This document shows, piece after piece, positions 1 to 64,000 of a DNA stretch of 64,000 bases; position 1 is the first letter of the stretch; every line of letters begins with the position of its first letter. The stretch is taken from the IMG/VR virus record IMGVR_UViG_3300010397_000007, positions 5,042 to 69,041 of that record. One strand, 5' to 3'. Under the pieces are notes generated by a model. The model ran no database searches, was not told the origin of the DNA, and worked only from the letters and a program-made list of their open reading frames with translations. The position numbers and the translations under genes are program-made. This DNA comes from a virus.

Positions 1-14
1 TGAGGCGACATTGG

Positions 15-743
15 GTGAAGGCAACAGACGTTGACGACAAGGCTATGTCTCAACTAGCCCTCATGAACGACTACGGTTGGAATGTCTACGCTGGCGTTAA
101 TCCGCGCCCTCATTCCTGCTCTGACGTCGCCGAGATTGTGGCGCTCCACGTTGACGTTGACGGGCTGCCGAAGAAGGCAGATGTGCCGGAGCCTACGCTC
201 ATCGTTAATAGTGGACATGGGCTGCATCTTTACTGGGAGCTAGGGAAGGCTGTCCCGCCAAGCGAGAGCATAGCAGATATCAATCGCGGCCTAGCACAGG
301 CTGTTGGTGGGGATCCGCATTGTTGCGATATCACACGCATCCTTAGGGTGCCAGGGATGACGAATCAAAAGGAGCCGAAGAGGGTAGTGACGATCGAGCT
401 TGAGAGTGAGAAGAGATGGCGGGTTGAGGAGTTTGAGGGGCTGGGGATGGCGATTGACGATAGGGCCTCCGGCCCGACCCCTCACAAAGAGATGAGGGGG
501 CTTATTTTCGCCGACGCTATTAAGCGTGACTCTTATTTGCGGAGGGCTTGGAACGGAGGCTTTGGTGACGCGGCTTCAGACTCCCGCCACATCGCAATCC
601 TCCGTCTCCATGCGCTCGGATTCGATCAAAGCGTAATTGAGGAGTTAGTCGGTAGTCATCGTTGGTACAACACGAAGACGAAGAGAGTTACGCCCCGCGA
701 GAAGGCAATCGCTGACGTGAGAAGGGTGCTGGCGAAGGCATGA
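15..743 (+). CDS. RepB-like (RSF1010 RepB'/AEP superfamily) DNA primase; N-terminus possibly incomplete at window edge
   Basis: Motifs VDVD, VNSGHGLHLYW and DITRILRVPG typical of RepB_primase domains, followed by a small helical C-terminal domain. Confidence 0.8.
   Translation: MKATDVDDKAMSQLALMNDYGWNVYAGVNPRPHSCSDVAEIVALHVDVDGLPKKADVPEPTLIVNSGHGLHLYWELGKAVPPSESIADINRGLAQAVGGDPHCCDITRILRVPGMTNQKEPKRVVTIELESEKRWRVEEFEGLGMAIDDRASGPTPHKEMRGLIFADAIKRDSYLRRAWNGGFGDAASDSRHIAILRLHALGFDQSVIEELVGSHRWYNTKTKRVTPREKAIADVRRVLAKA
463..489 (+). repeat. Hairpin-CTCACA element copy 1 (inside primase gene)
   Basis: GGGCC-TCC-GGCCC gaccc CTCACA AAG. Confidence 0.9.
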
Positions 744-1282
744 AAGCTAGAAGAAAATACGCAAGAATCGGCGAGAAGGTTAGGGTTATCGCCAACAAGG
801 ATTTCGAGCGCTGCGGCTATCCACTAACTACTCTCGATATTCAGAACAAGTATTCGAAAGAGATTGCGGAAATGGTTGACAAAATAGGAGCGGCTATCGG
901 GGTCGATATTTGGTCGGATCGAAGTCGCCTAGGAAACTGTCTGCATAAAGGCTTAGCTTCCTATTTCCTTAATAAAGATAAGTTCGGTGGCCCCGAACGT
1001 AAGATTTACGAGCGTGACCGAGCCGAGTATGAATTCAATATTGCCGGAAAAGAGGGCATTGTCACTGCTCGAAAGTTTGTGAAGACAGGCACCCGCATCC
1101 CCGGACATAGCTATACGAGTTACGAGGGAGAACGGGATTACGATCCGCCGTATTTGCACAATGAAAAGACACATTGCATTTACACGCTAGAGATTGTTGG
1201 TGGGCCGCTATTTCCGGTGAACGTCCCCGCCGAAAACACAAGCTTAGTTTCTCTGTGGGGTTTTGGGCCGGAGGCCCTATAG
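740..1282 (+). CDS. hypothetical protein
   Basis: 180-aa ORF with ATGA overlap to the primase stop. Confidence 0.75.
   Translation: MKARRKYARIGEKVRVIANKDFERCGYPLTTLDIQNKYSKEIAEMVDKIGAAIGVDIWSDRSRLGNCLHKGLASYFLNKDKFGGPERKIYERDRAEYEFNIAGKEGIVTARKFVKTGTRIPGHSYTSYEGERDYDPPYLHNEKTHCIYTLEIVGGPLFPVNVPAENTSLVSLWGFGPEAL
1251..1277 (-). repeat. Hairpin-CTCACA element copy 2 (CCCACA variant)
   Basis: Top strand CTC TGTGGG gtttt GGGCC-GGA-GGCCC. Confidence 0.85.
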
Positions 1283-1383
1283 CAAAACATGTGCGATTTT
1301 GTTCCGCTAATTCTAATTCTAGTTTTCTTTGCAATTATGTTTTTACTTCCTCGCCCTAAAGGTAAAAGTAAAGGGCCAGATTC

Positions 1384-2862
1384 TTGGAGCTTTTAGTGGC
1401 AACCGCAACCTTAGATCGTATCTGGAGCCCTTATCAAGAGGCCATCTTCTCGTGGGCTGAGAAGGGTCAAGGCTCAGCAGTTATCGAAGCCGCAGCCGGC
1501 GCTGCTAAGAGTACGACGATCATTGAGGTAGCAAAACGTTTGCCATCCGATGACTCAATCCTCTTCGTCGCGTTCAATAAGCGGATCGCTGACGACCTCA
1601 AACGCAAACTCCCTGCCTACATCTGCGCGATGACCCTTAACGCCCTCGGCTTCCGTGCATGGCGATCCCACGTTGGTAAGAACGTTGAGGTAGATAGTTA
1701 CAAGGTCACGGCTCTCATCAAGCAGATGTCGGACGATTCAAGCAGTGACTTCAGGAGTGGGGTTAAGAAGCTCGTTGACTTAGCAAAGCTGATGGGCATC
1801 GTACCCAATGGCATCGATGCGGCAGGTTTGGTGGACGATGATACCGAGACTTGGCGTTGGCTGATCGATGAGTATGATATCTTCTTCGGCCCTAACGAGA
1901 AGAAGGATTGGGCCATCGCTCTCGCCCGTCGTGTCCTCGCTGAGAATATTCGTCTCGGCTCACAAAAGATCGATTTCAACGATCAACTCTATCTCCCCGT
2001 CATCTTCGGCGCAGAGTTTACAAAGTATGATTGGGTCTTTGCGGACGAGGCCCAGGATATAAGCAACCTACAACTCGAAATGTTGCGACGCTCCCTGGCC
2101 AAGAATGGCCGTTTCGTTGGCGTTGGCGATTCCGCGCAGGCCATTTACGGCTGGCGTGGGGCGAGCAGAGATGCGATTCCTAATTTGGGCCGCACGTTCG
2201 ACGCTCAGAAGTTTCCTCTCTCCATTTCTTACCGTTGTCCCCGTTCGGTAGTGGCGCTGGCTAGGAAGTATAGCCAGAAGATTGAGCCTTGGGAGAAGGC
2301 AGCGGATGGAAAGGTTGAGGAGTTAGAAAGCTGGGTTCCTTCACTATTCGGCCCCACAGATGTCATCCTCTGCCGTAACAACGCTCCCCTCGTCGCTATG
2401 GCGTTCAAGCTCATTCGGGCAGGGAAGCCCTGCAAGGTCTTAGGGAGAGACATTGGGACAGGACTCGTTTCTCTGGTAAAGAGAATGCGGGCTATTTCCC
2501 TTGACGATTTGAAGGCCAAGCTTGACGCTCACGTTGACAGAGAACGTAAACGTTTAGTTGACGAACCTGAGAAGATAGTCTCCCTCTTAGATCGCGTCGA
2601 TACGATACGGATATTCGTATCGGAGATGCCGTGGGGAACTAGCGTGGAGCAGCTTTGTTCAAAGATCGAGGGGATGTTCGCAGAGGATGGTCAAGAGGGG
2701 ATGTTACTCCTTAGCACAATCCACAAAGGGAAAGGAATGGAGTGGCCGCGAGTCTTCATTCTCGATCAACATTTAATTGGAATGCGAGAGCCGGAGCCTA
2801 ACCTTTACTACGTTGCGGTAACGCGGGCCATGAAAGAGCTTTACTTTATCAACTCCAAATGA
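1384..2862 (+). CDS. UvrD/Rep-like superfamily 1 ATP-dependent helicase
   Basis: SF1 motifs: AAAGAAKST (I), VAFNK (Ia), DEAQD (II), VGDSAQAIYGWRGA (III), YRCP (IV), STIHKGKGMEW (V), YVAVTRA (VI). Start may be a few codons downstream. Confidence 0.9.
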   Translation: MELLVATATLDRIWSPYQEAIFSWAEKGQGSAVIEAAAGAAKSTTIIEVAKRLPSDDSILFVAFNKRIADDLKRKLPAYICAMTLNALGFRAWRSHVGKNVEVDSYKVTALIKQMSDDSSSDFRSGVKKLVDLAKLMGIVPNGIDAAGLVDDDTETWRWLIDEYDIFFGPNEKKDWAIALARRVLAENIRLGSQKIDFNDQLYLPVIFGAEFTKYDWVFADEAQDISNLQLEMLRRSLAKNGRFVGVGDSAQAIYGWRGASRDAIPNLGRTFDAQKFPLSISYRCPRSVVALARKYSQKIEPWEKAADGKVEELESWVPSLFGPTDVILCRNNAPLVAMAFKLIRAGKPCKVLGRDIGTGLVSLVKRMRAISLDDLKAKLDAHVDRERKRLVDEPEKIVSLLDRVDTIRIFVSEMPWGTSVEQLCSKIEGMFAEDGQEGMLLLSTIHKGKGMEWPRVFILDQHLIGMREPEPNLYYVAVTRAMKELYFINSK

Positions 2863-3108
2863 CTGCCCCTCTTCAACAGCGACGACGACGCCAAGGCTAT
2901 CGAGCAGCTTGAACGCATCGCTCCCTATTGGAGAGAGCATTTATGGGACGGAAAGGTTATCGATCACATCTACGACATGCTTGACCGGCAGACGATGAAG
3001 AAGTGTTCGATTGAGAACTGTATGAATCCTGCGAGGAGAAGGGGAGTGTTGCTTTGTCAGAGTCATACGAAGTCACTAAGGAGACGAAATGTTAGAGGCT
3101 CTAAATGA
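2863..3108 (+). CDS. unannotated ORF in frame with the helicase stop (CTG start or readthrough); C-terminal Cys/His motif
   Basis: Reads LPLFNSDDDAKAIEQLERIAPYW...KKCSIENCMNPARRRGVLLCQSH...RGSK* and fills the gap to the next gene. Confidence 0.5.
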   Translation: MPLFNSDDDAKAIEQLERIAPYWREHLWDGKVIDHIYDMLDRQTMKKCSIENCMNPARRRGVLLCQSHTKSLRRRNVRGSK

Positions 3109-3358
3109 CGACCAATTTGTAGAGCTATTCGCCAAGGAGATGAAGCGGAGACAGCATGTTGGCTTGATCTGCTGCATCATGGACACCCAATCCCTGTTCA
3201 TCGGCTGCTACCCGAAGGAGTGGAAGGACATGAATAACATGCCCCTTCACGAGCAACTAAACCTACTCGCTGCTTACACCTCGATTACGGAAGAGAAGCA
3301 GAGATATGTGATCGATGAAGTACCGAAATTTGAAATAACCCGAGGAGGAAAGAAGTGA
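3089..3358 (+). CDS. hypothetical protein
   Basis: Strong RBS (AAGGAG), operon continuity. Confidence 0.75.
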   Translation: MLEALNDDQFVELFAKEMKRRQHVGLICCIMDTQSLFIGCYPKEWKDMNNMPLHEQLNLLAAYTSITEEKQRYVIDEVPKFEITRGGKK

Positions 3359-3696
3359 AACAAATTGTCTTACTGTTAACCCTATCTACCTTGGCGTTCG
3401 CAGCCGATACGCCGAAGCCTGAAAACAAGCCCGAGCCTACGGGCTACGCCATCCCCACAGCCGACTCCCTTGCCATTCGCGAGGCCCAGGTTGCTTACCT
3501 CCGCGCCAAAAGTGACACGACTCAAGCGCAGGCGAACGAGCAAGCCGCGCTCCAACGTCTTGTGGCCCTAGCTGCCGACGCAATAAAGCATGCCGGCGCT
3601 GACCCTGAGAAGTTCCAACTGAATGAAGAGGGCGGGAAGTTTGTTATTAAGGCGATCCCTCTCCCAGAGGCTCCGAAGAAAGAGGAAAAGAAATGA
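3355..3696 (+). CDS. secreted hypothetical protein
   Basis: GGAGG RBS; signal peptide MKQIVLLLTLSTLAFA-A. Confidence 0.75.
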   Translation: MKQIVLLLTLSTLAFAADTPKPENKPEPTGYAIPTADSLAIREAQVAYLRAKSDTTQAQANEQAALQRLVALAADAIKHAGADPEKFQLNEEGGKFVIKAIPLPEAPKKEEKK

Positions 3697-3932
3697 AATT
3701 CAATATCTCCCGCGTCATCTCAAATACCAAGGGCGTAACCCTTCTCCCCGTCTCCGAGAATGGCATCTACGCTGACTATTACGAGACGAAGACGGAGAAC
3801 AATATGGGCATTGACACTACCCAGATCGAGTTCTACGTCCGCAACGAAACGGGATGGTTCTTCAAGGACATCGAAGAAGTCAAGATTGCAACAATGTTGC
3901 TAATCGGTGACTTTATCGTGGAGAGGGCATGA
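3693..3932 (+). CDS. hypothetical protein
   Basis: ATGA-coupled ORF. Confidence 0.7.
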   Translation: MKFNISRVISNTKGVTLLPVSENGIYADYYETKTENNMGIDTTQIEFYVRNETGWFFKDIEEVKIATMLLIGDFIVERA

Positions 3933-4171
3933 CCGCTCTCTCCGATTACAAGACTCACAACGGCACCTCGCTCCAAGCCCTTGCTGATTTCCTACTTGAG
4001 CAATGTGCTCAGGGGGGTTGTCGGGGGATATTTCTCATCGTCAAGCCTGAGGGTGGGGTATCGATCGTGACCAATGTGAAGGGGCAATTGCTCCCCGATG
4101 TGTTGGATGGGATGGCCCTAGAGATGAGGATGTCGTTGGCTACGGAGAAGAAGGCAGAGGAGCCCTCCTAA
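3929..4171 (+). CDS. hypothetical protein
   Basis: ATGA-coupled ORF. Confidence 0.7.
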   Translation: MTALSDYKTHNGTSLQALADFLLEQCAQGGCRGIFLIVKPEGGVSIVTNVKGQLLPDVLDGMALEMRMSLATEKKAEEPS

Positions 4172-4172
4172 C

Positions 4173-5297
4173 GTGCAAGGCCCAATCGCGCAAGCCCTCT
4201 CGGCTAGACTGGGCCAACCCTCTCAGCATCCCCTCGTCTCTCAGGGATTCAGCCCTAACATCGTTGAACCCTTTGGGAATAATAGCCTCGGCATAATGAT
4301 CGTCGGCGAAGCCCCAGGGGAACAGGAAGACGATAGCGGCCAACCTTTTGCCCCGTGGGCTCCAGCCGGCTCCGTCCTCGCTGCCGCAATCCGTAGAGCT
4401 GGTTGCCGTCGTGAGCAATTCGTAATCACCAACGTCGTCCCTGCTAGGCCTCCGAAGAACTGGCTAGAAGGCGCTCCTTGGGAGGCGGAGGCGATTAGCT
4501 GGGGCCTTGAGCATCTTGACGAGGCTGTGAGGGTGTATAAGCCTCGCGCCATAGTGGCGCTAGGTAGCATTGCGAGCCGGGTAACGACGGGATTAAGCGG
4601 CAGTAAGTTAGGCGTATCCCATCTCAGCGGCTACGCCATTCCATCCCCTCGATATAGCATCCCCGTCATCCCCTGCTTCCATCCATCCTTCCTCCGTCGT
4701 GGCGCGATGGCTCTGCTTGGAGTCATGGTTAATGCTCTAAGGAAAGCGAAGAAGGTCGCGGCGGGGCAGATTATATGCGTAGAGCCCCCGGTGGATAGCC
4801 CTCCTGAAGGCTACATCTTGCATCCTGACCCCAGCGTTGCTGAGTCATTTTTGCGTGACGCCAAAGAAGCAAAATATATTTCCTTCGATATTGAGACCCC
4901 TTATTCGACAGATGAGGAGAGCGCGGAAGAAGTAGAAGAAGAACATCGCATAAAGTCGATTCAGTTCTCTTTGGCGCAAAGCAGTGGAATATTTATGCCT
5001 TGGCGTGACGATTTCATTCCCATTGCGAAAGAAATCTTGGCATTACCGAGACCGAAACTTGGATGGAATATTTGGCATTTTGACAACCCAGTCCTTTATG
5101 AGCACAGTTGCAAAATCGCTGGCGAACAACACGACTTGATTTGGGCTTGGCATCACTTACAGCCCGATTTGCCGAGAGGGTTGCAGTTTGCTGCCGGCCA
5201 GTTGGGTTGGCCGTATCCATGGAAGCATCTTAGCGGCTCCGATCAGGAATTTTACGGAATTGTGGACGTGGAGGTACTCCAATGGATGGTTGCTTAA
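4173..5297 (+). CDS. DNA polymerase A N-terminal half: family-4 uracil-DNA-glycosylase-like domain plus 3'-5' exonuclease (SPO1-type architecture)
   Basis: IVGEAPG, ITNVV..RPP.N, IVALG, HPSF (UDG-F4); ExoI FDIET, ExoII GWNIWHFD, ExoIII YGIVD. Confidence 0.85.
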   Translation: MQGPIAQALSARLGQPSQHPLVSQGFSPNIVEPFGNNSLGIMIVGEAPGEQEDDSGQPFAPWAPAGSVLAAAIRRAGCRREQFVITNVVPARPPKNWLEGAPWEAEAISWGLEHLDEAVRVYKPRAIVALGSIASRVTTGLSGSKLGVSHLSGYAIPSPRYSIPVIPCFHPSFLRRGAMALLGVMVNALRKAKKVAAGQIICVEPPVDSPPEGYILHPDPSVAESFLRDAKEAKYISFDIETPYSTDEESAEEVEEEHRIKSIQFSLAQSSGIFMPWRDDFIPIAKEILALPRPKLGWNIWHFDNPVLYEHSCKIAGEQHDLIWAWHHLQPDLPRGLQFAAGQLGWPYPWKHLSGSDQEFYGIVDVEVLQWMVA

Positions 5298-5752
5298 TAC
5301 CTCTTGGCCGAAAAGGTTTTGCAATTGTTGATTCAGAAGATTACGAACGTGCTATGCAATACAGTTGGGTTATGGTTCCAAAACGTCGTCGCCTATACGC
5401 AAGAAGAGAATGGCGCATTGGAAATAGGCTGCGCCGTTACGAGTATCTACATAGTTTTATTATGCGTTCACGCGAGCAAATAGATCACCGAAATCTTGAC
5501 GGACTTGATTGTAGAAAAGCTAACCTGCGTTTTGCGACCGCGCAACAAAATGCGGCCAATAAGGAGCGGCGTCCCGGAGGTTCCAGTAAATACAAGGGAG
5601 TGTATTGGTCAAAGTCAATAAACCGTTGGGTTGCGCGACTAAGAACTAAGCACCTCTGTTCATCTACAAACGAAGAAGATGCGGCGAGAGCATACGACGA
5701 GGCAGCCCTAAAAATGTATGGGGAGTTTGCGAGGACAAATGGGTTTGTTTGA
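5282..5752 (+). CDS. HNH-AP2 homing endonuclease
   Basis: LHSFIM..IDHRNLDGLDCRKANLR (HNH); SKYKGVYW...AARAYD.AA (AP2). Confidence 0.9.
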   Translation: MDGCLIPLGRKGFAIVDSEDYERAMQYSWVMVPKRRRLYARREWRIGNRLRRYEYLHSFIMRSREQIDHRNLDGLDCRKANLRFATAQQNAANKERRPGGSSKYKGVYWSKSINRWVARLRTKHLCSSTNEEDAARAYDEAALKMYGEFARTNGFV

Positions 5753-7187
5753 GCGAATGCAAAAGGCCAACATTTATAGGGGCTATTTGCAACATGTGGT
5801 TAAATTAAATCCTGTGTTAGAGCGGGTTTCTGCTAGAGGCATGCCTGTAAATCAGGAAGGTTTTGATTCTGTTGTCGCCCGTCTCCGTGGTGATTACATG
5901 GCGGAGAAGGAGAAGATGCAAAGCCTCGTGCCTGACGAGATTAAAGCAAAGAAGGTTTACAAGAAGACCCCAAAGGCAAGGCTCGAAGAGTGTACACAAG
6001 TTGACGGAGTTTGGGTACGTACTCTACCTTGGACTCCTTCGAACAAGGGCCTCTGCGCTTACATTCGCCACCGTGGCCTCAAGGTTCCAAAGAACTTGAA
6101 GACCGAGAAGGACACGACGGCGGCGATCGAGATTGCCCGTCTCTCGCGAAAGACGAAGGATCCACTCTATGGAGCCGTGATTCAATACCGTAAGGCTCAA
6201 ACCGTCCTAACCAACCATGTAAAGAATTGGAAACCTGGGCCTGACCAACGAGTTCATACATCTTTCTATTTCGACCCTGCTACAGGCCAACTATCCTCTC
6301 GCCGTCCGAACGTTCAAAACGCCCCAAAGCACGACGATCCCGAGTTCGGAGGCTACGCCAAAGTTTTCCGTTCCATGATTAAGGCTCGTGAGGGGCATAC
6401 GATTCTTGAGTTCGACTTCAAGTCCTTCCACGCTCAGACTCTCGCTTTCGAGAGTGAAGACAAGGACTACCTCCGTCTCGCCAAGCTTGACATCCATTCC
6501 TTCCTCGCATCTCATCTCGTCCACGACCCGAAGGCCGGAGGCTGTCTCGCTTGGTCGGATGATGAGCTTCGAGAGTACCTAGCTTGGATCAAGAAGAATC
6601 ACAAGTTCGTCCGTGACTATAAGGCAAAGCGAGCCATTCTTGGCTACGGCTTTGGCATGGGCTATCGCAAGCTCTACGACATGAATCGTGAGTCCTTCGA
6701 CGGGCAGAAGGACGCCAAGAATACCCTCGACATGCTTGACTCTGTCTTTCCCGTGACGAAAAAATGGCGGGAGACGATACGGCATAAGGCTAACGATCAA
6801 GGTTACCTGATCTCCCGTCACGGGTACATTCGTTACTTCTGGGAAGTCTTCAGAGAGAGGAACGATGGCTGGACGCCAGGAGATGACAGCGAGGCCGCTG
6901 TAGCGTTCCTGCCGGCGAATGACGCCTTCGGGGAGATTAAGGATCGAATGCTTACGATCGCAGAGCGGGGACTCGACGAACGCTATGGCCTCATCAATAA
7001 CGTCCACGACTCCCTTTTGTTCGAATGCCCCGACCCTTTAGTCGAGGAGGCGGTTGGCACAATCAAGCCCCTCATGGAGAGCCGCTCGCAAGTCCTTATT
7101 TCTCCTAAGGTTGCACCGCTGGGTTTAAGCGTTGAAGTAGATGTCCAAGCAGGCCGTGACTGGGCCAGCCTGCGGGGAGTCGCGTAA
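5739..7187 (+). CDS. DNA polymerase A polymerase domain (C-terminal half, atypical motifs)
   Basis: TGQLSS..PNVQN, motif A DFKSFH, DIH, motif B KRAILGYGFGMG, motif C VHDS. ATG 5739 has a GAGGA RBS. Confidence 0.88.
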   Translation: MGLFERMQKANIYRGYLQHVVKLNPVLERVSARGMPVNQEGFDSVVARLRGDYMAEKEKMQSLVPDEIKAKKVYKKTPKARLEECTQVDGVWVRTLPWTPSNKGLCAYIRHRGLKVPKNLKTEKDTTAAIEIARLSRKTKDPLYGAVIQYRKAQTVLTNHVKNWKPGPDQRVHTSFYFDPATGQLSSRRPNVQNAPKHDDPEFGGYAKVFRSMIKAREGHTILEFDFKSFHAQTLAFESEDKDYLRLAKLDIHSFLASHLVHDPKAGGCLAWSDDELREYLAWIKKNHKFVRDYKAKRAILGYGFGMGYRKLYDMNRESFDGQKDAKNTLDMLDSVFPVTKKWRETIRHKANDQGYLISRHGYIRYFWEVFRERNDGWTPGDDSEAAVAFLPANDAFGEIKDRMLTIAERGLDERYGLINNVHDSLLFECPDPLVEEAVGTIKPLMESRSQVLISPKVAPLGLSVEVDVQAGRDWASLRGVA

Positions 7188-7326
7188 AATATATGTATGC
7201 CCTCTCCCTCAGACACGTACCCCCACGATATCCCTGCGGACTTCTTCGACCCTTTGAGGACGTTATACCATCCTCCAGACGAAGCGTGTTCGCCTGACGA
7301 AATTGAGACGAAAAGGAAGATTTATG

Positions 7327-7356
7327 TTGACAATAGTGTAACGCTTAGAGTACCTT
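7327..7356 (+). promoter_or_regulatory. sigma70-like promoter
   Basis: TTGACA-18 nt-TACCTT just upstream of ORF 7369. Confidence 0.45.
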
Positions 7357-7368
7357 TAGGTTAACTTA

Positions 7369-8430
7369 ATGGACAACAAATTGAAAGCGAATTTGACGAA
7401 GGCTGCGGCCACCAGCGCCATGCAAGAGATGGAAGACCGAGTAGCCCACTATAAAGCTAAGGCAGAATTGGCCGAAAGTATACTCGGCAAATTGCGAAAA
7501 GAGCGTGGTGGACTCCGCGAGATGATGTCCCAATTAACCTCCGCAGTGGCCGCCGCCGATCCTTGGGATCGCGTCAAATATTACCCAGGTGACCCTTCCC
7601 GTACGCCCGTGTCCGCCGTTGTCAAACTTTCCGATTGGCATATCGGGGAAGTCATTGAGAAGGGTGAGACGGAAGGTTTCGGAGAGTTCAATTGGGCGAT
7701 CGCACAGAAGCGAGTGTTCTTTATTGCCGAGAAGTTGATCGAGTGGACAAACATGCATCGTATTGCTGGGTTCCCGATTGACGAACTTGTAATCCTCTCG
7801 GAAGCCGACCTCGTCAGCGGGAATATCCATTACGAGCTTGAAGTCACAAATGAATTCCCGGTCACGGTGGCGACAGCGAACGCCGGCCTACTCCTCGCCG
7901 AATTCACCTCCCGCGTGGCGGGGCATTTTAAGCGCGTAGTGCTCTCTGAAATATCTGCTGATAACCATGGTCGCCTGACACGCAAGAATCAAGCCAAGCA
8001 GGGTGGCCTTAATAACTACTCCTTCCTCGCTCACACGATTGCAAATCAAAGTTTAGTGAAGCATGAGAATGTGAAGATCCTTGCCCATGAGGGAATTAAG
8101 GGACTCGTCTCAATTCAGAAGAAAATATTCCTGACTCAACATGGCCATGGGATCCTTAGCGCCTTGGGCATCCCATATTATGGGCTGGAAAGAGCCCGCG
8201 CCAGGGAAGCTGTCAAACGCTCCCGCACGGACAAAGAGTTCGATTACATCTCAACGGCGCACTATCACGTACCGGCCATTCTCAGCGAGAACATTTACAT
8301 GAATGGCTCGTTGTCAGGGACGACGGAGTTCGATCACATGCAGGGTCGTCACGCGAAGCCATCACAAGTGAGTTTCATGGTTCATCCGAAGCATGGGCCA
8401 TTCGATTTCACAGCTTGGAAACTTTCATAA
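7369..8430 (+). CDS. calcineurin-like metallophosphoesterase
   Basis: SDWHIGE, ADL, DNHGR, QHGHG and AHYH motifs; N-terminal coiled coil. Confidence 0.8.
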   Translation: MDNKLKANLTKAAATSAMQEMEDRVAHYKAKAELAESILGKLRKERGGLREMMSQLTSAVAAADPWDRVKYYPGDPSRTPVSAVVKLSDWHIGEVIEKGETEGFGEFNWAIAQKRVFFIAEKLIEWTNMHRIAGFPIDELVILSEADLVSGNIHYELEVTNEFPVTVATANAGLLLAEFTSRVAGHFKRVVLSEISADNHGRLTRKNQAKQGGLNNYSFLAHTIANQSLVKHENVKILAHEGIKGLVSIQKKIFLTQHGHGILSALGIPYYGLERARAREAVKRSRTDKEFDYISTAHYHVPAILSENIYMNGSLSGTTEFDHMQGRHAKPSQVSFMVHPKHGPFDFTAWKLS

Positions 8431-8541
8431 TGCTCCGTGACCAACTTCACATCCTTCGCGAACGCAAGCGCCTTGGTGAGAGCGATCGCAAGTTAGCAAC
8501 CTACTTCGGATGCTCGGTGGGGTTCATAAAGGAACTGCTCC

Positions 8542-8766
8542 TTGCAATCGAAAAGAGGTAGCGGGGCTGAAGCGTTAAGTAATGTCGTTATCGGTTGGAT
8601 CATAAATCTGATCGTTTTCAAATATATCCCACCGTTCCTAGGCTTCAGACTCTCAATGAAGCAGAACGTCGTGATGGGAGTTATTGGAACTGTTGTATCA
8701 CTGCTACGCAGCTACGCAATTAGACGTACCTTCAATCGCCATGAAAAAGATATTCGACAAAATTAA
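8542..8766 (+). CDS. small two-TM phage membrane protein
   Basis: MQSK..S..EA..NV.IG...VS..RSY.IRR.FN pattern common in phages. Confidence 0.7.
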   Translation: MQSKRGSGAEALSNVVIGWIINLIVFKYIPPFLGFRLSMKQNVVMGVIGTVVSLLRSYAIRRTFNRHEKDIRQN

Positions 8767-8965
8767 CGCAAGATTTGAAGCCCCGCCGATTGTCTCTGGC
8801 CCAAACGTTTTCAAGGTAGCGGAGTATGCCAAGAGTGTTGGGTTAAAGTACAGCGCTGCCCGCAATCGTCTCCACAAGCTTGTTCAACAAGGAATCCTTC
8901 GTAAGGTCAGAATCCCTGGCGAGTACGGCCCCCGCGAAGGCTACGAATACATCGCAAAGGACTGA
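8741..8965 (+). CDS. winged-HTH DNA-binding protein
   Basis: VAEYAKSVGLKYSAARNRLHKLVQQG; start at MKKIF. Confidence 0.6.
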   Translation: MKKIFDKINARFEAPPIVSGPNVFKVAEYAKSVGLKYSAARNRLHKLVQQGILRKVRIPGEYGPREGYEYIAKD

Positions 8966-8968
8966 CTA

Positions 8969-9193
8969 GTGGACGGACGCGGGGAGATATTTCTGTGGCG
9001 ATTGGTCGTGAGGCAAGCGCAAATAGATGCCCGAATTGGCGAAGGCCATCAACGCTATCTCGCTCGCCGTTGGCTTACGACTACTTCGCGTTCTTTCGTG
9101 GCAGTCTGCGCTTACGCTGGGCTTAACAGGGCGGAGACGGAAATCTTACAAGAGAAGATGAGGAAGAAATGGAACCCACACAAATCATCGTAG
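8969..9193 (+). CDS. hypothetical protein
   Basis: LWRLVVRQA..DA...A.RWL...F..VC.YAG pattern seen in phage small proteins. Confidence 0.65.
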   Translation: MDGRGEIFLWRLVVRQAQIDARIGEGHQRYLARRWLTTTSRSFVAVCAYAGLNRAETEILQEKMRKKWNPHKSS

Positions 9194-9807
9194 GCCTGGG
9201 GCATCAAGCGCAAAACGGGAAGGATTCGGTGGCTGCCGCCATCATTGCTAAGCATCCACAGGCTAAGCGTTATGGCTTCTCTGACGCGCTCAAAGCCGAA
9301 GTGTATGAGGCCCTGATAAACGACTTTGATCCCTTCTGGCCCCAACATGAAGAGATGTGGCTTATGTCGTTCCCCTGCCCGACCGATTATACCGGGGACG
9401 TTGTTAAGCAAATCGCCTGGATCGACGGCCAAAAACACGAGCCGAGTGTTAGGCGCTTACTGCAAGTCTGGGGGACGGAATATCGCCGCGCTGATGATCC
9501 CCTCTACTGGGTTTCCGCTCTCTCCAAGCGTCTGCACGCAGATAAGCCAGAGATCGCTCTCATCGCAGACATGCGATACAGAAATGAATTCTACTGGATC
9601 AAAGGGCTAGGGGGAGTAACAGTTAACGTCGTCCGTGTCGGCTACGATAACGGTCTTACGCACGCAAGCGAACATGATCTTAACGGCGCTCCTTACGATT
9701 ACCTGCTCGCTGCGGGGCATGATGATCTTGCGGGATTACAGGCCGGCGCGGTGAAGTTGTTTGACAAGATTTGTGAGGGAAAATGTCTCGCTACAAAAGG
9801 GGCGTAA
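9169..9807 (+). CDS. deoxynucleoside monophosphate kinase
   Basis: GHQAQNGKD P-loop, FSDALK, RRLLQVWGTE, DMRYRNE, HASE (T4 gp1-like). Confidence 0.85.
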   Translation: MEPTQIIVGLGHQAQNGKDSVAAAIIAKHPQAKRYGFSDALKAEVYEALINDFDPFWPQHEEMWLMSFPCPTDYTGDVVKQIAWIDGQKHEPSVRRLLQVWGTEYRRADDPLYWVSALSKRLHADKPEIALIADMRYRNEFYWIKGLGGVTVNVVRVGYDNGLTHASEHDLNGAPYDYLLAAGHDDLAGLQAGAVKLFDKICEGKCLATKGA

Positions 9808-10160
9808 CCCTCAAGACGACAAAAGGCTACCCGCGAATCACTGCCGGCCCACTTCGCAATCAATATCTCCATCGTGTCGTAGCGGAAGCCATGTTGGGAC
9901 GGAAGCTGAATAAGGATGAGGAAGTCCATCATCGTGACGGCGATCGGCTTAACTTCCACCACTCCAATTTAATGATCCTCGGAGAGTATGACCATGGCTG
10001 GGTGAGCAGCCGGCAAGCATGGTTCATGCGCCAGAAGGATAAGCAGGAAAAGCGAGACTGGGATGAAGAGATCATCGCAGCCAAGGCGACTGGAAATGCC
10101 TGGGCCTACGCCGACGGACACATAGAAGAACGTTGGGAAATAAGAAAGGCAGCCTTTTAA
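9783..10160 (+). CDS. HNH endonuclease
   Basis: YLHRVVAE..LGR.L...EEVHHRDGDRLN....NL. Confidence 0.85.
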   Translation: MSRYKRGVTLKTTKGYPRITAGPLRNQYLHRVVAEAMLGRKLNKDEEVHHRDGDRLNFHHSNLMILGEYDHGWVSSRQAWFMRQKDKQEKRDWDEEIIAAKATGNAWAYADGHIEERWEIRKAAF

Positions 10161-10168
10161 GCTGCCTT
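10146..10168. terminator. hairpin at the convergence of the replication and late operons
   Basis: AAGGCAGC-cttttaa-GCTGCCTT. Confidence 0.55.
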
Positions 10169-10235
10169 CCGCCGTACCCTGAGTACGGCCCTAAGTGCCT
10201 CCGTGGGAGGCTGCCCTCCATTGGGGGAGGGAACA

Positions 10236-10607
10236 TTACATAGACGTTGGAGTTGGAACCGGCGCGGCGTTGAGAATGGTCACGATGGAACTGATGTAAT
10301 TCTGCACAGCCGCATCGCTTCCGTCTTTGCCTGCGTCTTTCAAACCCTGTGAAATTAGAGGGCCAATAGCAGCCACGACAGCCGCCAATTTCTGCGCTCC
10401 AGTACCGCTAGACTGCCCAATGGCTGCAAACTTCGCTTCCGTAGTTAGAATCTGCTGAACGGTAGCGTTATAAAGCGAGCCATACTGCGGCGCGTATAGA
10501 CTAATGGCTACGGCTCCAGCCGAGGCTGCCCACGGCATGATGAAGTCAAACACGACCTTAAAGTCATGCCCAATTGCTTTGAACACATTGATAAACTTAT
10601 TACTCAC
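10236..10607 (-). CDS. lysis-cassette protein (holin-like or hypothetical)
   Basis: Last gene of the late operon, amphipathic/hydrophobic helices. Confidence 0.55.
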   Translation of the reverse strand: MSNKFINVFKAIGHDFKVVFDFIMPWAASAGAVAISLYAPQYGSLYNATVQQILTTEAKFAAIGQSSGTGAQKLAAVVAAIGPLISQGLKDAGKDGSDAAVQNYISSIVTILNAAPVPTPTSM

Positions 10608-10821
10608 TTTTCACCTCTTTTGGTATGGCTGCGTTAGGATGACGTTCTACAACCTTGTTTGACACGACATGAAAGAAACGGTACACCCAGTCGTAAAGCT
10701 TCTCACCCCATGGACGCGGATCGCCAGGGGCAGGCATCGTCTCAACGGCTGCTACGTAAAAGTAAAGTAGAGCGCCGCCGATCACGACGTAATGTGCGCT
10801 AATGAATTGCGCCAAGTTCAC
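10600..10821 (-). CDS. putative holin
   Basis: 73 aa with an N-terminal TM helix, adjacent to the endolysin. Confidence 0.55.
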   Translation of the reverse strand: MNLAQFISAHYVVIGGALLYFYVAAVETMPAPGDPRPWGEKLYDWVYRFFHVVSNKVVERHPNAAIPKEVKSE

Positions 10822-10845
10822 TCCTAATTATACCGTAAAACTAAA

Positions 10846-10872
10846 GCGGCTCCGCCGCGACCCCTCACAAAG
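10846..10872 (+). repeat. Hairpin-CTCACA element copy 3
   Basis: GCGGC-TCC-GCCGC gaccc CTCACA AAG. Confidence 0.9.
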
Positions 10873-10893
10873 GAAGGGCCACGCGCATCATCT

Positions 10894-10920
10894 TCTTGTG
10901 AGGGTTTGCCCCGGAGGGGC
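10894..10920 (-). repeat. Hairpin-CTCACA element copy 4
   Basis: Top strand TCT TGTGAG ggttt GCCCC-GGA-GGGGC. Confidence 0.9.
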
Positions 10921-10932
10921 TATAGCGTCTGC

Positions 10933-11289
10933 TCAAATAACATCAAACTCCCTCTCCCCTGAATCCCACCAAGACTTACGATCCCCTGGGCCCAATACTA
11001 AGCAACCCTCGCTGGCATTGTGAGTCTTGTTATCGCCGTGGATCCGAAATGCGCTTCGTCCAAAGGTGTTAGTCCCGTCGCAAGGGATGAGGTTAATAGT
11101 GAAAGGGCCGAGCTTAGGATGATGATATGGCTCTCCGTCCATCCTCCATCGCCCTCTTGGTAGTGGCCCGTAGTCTTTCGTGGCTTCCCATGAAGGATTA
11201 TTCCTCCCGAGCCCGCGACCGGAGTAACCTTGAGCAAAGAAGGCTCCGTCACGAAGCAGTTCTCCAGTCTTTTGTTGGTAGATAAACAT
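10933..11289 (-). CDS. DUF2778/Tlde1-family L,D-peptidase; putative endolysin
   Basis: GYSG, GPLPRG.W, GRSAFRIHGD and ASEGCL (His/Cys dyad). Confidence 0.85.
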   Translation of the reverse strand: MFIYQQKTGELLRDGAFFAQGYSGRGLGRNNPSWEATKDYGPLPRGRWRMDGEPYHHPKLGPFTINLIPCDGTNTFGRSAFRIHGDNKTHNASEGCLVLGPGDRKSWWDSGEREFDVI

Positions 11290-11292
11290 TTC

Positions 11293-14200
11293 CTAATTGC
11301 CAATGCATTGATAGAGCAACACGTCCGTTCCAGTACCCGTCAACGCAAACGCAGAGCCGGAAGATGCCACAAATTTCACTGCATTCGCCGCCGTGGTGTC
11401 GATGGCCGTGCAGGAGTAAGAGGAAGAATTAGTGAACACTGCGGAACCTGTCAGGGTTACTGAGCAACTCGTTCCCAGAGTGCAGGTATCGATAACGATA
11501 TGCACGCCAGTTTGTTGCGTTCCGCTGTGATTATAGGTAGTGGGAACCGTCGTCAGATTGGCCACCGGAGTCGTACTGGTGACCACGAATGGTGCAGTGC
11601 CAGTGCCCAGCGTTGACGTAATCTGCGAATTCGTCGTTATCGGAATCTTGAAGGTATGGAGCGCGGCAGCTATCCGCTCTACCCAATTCGTGCCATCAAA
11701 GAGATGGTTGATCTGAAAATCAATTCCAGCGGCTCCACGTAGGCCAAGGAAGGAATTCGCTGGAGTAAGGACGCTTGAGTTGTCAAGCCCGATTGCCGAA
11801 TCAGCCGCGTCAGCGAGAGGGCGAAGGCTTCCTCCGGCGGCAGTCTTTGCAAAGTTTGAGTCGAGGACGGTTATGATGTCGGTGGCAGCGAGTGAGCCCA
11901 CATTCCCTAGTGTTCCTAGCCACAATCCTTTAGCATTAATCGCCGCGCCGTTATAATGAATTTCTGGTGTGATGGATGACGTTCCCACTGCTCCTGCTAG
12001 GCTGGGATCGCCAGTTTGGCAGCTCATTACTGCTGAGCCTGTAGCCATTCCTGTAGCACAGCTTTGAGCAATAACGGTGGGGCCATTGGCTCCGGCGGTA
12101 GAGGCTGCCGAATTATTAGACCCACCCCAGAAATCAGTAATGTATTCCGTTCCTCCGTTATGAACGTTGTTTGTGTCAGAGGACGGGCCGAGAACAACGT
12201 CGGTAGACCATTGGTCGATTTTGGGAAAGTAAGCTGCCGCTGCTACTGTGTAGGAGGTAGTGTTGACGGTGATATCGTCGGTAATTGTGCAGGTTCCACC
12301 AGAACAGACTGTTCCTTGAGCTTGAGCCAGTGCAACCGATCCGCAGGCGGAAACTGATCCTCCACCGCAATTCGCAGTATACGGCCCCGACTGAGAGCCG
12401 TCGCCGACAATGCGAATAACGTCATAGGTAATCGTTCCAGTTGAACCTATGGCATACCACTTGACTGTACACGTTCCAGCCCCCGATGATAGACATTTAC
12501 CAAGTAGAAGCGGAGCCCCTGTACCGAGGGTCGAAGACTTTGGAACAATGTAATACCAAAATTGAGTTGATCCCGAGGAGCTGGCCGTGAGAGTTGGGTA
12601 TTTTCCCGTGGGGCCGACGCCGCCAGTCTTAACGCAGCGCCCGCCTTGACAGATGATGCCTGCTGTTCCAGTCCCCAAGGGATTAGTGCAGGAGCCTACT
12701 TCTTGATAGACGTTGTTAAGTTCGGCAGCAGTATTTACGTCGAATGCGCCTAAAGCCCTAATGCCCCATTGATTGTAGGCTTGCACAACGCTGTCTCGAA
12801 TGGAAAAGGTATTTCCAGACTGCCAATCCACGGCGTTCCCGAGACATTGCATCGACATGTCATTGTGAATGGCGTACCCAACTGCCCCACTGTTTAACGT
12901 CGTACCAAATAGTCCAACACCGCACCACGCCGTCGTGCATCTAAGTGGCGGCCCGTTTCCGCTATTAAATGTGCTGTCCTGTAACGTGAACTTTTCATCA
13001 TCGTCAACTTTTATCAGGTAGTCGAAAACGTCCGTCGAGTTAATAAACGCAAACCCAACATGGTCGATCGTTAGTTCCTGTCCGTGGTCATGGATCACAA
13101 CTGTCGAGCCGTTGTCCGTATGGCCAATGCCCGCAAGGGGAGCGAAGTTTACATTGCGAATGGCCCCCAGTCGTGGGAAACTGTTTACTCCCGACGAGAG
13201 ACTATCCCCATATTCCACGCAGGCCATTCCAGAAGTGTTGCAACGAATGGATGCGCCTTGCCCATCAAGAATGTTGGGTGAAGATGATCCGTGCGCCCAG
13301 TTCATATTTAATGGGGCGTTGAAAACTGCGATCTGTGTGAGATCGCTAGTTGGGCTAAGGAGAACGTGAGCACCAAGGATAGGGTTATGCGTAGAGTCTG
13401 TCGGGTAAGCGTCAACGAACGCTTCCTGTACTCCCGCAGTTGCCGTACCGAGCGTAAAGCCCGCAGCGTGTGTTCCCGCCGCAGTGAAGGTTACGGTGCA
13501 TGTGCCACTTGAGAGTCCGGTGCAAGTGGTTGCCGTGATAAGTACCCGTTCTGGTGTGCCGGTTGCGGCGACCCACAGATAATGCTTGAATGGGGTCACG
13601 CTGGCAGCAGCAACTCCGCGTACCGCATTAATAGTCACCACGTTTGCGCCGATAGAGATCGTCCCAGAGGGCGATTGCACCCAAGCGAACTGATCTGCAT
13701 ATCGAGTCTGTTCGTGAACGTTTGTATTAAAGCTGGTTAGAGTTGGCTGGGTAATTGTCTGTGCTCCAATTGGAGCCTGAAACACATCTCCCCCACCGCC
13801 TCCGCCTGAGAATGTACAATTTGTGCGTTGATTAACAGAGTCGTCAGAGCAACCCGAGGCGAAATTGATTATCGATCGTTTCGGAAGAGGAATCGCGCCG
13901 TTCTCTACCGTCTGATACGCCTGAGTAATGATATGTGAGAAATCAAATGGCGCAGGGGGCAAAGGCGGCGTAGTGCAAGGAACCGCGCTATTGAGATCGA
14001 ACGTTGGAGTATTGGGGATGCAGTAGTTCCCACTTGATGTTGCCTTCCCATCGATCCAATATTCAACCGTCCACCATGTACAGGCTGTGGCGCTATTTGG
14101 ATTGCAATTGTTTGGCGTGATGACATCGTTTGAATAGAGATTGGTGGAGAAGTTGCCTTCAGTGTCCGTCGGCTTAACATCAAATTGTGTCTGTACCAAA

Positions 14201-15789
14201 ATCCCATCCCCACTCACACGCGGAACGAAGCCGGCAAAGTTGCGTAGCCGGAAACGGACAAAGGAGTTTCCCTTGACGCCGGAAGTTGAGCCGGATTGGA
14301 GGGTGCCAGTAACAGCGACGGTGCCTGTTCCTATGACAACGGGTTCCGCCATGGTCACAGAAGTTGGGTTAATGATTGCTGGCTTACCTACCGCCCGTAC
14401 ACGGAATGTGCTGGATGATGGGAGGAAGCTGATATCTACGGAGCCCGTAAGGGCGACAGGGATGCCAGTGACGCCGACTTGCATTGACGTGCCGTCTGCG
14501 CCGTAAAGCACTTCCATGTGATCGAGTGTTGAGAGAGAAGCATAGGTCGCATCGGTGGGGGTAAGAACCCAGGAGAGAGTAGTCCCGATGATAGTTCCGT
14601 TGATTGTGTAACAAGGGTCAATACCAGTCTCAATTTCCGTCCCCTCTTCATAATCGTTCCATTGAACTTGGACGTAGGGGATCTGACTAGAAGAAGAGTA
14701 TCCCGCCGCGCCGATTTTCGCAGCGGTTAAATCCATAACCTGTCCGCACTGTTGCGAGGTTACCTTATTAGTTCCGAATGAAGCATTAGAGTCGTCAAAC
14801 CCTTTCCCAATGAAGCCGATTGCAAGTTTAGAGGGATTAGCCCGAGCGACGGAGTAGAAATTGTCATAGTAACCCGCTAGGCCGTTCCAATTCAATTGGC
14901 TGCCTGCCGGAAGATTGTCGAATGTAGAAGCTTGAGACCACGCGAATGATCCGTCAAGTCCAGTTTGTGTGAACGCGCCTGAGTTGCGGCTAAGAATTAG
15001 AACCTGTGCGGTGTACGTACAGCCCCCGCCGCAAGATTGTCCTAAGGCAACGTGGGCGTGGACATGAGGCCAAACGTTGTTCCAGACGACCGAGGGCCAG
15101 TTTGTAGTATCGATGAAGAAAGGGACGACGGGCTTTCCGCCGAAGGTCTCATAGTAGGACTGGTAGAGGTAATGAGATGCCATGTAATCAAGGCGATTCT
15201 CGATACATGCTTCCATTTGGGCATCATTGATTCCTGCGCCATTTGGGCAAAAGGGTTGAATCGCTCCCTGATCCAGCGTGAGCATCAACTTTGGATAGCC
15301 AGCGGGATTTCCCGCGATTGCTGTATTGACTGCATTCGTGACACTAAGATTGAATGCCTTCGATGCGTCATCTCCGTAGTAGTCAATGTCGACTGCATCA
15401 ATCCCAGATGCCTTCATCGCCGCCAACTGCGCCGCTACCTGTGAAGCATTTGACTCGTCCATGCCAATGTTAAGGTGCGAGTTACACGGCGAGGAAGAGT
15501 TACAGAACCACGGTTGGTAGTGGGCAAGAATTCGTGTCGTTGCGCCGGGATACAAACGGTTCTTATGCGGCAAGAGACTGTAATTTGCAGGCGCAGGAAC
15601 AGGCGTCTGCGTAATCGCATTCGTATGGGCAGGATCAGTCGTTAACGCTGTGGTTGCAGCATTGCAGCCTACGGTGGACGCACCTGGGCCAGTACATCCC
15701 GAGCCGTTATGGGCGAGAGGATTGAACGTCTGCGCGGTTAGGGCAAAAGGGAAGAAGAAGATGACGAGAAATAAGAGTTTACGGGTCAT
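11293..15789 (-). CDS. large receptor-binding/depolymerase protein: signal peptide, GH71/GH99-like glycoside hydrolase, beta-helix, fibre-like C-terminus
   Basis: ILAHYQPWF, GIDAVDIDYYG, QWNDYEEGTEIE; STLGTGTAPFVVTSTTPVANL fibre motif. Confidence 0.7.
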   Translation of the reverse strand: MTRKLLFLVIFFFPFALTAQTFNPLAHNGSGCTGPGASTVGCNAATTALTTDPAHTNAITQTPVPAPANYSLLPHKNRLYPGATTRILAHYQPWFCNSSSPCNSHLNIGMDESNASQVAAQLAAMKASGIDAVDIDYYGDDASKAFNLSVTNAVNTAIAGNPAGYPKLMLTLDQGAIQPFCPNGAGINDAQMEACIENRLDYMASHYLYQSYYETFGGKPVVPFFIDTTNWPSVVWNNVWPHVHAHVALGQSCGGGCTYTAQVLILSRNSGAFTQTGLDGSFAWSQASTFDNLPAGSQLNWNGLAGYYDNFYSVARANPSKLAIGFIGKGFDDSNASFGTNKVTSQQCGQVMDLTAAKIGAAGYSSSSQIPYVQVQWNDYEEGTEIETGIDPCYTINGTIIGTTLSWVLTPTDATYASLSTLDHMEVLYGADGTSMQVGVTGIPVALTGSVDISFLPSSSTFRVRAVGKPAIINPTSVTMAEPVVIGTGTVAVTGTLQSGSTSGVKGNSFVRFRLRNFAGFVPRVSGDGILVQTQFDVKPTDTEGNFSTNLYSNDVITPNNCNPNSATACTWWTVEYWIDGKATSSGNYCIPNTPTFDLNSAVPCTTPPLPPAPFDFSHIITQAYQTVENGAIPLPKRSIINFASGCSDDSVNQRTNCTFSGGGGGGDVFQAPIGAQTITQPTLTSFNTNVHEQTRYADQFAWVQSPSGTISIGANVVTINAVRGVAAASVTPFKHYLWVAATGTPERVLITATTCTGLSSGTCTVTFTAAGTHAAGFTLGTATAGVQEAFVDAYPTDSTHNPILGAHVLLSPTSDLTQIAVFNAPLNMNWAHGSSSPNILDGQGASIRCNTSGMACVEYGDSLSSGVNSFPRLGAIRNVNFAPLAGIGHTDNGSTVVIHDHGQELTIDHVGFAFINSTDVFDYLIKVDDDEKFTLQDSTFNSGNGPPLRCTTAWCGVGLFGTTLNSGAVGYAIHNDMSMQCLGNAVDWQSGNTFSIRDSVVQAYNQWGIRALGAFDVNTAAELNNVYQEVGSCTNPLGTGTAGIICQGGRCVKTGGVGPTGKYPTLTASSSGSTQFWYYIVPKSSTLGTGAPLLLGKCLSSGAGTCTVKWYAIGSTGTITYDVIRIVGDGSQSGPYTANCGGGSVSACGSVALAQAQGTVCSGGTCTITDDITVNTTSYTVAAAAYFPKIDQWSTDVVLGPSSDTNNVHNGGTEYITDFWGGSNNSAASTAGANGPTVIAQSCATGMATGSAVMSCQTGDPSLAGAVGTSSITPEIHYNGAAINAKGLWLGTLGNVGSLAATDIITVLDSNFAKTAAGGSLRPLADAADSAIGLDNSSVLTPANSFLGLRGAAGIDFQINHLFDGTNWVERIAAALHTFKIPITTNSQITSTLGTGTAPFVVTSTTPVANLTTVPTTYNHSGTQQTGVHIVIDTCTLGTSCSVTLTGSAVFTNSSSYSCTAIDTTAANAVKFVASSGSAFALTGTGTDVLLYQCIGN

Positions 15790-18700
15790 TTAATTACGTA
15801 TGCTCCCTTTGGTTTTGCCGCCGCGTTTATCTGAGAAGAGAAATTTGGCGAGATGCCGGTGCCATTCAAAGTAATCGTCTGCGGTGAGTCCGAAGCAGAA
15901 TCGGTTAATGTAATAGTTGCTGTGCGAGAACCAATGGCCGTCGGAGTAAACGTCACAGTAATGACGCATGACGACGAAATCCCAAGGTTACCCGCAATGG
16001 GGCAGGTATTCGACTGAAAGAAATCAGATGGATTCGTACCACCAAGAACAATTGATGAGATTGATAAAACGAAACTTCCCGTATTGGTGAGCGTAATCGG
16101 CTGCGAGACGCTCGTTGTCTGCGTCCGCTGTGGGCCAAAGGTTAGAACGTTCGCGGTAAGCTGTGCGATTGGCACTCCCGGTGCCTGTTCGCCATAGCAA
16201 GTCGCTGGATCATAGGCTCCTCCAGATCCCGGCCCTGACGCATAGCAGATCTGTGCGGGAAGGGCATTCACGCGGGTTCCGGCATTCGGAGCGATCGGGG
16301 GAAACGGCACACCCGTCACCGTAAAGAAGTTTGGAGTCGTTGTTAGATATAGAGAATTCGGAAGCGTCTGCGAGGGGGCATAGGTAGTGACGATGCTCCC
16401 TGAGGGAACGTTATTGTTCCAGATGACCGATGCCGAGTTGCAATCCCAGTTGCCGCCGCGAAGGATCGTCGCGCCTACCTTAGCTGAGAGCGTTAGATTG
16501 GGAGATGCTGTACCGCCATCGTCGAAGTAACCTAACTTGTAAATTGTCGCAGAATCAGCTTGGTCAGCATTTCGTTCGTAATTCGTAGCGGTACATGTCC
16601 CGGTATTTGGCCCAAAAACGTTTCCGTAGACGTTGAAGTAGTTATTGTAATAAGCGAGCGTCAGTGCGTAGAGCCCACCAGTCATCGGCGTTCCTGTGCT
16701 CGGATTCGTAGAGAGCAGGGGAACGTAGTTACGGAAGACTGTATTGTGCGAGGCAGAGCCCGCAACGAAGTCGAAGTTGATATTCGGCGTGTAGTTTCCT
16801 TCCCACAAATTCATGTAAGGATGTGCGCCGTGAGTGTTCTTCTCTGGCAGCGAGTTCTGCGTCAACTGTTGGTAAGAGTCAAACATGTAGTTGTACGCGA
16901 AGACGTTGCCAGAGCCACCGATAAGGATCGTTGAGTGACGAGCCTTACGGATGATGTTGTTGACTACGAGGTTCTCAGAGAGACGGAATTCCCCGTAGAT
17001 AGCATAGGTCTCGCCGGAGAGATGTGAGTAGCCGTCGAAGAGATAGTTGTTTGAAATTTCAGAACCGTAAACGTCTGACATGTAGATATTCGCACGGTCT
17101 ACGGCGAGGTCAGATTCAACGTTGTGAACCCAGCAATGGGCGCAAGCTTCGAGGTTGATGTTCTTGAATACGATCCCGGTGCCAGAGGAAACCGTGCTGG
17201 CAAGCTTTAGGTTCTCAAGTCCAACATTCTCAATCATCGGGATCTTGTAAACCTGCGGCGCGTTTGTGTAGTCGATGTAGAGCGGACGTTCGAGGGTCAC
17301 AACGCTGCCGGCGATGTTAGTGATGCGATCAACCTGAATCATGACCTTCGTCGGCTGGTTGTGGCCGCAGAAGGTACAGTTCGAAGAGTTACCTTGAGTC
17401 TGAACGAGAGGATTGCCATCGGAGTCAATAGGATTCGTCTCGGTGATACCGAGATAATTGCCGATCGCAAGGCCTGCCACACTAGCGAGAGTGATCGATG
17501 TTGATCCCTGGCTCGCGCCCGCCGTGACGTTGATGTAAACCGCGTTCGTACCATTCAGGTACGTTGTACCCATTGAAATGATGTTTGCGCCGTCACCATA
17601 GTTAATGGTCGTCTGATTCGCACCTGCGCCGCGAAGGACTACGGACTTATCCGTAAGGCAGAGACCGGCTTCATAAACGCCGCCGCCGAAGTCATCTGAC
17701 TTTCCAGGGCAGACTGTGGGGGTTCCGCCAGTGCGATGGATGGTAAAGGTGCCAGCGTTCAACTTTACGACTGATCCCGCCGCGCAGTTATTGATCGCAG
17801 TTTGAATTGCTGTTGAGTCATCTGCTCCCCCACCGATCGGTGAGAGTGTCGCGCAGATGGGCCATGCAGCAGAGGGGATACCTCCGGGGATACCTACGTG
17901 TGTCCAATCGATTTGTCGAGTCGAAGGGATACCGTTGGTGGTGACGGTGAAATTTGTGCCTAGCGAAACAAGAGAGCTAACCGTAATAACAACGTTGCCT
18001 GTAGTAGCTCCGACGGGGACGGTAAAGGTAATCGATGTATCAGACCAACTGGCAATAGATGTAACGTTAGTCCCATTCACTGTAATAGTGCTTGATCCGG
18101 CAGCCTGAGAAGCTCCAAAGTTACTTCCAGTAATCGTTACAGACGTACCAACGGGGCCAAGAACAGGATTGATCGAGGAGATAATTGGAGTAATCGGCCC
18201 GCCGCCAGTTTGTACCGGATTTGGATAAACCATTGCCGTGTAGGTATGGGTAGACGAACAGGTATCAGTGCTCGTCCAGACACCAAACATTGAGGATGGT
18301 TGAGAGCCTGAGACAAAATAATCACGGTTGATGTCTACGCCAGGGTTCTCTCCACCGTCACCTTTAATCGCAATCGCCGCGTCATTGTTCCAAATATAGA
18401 TTGGAGCTGTGTTGCGAGTGCCAGAGGCACAGGTAGAATGTCCATCCGTTTGTCCATTCCACCCACTCCCAGCCTGATATGCACGCGGCCATGTACCAGT
18501 GTCTTCCTCGAACATATCTATGCCAACGTTAGAGGTAGCGTTTGTACCAGAATGCGTGTTGTCGTGAATGAACCCCGATCCCGCACGAATCTCGATATAG
18601 CAGCATTGCTGCGGTGTTGGGCCACCAGAGGAGGCAACCTGACGGAATTCATTGTTATTGATGTCGAAGAAGCGAGCGCCGACATTTGCGAGACCAGGAG

Positions 18701-19445
18701 TCCCGTGTTGGTCAATCTGCATGTTGATAAGCAGATTGTGGCGGAAAATTGTGCGGGCCCCATTGTAAGACTGGAGGGCGGAGGCTCCGAAGAAGAATGG
18801 CTGACCGCTTAGGTCGAGAGAAAAGGTATTGTCTTCGACAACGGTTGTATCGTTCTGAGAACCATCAGTGACGAGGTTGGTAGTCCAGCCTGTCGTGTTG
18901 TTCGTACCGTAGCCCGTGACGTGAATTAGCTCGTTAGGGCCGTTCGCTTGGGTGGTATTAAATGTATTGTGGTCGATCTCAACTGGGCCATTGCCGGAGA
19001 CCGTGACACATGTGTTATTCGACGTAGTCGTGGTAAATGTGTTGTGGTCAATGCGGATGTATCCCTGACCTGGGGAGCCATCTCCCGTAACGGGGTATTG
19101 GTTGGCCGTTCCTGCGGGATTGCAATTCGTGACGATGAATCCAGTCATCCGCTGGATTGCAGAGGAGCTTGGCGGGCTGTTAAGTTGAAAGCCCCAGAGA
19201 GAAAGAGTAGTGTTGCCGCCGCCATCAATGGTGATTGCTTTGGAAGCCGCGACAGCGATCTTTGCGGAATAGGCAACCGTGCAGGGGCGGTGCGCCGCAT
19301 CGATGTTTACCGTGTCCCCGCTTACTGCCGTGCTGACTGCGGTAGTCATGTCTGCTTGGGAACACGTGGGAGCGGTAACGGTTGATGCGAAGGCCGAAGC
19401 GCAACCGAATAGGAATACCAGAGCGATGAGTTTAAGAATCTTCAA
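15786..19445 (-). CDS. tailspike-like protein: signal peptide, two beta-helix (pectate-lyase-like) regions, IPT/TIG domain, C-terminal Ig-like (ASH/choice-of-anchor D) domain
   Basis: RIDHNTF repeats; P.ISSINP..GPVGTSVTITGSNFG (IPT); ITLTNTG...SCVITVTFTPTAIG.RTA.ITLTD. Confidence 0.7.
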   Translation of the reverse strand: MKILKLIALVFLFGCASAFASTVTAPTCSQADMTTAVSTAVSGDTVNIDAAHRPCTVAYSAKIAVAASKAITIDGGGNTTLSLWGFQLNSPPSSSAIQRMTGFIVTNCNPAGTANQYPVTGDGSPGQGYIRIDHNTFTTTTSNNTCVTVSGNGPVEIDHNTFNTTQANGPNELIHVTGYGTNNTTGWTTNLVTDGSQNDTTVVEDNTFSLDLSGQPFFFGASALQSYNGARTIFRHNLLINMQIDQHGTPGLANVGARFFDINNNEFRQVASSGGPTPQQCCYIEIRAGSGFIHDNTHSGTNATSNVGIDMFEEDTGTWPRAYQAGSGWNGQTDGHSTCASGTRNTAPIYIWNNDAAIAIKGDGGENPGVDINRDYFVSGSQPSSMFGVWTSTDTCSSTHTYTAMVYPNPVQTGGGPITPIISSINPVLGPVGTSVTITGSNFGASQAAGSSTITVNGTNVTSIASWSDTSITFTVPVGATTGNVVITVSSLVSLGTNFTVTTNGIPSTRQIDWTHVGIPGGIPSAAWPICATLSPIGGGADDSTAIQTAINNCAAGSVVKLNAGTFTIHRTGGTPTVCPGKSDDFGGGVYEAGLCLTDKSVVLRGAGANQTTINYGDGANIISMGTTYLNGTNAVYINVTAGASQGSTSITLASVAGLAIGNYLGITETNPIDSDGNPLVQTQGNSSNCTFCGHNQPTKVMIQVDRITNIAGSVVTLERPLYIDYTNAPQVYKIPMIENVGLENLKLASTVSSGTGIVFKNINLEACAHCWVHNVESDLAVDRANIYMSDVYGSEISNNYLFDGYSHLSGETYAIYGEFRLSENLVVNNIIRKARHSTILIGGSGNVFAYNYMFDSYQQLTQNSLPEKNTHGAHPYMNLWEGNYTPNINFDFVAGSASHNTVFRNYVPLLSTNPSTGTPMTGGLYALTLAYYNNYFNVYGNVFGPNTGTCTATNYERNADQADSATIYKLGYFDDGGTASPNLTLSAKVGATILRGGNWDCNSASVIWNNNVPSGSIVTTYAPSQTLPNSLYLTTTPNFFTVTGVPFPPIAPNAGTRVNALPAQICYASGPGSGGAYDPATCYGEQAPGVPIAQLTANVLTFGPQRTQTTSVSQPITLTNTGSFVLSISSIVLGGTNPSDFFQSNTCPIAGNLGISSSCVITVTFTPTAIGSRTATITLTDSASDSPQTITLNGTGISPNFSSQINAAAKPKGAYVIK

Positions 19446-20218
19446 TTTTTGAACGCCCCCGCCACAACGACCCAGTTATCGTTTGAATCCCCAGTCCAAG
19501 AAATGCTTGTCGTATTTCCCGCTGCGCGTGAGGCCGCGTGGGTTCCGCAACCGTTATGTGTGCTGTAGTTAGTGACGTGAATCGATGTGTTACCACTGGT
19601 GCCAATTGAATCTCCATTACAAGACTCAGCGAAGACGAGATCATTCGCGCCTGAGGCACCAAGGGTTAAGGTCGTTGAAGTCCCAACGCCGTTATTCGAT
19701 CCTGTCACACTCAAGGCTGTCGTCTGGTTAACGTTGTACGCGGTGATCGCGGTTACGAGAACGGAAGAGAAAATTGATGGAAGTGCGCCCGCAAGGGTAA
19801 CGACGACCGTGTTCGATCCAGTCGCAGGTTGTGTTCCGTTCGGAAGCTGCCAGAGGTCGCAATAGTATTGCGGTGCTCCGACTGCTTTATGTACAGTCTG
19901 CGAGAGGGAAACGCTATTGTAAGTAACCGTGGAGACAAGGGGAGCAGTTAAGCCAGTCGTCGCTCCTACACATACATTCACCACCATCCCACGATTAGCA
20001 TTTGTCGTAGTAACGTGAGTGAAAGATGCAACGGTGTTTGTCGTACACTGAGGCCCTTGTCCTGAACCGTCGCATTCGAAGTGAGTAGCGGCATCGAAGG
20101 TGACAGTCGTTCCGCCCCCGGCGGATGCTATCTGTCGCCCCGCGAGCGTATTCGTGGGAACGTATTGCGCTGGCGCGGTGAGTGCGAAAGCTAAAAGAAA
20201 TGCGAATATCTTCCTCAT
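19442..20218 (-). CDS. beta-rich tail-associated protein with signal peptide
   Basis: MRKIFAFLLAFALTAPA-Q; Thr/Ser/Gly-rich beta-sandwich. Confidence 0.65.
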   Translation of the reverse strand: MRKIFAFLLAFALTAPAQYVPTNTLAGRQIASAGGGTTVTFDAATHFECDGSGQGPQCTTNTVASFTHVTTTNANRGMVVNVCVGATTGLTAPLVSTVTYNSVSLSQTVHKAVGAPQYYCDLWQLPNGTQPATGSNTVVVTLAGALPSIFSSVLVTAITAYNVNQTTALSVTGSNNGVGTSTTLTLGASGANDLVFAESCNGDSIGTSGNTSIHVTNYSTHNGCGTHAASRAAGNTTSISWTGDSNDNWVVVAGAFKN

Positions 20219-22806
20219 TAGTTCGCCTGTACAGTTAGGAGTCTGGGAACATCAAGAGTCGCGCCGTAGACACCGACGTTGGTTGCCGTGTCGCTCGTAC
20301 GGCTTAACTTGACCCAAAGGGTCGAACCTGCGATGCATCCTGTCTTGGTGAGTCCCGTTAACGTTGCGTTCCATGTACGATTAGCGTTACCGTTGAGCGT
20401 GATAGTCCCGAGCGATTGGGCCGTGTTGAAAGCTACGTCATCTGTAGTCGATCCGTCGCCCTTCGCGCAAACCGTCGCCGCTTGCATGATGATTGTGTGA
20501 CCGTTGGTAGCGTCGGTTGAGGTTAGGTCGATGGAGAGATCGAGGGATGCCCCGGAATCCCAATCGTTTGGAAGATGAATTTTGAAGTAGCCAACATCTG
20601 ACGCTCCCCAAGGGGAGAGCAAGGCGTCCTTGTTATTCGTCCCAGCACGGCAAAGAGCGGCTGGAGTGGAAGCGCTGCTTAGGCCCGAAGCGGCTGTTCC
20701 GTTGACGCAAGAAGCGAAAGGAATATAGAAGGTGGAGGGAAAGTCGATAAAGGTCGGAGCCCCTGCGCCGCCCGAACGCACCATTTGGCCAGCGGTGCCG
20801 GCGGAAAGGACTGCGAGTGCAGAGGCCGTTGAATAGACAATGCCACCGTTCGAGGCGGTGATATTTGCGTTGGTTCCACCTACACTTAAAGGTACAAGCG
20901 TCGTAACGGTTGTCCCGTTGATCTTGAATACGTTCCCAGTACCTTGAGAATCGTAGGTCTTATTCGTTAGCGTATCCGTTGAAGCGCGGTAGACAAAGGT
21001 GTCGGTAACGGCTTGGAGAGTATTCGTTCCTGATCCCGTCGCAGGGCCAGTAACCGAGGTCGTACCTGAAGTCGCGCCGCCGAAGGCTACAATGCCAGTC
21101 GCAGAGCCACCAAGTCCAACTGTTAGGGTCGGAGAGACCCAAGTTAAGTTGGCCGAGCCTGCGAGTGCGGTAGCCGAGTTAAATTGAACCTGCGTGTTCG
21201 ATCCGCCTGCCGCTGCGGAACCCGTAATCGCTTGGCAAGCCCATCCACTCACTGCCGTATGCGAAAGGGCGTGAGTAGAGTCGCCGCAGTCGCCAATAGC
21301 ACGATAGGTGGCAGTGTTTGAAGCAGTGATCTCGGGGATCGTCGTCGTTGAGGGGCTGGCGGCGTAAGACACGCCATTGACCTTTACGACAGTGACAGCA
21401 TTTGAGGTTGAGGTTGTCGCATCGCCAGAGAGTTCAGCGATTGAATAAACGCCGGAAGAGTTTGTACGCCATATCCCCGCAGCGATGACGCTGGGATATG
21501 TTAAAGCATACGTTGTAACGGAAGCCGGCGCGAGGAGATTGACGGCGTTGGCAACGTTGGAAGGAGCCGTTCCCTGAATCAAGGAAAGCATTCCAGCGTT
21601 TCCGCTGGCGTTTGTGGCAGAATAGGAAGCTGCGGTTACGTTGCCCGCTACGTCAACTGTGAAAAGATCGGTAGATGCTGCTGCATTGCGGAAGCGGAGA
21701 AAGTTCCCCGTAGGCGTCGTATCCGTCGCACGCTTCATAGTGAAAGCGTCAGCGGCGTTAGCGCCTTGAATCTGGGTAAAGCCAGAGGCGGCAGCGTAGA
21801 CGAGGTTCGCGGAATCGGTGAGAGCATTCGCGCCCGAGGAGAAGGGGACGCGAGTGGAAGTTAAGGAACCTGTGAGAATGTTCGTCAAGGCTCCGAATGT
21901 ATGGGCTGACGTATCGTAGGTAACTGCTGCTGCGCCGCCTGTAGCATTGGTAAGGGCCGCGCAATTAGGATCGGCGGCGGCGAGTCCATGAAGGACAGTG
22001 TCCGCTCCGCAGACGAGAGGAGTGAAAGCGGAAGCGCCCTCTGCGAGAAGGACTCCGTGGGCTGTGGGGCTGGCGACGCCGGAGCCGCCCTGAGCCGCCG
22101 TGACTGCCGCGTTGTCTGTAAGAACATTGGCGGAAGCGTTAGGAAATGTGAAGGTCTTAACAGTTGAAGCAGGGCCAGCGACGGTGAAGAAGCCTGAGGC
22201 CGTGCCGCCATTGGCGCTATTAAGGATCCCTGTAACCTTTGCAGTAAGATCGATTGTGTTATTAGCGATGTCGCCGTTTACAACTTGGCCGAAAGCTGGA
22301 TTGCCAGCGCCGTTACCGTGTAAAAGCGTGGTCGTGGTGCCATTGTTGGCAAAGAGTGCTCCAGCGAGAGTGAAGGTGCCAGAGGTGATCTTCGCTGCGG
22401 AAAGGTTGGGAATGTCGCCAGCCGCCAAGGCACGAAGACTGACGGTTCCAGTCGTCCCATCCGGTGTCGCGATTACCTGATTCCCAGTTAGCCCGCTAGT
22501 TAGGCCAAGCGCCAGGGTTCCAGCGCTGGTTACGGGGGATCCTGTAATCGTGTACCAAGTGCTTCCTGTCGCGCTTAATCCAACGCTCGTAACCGTTCCG
22601 CTAACGGAACCAAAAGCCACCCAACTACCGGCGATACACTTGTACCAATCTTTTGTCGTGGTCGACTTGAAGAAGAAACTGCCGTCAGGAGCGCACGAGC
22701 CGGGAATTGCCGAGCCGGAACGCACCTGGATATTGAGTACGCTGTTGTACTGCGCTGACGCAATTCCCGTTAAGACTAAGATTAAGAAAAGTATTTTTTT
22801 CGTCAT
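20218..22806 (-). CDS. tail fibre-like protein with signal peptide
   Basis: GTVTSVGLS, ANGGT, AQGGSG, GGSNTQVQFN and TDTLTNKT fibre repeats. Confidence 0.75.
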   Translation of the reverse strand: MTKKILFLILVLTGIASAQYNSVLNIQVRSGSAIPGSCAPDGSFFFKSTTTKDWYKCIAGSWVAFGSVSGTVTSVGLSATGSTWYTITGSPVTSAGTLALGLTSGLTGNQVIATPDGTTGTVSLRALAAGDIPNLSAAKITSGTFTLAGALFANNGTTTTLLHGNGAGNPAFGQVVNGDIANNTIDLTAKVTGILNSANGGTASGFFTVAGPASTVKTFTFPNASANVLTDNAAVTAAQGGSGVASPTAHGVLLAEGASAFTPLVCGADTVLHGLAAADPNCAALTNATGGAAAVTYDTSAHTFGALTNILTGSLTSTRVPFSSGANALTDSANLVYAAASGFTQIQGANAADAFTMKRATDTTPTGNFLRFRNAAASTDLFTVDVAGNVTAASYSATNASGNAGMLSLIQGTAPSNVANAVNLLAPASVTTYALTYPSVIAAGIWRTNSSGVYSIAELSGDATTSTSNAVTVVKVNGVSYAASPSTTTIPEITASNTATYRAIGDCGDSTHALSHTAVSGWACQAITGSAAAGGSNTQVQFNSATALAGSANLTWVSPTLTVGLGGSATGIVAFGGATSGTTSVTGPATGSGTNTLQAVTDTFVYRASTDTLTNKTYDSQGTGNVFKINGTTVTTLVPLSVGGTNANITASNGGIVYSTASALAVLSAGTAGQMVRSGGAGAPTFIDFPSTFYIPFASCVNGTAASGLSSASTPAALCRAGTNNKDALLSPWGASDVGYFKIHLPNDWDSGASLDLSIDLTSTDATNGHTIIMQAATVCAKGDGSTTDDVAFNTAQSLGTITLNGNANRTWNATLTGLTKTGCIAGSTLWVKLSRTSDTATNVGVYGATLDVPRLLTVQAN

Positions 22807-22816
22807 GTATTAGTCC

Positions 22817-23197
22817 TTAGAGAACCGCTGAAATTGTTACCGATGCGCCTCCAGAGACGGCATCAATAGAGGCGGAAACGTAACGGTAGCCCGCTAAAAG
22901 AGGAAGCGAATAGGCACCATTCGATTGATCCCAGGTGCCAATGGAGTACCATTTATTTAGATCGTTGGACGCAAGGAAATTGCCTGAAGCCGTTCCTGCT
23001 GAGACGTCAACCTGAAAATAGGCGCTAGGGCTATCTTGTCCGATATGGCTCGGAACGCGAGCATAGGCGATGGAGTTTGCTGGCAAAGCATTCGCCGCAA
23101 AGGCATAACCAGTCGTCGAAGTAACGGCAGACGCAATGGTGTTCAAGCCGCCGCGATCTGCGGAACGGATATTCGGATTTGGGGCAAACGCGGCCAT
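22817..23197 (-). CDS. putative virion structural protein
   Basis: AGGAG RBS; small beta-rich protein ahead of the fibre genes. Confidence 0.6.
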   Translation of the reverse strand: MAAFAPNPNIRSADRGGLNTIASAVTSTTGYAFAANALPANSIAYARVPSHIGQDSPSAYFQVDVSAGTASGNFLASNDLNKWYSIGTWDQSNGAYSLPLLAGYRYVSASIDAVSGGASVTISAVL

Positions 23198-23232
23198 GTT
23201 TATCTCCTAGTTATTACCTAATTATATACGCC

Positions 23233-23448
23233 CTAATGCTTGTGACCTCCGAGGTAGGCCAGCAATCCGGCCCATGCGATTCCAAGCAGAGCCAACCCTC
23301 CCCGCCAAAATGTAATTTGCTCCGTATGCCTCTTCTGGGTTTCCTTAATCGGCTTGATTTCGTCATTTAGCAGGCGCGTAACTTCGTCATGATAGGCCTT
23401 CAAATTCTCCTCAATCCGCGCTACTCTCGTGCTTACTGTTTCACCCAT
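23233..23448 (-). CDS. coiled-coil plus C-terminal TM protein (XhlA/holin-like)
   Basis: RVARIEE coiled coil followed by GGLALLGIAWAGLLAYL. Confidence 0.6.
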   Translation of the reverse strand: MGETVSTRVARIEENLKAYHDEVTRLLNDEIKPIKETQKRHTEQITFWRGGLALLGIAWAGLLAYLGGHKH

Positions 23449-24313
23449 TTGCTACCCCTTTAGAGCCGAAGATGAAGCGGGAATGTGGGTAGCGAGCGTT
23501 GTAGTAGCCGTCGAAACCTGAATCACGAACTTCATTTTCAGCGGTATTTAGAGCAATTCCGTGTGCCGTTTGCTTGTCCTTGCCTTGAGCCAGCGCCTCG
23601 GTAAAAGCTGTGACATAGGAGCCCTTGAATTCGTCGGAGTCCGTTGTCGCAAAGGAATAGTTACCGGAGACACGATGGGCGAATTTTTTCCCAGCCATCT
23701 CCGCATCAGGGAGGGAACCGTCTTTGTAGACATGAAATCCTGCGGGGGCTTGGGGGTCGAGCCTAAGGCGTTGGGCCTCGGAGCCGACGCCGGAAGCTCC
23801 GCGACGTGAGCCGTCGATTACGTCAAGCTTCGCGTCGGAGTAATGGGTACCTTGAAACGGGGCGCGAAGGGGGGTAGCGTTGCGAACAGACTCGAAGCGC
23901 TCGTCAAAGGTTGAAGGGACAAAGTCGGGGCGTTGCTCGTCGCCAACGATGGAATGCTCAGCGCGACCGAGATGATAGATGGTCTTTTCACCCAAGCTGG
24001 CTGCGTGTTCGGTTGCGGCTTTCTTAGACGGCGTTACGGCGACAACGTTGAGATGGTGCAGGCCAGTCTGGGGATCGAAGTGTGTCCCCACGGCTGCATT
24101 GCTATGCCGATTAAAGATGTCTTGATGCTGCGCGACGAAGGCGTCGTAATCTTCAGGAGAGGGAGCTTGATGGGAGATGTACTCGCTCTCAGGCATAGCG
24201 GAGGTAGCCCATTCATTGCGGCCATTCATGGACTCGCCGGTACGAGGGTCAGTAGTCGAGCCGCCTGATCGGTGATGCTCTGCGAGGGGATGTTCTTTAG
24301 TCTCCACCTGCAC
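23441..24313 (-). CDS. hypothetical protein (possibly an ejected enzyme)
   Basis: Directly follows the ejection-protein cluster; GTHYS...GFHVY...GFDGY motifs. Confidence 0.6.
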   Translation of the reverse strand: MQVETKEHPLAEHHRSGGSTTDPRTGESMNGRNEWATSAMPESEYISHQAPSPEDYDAFVAQHQDIFNRHSNAAVGTHFDPQTGLHHLNVVAVTPSKKAATEHAASLGEKTIYHLGRAEHSIVGDEQRPDFVPSTFDERFESVRNATPLRAPFQGTHYSDAKLDVIDGSRRGASGVGSEAQRLRLDPQAPAGFHVYKDGSLPDAEMAGKKFAHRVSGNYSFATTDSDEFKGSYVTAFTEALAQGKDKQTAHGIALNTAENEVRDSGFDGYYNARYPHSRFIFGSKGVANG

Positions 24314-26618
24314 CTCCCCGAGCCTGCTTCGCTAATTTGGCAGCTTTCTGTAACTGTTCGCCAAGCGGTAGGTTAGGATTTTCCGTCTTCACTTTCTGTA
24401 ACATTGCATTGTCAAGTTCCGCGCCTTGCTTCGTCATCGTATGGTTCTCGACACGAGGTTTATTGCGAGTCTTGAAGTTCTCTGCTTGTTCGGCGCTTGA
24501 TGTCTTCGCTTTCGGAGTTTTAATTCCCTGCGCTGCAAGTTGGCGATCCTGGGCATCCCGTAGCTTTTCAAGCGTTTTCATCTTCTCGCCTGTGGTTGCT
24601 GCGTTTTCATACTTGTGTTGCAGATTCCTAACCTCGGCATCCAACGCAACGCTATTGTTATTTCCCGGCGCTCGACGAGTCGCGAGGTCAACGTCACTCT
24701 CAGGCGTCAATGCGCGTTGCACAATATCAGGCGTAACGGGCGTTTGGAATAAGTCACCTTGAGGAGGAAATTTTCCAGCCGGAAAATCCCCTGGGCTCTC
24801 ATTTGGGAATAGCAAATCCTGCGGAGGCCCAGCGGGCTTAATCTGCCCTGGCGCTACGAAAGCGGGAGGCTGTTGGAGAGACGGGCGATATGGGAGTTCG
24901 GATTGCGGTGTGCTAGGTTGGCCAATGGGCTCCATCTCCGACCCCATTTGGATCGGTCGTGACATGCCTGCACGTTCAGGCAGAAGTAATCCTTTGCGTT
25001 CTGCTCGGGTAACATTTTCGGCTTCCCCAGGGATGGGCGGTCTTCCCGTTTGAGAAGGTTCCCCGATGGGTTCCATTTCGGAACCGAGTTCGATCGGAGC
25101 AGATGGCAATAGACCTCTAATCTGTGGCGGAATGTAGTTCTGAGAAGACGGAACGCCCTTTACGTTTCCTGCGTTCAACACTCGGGCTATCCCGGTGCGA
25201 ACAGGTGCATTCCCGAGGACACGTTGAGCAACCTTTCCAGTGATCCCTGTATGCCCGCCAAATAAATCCTCACCCTTCGCGGCATTGACCTTCCGCGTGA
25301 TTCCAGCTTTCGCATCGATCAAATCAGACATGCGCTGATTGAGGTCGGCGGCTTCTGGAACCTTCTCGTTAACGGCATTCTTCAACCGATTCGCCGTGTC
25401 TCCCATCGCACGAGCGATGCTTGCCTCGATCGGTTGCGTGTTCTTGTAAGCACCGAGGTCGGAAGCAGCTTTTTGAATATCTGTCTTGAGATTATTGATC
25501 TCATAGGGAGTTCCTTGGGTCTTGCCATACTTGGTCTTTAACGCAGTACGGAGTTCTTCTAAGCGTGAAGTACTCCCTGCGATCTTTTGCGTTTCTCCTA
25601 TCGCTTTATCAATTGCGCTATCAATAATCGGTTCCGCATCGATAAGCTGCCGAGAATTTGGATGATTCTGGAGAATGTTGTCAGCGGAGGACTTTAGTTC
25701 ACCGAGCCTCGCGTCGATTTTTCCTGGCTTATTAGGTGCTCCTGCTAAGCCTTTCTTTGTCCCTACCAATCCTTCATCTACGATCCCTCGCGCTGGGTCT
25801 GTGCCTGTACGAACGTCCGCAGCAGTCTCACCAACATTTTCAAATGTCATTGGAGAAACAATCTTCTGGGCGAGCGCGTTGCGAGCAGGGGCCGTAGCAT
25901 CAGCTACGACTTTGGGAATATTCATTCCGATGTCTGTTAGCTTCCCGGCAATAACCGTTCCTGCTCCCTGCCCTATAGCTTCAGGAGCTACTTCAAGAGC
26001 AGACTCAGGAGTTACTTTAGGGACTGAATCGATGTTTCCAAATGCACCAGAATTTTTGTCACGATAAGCTGCTTCAGCTACATCCATGGCGTCAACGCCG
26101 GAGAGCCGACGAAGGCCTTTGCGGAATGAGTTGCCGCCGTAAACACTGGGGGATTTCTGCATCTCCTCCGGCGTCGCCTTATCCTTAAAGGCGTGATAAA
26201 TTGCGGATGGCATTCCGCCAATCATTTCGCCTGTCGATACAGCTCCACGTCCCAACGTTTTGTAGACCTCAGGATCAACGATTGGATTCGTCGCGAGATC
26301 GAGAGCGCGTTTGCCGGTGAAATTGGCAGGATTTTTGGCGAGCGTTTGATCGATGGCTTCCTTTACAGTCGTCGGCCCCGTGTCCTCCTCCATCTGCATC
26401 TTCTGATAAGGAGCCTTCGGCATGGGGGGAGCACCGTTGCCTGCGGAGATGCCAAAGGACGTAGGCTTCCCCGTTACATGAGAAAGATAAGCTGCTTGAT
26501 CTTCCCTGCTCGCCTTAGCGAAGTCGGGATCGAATGAAGACACATATTGCGATTGTTCATCAGGGGATGCACTGAGGAACGATTGATCCTTTAGGAGTTG
26601 CTTAGGGTCAATGGGCAT
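24297..26618 (-). CDS. internal virion/DNA ejection protein (start revised to MPIDPKQ)
   Basis: Ala/Gly/Pro-rich helical protein. ATG 26618 follows a GGAGG-like RBS and overlaps the upstream stop. Confidence 0.65.
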   Translation of the reverse strand: MPIDPKQLLKDQSFLSASPDEQSQYVSSFDPDFAKASREDQAAYLSHVTGKPTSFGISAGNGAPPMPKAPYQKMQMEEDTGPTTVKEAIDQTLAKNPANFTGKRALDLATNPIVDPEVYKTLGRGAVSTGEMIGGMPSAIYHAFKDKATPEEMQKSPSVYGGNSFRKGLRRLSGVDAMDVAEAAYRDKNSGAFGNIDSVPKVTPESALEVAPEAIGQGAGTVIAGKLTDIGMNIPKVVADATAPARNALAQKIVSPMTFENVGETAADVRTGTDPARGIVDEGLVGTKKGLAGAPNKPGKIDARLGELKSSADNILQNHPNSRQLIDAEPIIDSAIDKAIGETQKIAGSTSRLEELRTALKTKYGKTQGTPYEINNLKTDIQKAASDLGAYKNTQPIEASIARAMGDTANRLKNAVNEKVPEAADLNQRMSDLIDAKAGITRKVNAAKGEDLFGGHTGITGKVAQRVLGNAPVRTGIARVLNAGNVKGVPSSQNYIPPQIRGLLPSAPIELGSEMEPIGEPSQTGRPPIPGEAENVTRAERKGLLLPERAGMSRPIQMGSEMEPIGQPSTPQSELPYRPSLQQPPAFVAPGQIKPAGPPQDLLFPNESPGDFPAGKFPPQGDLFQTPVTPDIVQRALTPESDVDLATRRAPGNNNSVALDAEVRNLQHKYENAATTGEKMKTLEKLRDAQDRQLAAQGIKTPKAKTSSAEQAENFKTRNKPRVENHTMTKQGAELDNAMLQKVKTENPNLPLGEQLQKAAKLAKQARGGAGGD

Positions 26619-28047
26619 TTCCGCCTCCGTGCTGTTTCTTCCAGTCGGAGAAGGAGGGGATAGAGCCGCCACCATGCGGGGCAGTCTGTTTCGCATGGAA
26701 CGCAGCGTAACCGGCGATCCAATCGTTCGCGTGGTCAAGGCGTTCTAGCAAGTTCTCGGGAGATTGCGCTTGGCCGAATTGGCTCATCATTTCATTGACA
26801 AAGCCTTCGGGGATTTTTGCTCCGAAGTGAGCTTTGCCGAGGGCGGTTGCGTAGAGTGAGAGGTCGGTGTCGAGAGCTGCGTAGTCGGGATCTTCTGTTC
26901 CGCCTTTATTGACCCAATAATCATTCCAACGTCCTGCAACAGGGCCGATCTTCTGCGCGAGTGCAGTGACTTCATTCTTAATCTTCGGCACCATGGGCTC
27001 GATCGTCTGAGCCATTTGTTGTTGTGTACGCATGGAGGAAGTTGGGATGAAGGCAGATTGCATTTTGTAAGGGACGGGTTGACCGTTGTTGTCAGCAAAG
27101 GTAGTGGGGGCCGCGCCACGATTTTGTGCGTCTTCGAGAAATTCTCCAGTCAGGCCATTCATGCCTGTATTCATCATGGAGTTGTAGCCAGCGAGGGAGG
27201 TTCGCGCCTCAGATAGCTGTAAGCGGCGCTGAGCCATTGCGAGGTAGCCTTCGGCCTGCGTTCGCTTAATCTCTAATGCCTCAATTGCCCTTTTTTGAGT
27301 TTCAGACTGTGGACTCGTCAGCGCGTCATACTTCGCTTTGGCAAGTTGCGCTTGGGCGTTCTTGTAATTCATTGCCGCGCTGGCAATATCACGATTACGG
27401 GAGAGGATAGGATCAGCAAGGATTTCATCCTCATTCATGGGACGAGGAGCCCCATTTTCATCGGTCGTATAACCTTTCATTCGCCAAGCAGCTTGAGCAT
27501 TTTGGCGTTGGATATCATTCTTTTCGGAAGTGTTCGCAAGCTGCCCCTGATGGTAAGCGTTCGTCACGCCAAGGGTCGCTCGCTTTAATTCATTCGTCGC
27601 TTCGAGTTCGCGCTGCTTCTCGGGCAACTGCATTGCATAGCTTTTTTGCTCAGGAGTACCAAAGGGAGCGGCGGCTTCTGCGAGAGATCCTTGGAGGCCG
27701 GTTAGATATTTTCCAAGGTTTGCTCTCTTCTCATCACCTGTCGTCGGGCCTTTGTAGAGTTGTCCTGGCTCAGGAGTGTCCGCGCTTTGTCCTGCGGCGC
27801 GGGAGAAGAGTTTGAGGATTGGATTTGACGGCCCTTGAGGGGCGAGAGACGGAGTCTGCGAAGGCGCAGTTGCATCTTTAATTGCGCTCGCGACGATGCT
27901 AGGGACACCGTTTTGAGTAGGGTCGGTAGGGATTGGGGGAACGACTGGCGGCGCTCCTGGGTCAGGAACGCTCGTCGTAGATGGCATCATTACGGGGCCA
28001 TCAATAGGAACCTCAACGCCATTGGGTTGCTTCTTTGTCGTCGCCAT
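26608..28047 (-). CDS. internal virion/DNA ejection protein
   Basis: Gln/Ala-rich helical protein at the podovirus ejectosome position. Confidence 0.65.
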   Translation of the reverse strand: MATTKKQPNGVEVPIDGPVMMPSTTSVPDPGAPPVVPPIPTDPTQNGVPSIVASAIKDATAPSQTPSLAPQGPSNPILKLFSRAAGQSADTPEPGQLYKGPTTGDEKRANLGKYLTGLQGSLAEAAAPFGTPEQKSYAMQLPEKQRELEATNELKRATLGVTNAYHQGQLANTSEKNDIQRQNAQAAWRMKGYTTDENGAPRPMNEDEILADPILSRNRDIASAAMNYKNAQAQLAKAKYDALTSPQSETQKRAIEALEIKRTQAEGYLAMAQRRLQLSEARTSLAGYNSMMNTGMNGLTGEFLEDAQNRGAAPTTFADNNGQPVPYKMQSAFIPTSSMRTQQQMAQTIEPMVPKIKNEVTALAQKIGPVAGRWNDYWVNKGGTEDPDYAALDTDLSLYATALGKAHFGAKIPEGFVNEMMSQFGQAQSPENLLERLDHANDWIAGYAAFHAKQTAPHGGGSIPSFSDWKKQHGGGNAH

Positions 28048-28691
28048 TAGAGTGATTTAATACCGTTCCTAGCGCTACTAATTGCGCCGGGGAGCCCCAA
28101 GAAAGACTTACCAAGTCCAACGACTCCACCAATTCCATTAACAACGTCACTAAAGCCCGAGCCCATTTTTCCGCGCTCGACACCAAGTTGGCCCTCTTGG
28201 CCTGTTGCGTTTGACGCCTCTTGCAATGGCTTATTCGGGTCGAGTAATTGCGATCCTGTAATTCCAGCCTGAAGGGTACGATTCTGCGCGTCAGCATAAG
28301 CATCACGCTCAGCTTCGCCAGCGTTACGCCCAGCGGTGTTATAGATGGATGCGACGTTGCCGGAAGGAGCGGAGCCAAAGCCACGCGCTGTAGCGGCTTT
28401 CATGCCCGTCGAGGCAATGTCACCGTAGGTCTTGGCAATGTCGGATTTCTGCTTGTCTAACTGCGCTTTAACGTAAGGAGAGAGTCCTCCACCAGCGTCG
28501 GGGATTAAGCTTTTATTGAATGGTTGGGTATCGTTACGATTCTCTGTAGCCCACTGGGTTGCGGTGTCGGCGAGTTTGCCTGACTTCTTGGCAGCATCTT
28601 CTACAGTCTCTCGTCCCTTTTTCCCGCCTGAGACGGTTCGCCCTTCACGCAGATAACGTTCAATTTTCTCGCGGTGAGTTTCAACTCTCAT
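28047..28691 (-). CDS. pilot/ejection protein
   Basis: AATARGFGS motif and Gly-rich C-terminal hydrophobic helix; true start possibly at VSGGKKG. Confidence 0.6.
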   Translation of the reverse strand: MRVETHREKIERYLREGRTVSGGKKGRETVEDAAKKSGKLADTATQWATENRNDTQPFNKSLIPDAGGGLSPYVKAQLDKQKSDIAKTYGDIASTGMKAATARGFGSAPSGNVASIYNTAGRNAGEAERDAYADAQNRTLQAGITGSQLLDPNKPLQEASNATGQEGQLGVERGKMGSGFSDVVNGIGGVVGLGKSFLGLPGAISSARNGIKSL

Positions 28692-28766
28692 GTAGGCTTA
28701 TCCTTTTCAGGAGGCGGAGGAGTAGCCTACGGAGTCCTGTACGTTCTAATTTTAACAGACGCTAAA

Positions 28767-28793
28767 GGTGCTCCGCACCAACCCCTCACAGAA
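28767..28793 (+). repeat. Hairpin-CTCACA element copy 5
   Basis: GGTGC-TCC-GCACC aaccc CTCACA GAA. Confidence 0.9.
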
Positions 28794-28916
28794 AGAAGGG
28801 AGGCTTTAGTCAATGGCACTCTAGGGCTATTTACCATAAATTTGGTCTCCTATACCCTTTCAAGGCATTCTCCCCCTTTGTCTCAAAATTCCTAACGCAT
28901 CCTTTGGAGTCGCTAG

Positions 28917-29000
28917 ATGATCGTGCAAAAAGTCATGTTCCTTGTGTTTATCCTCGGCTTGATATTTTTAGTTCTAAGAAAGGCCCGGAAAGCTAGATGA
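28917..29000 (+). CDS. 27-aa single-TM peptide
   Basis: MIVQKVMFLVFILGLIFLVLRKARKAR*; GGAG RBS; ATGA-coupled to the methyltransferase. Confidence 0.5.
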   Translation: MIVQKVMFLVFILGLIFLVLRKARKAR

Positions 29001-29575
29001 TTCACCTACTGAAGCGCATCCTAATCCGTATATCGGAAATACCAACTCGCGGATTGCCGAATTTCCGCGCCCCCAAAGTAGGAGATGGCTGCGATGGCAC
29101 ACTTATCCTGACCAATCCTTCCAGTCCTAACTTCAAGTACGGAGTGAAATACGCAGGCTGTGAACCAATCCTAGTGAACTACTCGCTTGAAGTTCTGGGC
29201 ATTGACCATTCGCAATGGTCATTTATCGACATCGGCTGCGGCAAGGGGCGGGTCTTGCTTCGTGCTGAGAGATATCCATTCAAAGCAATCATCGGGGTGG
29301 AATATTCGGAACAACTAGCTGCCGTGGCAAAGTCTCTGGTGAAGCGGTCACTCGTGATTGTGTCGGATGCAATGGACTTCACTTTTCCCGAAGGCCCTAA
29401 AGTTATCTTCATGTATCACCCCTTCGAGAAAAAACTGTTCGATCAATTCATTTCCAAGCTGCGGGGCGAAATCATTCTCATTTATATCGGCATCGGGCGG
29501 AACTGGGCCGGGGAATATGAAAGGTTTAAGGAATTTTGCCGAACAAAGGATGTAGTGATCTATCACATGCAATAA
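28997..29575 (+). CDS. class I SAM-dependent methyltransferase (moron, antisense to late operon)
   Basis: FIDIGCGKGRVL, IIGVEYS, DAMDF, FMYHPF. Confidence 0.85.
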   Translation: MIHLLKRILIRISEIPTRGLPNFRAPKVGDGCDGTLILTNPSSPNFKYGVKYAGCEPILVNYSLEVLGIDHSQWSFIDIGCGKGRVLLRAERYPFKAIIGVEYSEQLAAVAKSLVKRSLVIVSDAMDFTFPEGPKVIFMYHPFEKKLFDQFISKLRGEIILIYIGIGRNWAGEYERFKEFCRTKDVVIYHMQ

Positions 29576-29588
29576 GAAAGAGCACAAT

Positions 29589-29795
29589 ATGATGAAAGCA
29601 AGAGTTAGATTTGCGCTATTCGGCTTTGACTTTCCCTCGTTAGAACAATTCGACTTTATCAAAAGTTTCTGTGAGACAAAAAAGTGGGACTGGCAACTCC
29701 TAAGTACATACCAAGCGTTGACCGTAAGATCAGCTTGGAAGAAATCACAAAAGAGTAAGCCCGATCCTAAGCAACAGGGGACGCTCTCTCTGTGA
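29589..29795 (+). CDS. hypothetical protein
   Basis: 68-aa ORF downstream of the methyltransferase. Confidence 0.45.
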   Translation: MMKARVRFALFGFDFPSLEQFDFIKSFCETKKWDWQLLSTYQALTVRSAWKKSQKSKPDPKQQGTLSL

Positions 29796-30291
29796 GGGTT
29801 TGAGGCGGAGCCTCTTGGACGTCAGCAAGAACTTTATCGCGCTCGGGGCCTAAGCGGCGATGGGTTTCGGGGACTAGGGGCCGACGAAGTATTACACATT
29901 CCTGACATGTGACTTCGTATCCTGAGCGTTTGACAATTTCAATATAGTCGGTGAGTTGCTTGGGAACGGCAATGTAAGCCTCCAACGCCCCAGCCGCCGC
30001 GCCCTCGTAAGCGAGGATCCGTTCCATGCCCACGACTGCTGCGTAGATGTCAGGCCCTTTCGCTTCGGGATTATGGATGAAGGGATCAATGACCGCAACG
30101 ACTGCGACCTTCCCTGTCAAGGAACCAATCAGTTCCTCGCCCTTATCCGATACCACAGTCTCAACTCCTGGCGCTCTCCAACCATGTACGACTTCAAGGT
30201 CAGCGGGGAGATAGCACCAACGCCATTTATCAAGCTGCTCAATATCCTGTTCATCGACAGGGCGGAAGGTCATCTTTGAGAAGCTGCTCAC
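29767..30291 (-). CDS. GNAT-fold virion assembly protein (T7 gp13-like position)
   Basis: MTFRPVDEQD, LIGSL, KRSGYE; lies between nozzle and ejection genes. Confidence 0.5.
   Translation of the reverse strand: MSSFSKMTFRPVDEQDIEQLDKWRWCYLPADLEVVHGWRAPGVETVVSDKGEELIGSLTGKVAVVAVIDPFIHNPEAKGPDIYAAVVGMERILAYEGAAAGALEAYIAVPKQLTDYIEIVKRSGYEVTCQECVILRRPLVPETHRRLGPERDKVLADVQEAPPQTLTERASPVA
29788..29814 (-). repeat. Hairpin-CTCACA element copy 6
   Basis: Top strand CTC TGTGAG ggttt GAGGC-GGA-GCCTC. Confidence 0.9.
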
Positions 30292-30797
30292 AACGTCTCC
30301 TTATAACGGCCAAAGCGTGTCAACGCCCTTGTCTGATCGTTCGTCACAATATCCTTTCCTGTCACGCCACTCCCCGTCGTCGCCTTCACTACGCCCGAGG
30401 ACGTACCCTTGACCGAATGTGGCTGGGAGTCCGTCCCCGATGTCGTGTGGATGCGGTAGTGGGCTTGAACGCTGGCCCCTACTGGATCGGTGTAAGACGT
30501 TTGGTTAATATCGCGAATGGGAATAGTTTGAACGTCGGAGACAAAGTCGCCAGAGAGGGACTTGAGGATCTCGTACCCATCGGCCTTCTGCTTACTCGCG
30601 TCAGGCTGAACCTTGGCCCAGGTGATGACGTGGGAAGAGGCCCCAGGGACTACCGTGAAATTGAATGGTGGCGGCGCGGGACGGGCGACGCGAACGTTCT
30701 TCGTCAGCGCACTCTTCCACTTCGCAAAGAAAGAGACGAGATCTTCAGGCTTGGAGATTGTCGGGAGCGATCGGGGGCGGACGGCGCTAATTGCCAC
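30288..30797 (-). CDS. FN3-like tail protein
   Basis: PPPFNFTV...ITW....ADGYEI....SYTD....YRI. Confidence 0.6.
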   Translation of the reverse strand: MAISAVRPRSLPTISKPEDLVSFFAKWKSALTKNVRVARPAPPPFNFTVVPGASSHVITWAKVQPDASKQKADGYEILKSLSGDFVSDVQTIPIRDINQTSYTDPVGASVQAHYRIHTTSGTDSQPHSVKGTSSGVVKATTGSGVTGKDIVTNDQTRALTRFGRYKETL

Positions 30798-33633
30798 TAG
30801 TTAATCCCTCCGGGTTCCCAATCAATCCTTTGACCTTCTGCGCGACAAGCTTCGCGCCGCGAATCGCGCCGGCATTTTGTGACGCGTTGGCAGTGACTTC
30901 GATGAGAAGGCGGTGACAGAGTGAGCCGCCTTTATTAAACCAGCCGCGATAACGATTGGCTCCTTTGATTCGCTGTAAGTTAATCTCTGTGCCAGTTCCC
31001 GGATTGTCCGCATCTGGAGGATCAAGCCAGAAATTAACGGTGATATCGTCAGGCATGAGAGAGTTCGAGAATTCAAGTTCAATGTACTGCGCGATGTGCA
31101 TTGAATCGGGGTCACCGAAATCTACGAGTGCAGGCCGCCACGTTGCAACGGGAAGATCTGCTGAAGAGGTAAAGGTTCCTGAGATGTCATCGATCACGTA
31201 GACATTCCCGTCGTCAGAGCCGCCAACGAGGATTAAAATCCCAGTGTCAAGCTCAAACACCGCGAGCGAAGAGAATCCACGTTGAAGTTGAAACCATCCT
31301 CGCAAATTAAAGTCATAAACCCACGTTTCGAATATGCCTGTCTCTCCGTTACGGAATCCCACCAACCACCAGTCGCGCTTATCGTAGAAGTAATGCTTCG
31401 TCACCACCTCATCAAGCATGACTCCGCTGGCAATCTTTGAGAGCCGATTGCGAATGGGCAGACCGATCTCAAGGAGAGCGGCGGTGGCGTTGGTCTGGGG
31501 CGTGGCGTTAGAAGGGTAGAGAAGTGCCTTCTTGTCGTGAGAAATAAATGGCAGCCCATGCATCGTACTTTCGCCACAGAAACGTCCAGCGAAACCGACA
31601 GAGAACGCCGTCACCTGAGAGATTGCAAAGTCGTCGTAGGATTCACCGTAGAGAGGGAAGACTTGCCGCTCACTTCCAATGTAGAGCGCATCCGCGTGAG
31701 AGATCATTCCACGAATCTTATTAGACTGATCGGGGAAGGAGTTCTCACTGACAAGATCGGAAATCGTGTTCTTTACATCCTGCACCGTTACATCAACGGG
31801 CTCAGAGTAAAAGACTCTAATAGTGACATTGCGTACCGACACTGTCCGTTTCCCCGCAGCCGCTTGTAATTGGAATCCGAAGCTGGAAGCATTGACTGCC
31901 GCTGGCGTGAATCCACCGCCAGGAAGAGATGTGGCGCTTCCCAGGGAAAAGCTGGATGGCGTAGTGCCAAAAGACGCATTGGGGATGTTACCGAGAATGT
32001 AAGCGGAACTCCCAATCTTAATGTACCCCTGACAATTGATTGACGCTCCGCCCGCTGGCGCTGTCGCCTTAATCTCTAAATCAGCCGTAACTCCGACAAT
32101 CGTAGCGTTGGTGGGGATAGCGAATCCAAAATTGCTCGCGATTAGATATTGGGAAATGTTTGTAGTCAGCGGTGCAACAAAATCCGCGAAGTTGACACCA
32201 GAGGTTACGTTATTTGGAGTCGTCCAAGCAACGTAGAGCGGATTGCCGGGGTCAACAGATGTTCCGAGGCCAGCAAGTTCTTGCTCATTATGTTGCTGCG
32301 CCGAACCGGAGGCGGTGTAGCTTTGCTCAATTCCGGGGACGCATTCAATCGGATTGCCATTCAAGCCTGCTTGAACTTCCTCATTCGCGCAAAAGTTAAA
32401 GAGGTTGGGCTTGTTGACCCGAGTACGGAAGAGGCGAGTCTTGTGGACTTCGAGCATTGTCGAAGGGACTGGTGGGTCGTTACGAACGGGGCGGAAGATG
32501 GAGACGAAGGTGTTGAATGGATCGTCGAGGAATGGGGATTCATCGGTGACTGGCGTGGAATTTAGATTCTGGGTTACTGGCGTCGAGATGTTGAGGAACT
32601 GTCCAACCTTTGATCCGTCGCTCTCACTTGCGTAGAGATTCCAATGTGTGCAGCGAGCATCGCAGAGAACGGGGCGGCCATTATTGATTGTTGCCGGGGA
32701 ATTGGCGACGAGCATTAAAGAGAAATTCCCGCCACCTAAATCTTCCACCCCCTTAATAACTCCAATCAATGTTCCATTGATGTAGAGGGTAAGGCCCATG
32801 AATGCGCCGGCAAGGGACGCAGGGCCGGAGCCTGTATCGGGGGAGATTGCGCCTAGCGGAAGCGTGGGGCCCGGGGAGTCGGCGGAGGCAGAGATTGAGA
32901 TATTGCGAGCGCCACTCGTTACGCTCCAGAGCCCTGGTGTCTGGTAGACCTTGATCTTCTTATTCGTCACCGCTCCGGTGCTTAGGCCGATGGCACTTGA
33001 GGAACCTTCATGTACGGGCCGCGTGGCAGTTTGATCGGAGTTGGTGAACCAATAGTAACGCCCTACGACGGCGTCGAATGTTCCTGCGACTGTGTTATCG
33101 ATCGCAGGTTGCCAAAAGGGCGGGCCGGAGAATTGATTGGTGCGAGTGAAGCCGCCTTGATAGGGAATACCGATGCCCGCTTTGAACCAAGCTACGCCGT
33201 CAAAGACCCATTCCGTTACCCCGTCAGACATGAAGAGAAGATTCCCGAGGGTACGGAACATTGGGGCTGTGTTTAACTGCCCAACTGCGGTTACCTTTGT
33301 CCAGATTCCTGCGCTCTGGATGTAAAGAACGCAGGCGCTTAAAAAGTCTCCTGCGTCAACGAAAAATGATGTACGGGAAGCGGCGAAGTAGAAACGAGTG
33401 ACAGAGCCGTCGGCTTGGGACTGATTAAAGTTGAAAAGGGAGACGACGGGGCCGTCGAGAACCTGATTGATGAAGAAGGGCTCAGCGGCTTCGCGATGAA
33501 GCTGGCCGTCGGCTTCCGGGAGCCATGAGAGGACACGACGAGATGTACCGGGAGCGTTTGCCGTTTGGGAGGCATAACTTTGCTCAGAAGTTAATAGGTT
33601 CCATCTTCCGACAACCTCCCGTCCATGGCTCAT
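30787..33633 (-). CDS. tail nozzle / tail tubular protein B-like
   Basis: 948-aa beta-propeller-like protein after the adaptor; TWVYDF..RGW. Confidence 0.7.
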   Translation of the reverse strand: MSHGREVVGRWNLLTSEQSYASQTANAPGTSRRVLSWLPEADGQLHREAAEPFFINQVLDGPVVSLFNFNQSQADGSVTRFYFAASRTSFFVDAGDFLSACVLYIQSAGIWTKVTAVGQLNTAPMFRTLGNLLFMSDGVTEWVFDGVAWFKAGIGIPYQGGFTRTNQFSGPPFWQPAIDNTVAGTFDAVVGRYYWFTNSDQTATRPVHEGSSSAIGLSTGAVTNKKIKVYQTPGLWSVTSGARNISISASADSPGPTLPLGAISPDTGSGPASLAGAFMGLTLYINGTLIGVIKGVEDLGGGNFSLMLVANSPATINNGRPVLCDARCTHWNLYASESDGSKVGQFLNISTPVTQNLNSTPVTDESPFLDDPFNTFVSIFRPVRNDPPVPSTMLEVHKTRLFRTRVNKPNLFNFCANEEVQAGLNGNPIECVPGIEQSYTASGSAQQHNEQELAGLGTSVDPGNPLYVAWTTPNNVTSGVNFADFVAPLTTNISQYLIASNFGFAIPTNATIVGVTADLEIKATAPAGGASINCQGYIKIGSSAYILGNIPNASFGTTPSSFSLGSATSLPGGGFTPAAVNASSFGFQLQAAAGKRTVSVRNVTIRVFYSEPVDVTVQDVKNTISDLVSENSFPDQSNKIRGMISHADALYIGSERQVFPLYGESYDDFAISQVTAFSVGFAGRFCGESTMHGLPFISHDKKALLYPSNATPQTNATAALLEIGLPIRNRLSKIASGVMLDEVVTKHYFYDKRDWWLVGFRNGETGIFETWVYDFNLRGWFQLQRGFSSLAVFELDTGILILVGGSDDGNVYVIDDISGTFTSSADLPVATWRPALVDFGDPDSMHIAQYIELEFSNSLMPDDITVNFWLDPPDADNPGTGTEINLQRIKGANRYRGWFNKGGSLCHRLLIEVTANASQNAGAIRGAKLVAQKVKGLIGNPEGLTSGN

Positions 33634-34352
33634 TAGTCATCGCCCTCGCAGAGGCCTTCAACGAAAACGGGATCCGAGCCATTGCGCCCATCTGCCCCTT
33701 GTGCGATTTCAATAACGTCCTCGCGCCATTTGGCAGACCACATTTGAAACTGTGTCGCATCTTGCGTTGCGAGCATGATCGCTTTAGCTGCGTAGGAAGC
33801 TATTTTTTTGCTATATGGATAAAGGACTTCATCCACCGGATCAGCGGCCTCAAAATCTGGGATAGATCGGACGTACCAGATTTGCAGCGTCAAGGCTGCT
33901 GGAGGGTAATCCGCGAAGACAATCGTCTTCTTACCGACGACCGTGTAGAGAATGGTCTCAGGATTATTCGTTATCGCTGTCGTTCCATCATTCGCACCGC
34001 GACGAAGGGAACGGAAATCTCCATCTGTAAGGTTACGGAAGGCGAACGTGAGTCCGGTGAATCCTGGGGTCAGACATTCGATAAACTTAATCTCCCGAAG
34101 ATCGGTTGGGAGGGCGTATTCCCGAGTCGTGGCGTTAAGAGCGGGGAAGTAGTATGAGCCGGCAGCATTCGTCGCTTGCGATGGCGTTATGAAATATTCA
34201 TCTTCGAGATTTTTAAGTATGTTCCAAACGGAGTCCTTGGCTTCATTGAGGAAACCGAGGAGGTCGTCTTGGGAGACAGCGTTCGCGTAGCCAGAGAGGC
34301 GACCGTTTGCGAGATCGATAACGTCTTGTCCAACTAGGGAATCGACGGCCAT
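33633..34352 (-). CDS. head-tail adaptor / tail tubular protein A-like
   Basis: LLGFLNEA, TREYALPTD, LQIWY pattern. Confidence 0.75.
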   Translation of the reverse strand: MAVDSLVGQDVIDLANGRLSGYANAVSQDDLLGFLNEAKDSVWNILKNLEDEYFITPSQATNAAGSYYFPALNATTREYALPTDLREIKFIECLTPGFTGLTFAFRNLTDGDFRSLRRGANDGTTAITNNPETILYTVVGKKTIVFADYPPAALTLQIWYVRSIPDFEAADPVDEVLYPYSKKIASYAAKAIMLATQDATQFQMWSAKWREDVIEIAQGADGRNGSDPVFVEGLCEGDD

Positions 34353-34919
34353 TTAGAATTCTCCTAACGTGACAAGAGGTTTGTTAGCATGTTCACCATG
34401 TAATAGGTAACCGAGGTCACGATGCCCATTCTTCAAAGCGTCCTGGCGACGGCGGGTCATGAAATCGATTTGGTCATAGCTCTCGCTATGGAGAGCGAAT
34501 CTTTTGTTCTCTTCTTGTCTCTCTTGATCCTCTGCAATTCGATCAGCCTCTTGCTCCTGCGCGTCGCAGAATCTCGCGTAGCCACCATAACGGGCGTGTT
34601 CGCCATGACAGAGCATGTCGTAAGCTGCTTGATTGATAGCATCAGGCATAAAAAGGATCCGTTCCTTGGCCCGCGCTGCGATTAACTCTTCATTCACATT
34701 CTTTAGTGCATTCTTATGCTTCGTCGTGGACTCGCTCCCCTTTGGATAAGCGATCCAGTGTTCTAGCCTTGCACGTCTTTTCTCAAGGTAGTGAATCTCA
34801 CTCGGATGAATGTAAGCACGCTGCGAGATGACCCACTTCCCAACCCACTCGCCCCAGCGAACCGAGACGAGCGGATGGTTGAGACGTAGCATACTTACGA
34901 ACCATTCAGGCGGCTTCAT
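34353..34919 (-). CDS. hypothetical protein
   Basis: Coupled ORF in the head module. Confidence 0.7.
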   Translation of the reverse strand: MKPPEWFVSMLRLNHPLVSVRWGEWVGKWVISQRAYIHPSEIHYLEKRRARLEHWIAYPKGSESTTKHKNALKNVNEELIAARAKERILFMPDAINQAAYDMLCHGEHARYGGYARFCDAQEQEADRIAEDQERQEENKRFALHSESYDQIDFMTRRRQDALKNGHRDLGYLLHGEHANKPLVTLGEF

Positions 34920-35410
34920 TCCTCTTCAACTCCAGCCGCTACGGGCTTATCTTCTTCTTCCCAATCGACAGCCGGCTCGTTAACAACATCCTTGTGAATT
35001 TTCATCATGTGGCGAGCGAGACGACCGGGGGTTTCGCAGTCCTTGTCACAGAGAGAGCAGGCGAATTGAGGACGCGGGGCAACTTGTTCCCCGAGGGCAA
35101 ATTCCTTAACTACTTCGAGAAAGGGGCAGGAAGGGCTATTGATTGCTTTGGCCCCAACAATGATGTGTGCGGAACGTTGGAGAGCCTTGGCAATGGTCTT
35201 ATCAACCGTAATCGTCTTTCCCTCTCTAAACATGAAGGACTGCCCGTTAAATAGCACGGGCGCGTAAATGCCATCCTTATCGTTCTTGAAGACGCCATTC
35301 TTTTTCATCTGGGCGAGGATCTTATCGCCAGAGACGGTTTCGTCATGATCGACGTCGTGAAATGAATACTTTTTGTCTATTAGCCGTAAGGTTACTTGAG
35401 TGGTTTCCAT
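34916..35410 (-). CDS. hypothetical protein with C-terminal C2H2 zinc finger (start METTQ)
   Basis: FACSLCDK.C.....L..HM..IH; AAGGAG RBS. Confidence 0.7.
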   Translation of the reverse strand: METTQVTLRLIDKKYSFHDVDHDETVSGDKILAQMKKNGVFKNDKDGIYAPVLFNGQSFMFREGKTITVDKTIAKALQRSAHIIVGAKAINSPSCPFLEVVKEFALGEQVAPRPQFACSLCDKDCETPGRLARHMMKIHKDVVNEPAVDWEEEDKPVAAGVEEE

Positions 35411-35551
35411 GGTTAAACGCTCCTTAATCCTGAGACTCAAGGTAGTAGGAAATTCACCACCGAGAGCGTTTGCTAGCGGCGCATTACGGTCAGGACGTAA
35501 GGAGGCCAGTCCGAGGCGTTGAGAGTACCTGACTGGTTATTAGTATAGCAG

Positions 35552-36091
35552 TTACGAGGAAGAGGTAGTCGCAAGGACTTGAAGGGATTGTTGCTGTTTT
35601 TCGTGGGGGCAATGGCCTCCGTTGCGTTGGCGGCCACAATTGCAATTGAAACAAAGAGTACGAAAACCTGATGGGTAATTATTAGCAATTATCCAAAGAT
35701 AAACACGAAAACTTCCAACAGTTTTCCCATTTCCTTTGCCGATAAGTTTTTTATGCTGGGCTCCATCATTGTTTTCGTGGTCAAGTGTTAAAAACATTTC
35801 TTCAGTTTCGCCACAACAAACACAAGCGTGGCCATAGTAATCAAAAACTTTGCGTTTAACTTCTTCACGCCGCAGTTTTTGTTTTTCTGCGGTATCTTTG
35901 CCATGCTTTCGGGCTAAAACAGTTTGACGATATTCTGGATCAGACGCGTAACGTGTCCTTCTATTTTCTTGCTGAAGCAATTCAGATGCTCTATATTTTT
36001 CTGGATTAGTAGCTCGCCACCGCTTTACGGCCTCACGGTGCGCTTGCTTAACGTCTTCTGGCCACGTCGAATATGCACCTTTATGTGGCAT
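35552..36091 (-). CDS. HNH-type homing endonuclease
   Basis: CVCCGE....LTLDH.NNDG...LCFNCN; lower GC than flanks. Confidence 0.85.
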   Translation of the reverse strand: MPHKGAYSTWPEDVKQAHREAVKRWRATNPEKYRASELLQQENRRTRYASDPEYRQTVLARKHGKDTAEKQKLRREEVKRKVFDYYGHACVCCGETEEMFLTLDHENNDGAQHKKLIGKGNGKTVGSFRVYLWIIANNYPSGFRTLCFNCNCGRQRNGGHCPHEKQQQSLQVLATTSSS

Positions 36092-36124
36092 AAAAAAGGA
36101 AGATAACCGTTAAGTTATCTTCCT
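36091..36124 (-). terminator. intrinsic terminator-like hairpin after the major capsid gene
   Basis: Minus strand AGGAAGATAAC-ttaacg-GTTATCTTCCT-TTTTT directly before the HNH ATG. Confidence 0.7.
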
Positions 36125-36125
36125 G

Positions 36126-36154
36126 ATTATACGTCAAGTTAGTCCGTAAAGCAA
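36126..36154 (-). promoter_or_regulatory. sigma70-like promoter for the HNH gene
   Basis: Minus strand TTGCTT-17 nt-TATAAT. Confidence 0.55.
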
Positions 36155-36186
36155 ATTCGTGAAGATCAATAAGATCTTTAGAATCA

Positions 36187-37473
36187 CTAATCTGCGGTCG
36201 TCCCTTGCGTGACCGTGACGGTAATTCCATCGAACCGAACCAACGCATTACCCTGATCGCACATGTAGTTCTCGTCGATTCTCCAGCGGCCTTCGTAATT
36301 CGCTTTGTTAGCGACACGAAGCAGAACTGGATCGCCTTCTGCGCCGCTCCAGCTTCCCTTGTCCAAAGGAATCTGGAACAGATGGTCAGTGTTTAGACCA
36401 ACCAAGGTTCCGTAGGCCATGTCCTTATCGGTGCGGAAGCGCCAGCCGTTGAAGGTCAAGTCCTTGGAGCCCGATCCAGCTTTGGAACCGGAGTCGAAGT
36501 TGTGAGCATTCGCATCGGTTACCGTGTAGCGAACATCAGGAGCGATGAGCTTCTGAATTTCGCGCCGCAGCGAGGAATGGCAGACGAAGGTGTCGATGTA
36601 CTGACCGGAAACTTCTTCGCAGTTGTCAACGCCGCGCTGAATCACGTCTTGGTTGAGCGAGCCGACCGAAGTCAGGACTTGCGAACGGAAGAAGCTGTTC
36701 GCAGCCAAGGAGCGATCGAGACCGAAGAGAGTGGTGACGTAGGTCGTCGAGTCAGCGAGACCGAGGATACCCATTGATTCATCACCGAAGGAGTCTTCGT
36801 TGGAACCGAGGGAGTTGGTTCCGAGGGTGACGAGATCAGAAGTGGTCGAGTTGATCGCCACGTCCAGGGTGATTGTGGTCGTTGCGACAGCGGTTACTGT
36901 CTGCACGCCACGAACGGTCACGCCAGTTGGGTCAACGATGGCAACTAACATTCCAACCTTAATGAAGCGAGGAATGTTCACAGTGCCGACCACGCCGCCC
37001 GGATCCTTAAGAGTCTGGGTCGTGGAGTTCGCGCCCGAGGAAACGACTGCCAAGGTGCCGGCTCCGAAGCCTGCGAGAGCACGATTGCGCTGACGCGAGA
37101 CGTCGTTGACGATACCTTTCTGAGCCAAGTCCATAGCACGAATGAATGACCCCTTATCAGTCTTCGAGACTTTCATCACACGCTCGGACAGTTCAATGCG
37201 ACCGAAGATGGATTTGACCGGGATGGTCAAGTTCTTGGTCGATTGGCTGCCGGCCACGGGGAGTCCGCCGCCTTCTGCCACGTACTTCGAACCACTGTAG
37301 TCACGAGCGGAGTGGAGGTCGAAGATCAGGTTGCGACCCTGGAACTCGTAACGGCTGATGGAGTCCTCAGTAAAAAGGTCGAGTAGGTTGGTTTTCTGGT
37401 TGATCTGCTCACGCAGCCCAGGTTGGTAGACGTTCTTCAACGAAGCGTCAAATGCTGTGGTATCTAATGCCAT
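36187..37473 (-). CDS. major capsid protein
   Basis: LKNVYQP..REQIN, EGGGLP.AG, GRIELSERVM; follows the scaffold; biased codon usage. Confidence 0.88.
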   Translation of the reverse strand: MALDTTAFDASLKNVYQPGLREQINQKTNLLDLFTEDSISRYEFQGRNLIFDLHSARDYSGSKYVAEGGGLPVAGSQSTKNLTIPVKSIFGRIELSERVMKVSKTDKGSFIRAMDLAQKGIVNDVSRQRNRALAGFGAGTLAVVSSGANSTTQTLKDPGGVVGTVNIPRFIKVGMLVAIVDPTGVTVRGVQTVTAVATTTITLDVAINSTTSDLVTLGTNSLGSNEDSFGDESMGILGLADSTTYVTTLFGLDRSLAANSFFRSQVLTSVGSLNQDVIQRGVDNCEEVSGQYIDTFVCHSSLRREIQKLIAPDVRYTVTDANAHNFDSGSKAGSGSKDLTFNGWRFRTDKDMAYGTLVGLNTDHLFQIPLDKGSWSGAEGDPVLLRVANKANYEGRWRIDENYMCDQGNALVRFDGITVTVTQGTTAD

Positions 37474-37530
37474 GGTAGTGCTCTCCTATTGATGTCGTTT
37501 ACTGCACGCCATCGACGCTTCGGAGTGACG

Positions 37531-38454
37531 TTAGGCTTTGCTGCTACGAACTCGTTCGAATTCAGCGAAAGCTTTTTCGTGAAGCGCTTCCATCGGATCT
37601 TTGGTACGTCCAGATGGCTTTGCTCCGTCACTCCTCTTCGCCGCTGTTCCCGGCGCAGGGAGTTTCTTGTTAGCTGCAACGCTACGGGCCTTATCGGCTG
37701 CGTAGTTTGACGATGAGGGAGAGACGGGTTGCCAGCCGAGGGATTTCAGGGCGAGATCGAATCCCTCACGGACTAGGTTGCGTGCTTCCACGCCGCCTTG
37801 CCGCCAGCGACCGATGAGTTCCTCGTCGCTATTGATCCAATCTTTGACCAGGGTGCCGACTACTTTGGCCTTGGTTCCGTCCTTGTCTTCCAGCTTGGCT
37901 TCACTCAGCCACGATGAAAGATTTCCTCTAGCTTCGGCTTCTTGATTACGGAAACGTTGCTCCTCGGAGGCGGAAGAAGCGCTAGTAAGCGACTTCAACT
38001 GCTCACGGAGTTCTTTGAGCTGCGTTTCGGCTTCCTCTTTCGAGAGGTAACCAAGTTCCGCTGCTTCCTTCTTCAACCATTCCTTCGCGGCCTTCTGCTC
38101 AGGTGTGAGCTTTGAGTCGTCTGGTTTGGCTGGCTCTGGCTTTTTCGACGTTAATTCCCTCAATCGAAGGAGTTCATCGGCGACTGCCTTGAGCTGAGCT
38201 GGATCGTCAAGTCCATACTCTTTTGCCTGCTTTTCCCAACGGCTGAGACTTGCGATACGTTTCCCAGACTCGTCGTAGGCCTTGATCGCGTCTTCCCGAG
38301 TACGGTAGACGGAACGATCGTTGACCTTGAGAAAAGGTTCTTGCTCTTTGACTTCGGCTTCGGAGTTACCTTCGCCTGCGTCGTCTTGCTCTTGCTGTAC
38401 TGCGTCTAGCTCGACATCAGTGGAGTCATCTAGTAAAGACGCTTCGTCTGACAT
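37531..38454 (-). CDS. capsid scaffolding protein
   Basis: Acidic N-terminus, coiled coil, basic/Pro-rich C-terminus; directly upstream of the capsid gene. Confidence 0.7.
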   Translation of the reverse strand: MSDEASLLDDSTDVELDAVQQEQDDAGEGNSEAEVKEQEPFLKVNDRSVYRTREDAIKAYDESGKRIASLSRWEKQAKEYGLDDPAQLKAVADELLRLRELTSKKPEPAKPDDSKLTPEQKAAKEWLKKEAAELGYLSKEEAETQLKELREQLKSLTSASSASEEQRFRNQEAEARGNLSSWLSEAKLEDKDGTKAKVVGTLVKDWINSDEELIGRWRQGGVEARNLVREGFDLALKSLGWQPVSPSSSNYAADKARSVAANKKLPAPGTAAKRSDGAKPSGRTKDPMEALHEKAFAEFERVRSSKA

Positions 38455-38506
38455 TTAACACCTACTCATTAACGCGGAGTTGCCGCGTGATTTAACTACA
38501 AAACTT

Positions 38507-38959
38507 TTAGCTCACCGAATCCAAGCCAACACCGTAAGTTCCCGTTTCAGTTGCGCCGACGGGATCTGCTACCTTGAAACGTTGAATTACAACGGCAATG
38601 GCGCAGTCAATGGCTGGCGTGGTGTGGATTGCAGTGTTGACGGCTTGAAGGACGTCTCCCTTCGCTACGATCGGGAGGTTGCTTGAGACCAAGGTAGCGT
38701 AAGTTGGAGTCGTCGAAGTCGTCGCGAAAGAGAGAACGGTGCCGGATGAAGCGATGGTCGTTCCGTTCTTTAGAATGTCTGTGGTCTGAGTGTTGGTCGT
38801 GCCAGCCGTGCCGAGGACAGCGTAGATAGCTTTAATGCGTCCAGCGTAAGGCATCGGGGGCGAACAGACGCGACCGGCTTGGGACGTGGTCGTGGTGGTC
38901 TGGGTTCCTGAGAGTGTCAGGTTGACGACGAACTCTTCTTCGTTCTTTAGTTTAATCAT
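38507..38959 (-). CDS. capsid decoration/minor structural protein
   Basis: Thr-rich jelly-roll-like protein, DILKNGT, VAKGDVL. Confidence 0.55.
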   Translation of the reverse strand: MIKLKNEEEFVVNLTLSGTQTTTTTSQAGRVCSPPMPYAGRIKAIYAVLGTAGTTNTQTTDILKNGTTIASSGTVLSFATTSTTPTYATLVSSNLPIVAKGDVLQAVNTAIHTTPAIDCAIAVVIQRFKVADPVGATETGTYGVGLDSVS

Positions 38960-39088
38960 GGCTCGTTTGGCTCCTTAGTTTGGCCGAGCGAGTAGGACTC
39001 GCTACTAAGCACAAGTTTAACATAAAGTCAATAACTAAGTAGATAACCTAGACGAGATGCGGTAGAATGGGAGACCCTTGGAGGGACT

Positions 39089-39292
39089 ATGAAGATTGCT
39101 ACGATCGTTGTCGTTGCTTTTCTGTTAGGGATGGCGCTGGGGCCGACGCCGAGCGCGAAGGCTGGGGTATCAGGAACAATTACGGTGACTGAAGTGGATC
39201 CGGGGATTACAAGCGTTTATGGGAGTACCGTTGTAGGCTTTTCGTGCGCTAAGGGTGATAAGAATATGCATTGTTACATCGCGACAGAATAG
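39089..39292 (+). CDS. small secreted protein (moron)
   Basis: GGAGG RBS, signal peptide, VVGFSC...CYI Cys pair; antisense to the late operon. Confidence 0.7.
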   Translation: MKIATIVVVAFLLGMALGPTPSAKAGVSGTITVTEVDPGITSVYGSTVVGFSCAKGDKNMHCYIATE

Positions 39293-39298
39293 ACAATG

Positions 39299-39325
39299 AG
39301 GGCTCCGCCCTGAAGGCTCACAAAG
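39299..39325 (+). repeat. Hairpin-CTCACA element copy 7
   Basis: AGGGC-TCC-GCCCT gaagg CTCACA AAG. Confidence 0.9.
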
Positions 39326-39396
39326 AGATGGGGCGGCATATTCCCCAAACGAGACATAAATGCACGTTCCGCGTAATATGCCAAAACGTCCATTCT

Positions 39397-39423
39397 CTTT
39401 GTGAGGGTTTGCAGCGGAGCTGC
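39397..39423 (-). repeat. Hairpin-CTCACA element copy 8
   Basis: Top strand CTT TGTGAG ggttt GCAGC-GGA-GCTGC. Confidence 0.9.
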
Positions 39424-39608
39424 TATAGCGAAACGGCTTGCTCTACGCAATCCTTATGGAAGAGGAAGTATTGTCCATCACGGACGACAAGGGTTCGTTG
39501 TAAAGGGTCGTCAATGTTGAGGAAGCACCAAATGCAACGTGTGCCGTCGTGCTTAATATAGAGATCGAGCGCGATCGTGCGCCAGTCTTCGGCTATTTGC
39601 ACTGACAT
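39423..39608 (-). CDS. small Zn-binding hypothetical protein
   Basis: CIWC...FHKDC. Confidence 0.6.
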   Translation of the reverse strand: MSVQIAEDWRTIALDLYIKHDGTRCIWCFLNIDDPLQRTLVVRDGQYFLFHKDCVEQAVSL

Positions 39609-40486
39609 CTTTCCACCTCACCATTTGCCCAGATTTGGTGACAGTTCGGGCATGTCCAGTTGCCGAGATCGTCTGTCTTCCAGATGTTGTGCTTTATTTG
39701 GATGCCAAGAATCGTATTAAGATCGGGAACTTTGACACCCTTGTCGCCATACTGTTCCCGGACAATGTCAAATGCTTTGCGAAGGATGGAGACCATTCCG
39801 GCGTTAACTTCTGCGACTCCGATCGTGCGATGATGTTCGCAAATGTAGCCTGTGTGAGTAAAGAGGCGTAGCCCTGCTTCCTTGGCGTTCGAAGTGAAGT
39901 AAATATCTTCGGACATTTTCTGGCCAACTTCGCTATCGTAAATGATCTTGAATGGTGGCATTGGAACTTTGTCGAAGACGCGCCGGCGGATACACATTGC
40001 GCCCGTCCCACCTGCACCAATTTCGTGCCAATCAACGGAAGCAAAATCGTGAGTTACCATTTGCCCGTTAGTCCACTCACCGGCACAAACCATGGGCTTC
40101 AAATTGTCAAAAACCCAATATGGAAAAATCGCGATGTCACACTCTTCGGGCATGTTGAGGATGGCATCGATGAGATCTGCCGGAGGTTCGATATCGTTAT
40201 CGAACATCACCCAACGGTCTGCGGTAGTTTGTAGAAAATGATTTTGATAGGCCGAATTCCTGGCAGCGGAAATAGGGTGAATGGAATTTGTAGGGGCAAA
40301 GGAGAAGCTATACTTGCCCGCAAAGGATCCAAAAACCCAACGAATAATGTTAGTTGCGAGTTGGGGATGCACCCAGCCATTGCGCTCACGAGTCGTGAAG
40401 ACGGAGCAGAAAATGTGCGGAGGGGCCGGCTTATTGATATTGGCTGGGATTGGCCGAGGAAAGAATCGGCGCTTCGATTTTGACAT
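39593..40486 (-). CDS. GT-A fold (family 2-like) glycosyltransferase
   Basis: ARN, VMFDNDI (DxD), GTGAMCIRRRVF, SEDIYF. Confidence 0.8.
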   Translation of the reverse strand: MSKSKRRFFPRPIPANINKPAPPHIFCSVFTTRERNGWVHPQLATNIIRWVFGSFAGKYSFSFAPTNSIHPISAARNSAYQNHFLQTTADRWVMFDNDIEPPADLIDAILNMPEECDIAIFPYWVFDNLKPMVCAGEWTNGQMVTHDFASVDWHEIGAGGTGAMCIRRRVFDKVPMPPFKIIYDSEVGQKMSEDIYFTSNAKEAGLRLFTHTGYICEHHRTIGVAEVNAGMVSILRKAFDIVREQYGDKGVKVPDLNTILGIQIKHNIWKTDDLGNWTCPNCHQIWANGEVERCQCK

Positions 40487-41105
40487 TTTTATTCTCGCTG
40501 TCTAATAAATATTGGTATGCACGAAATAGGCCGTTGGCATTGTCGGCAAAAATACCTAGAGCCGAATTGCACCGATGATGTATGAAGCCTCTAACTCTTC
40601 CTGTTTTGTGATCGTGATCTAGGACGGCCTTGGAGAACTCTATTGGCTCTCCGCAAGGAGGGCATATCCCTTGTTGGCTGGCAAATAATTCTTGGGCGGC
40701 ATCTGGGGAGATCCCATATTCCTTATATCTTCGTTGGCCCAAATAGCGATCGCGATTTTTAATCCAGTTTTTCTTTCCATGAGCAACGTGCCGGTCTAAA
40801 TTTTCTTTGTAGACCACGGAACAACATTTACGGCAGCGTGTAGTTTTGCCGTTTGGCCCACGGCCCTTGCTAAAATTGTCCCAAGAAAGAAATTCAAAAC
40901 AGCGTGTACATTTTCTTCCTGCCGATTCAATAACGAACTTGCGTCGGATTTCTTTATCTGGTTTGCCGTGCAAACAGGAGCGACAAATCGATTGATGTCG
41001 ATTTTTAGTTCTCGTATGTAAATTAAAAAACTCCCAGAGCTTAAAATGCTTACACCGAGTACAAACTCGGCCATCCGTACCAATGGGTGTCTTTGATAGG
41101 GCCAT
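40431..41105 (-). CDS. endonuclease VII-domain homing endonuclease
   Basis: YGIS...QQGICPPC...LDHDHKTGRVRGFIH..CN..LG; two N-terminal CxxC repeats. Confidence 0.85.
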   Translation of the reverse strand: MALSKTPIGTDGRVCTRCKHFKLWEFFNLHTRTKNRHQSICRSCLHGKPDKEIRRKFVIESAGRKCTRCFEFLSWDNFSKGRGPNGKTTRCRKCCSVVYKENLDRHVAHGKKNWIKNRDRYLGQRRYKEYGISPDAAQELFASQQGICPPCGEPIEFSKAVLDHDHKTGRVRGFIHHRCNSALGIFADNANGLFRAYQYLLDSENKNVKIEAPILSSANPSQYQ

Positions 41106-41620
41106 TATCGCGCCATCCAAATATTCGTGCCTTCAATAATCCTTACTTCGCCAAATTCCTTGTTGACTGCTTGTTGAACATCCGTCCAATTGGCGTCATG
41201 TCCACACAACAATCCCCCGTCTCGCAACTGTGAGCGCCAGTAATGAATGTCTCTAAATACACTCTCATAATCATGCGCCCCATCGATGAAGATCATGTCT
41301 GCCTCAATGGCTGGTGGCTGCGCGTGATCTCGGACGAAGATTCCAACGTTACGTAAGTGCGCCGTATTCGCTAAGAAATCGTTAAGTATCTGCGCTCGAT
41401 CCTCGTCAGGCATATCGATGTCACGGGGGCCGTAGAAGTCATCGACTACGAAGACGTTGCCCTTAGTATTCTCCGCCATCGCGACTGTGCTACGCCCGCA
41501 ATAACAGCCGACTTCTACCACGGTCTTATGCTCACTGGCCCGCTCCGCAAGCCAACGCAACTCAGGCTCGGTGGGCCAACGGTGATCGGGGATGGTGAGG
41601 GCGTGGGAGAGGTTTACCAT
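41105..41620 (-). CDS. class I SAM methyltransferase (Methyltransf_24-like)
   Basis: VVEVGCYCGRST, DMIFIDGAHDYE, GGLLCGHD. Confidence 0.85.
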   Translation of the reverse strand: MVNLSHALTIPDHRWPTEPELRWLAERASEHKTVVEVGCYCGRSTVAMAENTKGNVFVVDDFYGPRDIDMPDEDRAQILNDFLANTAHLRNVGIFVRDHAQPPAIEADMIFIDGAHDYESVFRDIHYWRSQLRDGGLLCGHDANWTDVQQAVNKEFGEVRIIEGTNIWMAR

Positions 41621-41826
41621 GGACGTGGCCCGAACGGATCATACTCAATGATTCTGCCGGGGCTAAGGGTTGTAACGGTCGCCGAAACCATATTGCATAA
41701 ACCGAGTATAATTGTTCTTTTTTCGGCGTTTAATTCTTTACAAACGCCCGTAGTACAAAGTCGTTCCCCGTAAGGAATGATTACTCCACAGGCCATGCAG
41801 ACATAAATGGGACATTCGTACGTCAC
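41614..41826 (-). CDS. small Cys-rich hypothetical protein
   Basis: CMACG...LC...C. Confidence 0.45.
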   Translation of the reverse strand: MTYECPIYVCMACGVIIPYGERLCTTGVCKELNAEKRTIILGLCNMVSATVTTLSPGRIIEYDPFGPRPW

Positions 41827-41832
41827 TCTAAA

Positions 41833-41861
41833 ACGTTAAACTAACGTCAAGAAAACGTCAA
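41833..41861 (-). promoter_or_regulatory. sigma70-like promoter for the methyltransferase/glycosyltransferase cassette
   Basis: Minus strand TTGACG-17 nt-TAACGT, the same hexamers as at 50263. Confidence 0.5.
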
Positions 41862-41910
41862 GCATTATTTTTGCCAACGGACTCGAATCCTTTAATAAGG
41901 AATAACGCTA

Positions 41911-42093
41911 TTAAAGTTTTCTCCCGACGCCGTGGAAGCCTGATTGGTATTCCTGCTTACCTTCGCCAGCTTTCTTTTTCTCAGACATGAAAATGGCGAT
42001 AGCTTGCTTATGGTTCTTAACCAATGGGCCACTTTTCGAACCGCTGTGCAGTTCTCCGGCTTTGTACTTGTCGAACACTTTATCGAAGGGCAT
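41911..42093 (-). CDS. DUF6496-like small protein
   Basis: KVF..YKAGELHSGSK.GP.VKN.KQAIAI.MSE. Confidence 0.75.
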   Translation of the reverse strand: MPFDKVFDKYKAGELHSGSKSGPLVKNHKQAIAIFMSEKKKAGEGKQEYQSGFHGVGRKL

Positions 42094-42105
42094 AAATGTA
42101 TTCCT

Positions 42106-42321
42106 CTATTTCCCGACCCCATAAAATCCCTGTTGGCCGATGCTCGGGTACTTGGAATGCACCTTCGCACGGACTTTGGATTTCTCCTCGGGCGAACCGA
42201 ACTCGCTGACACGCGCTAGGGCATTCTTAGCGTGAGATTCATCTTCCACGGGATATCGTCTCCCTGGCAGAGCGAACTCCCCGGTTGGGATTGCGTTACG
42301 GGTTGATGCGGTTAACTTCAT
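42106..42321 (-). CDS. DUF6582-like small protein (start MKLTA)
   Basis: R..IP...FALPGRRYP..D..HA.NALARV; AAGGAG RBS. Confidence 0.7.
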   Translation of the reverse strand: MKLTASTRNAIPTGEFALPGRRYPVEDESHAKNALARVSEFGSPEEKSKVRAKVHSKYPSIGQQGFYGVGK

Positions 42322-42331
42322 ATCATTCTCC

Positions 42332-44752
42332 TTAAGCTTCACTCGACGGCAAGTCAATGCGGCGCGGACTTCCTTCGGGAGTGATTGAAGGCGGCATTGA
42401 GTTACCGAGATAATCCTCTGGTGCTCCGCCAATGTCAGGGAGTTGTTGTTGCGGTTCCCCATTCGGGCCGAGTCGAGGATCCGGGGCTTGTTGTCCTTGA
42501 GGGACTCCTCCACTCTGCGCGAGCGCGGCATCTTGTGCGCCGGCCATTGCTCCAGCTACAGCTTCCCCTGAGGGAATCTCAGCGGTCGCTGGGACGTCAG
42601 GGTCGATGCCGGCCTGTGTCAACGCTAGTCTGCGAGCGGCTATGTCAGTCGCAAGCATCTTGCAATATTCAAGCCACGCTTGCTGACGATCTGGAGGAAG
42701 TTCATCGTACTCATCCGTCTTCGCGAAGGTCACAGCCTCGCCCATCAGGACGGCGCTATTGTCGATGAGCGGGCGAACTTCGGGAATCCACGCAGGCTCC
42801 TTGATGAAGCGATCCTGCACCTTAGCTGCGTACTCGATATCTTTATTCATCGCACCCAGAAGGTCGAGAGCGCCGAAGCGTTTAAGCACTTCCATACGCA
42901 TCTGATCGTCGGCGGGGTTAATCATGGCGAGTTGGACGAGCTGGGCGATCTTTGCCTGCTCGGTTGCCATTGACTTAGGCGGGAGAGCGTTGTAGTCGAT
43001 GATGATGTTTAGGGAACCTTGGAGATCAGCCTTGCTGAACTTCTCCGCCTGCCACTTTCTATTCTTCCCTGCGATGACACGGATACGCTTCTCATCCCAG
43101 TTCTGCCTAGCGATCTCTATGGCGTAAAGGTAGAACTGCATCCACGCTTCGGCCCAGGCGGCGCGAACGGATGAGAGGGATTGCTGGCCCTTCTCACTTA
43201 AGAATGCGAGCGCCGAGGCCGCGGTAACTCCCGGCGGGGCGTCCCCACCTTGGAGGAAGAATGTCCCCGCGACGCGCTCGATTGCATCGTCGATGCGTTG
43301 CATCCAGACCATGAGAGGGCCGAGATTGTTAAGTTCGGCGGGGATGCGTTCGGGCTTGACAGGAGTCGTTCCGCCAACTGCTATCGGGTTGTAGTTTATG
43401 ACTTGTCCACTCTCGCCGGTAATGATGTCCACGCCGGAGCCCTTGGGATTGAACCAGACAGGATTGCCCATGCGTTGAACGGTGATATTGATATTCGCTT
43501 CGACGACGTTGCGAGTAATTTGGAGGGGGACGACGTCATCGATCGGGGTCTTCGCCCAGAAGCGTCCGGGGACTTTCTGATAGCCCCAATGGATGAGTGG
43601 GAGAAATCTTTGTCCCTGCTTAACTCCCGCGCCGTACACACTCGGAAGCGGTCCCGCATCTACAACTGCGGAGGAATTTGAACCGAGGCGGACGGCCTTG
43701 ATGCCCTCGGGGAAATCATCGGAAGGGAGTTCGTAGAATTCGAACGCGGTGACCTTGGGAGTTTTACTTGCGCTTGATCCGCTAGCGCTGTTGCTGAATA
43801 GCCCCGCGCCGAAGCGATAGGCTGAGGTCGTATTCGCGAGGACGTCGAGATAGTATTGTCCAGGATCAGAGTCGCCTTCATCGGGGACGATGAGGTCAGG
43901 ATCGATTCCACCTACCCAATTACCCTTCTCATCTTTCTTTCCGCCCCAACGTTCCTTCGCCCAATCGAGGTCGTAACGACGTTGGCGGACGAAGCGTTTG
44001 AGATGTTTGTAAGAGGTGACACGATGGTCGAGACGGATTTCGAAAGGGCCGCAGACGTCTAGTTGAATGGCTCCGCGAGGCATCTCATCGATTAACTCTC
44101 CGCCCATAGCGTCTGAGACAGGAGGAGCAGGAGCCATGGCGTTTTCGCCGCACTCGGGGCATGAGCCGCCAGAGGCTACGAGATCTTTAGGAGAGATAGG
44201 GCCATAGCCGCAGGCTGTACATTGTTGGAAGGGAACTTGTGCTTGACCAAAGCGATCATCGAGATCGTAGTTTGCGATACCGAAACAATTGCCGGTGGAG
44301 ACAAGCCATGCCGCGACTTCGTGTTGCTTCTCATCTTCCTCGGCTTCTGTCCTAATTAGGTCAATGAGGGATTCGCCAACTTCGCTAATCCCCACGTCAG
44401 CCTCATCATCAGGGTCGCTAGGTTGACAAGAGAGCGGGATGCGTTTCCCTTGGACTAACTGCCCAACGAGGTCGTTGTATATTTGGGCTACTTTGTTCGT
44501 GTAGGTACGGGGGAAGCCGACGAACGGGACTGACTTACGCTGCCAGCGGCCATTGCGATCTTTGATGATCCATTGAGCGCCGGCGATCATTAGGAGATTA
44601 CGAAACCAACCGGACTCAAAGAGCTGGTGATTCCACTTGTCACTATCTAAGACACGATCGATGCGGCTACTGACTGCTTGAATATCCTCGTAAGGATTCT
44701 CCGACTCGGGAGATAGGGTATTCGAGGTATTGAGATCAAGCTGGTTTGCCAT
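42332..44752 (-). CDS. portal protein (podovirus type, with Zn-ribbon insertion)
   Basis: 806 aa after the terminase; PFEIRLD, GRFWAKT, TAASAL, Pro/Gln-rich tail. Confidence 0.85.
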   Translation of the reverse strand: MANQLDLNTSNTLSPESENPYEDIQAVSSRIDRVLDSDKWNHQLFESGWFRNLLMIAGAQWIIKDRNGRWQRKSVPFVGFPRTYTNKVAQIYNDLVGQLVQGKRIPLSCQPSDPDDEADVGISEVGESLIDLIRTEAEEDEKQHEVAAWLVSTGNCFGIANYDLDDRFGQAQVPFQQCTACGYGPISPKDLVASGGSCPECGENAMAPAPPVSDAMGGELIDEMPRGAIQLDVCGPFEIRLDHRVTSYKHLKRFVRQRRYDLDWAKERWGGKKDEKGNWVGGIDPDLIVPDEGDSDPGQYYLDVLANTTSAYRFGAGLFSNSASGSSASKTPKVTAFEFYELPSDDFPEGIKAVRLGSNSSAVVDAGPLPSVYGAGVKQGQRFLPLIHWGYQKVPGRFWAKTPIDDVVPLQITRNVVEANINITVQRMGNPVWFNPKGSGVDIITGESGQVINYNPIAVGGTTPVKPERIPAELNNLGPLMVWMQRIDDAIERVAGTFFLQGGDAPPGVTAASALAFLSEKGQQSLSSVRAAWAEAWMQFYLYAIEIARQNWDEKRIRVIAGKNRKWQAEKFSKADLQGSLNIIIDYNALPPKSMATEQAKIAQLVQLAMINPADDQMRMEVLKRFGALDLLGAMNKDIEYAAKVQDRFIKEPAWIPEVRPLIDNSAVLMGEAVTFAKTDEYDELPPDRQQAWLEYCKMLATDIAARRLALTQAGIDPDVPATAEIPSGEAVAGAMAGAQDAALAQSGGVPQGQQAPDPRLGPNGEPQQQLPDIGGAPEDYLGNSMPPSITPEGSPRRIDLPSSEA

Positions 44753-45144
44753 TAGTTAATGTCCTTCTGAACACCCATGAGGATTACTTTGATCTCGGGA
44801 GAAATTTCTGCATCGCTTTCCAAGTCGTCGAGGCTCTCTGCGTAGAATTGCCCGACGCGATCACGGAGTTCCTGCATCTCCGCCTGAGCGGCTTCGTTAC
44901 TTGCTTCGGATTTCGCTACGCCTAACTCTGTAATCGGAGCGATACCGTTTTGTTGAAGGAGAGCGTCAGAGGCGCGGTCAGCACGGTTACGTTCTGCATC
45001 GATTCTGTCACGTTCGTGGTCGAGGAGATGTTCTAGTTTAGTTATGTATTCTTCACGTTGACGTAACTGGAGTGTCATGCCTTCGAGTTGAGCTTGGAGG
45101 CGAGCAATGTCGATACGCAGTTGACTTTTGGTAATCCAACGCAT
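44752..45144 (-). CDS. coiled-coil hypothetical protein
   Basis: Heptad-rich ORF coupled to the portal gene. Confidence 0.7.
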   Translation of the reverse strand: MRWITKSQLRIDIARLQAQLEGMTLQLRQREEYITKLEHLLDHERDRIDAERNRADRASDALLQQNGIAPITELGVAKSEASNEAAQAEMQELRDRVGQFYAESLDDLESDAEISPEIKVILMGVQKDIN

Positions 45145-45151
45145 TACAATG

Positions 45152-45178
45152 AGGCCTCCGGCCTAACCCCTCACAGAG
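45152..45178 (+). repeat. Hairpin-CTCACA element copy 9 (unpaired)
   Basis: AGGCC-TCC-GGCCT aaccc CTCACA GAG. Confidence 0.9.
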
Positions 45179-45609
45179 CAAGTAAAGCCCTCTGTACTCG
45201 AACGGCGGGGATAAAATACTGCTAGCGGCTTGGCTCGTTTGATGAACTTGGTAAACCGATAGCGGTAAAGATATCCGCCGCCAGTCATGGGCAAATTTGG
45301 AAGTAGCCCAATTTCAAGCTCGCCGCGCATTTCGTTGTGCGGAGCAACATGCCAAGTGATTCCAGCCCAGCTAATTCCTAACAGAGGCGTGCGGATAAAC
45401 CATTCGTCAGCACCCCGGCGCTCAAATGCAAAATAGGCGTGCAGACAAATCCAACGATGCTTTTTAGGCACCCACTTAGACCAGAACCAACGCGCAGGCC
45501 AAGAGCTTCGTTCTTCATGCAACTGTTTTTGTAGAACATCTTTCTCGTCCCATGCCTTTTTAAGTTCTACTTCCAATTCGTCCCTATCTACGTCCTTTAG
45601 GTAGTCCAT
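45163..45609 (-). CDS. hypothetical Trp-rich protein
   Basis: ORF between terminase and portal. Confidence 0.6.
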   Translation of the reverse strand: MDYLKDVDRDELEVELKKAWDEKDVLQKQLHEERSSWPARWFWSKWVPKKHRWICLHAYFAFERRGADEWFIRTPLLGISWAGITWHVAPHNEMRGELEIGLLPNLPMTGGGYLYRYRFTKFIKRAKPLAVFYPRRSSTEGFTCSVRG

Positions 45610-45611
45610 GG

Positions 45612-47249
45612 CTAGAAATCCTCATCCGTCTCTTCAATCTTTGCTAACTGTTCCCCGAAATCGTAACCGTCTTCGTCCTCTTCGACGCTTTGTAACAGTC
45701 CCTTACGGTTCCCTTTTATTTTACTCTGAATTGCGGCTAGTCTTTTGTCGAACGAACGCCACTCTCGGGCGGCCATGGGATCGGCTGACTCGATCTTCTC
45801 GTAGCGGGTGTTATCGAGCGCGGCCTTCGATGGTTCCGGGGCGTCCATGATGATGTAACGTTGGGCTTCTACGCTATCGAAGCGTGCTGTCGCCGTTTTG
45901 TACATTACGTCAACCTTGTTAGGATCCCACTTAGCCGTGTCATGTTCGCGTCGCCAGACTTCGTCATTCTTGAATACGAAGATGCGAGGGGAACCCTTGG
46001 CGCGGAACTTTTCGATCTTACGCGGGGGCTGAGTGTCTAAGTACCATTGGGGAAGCGAACGCCTCTCGTTAACGTGGAAGTAGCCTTCCATCCTGAGTAA
46101 GCCAGGATTGATAGCCTTCTGGGCCGTCTGGCAGTAGATGCCATGCTCAGCGAACTCTGCCCTCACGGGGAGGTTCTCAGGGTCGATGATGAACTTGCAA
46201 CGGTTCTCATTCCAAGGGATGTTACGTTTAATCCAGTTGATGACCGGCAATATCTTCCCCCCACGATCGTGATAAGAGGGAGCGACGATTAAGTTCCCGT
46301 ACTCGTCGATGTAGTTCGGGACGATTGCCCAAGGGCTATCTCCCCCAACGTCTATACCAACGACGCACTCCCAATGACGAGGGATTGTGAAGGGTTCAAC
46401 GTTATGGACGGAGGAGAAGTTATCGTCAACGATCCCCGCTTCGTAGTCCTTAAATAGCTTCCCTTTGAAGTCTGCGAACGAGCAGTAAACGTAACGCTGA
46501 ACCCAGTCTTCCCCATACTGTTCAAGCAGGGAGTCGAAGTATTCATCATCAACGAATCCGCCATTCGACACTCGATTCTCTTCAGAGTTGATCGCGATGC
46601 CGACGACGTTCTTCTCTGGCCTCATCGCTTGATAGAATTCGCCGCCAGGGAGAGCCATCGTCCTGCCGCTCTCTTTATCCTTCGGCCATTCGCGCATCCC
46701 CCGGAAGGCCTTCTCCCAAATCCAGTCCCTTCCTGCGGGATTGAGCGTGGCGAAGCCGAACTTGCGAGGGGCGATGGGAAGGGACAAGCGCGAAATCATC
46801 GCGTCCCAGTGATGCTTCTCGCATTCCTCAATCTGATCGATCCCAAACCAGCCGAGGTTCATTCCGATTCGGCGAGTCTTGATCGCTGTTTGGGAGGAAG
46901 CGTTGGCGTCGTGGAGGTGATTGAGGATGATGAGGGAGTTATTGCGGAGCGTGTAGGTGCGATTCTTGACGTGATAAGCCTTGATCCACGACTTAGGGAT
47001 GATCTGATCTAGCAAGGGCTTTAGACGAGCTTCGACGTCGGTGCCTCGATAGCAGAGGAGCATTCCGACGTTGTTTGGGATCGCAGCGGAGAGAATGAGC
47101 CCCTTGACGCACATGGAATGGGACTTGCCTGACCTAAATCCCCCAGCGATGAAGGAGTAACGTTCAGGCGAGGAGATGAATTCGGTCTGAGAAGGGAGGA
47201 GCTTGCCGAGGAGATTCTCTCCAATTTCAAAGCTGCGTATATTTGTCAA
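45612..47249 (-). CDS. terL: terminase large subunit
   Basis: GGFRSGKS Walker A, WFGIDQ Walker B, TLNP motif, nuclease VGIDVG, DSVEAQRY. Confidence 0.9.
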   Translation of the reverse strand: MTNIRSFEIGENLLGKLLPSQTEFISSPERYSFIAGGFRSGKSHSMCVKGLILSAAIPNNVGMLLCYRGTDVEARLKPLLDQIIPKSWIKAYHVKNRTYTLRNNSLIILNHLHDANASSQTAIKTRRIGMNLGWFGIDQIEECEKHHWDAMISRLSLPIAPRKFGFATLNPAGRDWIWEKAFRGMREWPKDKESGRTMALPGGEFYQAMRPEKNVVGIAINSEENRVSNGGFVDDEYFDSLLEQYGEDWVQRYVYCSFADFKGKLFKDYEAGIVDDNFSSVHNVEPFTIPRHWECVVGIDVGGDSPWAIVPNYIDEYGNLIVAPSYHDRGGKILPVINWIKRNIPWNENRCKFIIDPENLPVRAEFAEHGIYCQTAQKAINPGLLRMEGYFHVNERRSLPQWYLDTQPPRKIEKFRAKGSPRIFVFKNDEVWRREHDTAKWDPNKVDVMYKTATARFDSVEAQRYIIMDAPEPSKAALDNTRYEKIESADPMAAREWRSFDKRLAAIQSKIKGNRKGLLQSVEEDEDGYDFGEQLAKIEETDEDF

Positions 47250-47425
47250 TCGCTATCCTCGCCATAGTCAAACTCTTCAAGCGCCGCGTCGGTCAGGGTG
47301 ATCTTGATCGCGCCGCCCTCCTCGAATAGCAACATCGCGAAGGGCTCCTCACCGGGGTCATTGGCGGACACGCAAAGAAGTCTCTGCCCAACGAACTCTT
47401 CAAGCAGCTCTCTAACTTTGCTCAT
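47246..47425 (-). CDS. 59-aa hypothetical protein
   Basis: MSKVRELLEEFVGQRLL...; stop overlaps the terL start. Confidence 0.6.
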   Translation of the reverse strand: MSKVRELLEEFVGQRLLCVSANDPGEEPFAMLLFEEGGAIKITLTDAALEEFDYGEDSD

Positions 47426-47592
47426 CGCTTGTTCCCCTTTGGAGTTCGATAGGCTTGTTGGACTAGCTCTAATAGCTGCTTCTGCCAGTCATCGTAGCGC
47501 GTCACGTTACCGCGCCAGACTTCTTTATCATTAAGTGTCGCTATCGCTTCGTAAGTGCCTGCTTCTTTGTCGATTATCGTCACGGAGAGCAT
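47422..47592 (-). CDS. 56-aa hypothetical protein
   Basis: MLSVTIIDKEAGTYEAIATLNDKEVWRG...; ATGA-coupled. Confidence 0.55.
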   Translation of the reverse strand: MLSVTIIDKEAGTYEAIATLNDKEVWRGNVTRYDDWQKQLLELVQQAYRTPKGNKR

Positions 47593-47593
47593 A

Positions 47594-47623
47594 AGAAAAA
47601 GGGAGACTTAGAGTGTCTCCCTT
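47594..47623 (-). terminator. terminator-like hairpin
   Basis: Minus strand AAGGGAGAC-actctaa-GTCTCCCTT-TTTCTT. Confidence 0.6.
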
Positions 47624-47816
47624 CTATCTTAGCGCGAAAGGAAGGGCGCGGGGTGGGAGGAGCAGGAGGGAAGGGCTATAGGCTGAAGTCTATTAGGAGA
47701 ATGATTGCTGATAGCCTATGGGCTAGATATTGCAAGCTTGCCTCATCGCTCCAACACTCGACCCAACCTGTGTCGGTCTCATCGGCGCGGGCTTATTGTT
47801 ACTCGGCACCATCGGC

Positions 47817-48476
47817 TTACGTAGATTCTGAGTCTTCGAGTCCGTCGCTTTCGGTTTCCTCTGGTTCGCTACGTTCATTAGTCCTTGCATCGTCTTCCTC
47901 CTCCTCAATATTATCATTCACCTTGAGGCCCATGCGTTCGAGCAGAGGGCCGGCACCGAGGAGAGTTAGAGGCTGGGGCTTGTTATCGTAGTCCACCTTC
48001 TTATCCATCTGCATCGCCGCGCCGAGCATCTTCATTGACGCAACCCAGCGAGTATCGTTGCGCTTGTCGTAAGCTTGCCCCCAGTTCAGCGCGACCCAAC
48101 GTTTCTGCGCGTCGTCGCCGAGGCCTACCTTTTCCAGATGTTGCCGCAACGCTCGCTGGATCTGTGGCGAACGTTCGAGAAGCTTAGCGTGACGGATGAT
48201 GGCTTCGTCAGTTGGAGGCTCCCAACCGTTAGCCTTCGCGGAGGCTTGAAGAATCTTAGTCGTCGCGGCCTCGTAGTCCATGACGTGATCGAGGAGGATT
48301 CGGGCGACGTGGGCGGCTACCTCTGGACGTTGATATCTAATCTTGTAACGATCCTCCCCTCGTGAGTTCACCCCGTAACCGTCGCCTAGCTGTTCAAGAG
48401 TGTAAGGCTTGCGTTGTCTCTTCTTTGGAGGCTTCTCGTCAGGTTGAGGGGCGGGTGGAAGGAGTTCGTCAGACAT
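47817..48476 (-). CDS. putative terminase small subunit
   Basis: Helical protein upstream of terL; LERSPQIQRAL, acidic tail. Confidence 0.55.
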   Translation of the reverse strand: MSDELLPPAPQPDEKPPKKRQRKPYTLEQLGDGYGVNSRGEDRYKIRYQRPEVAAHVARILLDHVMDYEAATTKILQASAKANGWEPPTDEAIIRHAKLLERSPQIQRALRQHLEKVGLGDDAQKRWVALNWGQAYDKRNDTRWVASMKMLGAAMQMDKKVDYDNKPQPLTLLGAGPLLERMGLKVNDNIEEEEDDARTNERSEPEETESDGLEDSEST

Positions 48477-48500
48477 GGATCAATTGTAATGGATGCGACA

Positions 48501-48527
48501 GGGGCTCCGCCCCAAACCCTCACAAAG
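48501..48527 (+). repeat. Hairpin-CTCACA element copy 10
   Basis: GGGGC-TCC-GCCCC aaacc CTCACA AAG. Confidence 0.9.
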
Positions 48528-48601
48528 GAATGATCGGGGAAAGCTATACTTGACCGTAGTCTAGATAGAGTAAAGCACGATTGACCGTAGGGCAGCCGTC
48601 T

Positions 48602-48628
48602 CTTTGTGAGATCTTGCGGCGGAGCCGC
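48602..48628 (-). repeat. Hairpin-CTCACA element copy 11
   Basis: Top strand CTT TGTGAG atctt GCGGC-GGA-GCCGC. Confidence 0.9.
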
Positions 48629-48930
48629 TACCGGGAGTAAGGTTTCTGAATGGACATCTCATTCCGTTCCCAGAATGTATGCCACCCGACTCCCTTTTAG
48701 CGCTTTGGCAAGCCGACGATTTCCGCCTTGAGTGACAGCACCTTCATGATGCGATCTCGGCTCTACAGGGTGCACTGTTTGCGGCCAAACTTGGTCGAGA
48801 AGGCATAGTCCTCGCTACTCCGATAGCATCTCAGCAACGGTATCCGTCTGAAGGTAATCGTTTCGCTATCCCTATACGTCCTACCGCCCCATTGTGGCGG
48901 CTGCTCTGAATGTGAGCTACTTCCCGAACC

Positions 48931-49131
48931 TTAGTACAAAACCTTCTCCGCAACTTTCGCGGACTTCTTTGCCCCATTCACCGCAACCTTCGGGGCCTTA
49001 GCAACGACCTTGGTCGCCTTCACAACAACCTTCCCTCCTGGCTGCACAACGTAGTGATAACTCAGGCGAGCGAGGCCGGCGTGGGCGAAGGAAGCAACGA
49101 ATAGCAATGAGACTGCAAAATATTTCTTCAT
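48931..49131 (-). CDS. small secreted basic protein
   Basis: AGGAG RBS; signal peptide MKKYFAVSLLFVASFAHA; Lys/Val repeats. Confidence 0.7.
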   Translation of the reverse strand: MKKYFAVSLLFVASFAHAGLARLSYHYVVQPGGKVVVKATKVVAKAPKVAVNGAKKSAKVAEKVLY

Positions 49132-49241
49132 AATCCGTGTCTCCTAAAAAGGGGCGAGAGCATCGACCAGTCCAATGACGCTCTCGCCGGAGGGTTATTT
49201 GACCTTCCAATCTTACAATAACGTAACGTCGGGGTCAAGCA

Positions 49242-49622
49242 TTATCTTGACTTTTTAATCACCTTCTCCGCCTCGTCCATCCAGTCAGCACACTCTTTGA
49301 GGGCCTTCCTTCTCCCCTTAGGGCCAGGATCAAACTGCGCGATACTTTGCTGCCAACGATCCTTCTCATCCTCGCCCCTCCTCGTAGCCCAAGCCTCTGC
49401 TGTGTATACTAGCGTCCCCTTCGAATCGCCCCCTCGCACACTGAACATAACCAGCTCCACGCTGCAACCAAACTTCTCAACCTCCGGAGGAAACGTCGCG
49501 AACCGTCCTTCTCCTGCGTAAACGGGCAGAACGGCTAGAGATGAGAGGAAAAATGCGGTCAAAATGAACTTCTTGAGCATAGTGATTGGGGGCCGGAACA
49601 TAAGAAATCTCCCTACTTCCAC
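49242..49622 (-). CDS. hypothetical exported protein (start possibly MLKKF)
   Basis: Signal-peptide-like segment. Confidence 0.55.
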   Translation of the reverse strand: MEVGRFLMFRPPITMLKKFILTAFFLSSLAVLPVYAGEGRFATFPPEVEKFGCSVELVMFSVRGGDSKGTLVYTAEAWATRRGEDEKDRWQQSIAQFDPGPKGRRKALKECADWMDEAEKVIKKSR

Positions 49623-50262
49623 ATCTTACGCCTACTCGACGATGAATGTGACGCTAGCGTGACGCTAAATTGTTGATCTTATCGATCACTCTCAAGCCCC
49701 TGTGGGACGACTAAATTGGTCGTATATCGGGAAATGGCCTTCGTGTTTCTACGTTAATTCCAATTTCCCCTGGCGGGGTAGAGGGAACTTCGCGTGGAAA
49801 ACGACCGGGGGCCTATCCTGCCCCTCCCCTACTATCGAAAAGCGAAGGCGCGGCGAAGGATGCAAGGCCGGCGGCGGGCGGCGGCGGGGCGCACCGGCGG
49901 GGCTCCGAGTGGGCGGCCATTACCCTCAGACTTTCCCAAGCTTCTCATAGTCCAATAGAATCATAGCTTTACAGGCGAGTAACTTAGGTTGCGTACCTAA
50001 GGTACCGGGGAAACCGGCTCGATTCCGGCTCGATTCCAGCCCGATTAAACGTGGGGAATTATCGTGGGGAATTTTGAGGTGCTATGCGACAATTACCGCA
50101 GGTTAACAGTGTTAAGTGAGGCGACGTTCCATTAGCATCTCTAATCATTTTTCACTAATGTATGAATGAAATTAATGTCTACTAAATTGGTAGACATTCT
50201 TCTGGGCAGAGATGTAGTGCAATTCGAGTGCCATCTATTTTTCGTTAGCTTGACGTTTTAAC

Positions 50263-50291
50263 TTGACGTCTAGTCAACGACTAATTAACGT
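50263..50291 (+). promoter_or_regulatory. early sigma70-like promoter
   Basis: TTGACG-17 nt-TAACGT upstream of the DUF932 gene. Confidence 0.6.
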
Positions 50292-50344
50292 AGGTGCAAG
50301 ACCAGACCGAACTAAACGCGGCTGGCAAAAGGAGAATTAAACAA

Positions 50345-51211
50345 ATGTCATATCTACACGATTTCACAGTAGGCGCAAGAGCTAACAGGATTCAGACTCC
50401 CCTTACCCTTGACATGGTTCGCCAGTATGCACCCTCTGCTTTCGCCACTCACGCTCACGAATCGAGATCTGATCGTTACACCTACATTCCAACGATCAAC
50501 GTTATTGAGGGGATGATTAAGGCGGGTTTTCAACCCTTCTCAGCGTCTCAGTCAAGGTCACGCATTGAGGGGAAAGCAGAGTTTACCAAGCATATGATCC
50601 GCTTTCGCCATATGGACTTGACCTCTCCAATGGTAGTTGGGGACATTATTCCCGAAGTTGTGCTCGTTAACTCTCACGATGGCACGAGCGCTTACAAGCT
50701 CATTGCTGGCATGTTCCGCCTAGTCTGTTCGAACGGTCTCATGGTGGCGGACTCAACGACGGCGAGCGTCTCAGTCATGCACAAGGGGAACATTGTGGCG
50801 GATGTCATTGACGCGTCGAATGGGATCATTACTAGCTCACAGAAAGCTTTGAATGCCGCTAGCGCGTGGTCTAATCTGCAACTGACAGACGGTGAGCAGA
50901 GTGCTTTTGCTGAGGCTGCTCATACGGTGAGGTTTGCTGATGCTGAAGGGAAAGTTACGACGCCAATCACTGCGGCTCAATTGCTTCGTCCACGGCGCTC
51001 TGATGATAATGGGGCTGATCTTTGGAAAACTTTTAATCGCGTGCAAGAGAATGTTATTAAAGGCGGATTGCATGGTATACAACGTGATGCCAATGGCCGC
51101 CGGTTACGCGCTGTCAGCACAAGGCAGGTTAAGGGAATCGATCAGGATGTGAAATTGAATCGCGCCCTGTGGACTCTGGCGGAGCGTATGGCAGAGCTTA
51201 AGGCAGCGTAA
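50345..51211 (+). CDS. DUF932/DUF945-family protein (start MSYLH)
   Basis: HESRSDRY.YIPT, KHMIRFR, NSHDGTSAY.L.AG.FRLVC.NG, RR.DD...DLW..FNRVQEN, LNRALW; AGGAG RBS. Confidence 0.9.
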   Translation: MSYLHDFTVGARANRIQTPLTLDMVRQYAPSAFATHAHESRSDRYTYIPTINVIEGMIKAGFQPFSASQSRSRIEGKAEFTKHMIRFRHMDLTSPMVVGDIIPEVVLVNSHDGTSAYKLIAGMFRLVCSNGLMVADSTTASVSVMHKGNIVADVIDASNGIITSSQKALNAASAWSNLQLTDGEQSAFAEAAHTVRFADAEGKVTTPITAAQLLRPRRSDDNGADLWKTFNRVQENVIKGGLHGIQRDANGRRLRAVSTRQVKGIDQDVKLNRALWTLAERMAELKAA

Positions 51212-51212
51212 A

Positions 51213-51268
51213 AGTCGAAACGTGGCCTAATTGCCACGTCTCAGCGTTAGGCGCTGACTGATGAGACT
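51213..51268 (+). ncRNA. type II hammerhead ribozyme 1 (predicted cleavage after GUC at 51240)
   Basis: AGTC-GAAA-CGTGGC ctaatt GCCACG-TC-TCAGCG ttagg CGCTGA-CTGATGA-GACT; full catalytic core and three stems. Confidence 0.9.
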
Positions 51269-51284
51269 AAAGGGAGGTTTTCTG

Positions 51285-51536
51285 ATGACTAACTTTCAAA
51301 AGTTCTGCACAAGCTGTATCGATTGTGGGGGCTCGACGTCTAAGAGTTTCGCTCGGAGTAATGGCGGAAAGTGCAAGACTTGCGTTACGGGTGTTGAGCA
51401 ACCGAAGCGCGGGCCAAAGTGTCCGCAGTGTGGGGCTCCAATCTCTGCTTACAAAGCAGCACACGGTTACGTGTGTGAGGGTTGCTTTCGTGACAATGAT
51501 CCTGTTGGCTATGCCAATGAGCTTAGGGGATTCTAA
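51285..51536 (+). CDS. small multi-Zn-ribbon protein (start MTNFQ)
   Basis: GGAGG RBS; four CxxC pairs. Confidence 0.75.
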   Translation: MTNFQKFCTSCIDCGGSTSKSFARSNGGKCKTCVTGVEQPKRGPKCPQCGAPISAYKAAHGYVCEGCFRDNDPVGYANELRGF

Positions 51537-51590
51537 AGTCGAAACTCGGAGCAATCCGAGTCCTAGCATTACGTGCTAGCTGATGAGACT
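51537..51590 (+). ncRNA. type II hammerhead ribozyme 2 (predicted cleavage after GUC at 51562)
   Basis: AGTC-GAAA-CTCGGA gcaa TCCGAG-TC-CTAGCA ttacg TGCTAG-CTGATGA-GACT; stems covary relative to copy 1. Confidence 0.9.
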
Positions 51591-51637
51591 AGATCTCCTA
51601 GATCATTTGAGAGACAATTTGAAAATGGAGTGCCAAT

Positions 51638-51757
51638 ATGCGCAAGATTGCAAAAGATGTCGCAAAGGATGAGCTTGATTCGCTCAAAGACCAATTGCAC
51701 GCACTAGGATTCTCAAAACGTGCGATTAGTGCCGCGTTTAGGGAGGTGCAACTGTGA
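51638..51757 (+). CDS. 39-aa hypothetical protein
   Basis: GGAG RBS; MRKIAKDVAKDELDSLKDQLHALGFSKRAI... Confidence 0.5.
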   Translation: MRKIAKDVAKDELDSLKDQLHALGFSKRAISAAFREVQL

Positions 51758-52005
51758 TGACACTAAACGGTAATCGATACAGTGCCAAGGAGGGTAGGTT
51801 CGGGACTGTGCTTATTCTCCGTAAAAGTGACATGGCCACCGTATTCCTGCAAGGTGACGATGCTATCGAGTTTTTAGACAATCACAAGATACTTGACGCA
51901 ATGGAGTATCCTTGCGGCCCATTTAAGACTTTGGCCGAACATGTGGACGCTTGCCTTGATCAGTATGACGTTGTAATGCAGAACGGAATCGGAGGTGCAC
52001 TCTAA
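51754..52005 (+). CDS. early hypothetical protein
   Basis: GGAGG RBS; VFLQGDDA motif. Confidence 0.7.
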   Translation: MMTLNGNRYSAKEGRFGTVLILRKSDMATVFLQGDDAIEFLDNHKILDAMEYPCGPFKTLAEHVDACLDQYDVVMQNGIGGAL

Positions 52006-52286
52006 TGCAAGCCTATAGCAACCCAAAAAGAAAAGATGATCCTTACGCTTTACCCGACTTGGAAATTTTCTACCACGAACATGCTAAACGTGAACGTTGC
52101 ATGTTGAATGCTGGCCATAAGGCGGAACTTTATGGCGAATGCATTCTTGACGATGAGGGAGATTGCTTAGGTACAGGATGGTACTGGCAATCTTGCTTTC
52201 CAGGTTGCTTGCCTGATAGTGAACCAATGGGCCCGTACTTAACTGAGAAGGATGCGCTAATTGCTACGGCAGCCTATATCTTGTAA
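52005..52286 (+). CDS. early hypothetical protein
   Basis: GWYWQSCFPGCLPDSEPMGP motif recurrent in phage early genes. Confidence 0.75.
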   Translation: MQAYSNPKRKDDPYALPDLEIFYHEHAKRERCMLNAGHKAELYGECILDDEGDCLGTGWYWQSCFPGCLPDSEPMGPYLTEKDALIATAAYIL

Positions 52287-52400
52287 TCGCCGTCTCGGAA
52301 TGTCGAACAAGGCAGCCAAAGAAGCAAGTACGGTGTTTGTACCGTTCAAAGCAGAGTAAAAACCAAATGTACAGATGTGAATAAAAAAGGAGAAAACTTT

Positions 52401-52700
52401 ATGTTTTACAACGTGATTCGTTGGCCAAATGCACAAGGGGAATGGTGGTTGGTCGCTGAGACGGGCAAAGATGGCAGCTACACGCCATTGCTTGAAATCA
52501 AAGGCACCACGGGCAAATGTACAGAGCCTACTTATCCTAATCAACTCTGGCAAGCAGCCAAGCTGTTAGTTGATAAAGGGATTGAAGCTGTTAACAATCC
52601 ACACGCCATGACCGGCGAAATATGCGGATGCAACGATTGCTTTTGCTGCGCAGCGAATAAAGTTTACCAAGCTGCCAAGTCTGTCGAGGTGAGCGCATGA
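52401..52700 (+). CDS. early hypothetical protein (start MFYNV)
   Basis: AAGGAG RBS; CGCNDCFCC. Confidence 0.7.
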   Translation: MFYNVIRWPNAQGEWWLVAETGKDGSYTPLLEIKGTTGKCTEPTYPNQLWQAAKLLVDKGIEAVNNPHAMTGEICGCNDCFCCAANKVYQAAKSVEVSA

Positions 52701-53059
52701 GGCCACAATTTGACGAACGTGACACACAAATACTTGCAGAAAGGGAATCAGCATTTAATCAACATCATGGCCCTAGAGTGGGAGATTTCCTTCGTACGCA
52801 AGACGGTCTATTACGTTTTACCCATGACTGGGATGATTCACTCCAAACCACATGCAAGCAGTTCGGGAACGGTTCGTTCTATCTCGGTAAGGGATATGCG
52901 TCCTATAGCGGAGCACTTGACAGTGCAATCCTCAAGACTAAATTGCGTGACACTGGCATGACTGAACTAGGTGCATTTTGGTTCTTTCACCATGACTATT
53001 GCACAGCGCATAACGGGGTAGAGTGCAAATTTCCCTGTCGCGTTTATGAGATCGCATAA
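52697..53059 (+). CDS. hypothetical protein of mobile-element leading-region type
   Basis: GPRVGDF, RFTHDW, GSFYL, SGALD, FWFFHH, CRVY. Confidence 0.75.
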   Translation: MRPQFDERDTQILAERESAFNQHHGPRVGDFLRTQDGLLRFTHDWDDSLQTTCKQFGNGSFYLGKGYASYSGALDSAILKTKLRDTGMTELGAFWFFHHDYCTAHNGVECKFPCRVYEIA

Positions 53060-53369
53060 CAAACCCTAATACACGTTAACGCCCTAGCGTCTTAGACGCG
53101 TGAACGTGGCAAGGGACACATTTTGGACCCGAGGGGCTAGAATCGCCTCCTGGCGCAATTAAACGCTATCCTGGCGAGGGTCTTTGCCTATTGCCATGGC
53201 CGAAGGGGTTTGACAGGCTAATTTGACGTTTAAGCAATCAACAGCGGCTCTGCTAGTTTACGTTTTGACGCTTTTGCATACCGTAGGTATACATTTAGGA
53301 GACCTTTTTTATGAGATTTAACTTGACAACGGAACGAATGGGCGATATTTCTTATGTCGCCTTGAATGT

Positions 53370-53804
53370 ATGGGCAATTTTGGCGCTGCTTTTAGTCGCC
53401 TACGTGCCGAAATGACATCCACCATGAGTAAACGCGAGCTTGACGTTCTTGAGGCGATCGGACAGGGAAGATCGAATGTTCAGATTGCTGAAGAGTTAAA
53501 CATGACTATTGACACAGTCAACAAGCATATCAAGAGTCTCAAGGCAAAGACAGGGCGAAGGACGTTGATTGCCCTTGCTAATCATGTCAGGGGGGAGGAG
53601 TTTGAGCCGGCGCATCCTGCCCTCAGCCCTCGTGAGCAATGGATCGCCGCCCTCATAGTGGCTGATGGAACGAATAAGGAGATTGCGGAGGCTTCGAACA
53701 TTAGCCCACAGACGGTTAAGAATCATCTGACCAATATGTTTAACAAGTTAGGGGTGTGGTCAAGGTTGGAGCTGGTGACGAGGTTGAGAACAACCAATAA
53801 TTAA
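53370..53804 (+). CDS. tandem double LuxR-type HTH regulator (start possibly MSKRE at 53424)
   Basis: SKRELDVL..IGQG.SN.QIA.EL....TV..H and LSPRE...G.NKEIA...IS.QTVKNHL..MF.KLGV.SR.EL. Confidence 0.85.
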   Translation: MGNFGAAFSRLRAEMTSTMSKRELDVLEAIGQGRSNVQIAEELNMTIDTVNKHIKSLKAKTGRRTLIALANHVRGEEFEPAHPALSPREQWIAALIVADGTNKEIAEASNISPQTVKNHLTNMFNKLGVWSRLELVTRLRTTNN

Positions 53805-53818
53805 TCAAAGGAGACGCT

Positions 53819-53983
53819 ATGGACTACAAATACGCTACGTCAGAGTGTTACGATTTCATTGCACGTAAGAGGGGATGGGAGACGGCGAGGCAGCCTCTCT
53901 TTGAACGTTACCCTATTCTCTATGGAGTCATTGCGGCTCTGCTGGGATGGGCTCTCATCGTTGCACCGTTCTTATGGTCTTAA
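53819..53983 (+). CDS. 54-aa membrane protein
   Basis: AAGGAG RBS; C-terminal TM helix. Confidence 0.6.
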   Translation: MDYKYATSECYDFIARKRGWETARQPLFERYPILYGVIAALLGWALIVAPFLWS

Positions 53984-54228
53984 GGTTAGCAAAGTTCTTT
54001 GGAGCCTGCCGGCATAGACGCTACTCCTGGCCTCACGCTGTCGCGGTGACTGTGGAAGGCGAGGAGTTAAGGATTGCGTATGTTGCTTGCCTAAGCTGTG
54101 GGGCTGAGCTGCTTTACGATTTAGAGGAGATGAAGGTTGGAGGAACTCTTGACATCAGAGGAAGAAGTATATCTAAGAAAGCGCGGCTGGAAGCAAGCGG
54201 AGACGTTAAGCCCCTATCGCTGGTATGA
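53974..54228 (+). CDS. small Zn-binding protein of a type I associate with Acidobacteria
   Basis: FG.C.H..YSWP...YVACL.CG.EL.YD...MK. Confidence 0.65.
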   Translation: MVLRLAKFFGACRHRRYSWPHAVAVTVEGEELRIAYVACLSCGAELLYDLEEMKVGGTLDIRGRSISKKARLEASGDVKPLSLV

Positions 54229-54455
54229 CACTAAGTATCCCGGCGCTTACTACAGGCTGAGGGATGCCCTCGATGTTGCTAGGGGCTTGGAGAAGGAGCG
54301 CTCAGGCGGAGCGCATCAGACAGCGCCCCGACTGAAACCCAAGTTACGCTTGGGGAGGGCAGACTTGGGCTAAATGGACAATACGGACAGGGTAAGACCT
54401 TTGTCAAATCTCAGATGGTACTTATTGATTAAGGCGCATTGAATTAGGAGCAATC

Positions 54456-54659
54456 ATGGAAAGAATTAGCATCAAGGAGCACCTTGAAACCCTCGATCAC
54501 GAGAATGCTGAGGCTTATGCCCGTGGGCTCGCAGAGGGTGTGAAGCAGGAAGCTGCAAGGCAGAAGAAGGCGGACGATTGGATTTGTAGGGAGAGGGAGA
54601 AGGAGTTACTTCAGGCTCTAGAGATTGTGGTTAACGTAGCCTTGGAGAGGATCAGGTGA
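54456..54659 (+). CDS. hypothetical protein
   Basis: AGGAG RBS. Confidence 0.7.
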   Translation: MERISIKEHLETLDHENAEAYARGLAEGVKQEAARQKKADDWICREREKELLQALEIVVNVALERIR

Positions 54660-54883
54660 CCCCTCGCCTTATGGCTATCGCGCCCTTCGCTATGCTCATC
54701 CTCTTCGCTCTCGTTGGGCTAGCGATTAAGCCCCCTGTACCGCCGGCTCCGCTATTACGTAAGCCCACCATAATGTGGGTTGAACCTCTAGACATTGAAC
54801 CCTTCATCGCGCCTCCCAAGGTTAAATGTGGCTGGCGCACGCGCACGCAGCAGACACAGTATTGCCTAACACAATTTATTTAG
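54656..54883 (+). CDS. hypothetical membrane protein
   Basis: N-terminal TM helix, GTGA overlap. Confidence 0.55.
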   Translation: MTPRLMAIAPFAMLILFALVGLAIKPPVPPAPLLRKPTIMWVEPLDIEPFIAPPKVKCGWRTRTQQTQYCLTQFI

Positions 54884-55242
54884 GAGCCCCCTACCCATGA
54901 AAACGAAGATTGAAGAAGAATTAAAGCAACTTGATAAGCAAGGCGACGCGGCGGATATTAGACAGCTTACCCAACTGTCCATTGCGAAGGCCCTATGGAC
55001 GATCGCGTTACTACTAAGTGAATATTCTTTGCAGAGTTCGTAAAGTTAGGTAAAGAGCCCTAGCAGTTAAGTTGCTATTCCCCTAGCACTTTATTGCCAT
55101 TGTCCAACGGTCACAGATAACTATAAGGTAGCCCCCAACATGTCCAAGGCCCGCTCGTCTCGCTCAGGTTGTAAGTTGATTTATACCGAAGGATGTAAAT
55201 GTGGGAGCCTGAAGAGGTTCGGCTCCCGATGCCCTAAGTGCT

Positions 55243-55605
55243 CTAAGCCCGCTTCCTTGCCGGCGCGCGCCCCACATTCGGCGGCTCATAAGATACCGAT
55301 AGACACCAAGAATTCTCAGTCGGCTGGTTAGTCTTGTAAAGCTCGACGACGTAGTCTGACTCTAGATGGGCGTCAGCCAGGAGTGTCTTCATTTTGTCCC
55401 GCGCTATGCGCCCGACGTTCTTACGATTGATCCTCTTCGCATCCTCTGGCGTGAAGACAATCCAGACATCCTCTTGCGGCTTCATCGTCGAGCTAAAGAC
55501 TTTTGCTCGTAAGTTAAGCCACTCCTGATGCACGTCTAAAACGTCTTTCGACCGTCTCCCGGCCTGCTTGGGTCGGTCATCCTTACTGCCGAATCCGAAT
55601 TGCAT
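55243..55605 (-). CDS. hypothetical protein (possible DNA-binding regulator)
   Basis: Basic 120-aa ORF on the minus strand with a GGGGA RBS. Confidence 0.65.
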   Translation of the reverse strand: MQFGFGSKDDRPKQAGRRSKDVLDVHQEWLNLRAKVFSSTMKPQEDVWIVFTPEDAKRINRKNVGRIARDKMKTLLADAHLESDYVVELYKTNQPTENSWCLSVSYEPPNVGRAPARKRA

Positions 55606-55880
55606 AAGCTTATCCCCAATCCCCTTTAGTTAAGGGGAGGCAAGATTAGCAGAGGAGAAAGGACTTGACAAGAAGAAAATGTAGGTATAGGGGGTGGGGA
55701 AAAGCTGTATTACCAAAGTATTACGTCGAAAGGGCAAAAATTGATAGTGAACCGTTTCAATAGTTTACGAAAGACGAACAAGCCATATTATAGATAGATT
55801 TTAGGGGAGGGAGGGTACTTTTTAGGTCAAATTGCCACCTATCCCACGTCCCCTCAATATCTTAGGGGCAAAAACGCACT

Positions 55881-56027
55881 GGGATACTAATGAGACTAAT
55901 CTCAAAAAAGGGGATTAGTATCCCACCCCTAAAACAAGAGCTAACTTATTGATTATATATATATTAAATATAGAAAAGGACATCCATTCCCCCCTCCCTC
56001 CCCCCGCCCTGGCTAGGGATACTAATC
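55881..56027. repeat. putative replication origin: three GGGATACTAAT iterons around an AT-rich core
   Basis: 55881-55891 (+), 55914-55924 (-), 56016-56026 (+); TTATTGATTATATATATATTAAATATAGAAAA at about 55946-55977. Confidence 0.6.
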
Positions 56028-56031
56028 AGGA

Positions 56032-57000
56032 CTAAAGGAGACGAAGGTAGCGGGTGTCCTTGAAGGTGCCTTGCTTCTCCATTAATTTTGCGGTTACTGC
56101 TGTTTTGAGGAGATCGCTGGTGAAACGGCGGCTCTTTCCGCAAAGCTTCATTGCTTCGGAGAATGTGAGAGGTTGGTTGAGGGGAAATTTGAGGATTAAT
56201 TCCTTTTGAAGTTTCGTTAGGAGTTCGACTCCGGTAAGAGGTTTGTAAGCGATCGGTAAGCCTGTGTACTCGTCAAAGATTCGCTCTAGTCTCCATGGGC
56301 CAATATCGCCAAAGCCTCGACGTGCTGCACGGACTACTACCTGATCCTCTTTATGGGAGTTCTCGAACCCGATACGGATGTCAGATTGGTTGGTTAGCGC
56401 GAGGGAACCGGAAACGTTTTGCATCCAAGTGAGGACTGGAGTAGAGAGGTCTTCGAGTGGCGCTCGTGGAGCTTCTTCGTTATCTTTACGGAGATGATGA
56501 AGGAAGATTGTTGTTGCGCCGTATTTGCCTAATTGTTTCATCCACGTCATACGTAAGGCTGCGGCATGGGACTCGGTCTCGGCCTTGGGATCCATGTAGC
56601 GCAAGGTATCGATTACGATGAGCTTTGGTGAGTAGAGTTTTGCGTCAGCTACTATTTGATCCGCTGTGGGAAATTCCAGCCGGCGTAAGTTTTCAGGAAT
56701 ACCAGGGAGACCGATGGCTCCAGATATTTCACCACACTTAATATAGAACTCACGAAGATTGTTCTCATAGTCCGCATAGAGCACTGTGCCGGGGCTGATG
56801 TTGAAGCCTAGAAAAGGGATTCCAGCGGCAATACAAATACTGAGTTGCATGGCGTAGGGTGTTTTGCCTTGACCACTATCGCCAGCAAGGAGGCAGAGAC
56901 TTTGTGAGGGGATGAAGTCTTCGACGAGATAGGAGATTCTATCTAGTTTGTCGATAGCTTGACTAACTTCTGACGGAGAAAGAGAGTAGGATTTTGACAT
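56032..57000 (-). CDS. RepA-like (AAA_25, RecA/DnaB-type) replicative helicase with C-terminal wHTH
   Basis: YLVEDFIP, LLAGDSGQGKT, VLYADYEN, LIVIDTL, FLHHLRK, GSLAL. Confidence 0.85.
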   Translation of the reverse strand: MSKSYSLSPSEVSQAIDKLDRISYLVEDFIPSQSLCLLAGDSGQGKTPYAMQLSICIAAGIPFLGFNISPGTVLYADYENNLREFYIKCGEISGAIGLPGIPENLRRLEFPTADQIVADAKLYSPKLIVIDTLRYMDPKAETESHAAALRMTWMKQLGKYGATTIFLHHLRKDNEEAPRAPLEDLSTPVLTWMQNVSGSLALTNQSDIRIGFENSHKEDQVVVRAARRGFGDIGPWRLERIFDEYTGLPIAYKPLTGVELLTKLQKELILKFPLNQPLTFSEAMKLCGKSRRFTSDLLKTAVTAKLMEKQGTFKDTRYLRLL

Positions 57001-57139
57001 TTCTGAGCCATTTGGAAGGCCTACCAGGGCTCAGTCTGGTAAGCCTCCCGAGGTTTAACGCGCACGAGCAAGACGATTGTATCACACGTTATTGGCGCTT
57101 TAGTAAACAGTAAATGTAGCTATATGCTGACGATTTTAC

Positions 57140-57168
57140 TTGACAATGCTTGGTGACGGCGTTAGATT
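57140..57168 (+). promoter_or_regulatory. sigma70-like promoter
   Basis: TTGACA-17 nt-TAGATT, divergent from the helicase gene. Confidence 0.65.
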
Positions 57169-57189
57169 GCGAACTCAGGGAGGATCCAA

Positions 57190-57597
57190 ATGAAATTCAA
57201 AGAAGCGAAGGGGCATATCAGGAGTTTCATGCAAGCGCATTACACCGATGAACGGTTGGCGATGTTGCTGGCACATGCACAGAGTGGAAGGTTAGCGTTC
57301 GATTCTTGCTGCTGCTTTATTGGCGTTCCTAACGCTCCCCATGCGCTATGCGGCAATAAAGAACGTGGGCCTATTGATCCAATTCATCATCGGAACGTTC
57401 CAATTAAATTGGAAGAGGAATACTACAAGGCAGAAAATGCTTTCCTGCACTTGGAGACAAAACATTGGAAAGCATCAGACGGCGACTCCATACGCCGCCG
57501 CATTCTCATTCCCATGATTAAGGCGGAGATGAAGAGGCGGGAGCGGGTGAAATTTGTTGAAGAGTATAAGGCGGAATTGGCACTGGTTACTACGTAG
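57190..57597 (+). CDS. hypothetical protein
   Basis: GGAGG RBS. Confidence 0.75.
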   Translation: MKFKEAKGHIRSFMQAHYTDERLAMLLAHAQSGRLAFDSCCCFIGVPNAPHALCGNKERGPIDPIHHRNVPIKLEEEYYKAENAFLHLETKHWKASDGDSIRRRILIPMIKAEMKRRERVKFVEEYKAELALVTT

Positions 57598-57612
57598 AGG
57601 CTAGGGACGATG

Positions 57613-57639
57613 AGCGCTCCGCGCTAAAACCTCACAGAA
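57613..57639 (+). repeat. Hairpin-CTCACA element copy 12
   Basis: AGCGC-TCC-GCGCT aaaac CTCACA GAA. Confidence 0.9.
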
Positions 57640-57655
57640 GAAGGGGAGACTTGAG

Positions 57656-58054
57656 ATGAGATTAAGCGAAGCAATTCGATTGAACGGAATGACGTTGCCG
57701 CAGGGGTTTGGTGCGGACTCTGTCGTTAATCCTAATGCCCCTTGTGCCATTGGTGGAGCATTGCTTGCCGTTGGGAAAGATCTTACCGCGCTCGATTGGA
57801 TGATGTACGGAGAGAACAACGTGTATAGCGTTTTTCGTCTAGAGTGGCCATGGATCGCATCTGTACGACCCGTCATGTGCCCCGCGTGCTCTGAAGCTCG
57901 CGGCGGAGTGGACTATGTAATCTTCCATCTGAATGATGGACATAGATGGACACGTAATCAGATAGCCGACTGGGTTGCCTCGATAGAACCTCTCGACATT
58001 GAGGTTGAGGCTGTGGATCAAGATGAACTCCTTCTCTGTGAGAAGGCACGATGA
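57656..58054 (+). CDS. conserved phage hypothetical protein
   Basis: MRLSEAIRL, CAIGGA, HLND.H.WTR.QIADWV. Confidence 0.75.
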   Translation: MRLSEAIRLNGMTLPQGFGADSVVNPNAPCAIGGALLAVGKDLTALDWMMYGENNVYSVFRLEWPWIASVRPVMCPACSEARGGVDYVIFHLNDGHRWTRNQIADWVASIEPLDIEVEAVDQDELLLCEKAR

Positions 58055-58166
58055 ACAAACTATGGTGCTGGCTGTTTTGGCATAGTTATTACTCAATGGT
58101 CACGTCGGGCGCGTTCGCTTGGCTTGCCTGTTCAAGATGCGGGCGGATTGTGAGGAAGAACCTCTA

Positions 58167-58556
58167 ATGAACAAACTTTGCTGCTTCCTACTTATCTCAA
58201 CCCTCTCCTTCGCTCAACTCCCTGACGGCCCAAAGCCGCAGGCTCCTCCCCATGATCGCCTCTTCAATAAAAAGTTCATCCTCTCCACCGCTGCTCTCTT
58301 TGGCTCTAGCATCTACGACGCTGAAGTGAGTCACGCTGGGATACAGAGGGGGAATTGCTTGGAGGCTTATGGGAATCCACGTTCAAGTAGAGGCCAACTC
58401 TACGCTCGGATGCTCCCGATCGATGGTGTCATCTTTGGATTCGCTCTCCTCATGAGGAAAGGGAGAGTGCCGGTGGCTCCTTATGTCATGTTGCTTGGGG
58501 GAGCTGGGAGACACCTCTATGTAGGGAGTCAGTGGTTTACGGAGGGATGTCTTTAG
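58167..58556 (+). CDS. exported/membrane protein (start MNKLC)
   Basis: Signal peptide ...SFA-QLPDGPKPQ; C.E..GNP; hydrophobic helices. Confidence 0.65.
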   Translation: MNKLCCFLLISTLSFAQLPDGPKPQAPPHDRLFNKKFILSTAALFGSSIYDAEVSHAGIQRGNCLEAYGNPRSSRGQLYARMLPIDGVIFGFALLMRKGRVPVAPYVMLLGGAGRHLYVGSQWFTEGCL

Positions 58557-58858
58557 GTATGTTCAGCAGTAGCCAAGTCGCCTCGATCCTTGGGATCAAA
58601 CTTTGGAAGTTGAATCGCCTCCTCTCTCATTACATGTTGAAATCATCTGGCAGCCTCGGGCAAGGCAGAGGTTCTCGACGAATATTCAACGAAGAGGATG
58701 TTCGACAGATAGCGATTGTAATGTTCCTTAATCGTGACGGTTTCACGCCGAAGCTGGTGAATAAAATGCAGCAGACTAGCGTTGAGGACTTGGTCGCACA
58801 GGCGGTAGAACTTTCTTACAAGCTAAACCTTTCAGCAATTGCCCCCGCCGAGAAATAA
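58547..58858 (+). CDS. MerR-like HTH protein, probable excisionase
   Basis: FSSSQVASILGI...GRGSRRIFNEEDV; directly upstream of the integrase; start uncertain. Confidence 0.65.
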   Translation: MSLGMFSSSQVASILGIKLWKLNRLLSHYMLKSSGSLGQGRGSRRIFNEEDVRQIAIVMFLNRDGFTPKLVNKMQQTSVEDLVAQAVELSYKLNLSAIAPAEK

Positions 58859-58931
58859 CATGGCATCCTTAGACCACTCTTCGATACAATTCCCTCTGGC
58901 CGTCGGATCATTAGGTGAAAGAAGGAACCTG

Positions 58932-60062
58932 ATGGCACGCAGACGTTATCAGAGAGGAACTTTGATTCAGGAGGGGAAGACGCCGACATGGAAGGCAAGG
59001 TATCTGGAGGACGTTGTCCTTGCCAATGGAACGCGGAAGCGAGTCCACAAGAAAGTTGTACTCGGTGGGCTCAAGGAGTATCCAACAAGACGCCTCGCGA
59101 TGCGAGCAATGGAGCAAGTCATTGCGGAGGTTAATAGCCTTAGCTATAAGCCAAAGCACCTCATCTCCTTCTCCTCCTTCGCTGACAAATGGGAAGCGAT
59201 GGTAATGCCTAATCACAAGCCCTCGACTCAAGCGGTGGAACGGGGACAGGTGAAGGCTTTGAAAGGATGGTTTGGAGAGATGGCGATTGGGGAAATTGAG
59301 ACGGAGATCTTGCAGCACTGGATTACATCTCTCCGCTTAAGCCCGAAGACGGTTAGGAACTTTGTGGCAACGCTACGCATGATGTGGAAGAGTGCGAGGG
59401 CTTGGGGCTACGTGAAGACTAATCCCTTCGAGGACTTGATCCTGCCGGCTCGCGGGCTAGCGAAGGCTCCTTCTCTCTCACCAGAGCAAGCGAGAGAGGT
59501 TATACGGAGGGCAGAGGAACCGTACAAGACGATGTTCTGGATTGTCGCTGAGACGGGGATGCGAGGTGGGGAAGTTTGTGGCCTGAGGGTGGAGGATATC
59601 GACATTGCCTCTCGCACCATTCATATCAGGCAGAGCGCTTGGAATGGCAAGGTGCAGACACCTAAGACCGCTAACGCTATCCGTCACTTCATCATCTCAG
59701 CTCAACTTGCTGCGCATATCTCCACTGGCGTCAGGCCGATCGCTGGCTTGATGTTCAGCGTCAACGGTCATGCGATGGATAACCATAACGTCGTGCAGAA
59801 GCATTTGAGACCTATCCTTCAGGACATGAAAGTGTATGAGCCGAGGATGGGGCTCCATAGCTTCCGGCATGGAAACTGTAGCGCCATGGATAGCTTGGGG
59901 ACGCCGGCTAAGGTTAGGCAAGAGAGGGTAGGCCACGCGGACTTTAAGACTACGATGGGCTACACGCACGCATTCTCCCAGGATCACCGCGAGGTTGCGG
60001 ATAAGCTTGGGACGATGTTTGATCCTGGCCATGACAGTAGTCTTGGCCTAGCGGGCGATTAG
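58932..60062 (+). CDS. int: tyrosine integrase (start MARRRYQRG)
   Basis: TGMRGGE, PKT, HSFRH, VGH and YTH catalytic residues; AAGGA RBS. Confidence 0.92.
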   Translation: MARRRYQRGTLIQEGKTPTWKARYLEDVVLANGTRKRVHKKVVLGGLKEYPTRRLAMRAMEQVIAEVNSLSYKPKHLISFSSFADKWEAMVMPNHKPSTQAVERGQVKALKGWFGEMAIGEIETEILQHWITSLRLSPKTVRNFVATLRMMWKSARAWGYVKTNPFEDLILPARGLAKAPSLSPEQAREVIRRAEEPYKTMFWIVAETGMRGGEVCGLRVEDIDIASRTIHIRQSAWNGKVQTPKTANAIRHFIISAQLAAHISTGVRPIAGLMFSVNGHAMDNHNVVQKHLRPILQDMKVYEPRMGLHSFRHGNCSAMDSLGTPAKVRQERVGHADFKTTMGYTHAFSQDHREVADKLGTMFDPGHDSSLGLAGD

Positions 60063-60260
60063 CGTTCTTAACCCTTAACTGTCCCAAATATTTGAAATTT
60101 GGGCAGAATTTTAAGGGTGTATGAAGGTAGGTTACCTTCGGGCTACGGCGGAGAATTGAATAAATCCTGTTGATTCTACGGCCACGTCGTAGCGCGGAAG
60201 GGGTATAAATGGGTGATTTTGGGTTAGTTCTTGGCCCAAGGATTTGCCCAAACGCTTAAG
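60063..60260. other. putative attP region
   Basis: Non-coding DNA after int with repeated CCCAA(A)/TTTGGG arm-type-like boxes near 60083, 60098, 60218, 60235 and 60247. Confidence 0.45.
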
Positions 60261-60285
60261 GGATGAATCGAGAGGGCATCTCTTT

Positions 60286-60312
60286 CTCTGTGAGGTTTTG
60301 TGGCGGAGCCAC
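60286..60312 (-). repeat. Hairpin-CTCACA element copy 13
   Basis: Top strand CTC TGTGAG gtttt GTGGC-GGA-GCCAC. Confidence 0.9.
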
Positions 60313-60369
60313 TATCGTCCATGACGTCCCCTCGTAACATTTAACCTGCTCTATAGCAGACGATTTACC

Positions 60370-60398
60370 TTGACATTTAACGTACGTTAGGCTAGCGT
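60370..60398 (+). promoter_or_regulatory. sigma70-like promoter
   Basis: TTGACA-17 nt-TAGCGT. Confidence 0.6.
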
Positions 60399-60425
60399 TA
60401 GCTTGACTCATGGAAGGAGCGGTAA

Positions 60426-60713
60426 ATGATTCTCTGCTGGATTAAGGGATTCGGTTTGGTGATCGCAGTAGCGGGGACTTTTCTTATTGTATTGATCCTA
60501 ATTTGCAGCATCTTTGTAGGAGCCTTCTACCTACTTGACAAGATCAATTGCCCTCGAACGATTCAGACGATCGGGGGCGTTGCATTTAAGGCCTTGGTTA
60601 CATTGATCCTCTGCTGCTTCGTATTGATGTTCACGATCGTGGCAAAGGATAACGTTTGCCAGCGCGGATTTTTCAATGGCTATATTCATGCCGTGAAATC
60701 GTTTGGGAAGTAG
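60426..60713 (+). CDS. two-TM membrane protein
   Basis: AAGGAG RBS, two hydrophobic helices. Confidence 0.7.
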   Translation: MILCWIKGFGLVIAVAGTFLIVLILICSIFVGAFYLLDKINCPRTIQTIGGVAFKALVTLILCCFVLMFTIVAKDNVCQRGFFNGYIHAVKSFGK

Positions 60714-60727
60714 GGGAGGAGACGCCG

Positions 60728-61147
60728 ATGAATGAAGCTAAGCCGCCAACGATGAAGCAACACTTTGTAACATTTTTATCGCCGGGAACTTTTATGGCCG
60801 AGGATTCGACAAAGCCCATTGATAGCTGGGATATCGAACAGGCCAAGAAAATGGCCGAATCAATCACCGAGCGCTACAACGCCATTCCATACTGTTTTTA
60901 TTTCACAACTAGAGAGCGCGGCGAAAAAGACCTTGATTCTCACGAGACCAAACGCAGCGGGAATTATTATCTGCCGCACTGCAAGGTCGAAACTCTGGCC
61001 GAAGTGAAGAAGCGCAACGATCCCAAGGAAAGAATCCTGTTATCGAACATGGAAGGCAATGGCTACAAAAAGGTTGTAACTACAACTAAAGGTTGGAAAT
61101 GGACGCAGCCGTTCGAGGAGAAAGACGTTCTTTTGGAGGCCCAATGA
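60728..61147 (+). CDS. conserved phage hypothetical protein (start MNEAK)
   Basis: FVTFLSPGTF.AE, PYCFYF.TR, SG.YYL, IL.SNM..N. Confidence 0.75.
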   Translation: MNEAKPPTMKQHFVTFLSPGTFMAEDSTKPIDSWDIEQAKKMAESITERYNAIPYCFYFTTRERGEKDLDSHETKRSGNYYLPHCKVETLAEVKKRNDPKERILLSNMEGNGYKKVVTTTKGWKWTQPFEEKDVLLEAQ

Positions 61148-61389
61148 ACCCTTCCACCCCCACCCCAGCGCCGATATTTCTGGATTTTTATGTTGAGACT
61201 GGAAACCCGAAGATGTTAGATGCGACAGTTCAGCAACTTGGCGCTGCCGCCATTATTCAGGAAGGCGAGGAATATTTTCGGGAAAACGGTCACTATGTCA
61301 TGCGAATTTTCGGCAATCCGGGCTTCATCAAATTTGCCTGTGAAAATCAAGGCTATTGCCGAATTGTCGGAGAAAGGAATCCCCGATGA
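61144..61389 (+). CDS. hypothetical protein
   Basis: GGAGG RBS, ATGA overlap. Confidence 0.65.
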   Translation: MNPSTPTPAPIFLDFYVETGNPKMLDATVQQLGAAAIIQEGEEYFRENGHYVMRIFGNPGFIKFACENQGYCRIVGERNPR

Positions 61390-61592
61390 CCGCTAAAGCG
61401 CCCACCCCAGCCCAGCCGCCCCGAATGGCGCGCTACCGCGAACTTTGCCAAACGTTCTGCATCAATTGCGGGTATTTCATTTGCGTTGCAGCGAAAGCGG
61501 CCAAGTTTTCAGGAGTATTGTGCTGCCGAAAATGCGGATGGGAATGTGTATTTTCTGATTCTTCGGAGCCAATTGAATGGAGGCATGCATGA
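61386..61592 (+). CDS. Zn-ribbon protein
   Basis: CINCG...CRKCG. Confidence 0.65.
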   Translation: MTAKAPTPAQPPRMARYRELCQTFCINCGYFICVAAKAAKFSGVLCCRKCGWECVFSDSSEPIEWRHA

Positions 61593-62167
61593 ATTGCACC
61601 AAATGCGGACGGCCAAAACTGACAGCCGCGAGCACCGTGGCATCCGGATTTCTCCGACAATTTCCTGACTACTATTGCTTGTGTATGGAACCCCTGAGCA
61701 CCTCACCGGAGAATCCCTGTGAGACGCCGCAGGATGAGAAGTTTGTAGATGAATTCCGGCAAGCCATCATTAACGGCGGAACTGACAAACACGCCGCAGA
61801 TCGTATCGTGAAAATTCTGCGGGAAAAGTTACCGCTGGCCGCCCTGCGCTCCTCTGGGATGGCTGCGCCGCTGTGCAAGATTCTAAGAAGCATTCTTCTA
61901 GTCGGCGGAGGGGAATTTGCCAACGAAGCGATGGCTTGCTATTGCGGCAGCGTCGAAAACGCCGATGGCACGGACGTGGATGAAGCAGCCAAATGCTTAG
62001 TTTGCAAAGCATGGGACGCAATCGAAAATTATGAGGCTGCGCTGACCTCTGGGATGGGGCAGGAGCCGCCTCGTGTCCCTTATCCCGGCTCATACATAGG
62101 CAGAGAAGAAGTAGAAGAGTTGCACAAACGAGTCGAGGCGCGGACAGCCAAGCCGGAGGAGAAATAG
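61589..62167 (+). CDS. modular Cys-rich hypothetical protein
   Basis: ATGA-coupled ORF. Confidence 0.65.
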   Translation: MNCTKCGRPKLTAASTVASGFLRQFPDYYCLCMEPLSTSPENPCETPQDEKFVDEFRQAIINGGTDKHAADRIVKILREKLPLAALRSSGMAAPLCKILRSILLVGGGEFANEAMACYCGSVENADGTDVDEAAKCLVCKAWDAIENYEAALTSGMGQEPPRVPYPGSYIGREEVEELHKRVEARTAKPEEK

Positions 62168-62168
62168 C

Positions 62169-62420
62169 GTGATGAACTTATGGCAGCGTTATACGAATGA
62201 CCCGGCATTTTACCAGCTTGTCCGGTTGATGCTGGCCGAGATTGAGCGCGGGCAGTTTACCCCAACTGAGATTCGGGAAGCTGCGATGCTGGCTCAGATT
62301 GACTATGAATCTCGGCACCCACGGCCAATAATATTCAGCCGAGAAGATGTAATGCGCTGGAAATCAGAGGCCGATACGTCTACAGAGGGGAAGGACGCCG
62401 ATAAGGAGCAGGGGGAATGA
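62169..62420 (+). CDS. hypothetical protein
   Basis: RY.NDP.F..LV...TP.E.REAA.LA. Confidence 0.7.
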   Translation: MMNLWQRYTNDPAFYQLVRLMLAEIERGQFTPTEIREAAMLAQIDYESRHPRPIIFSREDVMRWKSEADTSTEGKDADKEQGE

Positions 62421-62632
62421 GCAAACGTAAATTAGTTATGTGGGCTGGATTCGAGAGCGGCGAAATTTACCGCGAACCGTTTAACAGCGTCCACGATGGC
62501 TATGGGAACATTCCGTCTCGACCCGTCGTGTTGTTCTCGAATAAGCAACATGCCTGCACGCGATTTGAGGATGTGCGGCGCGTGGAAATTCGGGAAATCA
62601 AGCGGGGAAGGATGGACAAAGTAAATGGGTGA
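62417..62632 (+). CDS. hypothetical protein
   Basis: Coupled ORF. Confidence 0.65.
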   Translation: MSKRKLVMWAGFESGEIYREPFNSVHDGYGNIPSRPVVLFSNKQHACTRFEDVRRVEIREIKRGRMDKVNG

Positions 62633-62939
62633 CCTCAGAGACAAGATACAAGACGCTTCGGAATGGGATGACGAACGAGGCCGTTACATCGTTCCTTTGG
62701 ACGATGCGGACAAAATCATAGCCGATTATGAATCTAGCGGGGCCACCCATCCCCAGGACGAGCGGGAAGCGTTTGAGGAATGGGCAATTCAAGGGCTATT
62801 CGCCGGACACGTCAGCCACAAGCATGTATTTTTAGCGCGTAATCCTCACGGCAGATACGTTTACGACAGTGCGCAGCAGGCATGGCAAGGTTGGCAAGCG
62901 AGAGCCGCTCTGGCCTCACGGATAAGGGAGAGAGGATAA
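62625..62939 (+). CDS. hypothetical protein
   Basis: DEREAFEEW...AWQGWQARA phage module. Confidence 0.7.
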   Translation: MGDLRDKIQDASEWDDERGRYIVPLDDADKIIADYESSGATHPQDEREAFEEWAIQGLFAGHVSHKHVFLARNPHGRYVYDSAQQAWQGWQARAALASRIRERG

Positions 62940-62943
62940 AGGC

Positions 62944-63201
62944 ATGAACATAATTGTCACTAAACGTGATGGCGATATTGAATGCATAACCCTGACTGAA
63001 CCGATTTTAGTAGTGCGTTCGCCGAAAATGAACGTACTACTAACAGCTACCGGAACCTCTCATTTCTTCGACAGTGAAGGCTATTACGATGGATGGGGAA
63101 TGCAACTCGGTCAAGGTGTTCCACAGGAAGACGCTTATAAAATCGCCATACAAACACAGAAAGATCAAGAAGTGGAGAAATCGGCCAGCGATGAAAAGTA
63201 A
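62944..63201 (+). CDS. hypothetical protein
   Basis: ORF in operon. Confidence 0.65.
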   Translation: MNIIVTKRDGDIECITLTEPILVVRSPKMNVLLTATGTSHFFDSEGYYDGWGMQLGQGVPQEDAYKIAIQTQKDQEVEKSASDEK

Positions 63202-63337
63202 GCCGAGGCGCAAGTTCTACTTCGCTTGGCAATGGCCGATGCGATTCGGCATCGAGAAAATATTCTACGATGAGATGCATACGGTATTCAATTTCGGGCT
63301 GATTCAATTCGAGTATTTTTGAGGCGAGGTAACTAAG

Positions 63338-63517
63338 ATGGCTGACCAAGAAGTTTTGCAACTTGCGATTGATCGCCTAATGATTGCTGTGACGCAGCTT
63401 ATCTATGACGATCCGCACGGCTGGAGTAATCGGCCTTGCCCGACTTGTAAGGCTGTGAGCGGCATTACAGGCAAACCCTTTGGTTGCTATCTCTATCAAC
63501 AGAAGCGAGATCAATGA
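63338..63517 (+). CDS. 59-aa hypothetical protein
   Basis: GAGG RBS; DPHGWS.RPCPTC...PFGC. Confidence 0.6.
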   Translation: MADQEVLQLAIDRLMIAVTQLIYDDPHGWSNRPCPTCKAVSGITGKPFGCYLYQQKRDQ

Positions 63518-64000
63518 TGACTGCCTCACTACGGAAGCTGGCGGAGCAAATCGAGAAATGGTTCAAGATGCAGCCAGATTGCACGCATTTGAAGCCTGCC
63601 CATGCACATAAATTGGCCGAATTCTTAAAACAGACCGCCTCCCATCTCCAGCCACAAGCGCCGAGTGAGCGCTGGATAAGTGTTGGAGAGTATTTGCCCG
63701 ATCCGAATTGGTATGGGCTCATTTGCACATCAGAGCGACATATTGAAGAAGCATATTTTCGTCGTGACCCGATTGGGCCGCTAGAACTTAAAACATGCTG
63801 GCATTTAACGCACACGGATAGCTATGGCGACCTGATCGAATTAGACCTCCAGCAAGTAACACACTGGAGGCCGCTGCCAGCTCTCCCACCGATTGACGAT
63901 AAAACTAACCCTTACGAATACTGCGTAATCTGCGGGAATCACGTAACTGTCGGATGTGATGGACATGATTTTGATCACGGGCTGGCCGAGTCCGCTTCCA
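63514..64000 (+). CDS. DUF551-domain protein (runs off the window end)
   Basis: RWISV.E.LP...VTHWRPLP. Confidence 0.7.
   Translation, partial: MMTASLRKLAEQIEKWFKMQPDCTHLKPAHAHKLAEFLKQTASHLQPQAPSERWISVGEYLPDPNWYGLICTSERHIEEAYFRRDPIGPLELKTCWHLTHTDSYGDLIELDLQQVTHWRPLPALPPIDDKTNPYEYCVICGNHVTVGCDGHDFDHGLAESAS

Follow-up and report, generated by a model that had tools for sequence, protein, structure and literature searches.

The 69-kb circular contig of a soil phage carries 13 copies of a short structured element, [5-bp stem]-TCC-[complementary stem]-N5-C(T/C)CACA, where 0.04 copies are expected. We propose that these copies form one family of DNA-level mini-hairpin sites, able to extrude as small cruciforms, whose reader protein would recognise the invariant loop with its closing pair, the TGTGAG/CTCACA box and the 5-nt spacer between hairpin and box, with the stem needing only to pair. 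The likeliest candidate for this reader is the phage's own RepB'-type primase, and we tentatively take the elements for hairpin-type priming signals of that enzyme; a role at transcription-unit boundaries or as promoters is nearly as likely.

The window (the whole stretch of 64,000 nt analysed here) belongs to a genome record of 69,041 nt, whose ends overlap by 123 nt, which is why we regard the assembly as circular. The same 13 copies are all that the whole record contains, the 5,041 nt beyond the window adding none. The window has 13 matches to the pattern CTCCG-N9-CTCACA, while 100 shuffles average 0.04. Twelve of these matches are copies of the element, and the thirteenth, at 3940-3959, was excluded from the family as it has no stem. 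The remaining copy, at 1251-1277 on the minus strand, has a perfect stem and one mismatch in the box (CCCACA). When perfect 5-bp hairpins with a TCC loop were collected from both strands, C(T/C)CACA followed exactly 5 nt on in 13 of the 14; the other, at 18121, has no such box after 5 nt. With a covariance model the 13 copies score 49-61 bits, and the next best match anywhere 20.9 bits. No decayed copies were found by a relaxed scan: of its seven matches, one is again the copy at 1277, and six, with three deviations each, look like chance. The mini-hairpin comprises 13 nt (a 5-bp stem, a GGA loop and a C-G closing pair) and reads GC-GGA-GC on the GGA strand in nine copies and CC-GGA-GG in four. 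Seven copies lie on the plus strand and six on the minus strand, and among them are 11 different stems, GGGCC and GCGGC occurring twice. The earlier note, made from the sequence alone, had listed the 13 copies, their coordinates and the 11 stem sequences correctly, and the enrichment over shuffled controls that it proposed as a check proved strong. Its fixed CTCACA box holds for 12 of the 13 copies and fails for the one at 1251-1277, while the upstream CNAWR and the purine-rich tail that it described are real tendencies in this genome, the tail being poorly kept in a relative.

Six convergent pairs account for 12 of the 13 copies; three of these pairs are tight, and three have a gene cassette between their members. 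The remaining copy is single, and there are no divergent or tandem pairs. Element 1 (463..486, plus strand, GGGCC-TCC-GGCCC-GACCC-CTCACA) lies within the primase open reading frame, where it encodes linker residues, and is faced by element 2 (1254..1277, minus, stem GGGCC, box CCCACA), which overlaps the last codons and stop of ORF 740-1282. Elements 3 (10846..10869, plus, GCGGC) and 4 (10897..10920, minus, GCCCC) are the left and right members of a tight pair, element 4 lying 13 nt past the stop of minus-strand ORF 10933-11289. A methyltransferase cassette is bordered on the left by element 5 (28767..28790, plus, GGTGC) and on the right by element 6 (29791..29814, minus, GAGGC), which runs into the 3' end of ORF 29767-30291 on the minus strand. 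In the second tight pair, element 7 (39299..39322, plus, AGGGC) sits on the left, 7 nt past the stop of plus-strand ORF 39089-39292, and element 8 (39400..39423, minus, GCAGC) on the right, overlapping the stop of minus-strand ORF 39423-39608. The sole unpaired copy, element 9 (45152..45175, plus, AGGCC), lies between minus-strand ORFs 45163-45609 and 44752-45144. The third tight pair consists of element 10 on the left (48501..48524, plus, GGGGC), upstream of the minus-strand gene 47817-48476, and element 11 on the right (48605..48628, minus, GCGGC). A cassette with an integrase and a MerR-like protein is bordered by element 12 on the left (57613..57636, plus, AGCGC), 16 nt past the stop of ORF 57190-57597, and element 13 on the right (60289..60312, minus, GTGGC; ortholog in relative L085); beyond element 12, GGGGAG and an ATG at 57656 follow within 20 nt. 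With one exception the elements are found at ORF junctions, where some reach into the last few codons of a gene. In each of the three cassettes, the element on the left is directed into genes of the plus strand.

The gaps from pair to pair (10.0, 18.4, 10.1, 9.2, 10.4 and 10.8 kb) are more even than random, with P 0.004 for the six pairs and P 0.03 for all seven loci, the evenness resting partly on omission of the single copy. The convergent pairing, the spacing of about 10 kb, the cassettes and the -10 hexamers described below are additions to the earlier note. The GC skew is positive along the entire plus strand and has no clear switch.

The stems were analysed for covariation in 21 elements, the 13 of the window and eight from metagenome relatives. 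All 105 of the 105 stem cells hold standard pairs; 27 cells have changes on both sides and none on one side only, and G-U or G-T pairs are absent. Four of the five stem positions covary, and the closing C-G never varies. The covariation score was reached in 0 of 500 shuffles, and slid controls pair at 30-50%. Perfect pairing with compensatory changes only and no G-T fits a hairpin required on both DNA strands. From these sequence comparisons it is the structure of the stem, and not its sequence, that is under selection, probably at the level of DNA; the argument of the earlier note, that a folded single strand is selected and not a duplex operator, is well supported by the same changes. Stoperators of cluster A mycobacteriophages are also asymmetric sites repeated in short intergenic gaps of a temperate phage genome, one of them overlapping the -35 region of a promoter. 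They are, however, duplex sites of fixed sequence and of one orientation relative to transcription, and give no account of the covarying stem or of the convergent pairs.

The elements are kept in a close metagenome relative, where absence would have spoken against the family according to the earlier note. Seven to eight of them are almost unchanged there while the flanks diverge: 3 of 192 core positions differ between orthologous elements, all in the spacer, and identity in the aligned flanks and in neighbouring genes is 67-92%. The relative has three tight pairs with spacers of 18-27 nt. The methyltransferase cassette is missing between two members of a pair, and both element copies are kept, the counterpart of element 5 adjoining its partner (relative L082). 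The ATG and the purine tract past the box are not kept. In five more distant relatives (TerL identity 40-55%) we found no such elements and no match to the primase (0 of 5), and at a junction that bears a pair here their genes are contiguous; this joint absence concerns five genomes only, which differ in many other genes too. A search with the strict pattern of the genomes of 185,579 species gave one chance match, stemless, and no host-genome copies.

The phage encodes a RepB'-like primase of the AEP type. The gene occupies positions 1..743 on the plus strand of the window, which begins inside it (the full ORF is 4969-5784 of the genome, 271 aa). Its product matches Pfam PF16793 (E 1e-6), and its only sequence matches in the PDB are to RepB' (E 0.15-0.3). 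A structure model with two domains (pLDDT 89) has full-length RepB' as its best PDB fold match (3h20, E 4e-10), over both domains, and the third-ranked match is 3h25, the catalytic domain of RepB' on ssiA DNA. Element 1 encodes residues 177-187, a linker that is disordered in the model. Two homologues at 62-63% identity keep the S..PHK residues, which correspond to the TCC loop and CCTCACAAA, and have GSA in the linker where this phage has ASG, a change that fits a compensatory swap in the stem; 14 more distant homologues are without the S..PHK motif. The phage also encodes an AAA_25 ATPase (56032..57000, minus strand; Pfam PF13481, E 6e-22), which is possibly the replicative helicase. It had no match in the PDB or NCBIfam; the Pfam family presumably includes RepA of RSF1010.

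If the elements are priming signals, each would be a single-strand initiation signal on which the GGA-strand hairpin anchors the enzyme; synthesis would start at the GTG within TGTGAG and DNA would be made in the direction from CTCACA to the purine tract. The earlier note had likewise suggested the GGA strand as the one that a phage enzyme may recognise. The face-to-face pairs, on complementary strands, would act like ssiA and ssiB of IncQ plasmids, repeated about every 10 kb round the 69-kb genome. Compared by published description, the phage elements share with ssiA and ssiB of RSF1010 a mini-hairpin of the C(GNA)G type, a single-stranded flank of specific sequence, a GTG, an arrangement as two inverted copies on complementary strands, and a primase of the matching family on the same replicon. 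C(GGA)G on a 5-bp stem belongs to the mini-hairpin class reported at ssiA of RepB' (CCGAAGG) and at promoters of coliphage N4 (GGA), and the common class invoked by the earlier note agrees with published descriptions. RepB' begins inside GTG, and the invariant box holds a GTG. The division of the copies between the strands, the even spacing of the pairs, the element in the primase linker, the near-unchanged orthologous copies without decayed ones and the joint absence from the five more distant relatives all point the same way.

The likeness to IncQ has its limits. An IncQ plasmid carries one ssi pair, inside oriV, whereas the phage has six pairs and a single copy round the genome. The 40 nt of ssiA consist of a 6-nt 5' tail, a 21-nt hairpin with a GAA loop and a GTG start 4-6 nt 3' on the same strand; the phage hairpin has 13 nt and a GGA loop, and on the GGA strand the GTG is found on its 5' side. 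The GC skew has no clear switch although the sites sit equally on both strands. In addition, 80 other viral loci with distant RepB'-like primases (26-46% identity) yielded no analogous repeat family or hairpin pair; these are incomplete loci, and in the window itself the scan for pairs picked up just one of the three tight pairs.

A possible alternative is that the elements are transcription-unit boundary elements or promoters, a pair insulating neighbouring operons. The copy first met by RNA polymerase (TCC sense) would stop or attenuate it, and the far-side copy (GGA sense) would be the upstream half of a promoter without a -35 box, firing outward by means of a bound activator or cruciform extrusion; with the 13-nt hairpin looped out, a T-TGTGA box would lie 18-19 bp from the -10 hexamer. 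Cassettes between two copies would be shielded from lytic transcription. This reading draws on three -10-like hexamers, all on the minus strand: TATAAT at 10827..10832, 13 nt beyond the hairpin of element 3, with the GTG start of ORF 10600-10821 5 nt on (in L081, TAAAAT, 6 nt and ATG); TAAAAT at 28749..28754, 12 nt beyond the hairpin of element 5, kept in L082 and preceding an operon that starts at 28691; and TACAAT at 48483..48488, 12 nt beyond the hairpin of element 10, with an ATG at 48476 6 nt on, a leaderless-type arrangement. All three precede minus-strand operons, with the start codon 5-6 nt past the hexamer in two. Their occurrence 12-13 nt beyond the hairpin in 3 of 13 copies has P 5e-6 (1.4e-4 allowing 30 offsets), and the arrangement is kept in both of the two testable orthologs, the intervening bases differing. 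Nine TANAATTR octamers occur in the window, three of them being these element-linked sites. No canonical -35 was found at the three; other promoter-like sites of the phage have TTGACA.

Further observations suit a boundary role. At 10920, 29814, 39299, 39423 and 57613, TCC-sense copies adjoin the 3' ends of genes that run in the same direction, the elements lie with one exception at ORF junctions, and the cassettes carry a methyltransferase, which the relative is missing, and an integrase with a MerR-like protein. A precedent is provided by the promoter-early stem-loops (PeSLs) of T4-type phages, which are likewise small repeated intergenic cassettes of stem-loop and promoter that flank variable genes, a gene of one phage being replaced by the bare cassette sequence in a relative. 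PeSLs, however, have full sigma-70 -35 and -10 boxes, whereas here 3 of 13 copies have the -10 and none a canonical -35; PeSLs tolerate G-T pairs and a variable stem position, whereas the phage stems are strictly Watson-Crick in a fixed geometry; and PeSLs are direct repeats that recombine and excise genes, whereas the flanking copies here are inverted and the cassette-less relative keeps both.

Against a boundary role, 10 of the 13 copies are without such a -10, and no copy has a U-tract, while ordinary long-stem terminators with U-tracts occur elsewhere (10144-10170 and 36097-36124). Neither an RNA terminator nor a duplex operator would be expected to show strict Watson-Crick covariation without G-U together with an invariant loop and box. 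A conserved copy is found within the primase gene, copies within operons occur in both orientations (45152 and 1277 versus 463 and 57613), and in relatives the same operons do without any boundary where the junction matches. The searches turned up no transcription factor or polymerase that would read hairpins. The convergent pairing, the spacing of about 10 kb, the cassettes and the hexamers at a fixed distance give the transcription reading about equal weight. On the priming reading, the three hexamers need an added assumption: if transcription fires away from the hairpin, the DNA in its wake would become negatively supercoiled, which may be what links the hexamers with hairpin extrusion.

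It is unlikely that the elements are selfish palindromic repeats with no role for the phage, such as REP doublets, REPINs or miniature inverted-repeat elements. The phage elements resemble REP/BIME elements and REPIN doublets of bacterial chromosomes in being short palindromic units next to a conserved flank, in their frequent arrangement as inverted doublets and in their location between genes inside operons. One doublet stands where relatives have contiguous genes, one copy lies in frame within a gene, the family is confined to one narrow lineage, and metagenome contigs break at the elements, as repeats would cause them to. REPs, however, are chromosomal, run to hundreds of copies, near-identical within a family, and are associated with a RAYT transposase. 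The phage family comprises 13 copies, with stems that differ in every pair and only the loop, closing pair, spacer length and box fixed, the reverse of the near-identical copies that a recent burst would leave. Orthologous copies stay nearly unchanged while the flanks diverge, and no decayed copies accompany them. A Pfam scan of about 50 ORFs, which did not include every small ORF, revealed no transposase or RAYT-like protein, and the strict pattern gave only the stemless chance match in the genomes of 185,579 species.

Less probable still is that the elements are N4-type hairpin promoters read by a hairpin-dependent RNA polymerase of the phage, with the GGA strand as template and transcripts that begin within or close to CTCACA and extend into the purine tract and an ATG. 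The promoters of the N4 virion polymerase have a template-strand hairpin with a 5-7-bp stem and a C-G-closed 3-nt loop with a central purine, described with G at -8 and reading GCGGAGC. All 13 copies have a stem of this length, a GGA loop and C-G closure, and 9 of 13 read GCGGAGC, the other four CC-GGA-GG. With the N4 early promoters they further share variable outer stem bases, of which no more than pairing is required, and a conserved single-stranded stretch adjoining the hairpin, of a class known to extrude from supercoiled DNA. An ATG lies 5-9 nt past the box in 6 of 13 copies, and the left elements of the cassettes point into plus-strand genes. We, however, found no phage RNA polymerase with Pfam (about 50 ORFs) or PHROGs (the 10 largest unexplained proteins), and a motif scan found no DxDGD; neither the PDB nor the Atlas gave a lead for an unexplained 1498-aa protein. 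It is the lack of a polymerase in these searches that makes an N4-type promoter unlikely. The three copies of N4, all in one orientation, also lie upstream of early genes at one end of the genome and are read by a 3500-aa polymerase, whereas the phage copies are spread over the whole genome and both its strands, many of them antisense to genes, and their conserved box stands at 5 nt from the hairpin, the place of +1 in N4. The ATG and purine tract are not kept in the relative, and its pair spacers of just 18-27 nt would make inward transcripts tiny.

We give least credence to recognition sites for a nicking enzyme like those at the single-strand interruptions of T5, phiKMV-like phages and tf: the copy number is similar, the phage has an HNH-AP2 endonuclease, and several copies read GAC-N8 or N10-CTCCG in loose likeness to the phiKMV consensus CGACxxxxxCCTA/CTCCGG, but the spacing to GAC is one base off either way, localized nick sites of this type all lie on one strand whereas the elements split seven to six, and a fixed linear consensus leaves the stem covariation unexplained.

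The elements are probably landing sites for a protein of phage replication or transcription.

The pattern CTCCG-N9-CTCACA occurs 13 times, against 0.04 expected, and 12 of these matches are copies of the element described in an earlier note on this DNA, a 5-bp stem closed by a TCC loop and followed after five nucleotides by a CTCACA box; the thirteenth, at 3940, has no stem. The remaining copy of the note, at 1251-1277, has a perfect stem, but its box reads CCCACA rather than CTCACA, and otherwise the observation was right in every detail checked. Perfect 5-bp hairpins with a TCC loop number 14 on the two strands, 13 of which have the box exactly 5 nt downstream, and the remainder of the genome outside the window holds no further copy. 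The 13 copies use 11 different stems. In an alignment of these copies with eight from metagenome relatives, all 105 stem cells are paired, with 27 two-sided changes, no one-sided change and no G-T or G-U pair, which bears out the proposal that selection acts on the folded single strand. None of 500 shuffles reached the observed covariation, and slid controls paired at 30-50%. With a covariance model the 13 copies reach 49-61 bits, against 21 bits or less for everything else in 557 kb, and a relaxed scan for half-decayed copies found none; the elements thus form a discrete family whose copies are all intact. The features under selection are the pairing, the C-TCC-G centre, the 5-nt length of the spacer and the box. 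The absence of G-T pairs is expected where a cruciform requires both DNA strands to fold, or where DNA rather than RNA is what folds, and is suggestive rather than proof, since there are only about 65 independent cells. A lone mini-hairpin has a folding energy of -4.2 kcal/mol (standard DNA parameters), by itself not significant.

The virus record, which originates from soil metagenomes, is 69,041 nt long, of which the window covers 64,000 nt, and its last 123 nt repeat the first 123, indicating a circular assembly. Judged by homology, the gene map is that of a temperate, podovirus-like phage; the gene calls are mechanical ORFs, only part of which are backed by homology. A plus-strand replication block encodes a RepB'-like primase (genome 4969-5784, window 1-743), a UvrD-like helicase, a UDG-like ORF (4173-5297), a DNA polymerase A ORF (5718-7187), an exonuclease and a dNMP kinase. 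Between the UDG-like and polymerase ORFs, and overlapping both, lies a plus-strand HNH-AP2 endonuclease ORF (5282-5752), which may be a homing endonuclease. The structural operons, on the minus strand, comprise the large terminase (45612-47249), portal (42332-44752), major capsid protein (36187-37473), an SU10-type adaptor (33633-34352) and giant tail genes down to 10933, and the early and lysogeny region includes an integrase (58839-60062, plus strand). A DUF932 gene (50294-51211) is 87% identical in protein sequence to its counterpart in G004, one of five near-complete relatives, versus 30-55% for the shared structural genes, and looks like a recent exchange. A 32-nt direct repeat (51238-51269 and 51560-51591; 78% identity) with an internal palindrome and CTGATGAG flanks a small ORF and has no match in Rfam. 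Rfam at the gathering threshold gave no known RNAs in the phage, a tRNA search gave none, and the AAA_25 protein found no match in PDB and NCBIfam searches. Neither megablast with 25 kb nor tblastn with a 1498-aa protein matched any of 50,697 deposited phage records, and a search of IMG/VR with the single protein TerL gave no confirmed match. Two DNA sequencing runs were found in the form of contigs, one of them possibly from the source sample, and three of the four element-bearing bins lay outside the short contigs of the second. Weak hints point to Acidobacteriota as the host phylum.

When each copy is oriented by its TCC strand, seven point right and six left. Twelve copies form six convergent pairs and 45152 stands alone; there are no divergent or tandem pairs. 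This convergent pairing, the spacing of the pairs and the link to -10 hexamers described below are new relative to the earlier note. Three pairs are tight (10846/10920, 39299/39423 and 48501/48628, with box-to-box gaps of 27, 77 and 80 nt), and three wider ones surround coding sequence of the plus strand: the part of the primase gene for the C-terminus and a 180-aa ORF in 463/1277, a methyltransferase and a 68-aa ORF in 28767/29814, and the integrase and three small ORFs in 57613/60312. Successive pairs lie 10.0, 18.4, 10.1, 9.2, 10.4 and 10.8 kb apart, a spacing more regular than that of points placed at random on a circle (P 0.004; P 0.03 with the single copy included); we treat this regularity as a lead only, because the omission of 45152 was chosen after the fact. 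As single strands, the tight pairs fold either as two mini-hairpins flanking a box-to-box stem or as one long hairpin (z -1.4 to -6.2), and for the tight pair of L081, a short metagenome contig, z is not significant. GC skew of the plus strand is positive apart from six 2-kb bins, with no clean origin-terminus switch to compare with element orientation. The most negative of these bins contains a gene-poor stretch in which iteron-like tandem repeats occur at 48984-49033 (21 nt x 2.4), 50014-50046 (11 nt x 3) and 50245-50269 (13 nt x 1.9), and the detrended cumulative skew has its minimum near 50.7 kb. The stretch 48984-50269, which begins about 0.4 kb from pair 48501/48628, is a candidate replication origin.

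Searches with the strict element pattern gave no match in IMG/VR, a single, stemless one in genomes covering 185,579 species, and five short contigs, each with perfect stems, in JGI metagenomes. Four of the five align to the window near matching sites, with neighbouring genes 67-86% and the short element-bearing pieces 85-94% identical. Contig L084 (2.5 kb) has an element with a GGGGC stem at 2406-2429, 77 nt past two plus-strand ORFs unrelated to the window; only the element is shared, which places the family in a second gene context as well. Of 192 core positions compared between the eight contig elements and the corresponding copies of the window, 3 are changed, each within the spacer (2 of 168 without L084). 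On three contigs there are tight convergent pairs, 18-27 nt box to box, and the sequences between them are not conserved. In contig L082 the counterparts of 28767 and 29814 are direct neighbours separated by 27 nt, and the methyltransferase cassette is absent; the cassette of about 1 kb, consisting of the methyltransferase (28997-29575, plus strand) and the 68-aa ORF between elements 5 and 6 (28791-29790), thus sits between two elements that in the relative form a tight pair. No comparable family of hairpin plus box is present in the five near-complete relatives (TerL identity 40-55%), and 80 TerL loci likewise lacked an analogous one. The closest relatives are those with the TerL proteins P0002 and P0003 (81% and 62% identity) and the primase homologues P0122, P0123 and P0124, the last encoded on a 68.5-kb contig. 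Both genes flanking pair 28767/29814 are found in three of these five genomes (G001, G002 and G005) and are mutually adjacent in two of the three, so that the element pairs are additions to a compact operon in the lineage of the phage.

Hairpin DNA signals read as a single strand are described for very few systems in the literature we found, namely N4 early promoters, ssiA/ssiB of IncQ plasmids and the origins of phages of the G4 type. RepB', the primase of the IncQ plasmid RSF1010, is reported to prime on ssiA and ssiB, a pair of inverted repeats of 40 nt each that lie on complementary strands, to bind the 6-nt 5' tail of ssi and the base of the hairpin at nt 7-27, and to start at T32 within a GTG, making an 11-12-nt DNA primer (PMC8567376); a CCGAAGG mini-hairpin in ssiA is also described (PMC13037366, PMC4496689, PMC3715699). 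The phage primase, a 271-aa protein, matches Pfam RepB_primase (E 1e-6), and a PDB sequence search returned RepB' only (E 0.15-0.3). Its structural model, built from 17 homologues (pLDDT 89, two domains), has full-length RepB' as the top PDB fold match (3h20, E 4e-10), followed by a PrimPol domain from a cyanophage and by the catalytic domain of RepB' in complex with ssiA. Element 1, at 463, codes for residues 179-187, which fall inside the sole stretch predicted by the model to be disordered (177-187). In the two closest homologues (62-63% identity) the motif S..PHK is kept within an otherwise variable linker; in the phage, its S is encoded by the TCC loop and PHK by CCTCACAAA. The A-S-G of the phage is G-S-A in both homologues, which fits a compensatory stem change, and the residues of the homologues would be compatible with intact elements. 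S..PHK is missing from 14 more distant full-length homologues, and none of the five element-free relatives has a primase match. In 80 viral loci with distant RepB'-like primases (partial loci) we found no convincing analogous family and no hairpin pair, only two two-copy matches, judged to be chance, and one model match at E 0.33; the hairpin-pair scan recovered one of the three tight pairs of the window itself. This result argues against a general rule tying such primases to such elements.

We tentatively rank first the reading that the elements are priming signals for the RepB'-like primase, because it would account for covariation of the DNA type, for the class of hairpin, the GTG in the box and the pairs on complementary strands, as well as for the even strand split, the spacing, the joint occurrence of elements and primase, and the copy within the primase gene. 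The geometry of the elements, however, differs from that of ssiA, so they are not members of the ssi family even if they work like ssi. Priming alone, moreover, does not explain the -10 hexamers.

A near-consensus -10 hexamer stands 12-13 nt past the hairpin, directed outward on the GGA strand, in 3 of the 13 copies: TATAAT (10832-10827), TAAAAT (28754-28749) and TACAAT (48488-48483), all on the minus strand and ahead of minus-strand operons. The probability of hexamers at this fixed distance is about 5e-6 from background frequency, or 1.4e-4 allowing 30 offsets. Both hexamer and distance are conserved in the two testable orthologs, where the intervening bases have changed. In two of the three cases a start codon follows 5-6 nt past the hexamer (minus-strand ORFs 10600-10821 and 47817-48476), so that these mRNAs appear to be leaderless; such an arrangement is found at 3 of 102 ORF starts, the third being 7197. 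None of the three copies has a canonical -35, and relative to the start the hairpin would span roughly -37 to -25; other promoter-like sites of the phage carry TTGACA. One further sigma-70-like match, TTGACT-18-TACAAT (45121-45150, plus strand; 10 of 12 positions), is the best of its 20-kb stretch and ends 1 nt ahead of the hairpin of 45152, antisense to the terminase operon; it may be chance.

That the elements are transcription boundaries or promoter elements is a possibility we place second, only slightly behind priming. It accounts for the hexamers, for the location of copies where genes begin or end and for the shielding of cassettes; cassettes of a sigma-70 promoter and a stem-loop (PeSLs) are described beside variable genes in T4-type phages (PMC2839356, PMC4122927). 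It does not, however, explain the strict hairpin constraint without a factor that reads the hairpin, the ten copies that lack a hexamer, or the copy inside a gene. Several other identities were rejected. Ordinary intrinsic terminators do not fit, as the elements have no U-tract and the phage has genuine minus-strand terminators elsewhere, with 12-bp stems and T-rich tails, at 10144-10170 (where the replication genes and small minus-strand genes converge) and 36097-36124 (directly after the major capsid gene). A lambda-type nut site is disfavoured by loss of the CUCUUU-like tract in a relative, a CRP-like half-site by the absence of a second half-site, and a duplex operator by the covariation, which it leaves unexplained; small ORFs from an ATG after the box are 7-8 codons long and unconserved.

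Priming and transcription need not exclude each other. In a combined scheme, which is more doubtful than either, the RepB'-type primase would start only at extruded mini-hairpins, and convergent pairs every ~10 kb would extend the principle of the IncQ ssi signals from one plasmid origin to the entire chromosome of a double-stranded DNA phage, with three of the signals tied to -35-less outward promoters that aid extrusion. Extrusion could be favoured by the negative supercoils that would build up over the hairpin when a promoter fires away from it.

The remaining explanations fare worse. A selfish repeat would fit the inverted doublets and the insertions, but is improbable given the different stems of the copies, the near-identity of orthologs and the lack of decayed copies; no transposase turned up among the ORFs scanned with Pfam, and no host copies among the species genomes. 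REP/REPIN elements and stoperators served as comparisons. In the early promoters of N4, positions -17 to -5 of the template strand are described as forming a hairpin (5-bp stem, GGA loop, GCGGAGC) that extrudes from supercoiled DNA and is contacted at -11G and -8G (PMC13037366, PMC4496689, PMC3715699). Promoters of this type, read by a hairpin-dependent polymerase, are slightly less probable still, since no such RNA polymerase was found among the proteins scanned (Pfam, PHROGs, PDB, Atlas and a motif scan) and inward transcripts over spacers of 18-27 nt would make no sense. Nick sites are the least credible, as those of the phiKMV type (CGACxxxxxCCTA/CTCCGG) are reported on one strand only (PMC3517423) and both the strand distribution and the covariation of the elements contradict them.

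An uncultivated phage thus carries 13 strongly selected mini-hairpins, ordered in pairs, beside a RepB'-like primase. If the primase reads them, they would be a first case of site-programmed priming across a phage genome and would offer a simple test system for start-site choice in this primase family. Should they gate transcription instead, they would be promoters and insulators that rely on an extrudable hairpin but need no polymerase of the N4 type. Either way, accessory genes (the methyltransferase, the integrase module) sit at places marked by the pairs, a pattern relevant to the acquisition of new cassettes by phage genomes.

Follow-up and report, generated by a model that had tools for sequence, protein, structure and literature searches.

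Thirteen hairpin elements, twelve of them in convergent pairs, and a RepB'-like primase in a 69-kb soil phage genome: candidate signals for fixed-site initiation of DNA synthesis

A short hairpin element recurs along the genome of a soil phage, on both strands, mostly between genes and occasionally inside them, which raises the question of what process reads it. The sequence analysed is the full 69,041-bp record IMGVR_UViG_3300010397_000007; the window, whose numbering is used throughout, is the stretch of 64,000 nucleotides at positions 5,042-69,041 of that record. An initial annotation proposed that the elements form convergent pairs at roughly 10-kb intervals and that they mark points at which DNA synthesis restarts on both strands. 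We favour, with moderate confidence, the reading that they serve as single-strand initiation signals, at which a RepB'-like primase of the phage itself would begin DNA synthesis at fixed sites.

Exactly 13 copies of approximately 40-51 nt were found in the complete record (Table 1). In each, a 5-bp stem carries a loop that reads TCC without exception (GGA on the opposite strand); an A-rich spacer, the box CC(T/C)CACA and a purine run complete the element. All 13 sites were already placed and oriented correctly in the initial annotation, which located each element by its low-coordinate edge; the CTCACA box that it described is found at the elements generally but not in the minus-strand copy at 1241-1291, which has CCCACA instead. 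With a covariance model the 13 elements scored 49.4-59.2 bits, whereas the next-best match in 69,200 bases searched on both strands reached 9.9 bits (E 1.9). There are therefore no degenerate copies in the record, either between 12 and 28 kb, the stretch that the initial annotation proposed to search for them, or in the 5 kb to the left of the window. A position-weight scan also returned 13 matches (21.5-29.2 bits), followed by one of 16.2 bits without a hairpin. The best box-like site for a 'missing' pair near 20 kb (window position 19175) lacks a hairpin and fails the covariance model.

The genome contains 14 perfect hairpins with a 5-bp stem and a TCC loop, and the box is present in 13 of them; the CTCACA hexamer alone is not enriched (38 observed vs 28.5 expected, 38 being reached in 6 of 100 shuffles). 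All 65 stem cells are Watson-Crick paired, with no G-T pair, and 17 of them are changed on both sides, in four of the five pairs of the stem, a result matched by none of 500 shuffles. Upstream of the element, GAC occurs in 8 of the 13 copies compared with a background of 13.9% (P = 9e-5, uncorrected for the 64 triplets). In the 3' tail of the GGA strand, 12 of the 13 copies have a G at +5, and eight have GTC within 12 nt, the other five being without GTC. DNA folding energies did not set the GGA and TCC strands apart. The loop and its closing pair, GCGGAGC or CCGGAGG, belong to the DNA mini-hairpin type that excerpts of PMC13037366 describe for RSF1010 ssiA (CCGAAGG) and for the N4 promoters. 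The extra stability of GNA loops is taken from the literature.

Table 1. Repeated elements and replication genes of the phage, in window coordinates.
Feature	Position	Strand	Remarks
Element 1a, hairpin 463-475	449..499	+	59.2 bits; inside primase gene, codes for disordered linker peptide
Element 1b, hairpin 1265-1277	1241..1291	-	54.2 bits; last codons of ORF 740-1282; box CCCACA
Element 2a	10832..10882	+	52.6 bits; intergenic
Element 2b	10884..10934	-	54.2 bits; 74 bp from 2a, hairpin start to hairpin start
Element 3a	28753..28803	+	57.4 bits; upstream of methyltransferase-like gene 28997-29575
Element 3b	29778..29828	-	49.4 bits; overlaps 3' end of ORF 29767-30291 (minus strand)
Element 4a	39285..39335	+	52.1 bits; between head-module genes, opposed to them
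Element 4b	39387..39437	-	59.0 bits; 124 bp from 4a
Unpaired element	45138..45188	+	50.8 bits; 18-nt gap of two minus-strand genes near portal and terminase
Element 5a	48487..48537	+	57.5 bits; intergenic
Element 5b	48592..48642	-	49.6 bits; 127 bp from 5a; upstream of gene 47817-48476 (minus strand)
Element 6a	57599..57649	+	51.9 bits; 30 nt before ATG of ORF 57656-58054; GGGGAG precedes ATG
Element 6b	60276..60326	-	57.7 bits; downstream of integrase gene, pointing back into it
RepB'-like primase gene, 271 aa	1..743 (genome 4969-5784; start 72 nt left of window)	+	PF16793
AAA_25 (RecA/KaiC-like) ATPase, candidate replicative helicase	56032..57000	-	PF13481 E 6.3e-22; primase/helicase PHROGs
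Family-A DNA polymerase, two ORFs	4173..7187	+	UDG-like part 4173-5297; polymerase part 5718-7187

The proposed arrangement was borne out: 12 of the 13 copies form six adjacent convergent +/- pairs, with partners 74-2699 bp apart, and the element with its edge at 45152 alone is unpaired. Such pairing has a probability of P = 1e-5 when places and orientations are random and of P = 5.7e-4 when the places are kept and only the orientations are shuffled. On a circular map the gaps between pair midpoints measure 10013, 18408, 10070, 9204, 10398 and 10948 bp, and the claimed 10-kb interval thus holds (9.2-10.9 kb) for all but one gap. This single large gap had also been recognised, but it spans 17.8 kb between elements (18.4 kb between midpoints) and not 20 kb. 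A smallest gap of at least 9.2 kb has P = 3.3e-4 on a circular and 1.35e-3 on a linear map, and P = 2.6e-4 if pairs are drawn only from the 97 gene junctions. No RNA data set was among the sequencing runs listed for the phage; in the matches listed, the contigs of run X2 along 28,700-48,699 are short and of low depth, and the bins around 45,152 have no cover.

Most copies lie at gene junctions and some inside coding sequence, and the wide pairs (0.8-2.7 kb) bracket gene cassettes, namely the methyltransferase and the integrase block. Six of the 13 elements are co-directional with the downstream genes and seven are opposed to them, and element 6a (edge at 57613) is the only one that has a ribosome-binding site and a long gene behind it; together with the covariation of the stems, these observations uphold the earlier case against ordinary promoters and stoperators. 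The cumulative GC skew climbs across the whole genome, a pattern that suits one dominant fork direction better than many two-way origins and counts against the priming reading.

A candidate reader of the elements is encoded at the left end of the window. The primase ORF matches the Pfam family RepB_primase (PF16793) with 29.2 bits, the cut-off being 24.3, and its PDB sequence matches, although weak, are to RepB' only. An AlphaFold model (pLDDT 78.2, falling below 50 in the linker at residues 175-190) has RSF1010 RepB' as its two best fold matches (3h20, E 5.6e-10; 3h25_A, TM 0.69) and shares its layout, in which a disordered linker joins the catalytic domain to a helix bundle. Residues D76, D78 and D134 are invariant in all five sequences compared. 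Element 1a (edge at 463) sits in the linker, the least conserved part of the protein. The idea of restart points on both strands thereby gains support that is genuine, if indirect: the phage has a stand-alone RepB'-like primase whose gene contains an element, relatives of this primase keep the element, and one of them has a convergent pair of its own (see below). The other replication genes include a family-A polymerase split by an HNH endonuclease ORF (5282-5752) and an AAA_25 ATPase, which showed no significant similarity to RSF1010 RepA (E 0.54).

From the anatomy, copy number and geometry of the elements, the primase and their co-occurrence, we infer the following course of priming. The functional strand would be that of the GGA loop, which, when unpaired, would fold into a 13-nt C-GGA-G mini-hairpin with a conserved pyrimidine-rich tail on its 5' side (the complement of AAACCCTCACAAAGAGA) and a short tail on its 3' side. 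The primase would bind the tail and the base of the hairpin and synthesise a short primer. This would start within the 3' tail, by analogy with RepB', which begins at a GTG 4-6 nt behind its own hairpin, or else at the invariant TGTG in the 5' tail. The phage family-A polymerase would then extend this primer in the direction called forward. A pair would fire both ways because its partners face each other and synthesis past one partner would peel off the strand bearing its hairpin; such exposure may be the cause of the convergent geometry. With pairs every 10 kb or so, a fork coming from either side would find hard-wired places at which to resume synthesis on the displaced strand, and single-stranded stretches would thereby be kept to about 10 kb. 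The first opening may require no initiator protein, as in the hairpin extrusion of phage N4. In that phage, hairpins of the same geometry extrude from supercoiled DNA, and the host SSB spares the hairpin of the template strand. A wider and more tentative proposal, against which we lean, is that the whole 69-kb genome is copied like an IncQ plasmid in leading-strand (strand-displacement) mode, with six two-way modules approximately 10 kb apart, a primase starting only at the mini-hairpins and replacing random Okazaki priming, and a primary origin likely in the primase gene.

The signal of RepB', as set out in excerpts of PMC8567376, is 40 nt long: its 5' tail is bound, a hairpin follows, and behind the hairpin synthesis starts at T32 within GTG. 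Two such signals form inverted repeats on complementary strands and serve replication in leading-strand mode, according to parts of PMC8567376 and PMC6925257. The phage resembles RSF1010 in its cognate primase, which has the same fold and domain plan in the model. The signals may also be alike, on published descriptions of the RSF1010 side: the phage element, some 40 nt long, has a C-GNA-G-capped hairpin, a specific 5' tail and a G-T-N triplet a few nt behind the hairpin, but five of the 13 copies lack this GTC. In both cases inverted copies lie on complementary strands, here as six convergent pairs, plus one in a relative described below. RSF1010 measures roughly 9 kb; one pair per plasmid compares with about one pair per 10 kb in the phage. 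The two systems differ in that the phage hairpin has 13 nt and a 5-bp stem, against 21 nt and about 9 bp in ssiA, its geometry being closer to that of N4 promoters, and in that 13 copies are dispersed over 69 kb and occur also inside genes, whereas RSF1010 has one pair inside oriV. The oriV signals adjoin iterons bound by RepC, while neither iterons nor tandem or direct repeats were found beside any of the phage pairs, nor a RepC-like initiator in protein family scans of the phage. The elements, moreover, belong to a temperate tailed phage that encodes a family-A polymerase of its own. A 14-kb Acidithiobacillus plasmid considered as a stand-in for IncQ proved not to be IncQ-like. Primase-dependent complementary-strand origins of the G4 type and plasmid ssi signals, of which large plasmids carry several, are likewise structured single-strand signals that direct the start of a primase, but they use the host DnaG primase and longer structures of several hairpins. 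A mini-hairpin is noted at the G4 origin in an excerpt of PMC13037366.

Scans guided by the primase through IMG/VR, JGI metagenomes and 185,579 species genomes yielded 174 loci, of which L138 and L139 were informative. L138 (primase 91% identical) has an element at the same place, within a 45-nt identical run; because this is one of eight runs of at least 25 nt, which reach up to 137 nt, no extra constraint can be read from so close a relative as L138. In L139 the primase is 38% identical, and the only other ORF common to both, integrase-like, is 23% identical. This locus carries a convergent pair 688 bp apart: one copy lies in the part of the primase gene that codes for the catalytic domain, not at the site used in the phage, and the other just past the stop codon. 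Both copies have TTC/GAA loops, a shifted box and the upstream GAC. The proximity of this pair to the primase is partly ascertainment, since L139 was found through its primase, and a random 4.4-kb stretch of the phage would hold a pair an estimated one time in three. Two further primases, P0002 and P0003 (63% and 61% identity), have G-S-A...P-H-K where the phage has A-S-G...P-H-K; judged from the protein sequences, these linker peptides would be the ones that a flipped stem, TCC as the loop and a CCTCACAAA box encode. A further primase relative, P0004, is encoded on a 68.5-kb contig, the one relative of full length.

A generalised motif was found, among 160 loci reached via more distant primases (1.61 Mb), only in L138, in L139 and once, in a different form, in L082, and not at all in shuffled versions of these loci. 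When the primase-guided loci were screened de novo for repeated hairpins under stricter conditions, only unrelated repeats came up, a direct pair in L081 and an inverted pair in L167; this screen missed the pair of L139 because the two copies differ by an offset. Phage MW202554.1, with a capsid protein 35% identical and the same gene layout, has neither such a primase nor a repeated hairpin family. Such repeats are also absent from three cultured phages whose large primase proteins contain distant RepB-like domains, and the link between primase and elements is therefore limited to this small clade. A megablast search with 20 kb found no close DNA relatives among GenBank phages, and the capsid protein had no match in IMG/VR. 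In two pattern scans of IMG/VR a perfect hairpin occurred in 3 of 55 loci, each with a different box context, and in 0 of 29; apart from chance matches, the motif is absent from IMG/VR.

Action in RNA, through duplex or hairpin processing of the RNase III kind or as stabilising or terminating signals that cut long operons, is unlikely. The gene-junction position of most copies and the bracketing of cassettes by wide pairs would suit such a role, as would the close pairs, in which the two boxes are able to pair within one strand and single strands fold into a box-box stem with two flanking mini-hairpins (z-scores -2.2 to -3.95). This box-box pairing could hide the tail and counts against the priming reading. 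What is conserved, however, is the local 5-bp hairpin with its invariant loop and not the arm-to-arm pairing, and G-U pairs are absent from the 65 stem cells. A T-run accompanies only one of the four elements within the scanned stretch 1-20,000, the reverse of element 2a (edge at 10846), which scores as terminator-like, and the flanks of most copies show none. Partners 0.8-2.7 kb apart, an unpaired element and copies within coding sequence (the primase linker and the catalytic domain in L139) fit poorly with RNA signals, an Rfam search gave no match, and neither the 10-kb spacing nor the co-occurrence with the primase would be explained.

It is quite improbable that the elements are selfish or architectural palindromes devoid of a priming role, such as REP/REPIN-like doublets, MITE ends or protein-bound cruciforms. 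They are short and repeated, and like REP/REPIN sequences they are palindromic units that occur between genes as inverted doublets, here 74-127 bp apart, with inverted copies also flanking accessory cassettes. They differ from them by their invariant loop, asymmetric box, even spacing and copies in coding sequence, and by their presence in a phage in which no RAYT was found: a six-frame search for the Y1/RAYT transposase (PF01797) had no match, the control being positive in 6 of 14 genomes. Flanking sequences are unshared, target duplications were not observed, selfish spread would hardly produce even spacing, the motif is not found elsewhere in IMG/VR beyond chance, and the stems have diverged with compensation, which argues for long selection in place.

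We also hold it improbable that the elements are N4-type promoters, at which an unrecognised phage RNA polymerase would bind the extruded GGA hairpin of the template strand and start RNA about 11 nt downstream, with sense and antisense transcripts from convergent pairs. N4 has a few such promoters, at one end of its genome, ahead of its early genes and reading towards them, while the phage copies are found on both strands and in all modules, inside genes, paired and evenly spaced. By the rule given in excerpts of PMC4496689 and PMC13037366, promoters of the N4 vRNAP have a template-strand hairpin with a stem of 5-7 bp and a 3-nt purine loop, GGA or GAA. The element hairpin has the geometry of the early promoters, with its 5-bp stem, GGA/GAA loop and closing G:C, and action on one extruded strand is likely in both. 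The position of element 6a ahead of an ATG (Table 1), the six co-directional copies and the lack of an assigned fold for a 1498-aa ORF and several other virion ORFs are compatible with this reading. However, seven of the 13 copies would produce antisense RNA, which for two copies would begin inside the primase gene or run across it, and in L139 one would-be promoter lies within the catalytic domain of the primase. At the position analogous to +1, the template base is G (non-template C) in 11 of 13 copies, whereas excerpts of PMC4496689 state that the N4 promoter needs a template C. No RNA polymerase, of the T7-like virion type or any other, was detected by Pfam and PHROGs among 50 ORFs; a six-frame search for PF00940 had no match, but its control was silent as well. 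Three of the largest ORFs of unknown function (1498, 1219 and 948 aa) had no match in a PDB sequence search, and for the 1498-aa ORF, whose homologues resemble modular fibre proteins, the ESM Atlas offered no lead. Host-type intrinsic terminators are present in the phage.

A repressor site is disfavoured because a site bound as duplex needs no covariation of its stem.

For the reading as primase signals, fixed-site starts by a plasmid-type primase would be an unusual way of copying a phage genome, and in the open-access literature searched no phage came up in which a RepB-type primase goes together with hairpin or ssi signals. If this reading is correct, a plasmid mode of replication scales to large genomes by means of repeated modules, and lagging or displaced-strand synthesis begins at fixed, readable places. 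The enzyme of 271 aa and its 40-nt site would then make up a compact primase-signal pair, easily tested in vitro.

For one virion protein of the phage, the structural neighbours come mainly from Acidobacteriota. Another gene of the phage, ORF 53370-53804, considered as a candidate sigma factor, turned out to encode a LuxR/GerE-type tandem HTH protein.

Aligned in like orientation, the 13 copies of the element are built in the same order: a weakly conserved (G)ACG(C)TATA, the first arm of a 5-bp stem with C as its last base, a TCC loop, the second, complementary arm, R-A-A/C, the box CC(T/C)CACA and a purine run (AAGAGA and similar). Stem sequence varies among copies while pairing is constant, all 65 cells being Watson-Crick, 17 of them changed on both sides, with no G-T pair; none of 500 shuffles matched this. 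On the opposite strand the loop and its closing pair read GCGGAGC in nine copies and CCGGAGG in four. All search methods parted the genome's exactly 13 copies cleanly from the background, and no degenerate copies were detected genome-wide, including the long gap between elements that the initial annotation had singled out for such a search. Element 463 alone has a further hairpin beside the mini-hairpin, with a 7-bp stem made by the box and the next bases (CCCCTCA...TGAGGGG).

Along the genome the orientations run + - + - + - + - + + - + -, giving six adjacent +/- couples that lie 74, 124, 127, 814, 1047 and 2699 bp apart with their boxes facing inward. This geometry has a probability of 5.7e-4 when orientations are shuffled and of 1e-5 when places and orientations are both random. 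Around the circle, pair midpoints are 9.2-10.9 kb apart, save for one 18.4-kb gap. The chance of a smallest midpoint gap of at least this size is 3.3e-4, or 2.6e-4 when pairs are restricted to gene junctions; the even spacing is therefore no artefact of gene layout. The convergent pairs at roughly 10-kb intervals described in the initial annotation thus stand, and its single interruption exists, with a size of 17.8 kb between elements instead of about 20 kb.

The placement ignores transcription direction, as had also been proposed, the downstream gene being co-directional with the element in 6 cases and opposed in 7. Credible coding sequence is overlapped by four copies: one falls in the linker part of the primase gene, one in the final codons of ORF 740-1282 and one at the end of ORF 29767-30291, and the copy at 45,152 overlaps the genes on either side of it. 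Eight of the 13 copies have an ATG within the next 60 nt; it opens at least 30 codons in four of them and 3-8 codons in the other four, and a clear ribosome-binding site with a real gene is found at 57,613 only. The purine run thus belongs to the element and does not represent a series of translation starts; L139, a distantly related 4.4-kb contig, has it in both of its copies.

The ORF holding element 463 encodes a 271-aa protein that matches Pfam RepB_primase above threshold, and whose sole sequence matches in the PDB are two RSF1010 RepB' entries with weak E-values. Its AlphaFold model (mean pLDDT 78.2) consists of a catalytic domain, disordered residues 175-190 and a helical bundle. Foldseek ranked full-length RepB' first, the RepB' catalytic domain bound to initiator DNA second and a cyanophage PrimPol domain third. 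The peptide encoded by the element is exactly the disordered stretch.

Four informative relatives of this primase were found in a big protein collection. Two primases, P0002 and P0003 (63% and 61% identical), have a poorly conserved linker that nevertheless keeps G-S-A...P-H-K, against A-S-G...P-H-K in the phage. Judged from the peptide, their genes may contain the element, which would encode Ser (TCC) between reverse-complementary Ala/Gly codons followed by Pro-His-Lys (CCT CAC AAA); the swap from A-S-G to G-S-A would be the outcome expected of a compensated stem flip. The 1.35-kb metagenome contig L138 (91% identity) has an identical element in the same place, which adds little because several long identical runs are common to both sequences. 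In L139 the primase is 38% identical, and the contig's only other similarity to the phage is an integrase-like ORF with 23% identity. Two facing copies lie 688 bp apart on this contig, a convergent pair partly due to ascertainment: one is within the primase gene at a non-homologous place, in the part encoding a loop beyond the DxD motif, and the other follows the stop codon immediately. The hairpin loops of the two copies read TTC (GAA on the opposite strand), and their box is AAAAAC(A/C)CACA, then GAAGAGA. A search for the generalised motif in 160 loci (1.61 Mb), collected by way of more distant RepB-like primases, found it only in L138, in L139 and, once and in a different form, in locus L082; shuffled versions gave none. 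The 44-kb phage MW202554.1, whose capsid is the nearest and whose genes are laid out in the same way, contains neither this primase nor a repeated hairpin family, and no such family was found in three cultured phages with a RepB-like domain inside a large primase protein. The element thus travels and changes with this small clade of stand-alone primases. Two loci with distant RepB-like primases have other hairpin pairs, a direct one in L081 (13766 and 15249; GAAG loop, covarying stem) and an inverted one in L167 (2255 and 2339, 84 bp apart).

RepB' is described as starting DNA synthesis on ssiA and ssiB, two 40-nt inverted repeats on complementary strands, whose hairpin spans nt 7-27; it binds six nucleotides 5' of the hairpin and makes a DNA primer of 11-12 nt begun at T32 within GTG, 3' of the hairpin (PMC8567376). 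The phage element resembles these signals in its inverted copies on complementary strands. Its pyrimidine-rich 5' tail, which is specific, may be a further likeness, as may a G-T-C that stands 5-9 nt beyond the hairpin in 8 of 13 copies (P = 9e-5, uncorrected) and also in the two copies of L139; the hairpin itself is 13 nt long, against 21 nt in ssiA. On balance we lean slightly towards the elements being initiation signals of the phage's RepB'-like primase. Against this, copy number and stem length are unlike those of IncQ, no iterons lie next to a pair, and the family scans found no RepC-like protein. Logically, facing partners of a pair would expose each other during synthesis. RSF1010 replication is described as proceeding in leading-strand mode only (PMC8567376, PMC6925257). 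Regardless of gene strand, the cumulative GC skew of the phage climbs without reversal from 0 to about +1990 over the whole genome, unlike the AT skew, which depends on the orientation of the genes. A strand asymmetry of this kind suggests replication with one dominant fork direction, which counts against initiation by the primase at these elements. With such a fork, routine priming, on the displaced plus strand, might fall to the six minus-oriented copies alone, and their plus-oriented partners might act at initiation.

Action at the RNA level is unlikely: it does not account for a loop that never varies, stems that are Watson-Crick throughout, the presence of copies in coding sequence, their spacing or the link to the primase, and the elements have no Rfam match. 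Promoters of the phage N4 type, which the elements resemble in hairpin geometry, are quite improbable. A review gives GCGGAGC of the N4 promoter and CCGAAGG of ssiA as natural DNA mini-hairpins (PMC13037366). N4 early promoters are reported to have a 5-bp stem with a GGA or GAA loop, and at a physiological density of supercoiling the hairpin is extruded from the DNA; host SSB melts the non-template hairpin alone, and the virion polymerase requires template C at +1 (PMC4496689). For the phage elements a promoter role predicts the wrong +1 base, seven antisense starts would result, and no phage RNA polymerase was found by Pfam and PHROGs among 50 ORFs. Selfish repeats are equally improbable, as they do not predict even spacing and a six-frame search found no Y1/RAYT transposase.

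The virus record (69,041 bp, 123-bp identical ends, rated complete; the window covers 5042-69041) is that of a temperate phage that is podovirus-like and belongs to an uncultured lineage, with no close phage in GenBank (best capsid match 35% identical).

Features of the phage genome (window positions)
Feature	Position	Strand	Remarks
PD-(D/E)XK nuclease, Sak4-like ATPase	left of window	+	replication genes
RepB-like primase, UvrD-like helicase, exonuclease, dNMP kinase		+	replication genes
Second hairpin of element 463	478-499
Family-A DNA polymerase	4173-7187	+	two ORFs: UDG-like N-terminal part, polymerase domain
HNH endonuclease ORF	5282-5752		between the polymerase parts
Second HNH ORF	9783-10160
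Intrinsic terminator	10144-10170		strong, 12-bp stem
Late block, tail to terminase		-	long; very large fibre-like ORFs, P22 gp10-like hub, SU10-type adaptor, major head protein, portal, terminase
948-aa virion ORF	30787-33633	-
Tandem repeat, 21-nt x2.4	48984-49033
Tandem repeat, 11-nt x3	50014-50046		CCGGCTCGATT
Early/lysogeny region	after late block		LuxR-type regulator, AAA_25 ATPase, integrase
Hammerhead-like core, copy 1	51214-51269	+
Hammerhead-like core, copy 2	51537-51591	+	direct, 322 nt from copy 1

In its Atlas model the 948-aa virion ORF is similar to 'phage stabilisation' proteins of the P22 gp10 type; the closest structural clusters, mostly from Acidobacteriota, hint that this may be the host phylum. 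The terminator is located where plus- and minus-strand genes meet, and ordinary host-type termination is therefore in use. The tandem repeats, in the gene-poor stretch between late and early blocks, adjoin no hairpin pair and could be operators or iterons. Two copies of what we take, from consensus motifs, to be a hammerhead-ribozyme-like core flank a small Cys-rich ORF; Rfam gave no match there even with E up to 1. Each reads AGTC-GAAAC, stem, GTC, stem, CTGATGA-GACT, and both stems covary between the copies.

Follow-up and report, generated by a model that had tools for sequence, protein, structure and literature searches.

Clustered hammerhead ribozymes that flank single prophage genes have been described by Perreault et al. 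2011 (PMC3088659), and that paper proposes a role in mRNA processing, reports the expected cleavage products in vitro for three tandem arrangements and also raises the idea of a circular product. The purpose of the hundreds of hammerheads in phage genomes is called undefined in Weinberg et al. 2019 (PMC6765202). Retrozymes and viroid-like circles likewise contain two hammerheads of the same polarity a few hundred nucleotides apart, which release a unit with 5′-OH and cyclic phosphate ends whose joining rebuilds a hammerhead, as is predicted for the locus reported here; according to the sections covered of de la Pena et al. 2020 (PMC7761336) and Weinberg et al. 2019 (PMC6765202), these are type I or III hammerheads in repeated, non-coding units that are copied through RNA.

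Here, we analyzed a stretch of 64,000 nucleotides of a phage genome, referred to as the window, which contains two type II hammerheads, HH1 and HH2 (Table 1). In the covered text of Perreault et al. 2011 (PMC3088659), the prophage clusters show the same type II layout with coding-strand ribozymes bracketing individual, non-constant genes, and the same role is proposed, that is the conversion of long phage transcripts into single-gene mRNAs. The window phage differs from them in possessing two hammerheads only, and these lack the pseudoknot between loop I and the 3′ tail that belongs to the consensus in that text. The Rfam model RF02276 (Hammerhead_II), from a clan of phage and bacterial ribozymes, shares the core and the circular permutation with HH1 and HH2, but in its consensus stem I spans 9 bp and ends in a UGG loop, with which a 3′ AGCCA tail pairs, whereas loop I in the window comprises 3–5 nt and the tails are not complementary to it. 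In contrast to retrozymes, the ribozymes in the window are of type II and surround a protein-coding gene that is unique and belongs to a DNA phage; a repeat unit is absent. A previous reading of the locus made from the sequence only had called it retrozyme-like, a label that we drop since the cargo codes for protein and is not part of a repeated unit. HH1 and HH2 are a real and clean additional case of an already described arrangement, and the window locus itself is ordinary among gene-flanking phage hammerheads.

Table 1. Features of the hammerhead locus and its genomic surroundings
Feature	Position	Strand	Details
Window	bases 5042-69041 of the 69,041-bp record IMGVR_UViG_3300010397_000007		soil phage
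Structural genes	10236 to 49622	-	
Early/regulatory block	from near 49700	+	DUF932, zinc-ribbon gene, small orphan ORFs, two-HTH LuxR-type regulator, integrase
Upstream gene, DUF932-family protein, 305 aa	50294..51211	+	PF06067, E 1.6e-47; phrog_12094, E 4.8e-94
Last DUF932 codons, competitor strand	51195..51209	+	can pair with HH1 stem I 3′ strand and core (51251-51268)
Hammerhead 1 (HH1), type II	51213..51268	+	sequence, fold, scanner; R1 54.8 bits, E 6.9e-13
HH1 parts	51213-16; 51217-20; 51258-64; 51265-68	+	AGUC; GAAA; CUGAUGA; GACU
HH1 stem III hairpin	51220-51239		A15.1-U16.1 plus CGUGGC/GCCACG, loop CUAAUU
HH1 C17	51240		predicted cut after C51240
HH1 stem I hairpin	51241-51257		UCAGCG(U)/(G)CGCUGA
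Excised RNA, 322 nt, predicted	51241..51562	+	holds Shine-Dalgarno and whole 83-aa ORF
Shine-Dalgarno GGGAGG	51272..51277	+	7 nt ahead of ATG at 51285
83-aa protein, four CxxC motifs (double zinc ribbon), putative	51285..51536	+	ORF list
Hammerhead 2 (HH2), type II	51537..51590	+	sequence, fold, scanner; R1 52.5 bits, E 2.9e-12
HH2 parts	51537-40; 51541-44; 51580-86; 51587-90	+	AGUC; GAAA; CUGAUGA; GACU
HH2 stem III	51544-51561		CUCGGA/UCCGAG, loop GCAA
HH2 C17	51562		predicted cut after C51562
HH2 stem I	51563-51579		CUAGCA(U)/(G)UGCUAG
Downstream small ORFs, 39, 83, 93, 107, 120 aa	51638..53059	+	no family match (Pfam, PHROG)

The phage record of 69,041 bp carries direct terminal repeats at its ends and is complete by rating. 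Both hammerheads are located approximately 1 kb inside the + strand block, which runs on across the genome end, where a helicase, a DNA polymerase in split form and an exonuclease are encoded. A blastn search with 50294-52300 gave no match to a named phage. Scanning 49400-55400 for promoters and terminators returned the same counts as shuffled sequence, the promoter scan being no better than chance; no terminator-like site was found on the + strand from 51016 to the end of the scan at 55400, which is weak evidence for a single transcript. Three further features of the genome were recorded. A G+C-rich stretch of the GGC/GGCGG type lies at 49840-49910 between the divergent - strand structural and + strand early blocks. 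The DNA polymerase appears to be divided over two ORFs, 4173-5297 and 5718-7187 (each phrog_17), which are separated by an HNH endonuclease ORF at 5282-5752; this arrangement of the region 4173-7187 points to the insertion of a homing endonuclease or to an interruption of the intron/intein type. A tyrosine integrase is encoded at 58839-60062 (phrog_1, E 7e-56) in this record with direct terminal repeats, and the phage is possibly temperate.

Both hammerheads are built in the order 11.x-GAAA-hairpin III-C17-hairpin I-CUGAUGA-10.x, the type II permutation, with open stem II strands at the outer ends and loops capping stems III and I. The core consensus is complete in both (CUGAUGA, GAAA, the A15.1-U16.1 pair and C17 as H17), and stems II, III and I comprise 4, 7 and 7 bp with standard pairs throughout and none mispaired beside the core. 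Three helices around the core without a mispair next to it is also how a hammerhead is recognized in the covered text of Perreault et al. 2011 (PMC3088659). HH1 and HH2 have the same core but stems I and III that are unlike in sequence and yet wholly paired in each. When folded alone, the minimum free energy (MFE) structure is the three-way junction for HH1 (z -3.62, 0 of 200 shuffles equally stable) as well as for HH2 (z -3.26, 1 of 200). Only the ribozyme halves repeat between the two (32 nt at 78% and 11 nt at 100%). A likeness of 19 nt between the ORF ends (51194-51212 and 51519-51537, 74%) was considered as part of a longer repeat and rejected as coincidence, since these C-terminal codons are kept in homologues without hammerheads.

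The pseudoknot of loop I with the 3′ tail, which the consensus of Perreault 2011 and that of Rfam for type II require, was not seen by eye in either ribozyme. Loop I reads UUAGG and UUACG, respectively, and the tails AAAGGGAGG and AGAUCUCC contain no complement of at least 4 nt beyond stem II. Without this pseudoknot, the speed of cleavage at cellular Mg2+ is uncertain. Two further observations concern the surroundings of the ribozymes. A second CUGAUGA at 51282-51288, 24 nt past that of HH1, contains the zinc-ribbon start codon; the stems for a second hammerhead are absent, and its occurrence is probably due to chance. Stem II of HH2 can be extended by UCU/AGA and GGA/UCC pairs of 51528-51536 with 51591-51598, reaching into the last zinc-ribbon codons, while HH1 has no such extension, and this may be why HH2 is more stable in context than HH1.

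To search for hammerheads by structure we employed a scanner whose criteria are the core, U16.1 and H17 together with three stems, each 4 bp or longer. On both strands of the whole 69,041-bp genome it returned HH1 and HH2 and nothing further, and it found no match in 100 versions of the genome shuffled with preserved dinucleotides; hence, HH1 and HH2 are beyond chance. A covariance model (R1), for which 84 hammerheads from other phage contigs were aligned and the window was left out, yielded exactly two matches on the window at E<=10, again HH1 and HH2. That the locus holds two complete type II hammerheads with the same cores and different, fully paired stems I and III, as had been claimed from the sequence, is thus confirmed by the sequence itself, the folds and R1 at about 1e-12, and all coordinates given for the cuts after 51240 and 51562 and for a 322-nt RNA carrying the ribosome-binding site and the entire zinc-ribbon ORF proved right.

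The same reading had named Infernal with the Rfam hammerhead models as a check, and this check came out negative. Rfam cmscan reported no match at the gathering threshold, no hammerhead at E<=10 on 51100-51700 (601 bases) and no match at E<=1 across the window. RF02276 alone gave a single, unrelated match of 11.6 bits on the genome, which is no hammerhead, and its gathering score of 37 bits is reached by neither ribozyme. The model misses HH1 and HH2 because it expects a long loop I and the 3′ pseudoknot, which are absent here. In eight array loci (L026, L039, L046, L055, L089, L096, L109 and L117), RF02276 recovered 9 matches at gathering, compared to 46 hammerheads found by the scanner. The silence of Rfam is therefore a false negative caused by limited model sensitivity and no argument against the motifs.

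To place HH1 and HH2 in a wider family, IMG/VR was searched with a pattern that covers stem II and the core only (AGTCGAAA, 25-55 nt, CTGATGAGACT). The pattern occurs in at least 119 IMG/VR loci (L003-L121), in which same-strand arrays of 2 to 9 hammerheads are common. Among the matches listed, 124 of 132 fold as full hammerheads, compared to 11 of 2640 interior shuffles, and 182 hammerheads were collected in which stems I and III have 4 bp or more and stem II has 3 bp or more. These matches include 67 adjacent same-strand pairs with a median spacing of 466 nt, 47 of them at 218-620 nt, and the spacing of 322 nt in the window is typical of hammerhead arrays. Stem II comprises 4 bp in 130 of the 182 listed hammerheads; it reads AGUC/GACU in 130/182 and mostly xGUC/GACx in the rest, a preference to be read with the fact that this pattern served to select the loci. 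In the alignment of 84 rows underlying R1, which were picked by a scanner that itself requires pairing, 96.3% of the paired cells hold a pair, compared to 69.1% after shuffling and 26-42% with the partner column slid; both partners vary in 13 of 15 pairs, and the covariation score is 0.672 versus 0.158 in shuffled alignments.

These family data bear on whether HH1 and HH2 could be inactive look-alikes, motifs able to fold whose cleavage in cells is too slow to be of consequence. The missing pseudoknot or other recognized tertiary contact and the missing Rfam match are what one would expect of such motifs, as is the finding that HH1 is outcompeted in folds of long context (see below). On the other hand, a short loop I (<=5 nt) is present together with the conserved features in 113 of the 182 hammerheads among the matches listed, which suggests that the short-loop, pseudoknot-free type II form is a working subclass, and every core position in HH1 and HH2 equals the consensus. 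We hence regard inactivity as highly improbable.

The position of the hammerheads relative to the upstream gene is conspicuous at the locus and in the family. HH1 follows the DUF932 stop (TAA 51209-11) after 1 nt and HH2 the zinc-ribbon stop (TAA 51534-36) after 0 nt, in agreement with the distance of 0-1 nt noted in the sequence-only reading. Taking as upstream gene the longest ORF of at least 50 aa that ends nearby, 115 of the 182 hammerheads among the matches listed begin -3 to +2 nt from the end of its stop codon, while control positions 9-40 nt further upstream gave 0-6. In 65 of these listed family members the stop overlaps stem II (gaps of -2 and -1), including 38 in which the AG of a UAG stop opens stem II; the distance from the ribozyme to the next ORF start has a median of 25 nt among the matches listed. 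Abutment of the hammerhead start on a stop codon is a family rule. It is not stated in the text of Perreault 2011 as covered here, and our literature search on this placement in main texts returned nothing past Perreault 2011 and reviews.

Such a placement could couple cleavage to translation of the upstream gene. A ribosome terminating at the abutting stop would unfold the ribozyme, so that cleavage depends on upstream translation and the cut share reports on it, and at HH1 the ribosome would also remove a competing helix. The CAGCGU of the HH1 stem I 5′ strand recurs in the last DUF932 codons, and these can form a competitor fold whose computed stability exceeds that of HH1 by 4.6-4.7 kcal/mol. 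The predicted probability of HH1 stem II is 0.42 just after synthesis and decreases to <=0.02 as the flanks grow. Regulated cleavage has been raised for phage hammerheads in the covered text of Perreault et al. 2011 (PMC3088659), and the stop placement and stem II overlap described above would fit with it. Nonetheless, the adjacency to stops may reflect mere genome compaction, and HH2 has no competitor and is the MFE structure in context: in 500 nt, stem II is predicted with P 0.87 for HH2 and P 0.02 for HH1. The six-base repeat behind the competitor moreover lies within codons that are kept in hammerhead-less relatives. The competitor helix could be a translation-sensitive switch or chance, and we consider gating by translation an unlikely mode of action.

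We further compared the genes flanked by HH1 and HH2 with their relatives. The 83-aa zinc-ribbon protein has Pfam zinc-ribbon matches that are all sub-threshold and no PHROG, and its AlphaFold model (pLDDT 74) matched no PDB fold at E<=0.001. Its 13 homologues (63-81% identity), all unnamed or hypothetical-like, share the start at the same Met and have invariant Cys columns. None of 10 loci with zinc-ribbon relatives (L002, L122-L130; 43-83% identity) carries a hammerhead in an R1 search at E<=1, and the R1 search was likewise negative for five viral loci with DUF932 relatives (48-87% identity). At one of the former (L123), a promoter-like intergenic region, judged by eye, precedes the zinc-ribbon homologue. 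In the DUF932 relatives, likeness to the window on the DNA level ends at 51195-51210, just short of HH1, and ordinary hairpins come after the stop in its place. By sequence comparison, HH1 and HH2 are dispensable for the DUF932 and zinc-ribbon genes.

Pieces of both ribozymes were found elsewhere in X2, a DNA sequencing run of another study. A contig of 125 nt matches 51533-51626 with four differences, two of which (A51568U and U51574A) swap an A-U for a U-A pair in stem I of HH2 while the other two fall into loop I, and its upstream 31 nt are unlike the window; other short contigs of this run contain HH1-like pieces beside different flanking sequence. No joint across the excised segment occurred in the two public DNA runs analyzed, and no RNA run was listed among the public runs containing the phage. 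Since the hammerheads are absent in the relatives and the X2 contigs show other flanks and a compensatory change, HH1 and HH2 seem to be modular elements that are selected for pairing and came to this site recently.

It may be argued from these data that the hammerheads are selfish or neutral passengers, which spread among phage intergenic sites, or that they mark the joints of gene-cassette exchange on the DNA level, in neither case with a selected benefit for the phage on the RNA level. Their absence from all 15 examined loci with relatives, the end of DNA likeness right before HH1 and the changing flanks in X2 agree with this, and so do the varying flanked genes in Perreault et al. 2011 (PMC3088659), as far as covered. 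Intact cores and stems with compensatory changes argue for selection on RNA function instead, and the exact placement from stop to Shine-Dalgarno, on the coding strand only, is unexpected for a neutral insert. We therefore think that a passenger without RNA-level benefit is distinctly unlikely.

Taken together, HH1 and HH2 are probably active and cut the early transcript into single-gene RNAs, a reading that we favor on sequence grounds. Protein-free processing of the early + strand transcript had also been put forward as the minimal interpretation in the sequence-only reading and was proposed earlier for phage hammerheads by Perreault et al. 2011 (PMC3088659). In this model, HH1 and HH2 would fold during transcription and cut the polycistronic + strand RNA after their C17 residues, so that separate messages would arise for DUF932, for the zinc-ribbon gene and for the small genes downstream; the small ORFs of Table 1 would belong to the 3′ cleavage product of HH2.

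Hammerhead cleavage leaves 5′-OH and 2′,3′-cyclic phosphate ends. Because of the type II geometry, a hairpin would stand at the end of every product: each upstream product would close with hairpin III and one C bearing the 2′,3′-cyclic phosphate, and each downstream product would open with hairpin I and a 5′-OH. For the 322-nt RNA, the 5′ end would be flush with hairpin I of HH1 and the 3′ end would consist of hairpin III of HH2 plus C. The products should part fast because the 4-bp stem II alone joins them. Hairpin ends are known to protect bacterial mRNAs from decay. By extension from this knowledge, the hairpins, the 5′-OH and the cyclic phosphate may stabilize the products of HH1 and HH2, and we infer that the genes are transcribed as one RNA, that cleavage takes place in vivo and that the ends have this stabilizing effect. 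The outcome would be single-gene mRNAs whose stability and translation are independent of their neighbors. The argument from hairpin-ended products does not appear in the text of Perreault 2011 as covered here.

Comparable solutions are known from other systems. The early RNA of phage T7 contains RNase III sites, at which a host protein cuts at fixed points and produces hairpin-bearing ends and independent cistrons. RiboJ, an engineered ribozyme insulator based on a type III satellite hammerhead, cuts RNA with variable leaders. Cleavage at fixed points, hairpin-bearing ends and cistron independence are common to RiboJ and to what we propose for HH1 and HH2, and whereas the T7 sites depend on a host protein, HH1 and HH2 would be a protein-free counterpart.

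Finally, we considered whether the excised RNA might be joined into a circular mRNA. GACU 51265-68 would pair with AGUC 51537-40 to form a nicked chimeric hammerhead of HH1 stem I and HH2 stem III, and sealing by reverse cleavage or by host RtcB would give a translatable, exonuclease-resistant circle of 322 nt. The 5′-OH and cyclic phosphate ends are suitable for RtcB. The chimeric geometry described in the sequence-only reading holds up in prediction: the MFE structure of the excised RNA is exactly the nicked chimeric junction, and the predicted probability of the GACU:AGUC pairing is about 0.95 for the linear RNA and 0.48 for its circular form, with 5 of 100 interior shuffles reaching the linear value. 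We extended this end-pairing test to 37 of 42 non-redundant family segments of <=620 nt with 12 shuffles each, four of the 42 being left out as their cross pairing is not complementary. Among the matches listed, a probability of at least 0.3 was reached by 11 of the 37 segments and by 55 of 444 shuffles, but the effect is only marginal, with a rank-sum z of -1.98 and a Wilcoxon p of 0.96, the median real value is 0.02 and 23 of the 37 segments stay below 0.05.

The step from identical stems II to a circle, made in the sequence-only reading, is not supported by the family comparison. AGUC/GACU is the majority form as stated above, and the fourth stem II pair exists within a ribozyme in 107 of 134 cases, compared to only 37 of 67 between neighbors (30 of 44 where both natives pair; all among the matches listed). 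The identity of stem II is a family-wide trait and no sign of circle design. Moreover, a search of the phage for RtcB and RNA ligase found neither, no tertiary contact favoring ligation was seen, and closure would rebuild a ribozyme able to recut the circle. Circular or spliced products were sought by Perreault et al. 2011 (PMC3088659) and none was found (data not shown, according to the text covered); within main texts, we came across no later report of phage hammerhead circles beyond that paper and reviews. A circular mRNA is hence very unlikely from these model-based considerations. If it existed, it would be a natural circular, translatable mRNA with its own Shine-Dalgarno sequence in a DNA phage, and the constant GAC/GUC of stem II would exist to make any two neighbors compatible.

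Consisting of two ribozymes around a single small gene in a complete genome, the locus provides a clean minimal test case for the function of phage hammerheads. Surveys based on Rfam undercount such ribozymes, since the short-loop, pseudoknot-free type II form makes up most phage examples among the matches listed. The start of the ribozyme at the stop codon and the hairpin at both new ends lead to testable ideas on why phages use type II hammerheads.
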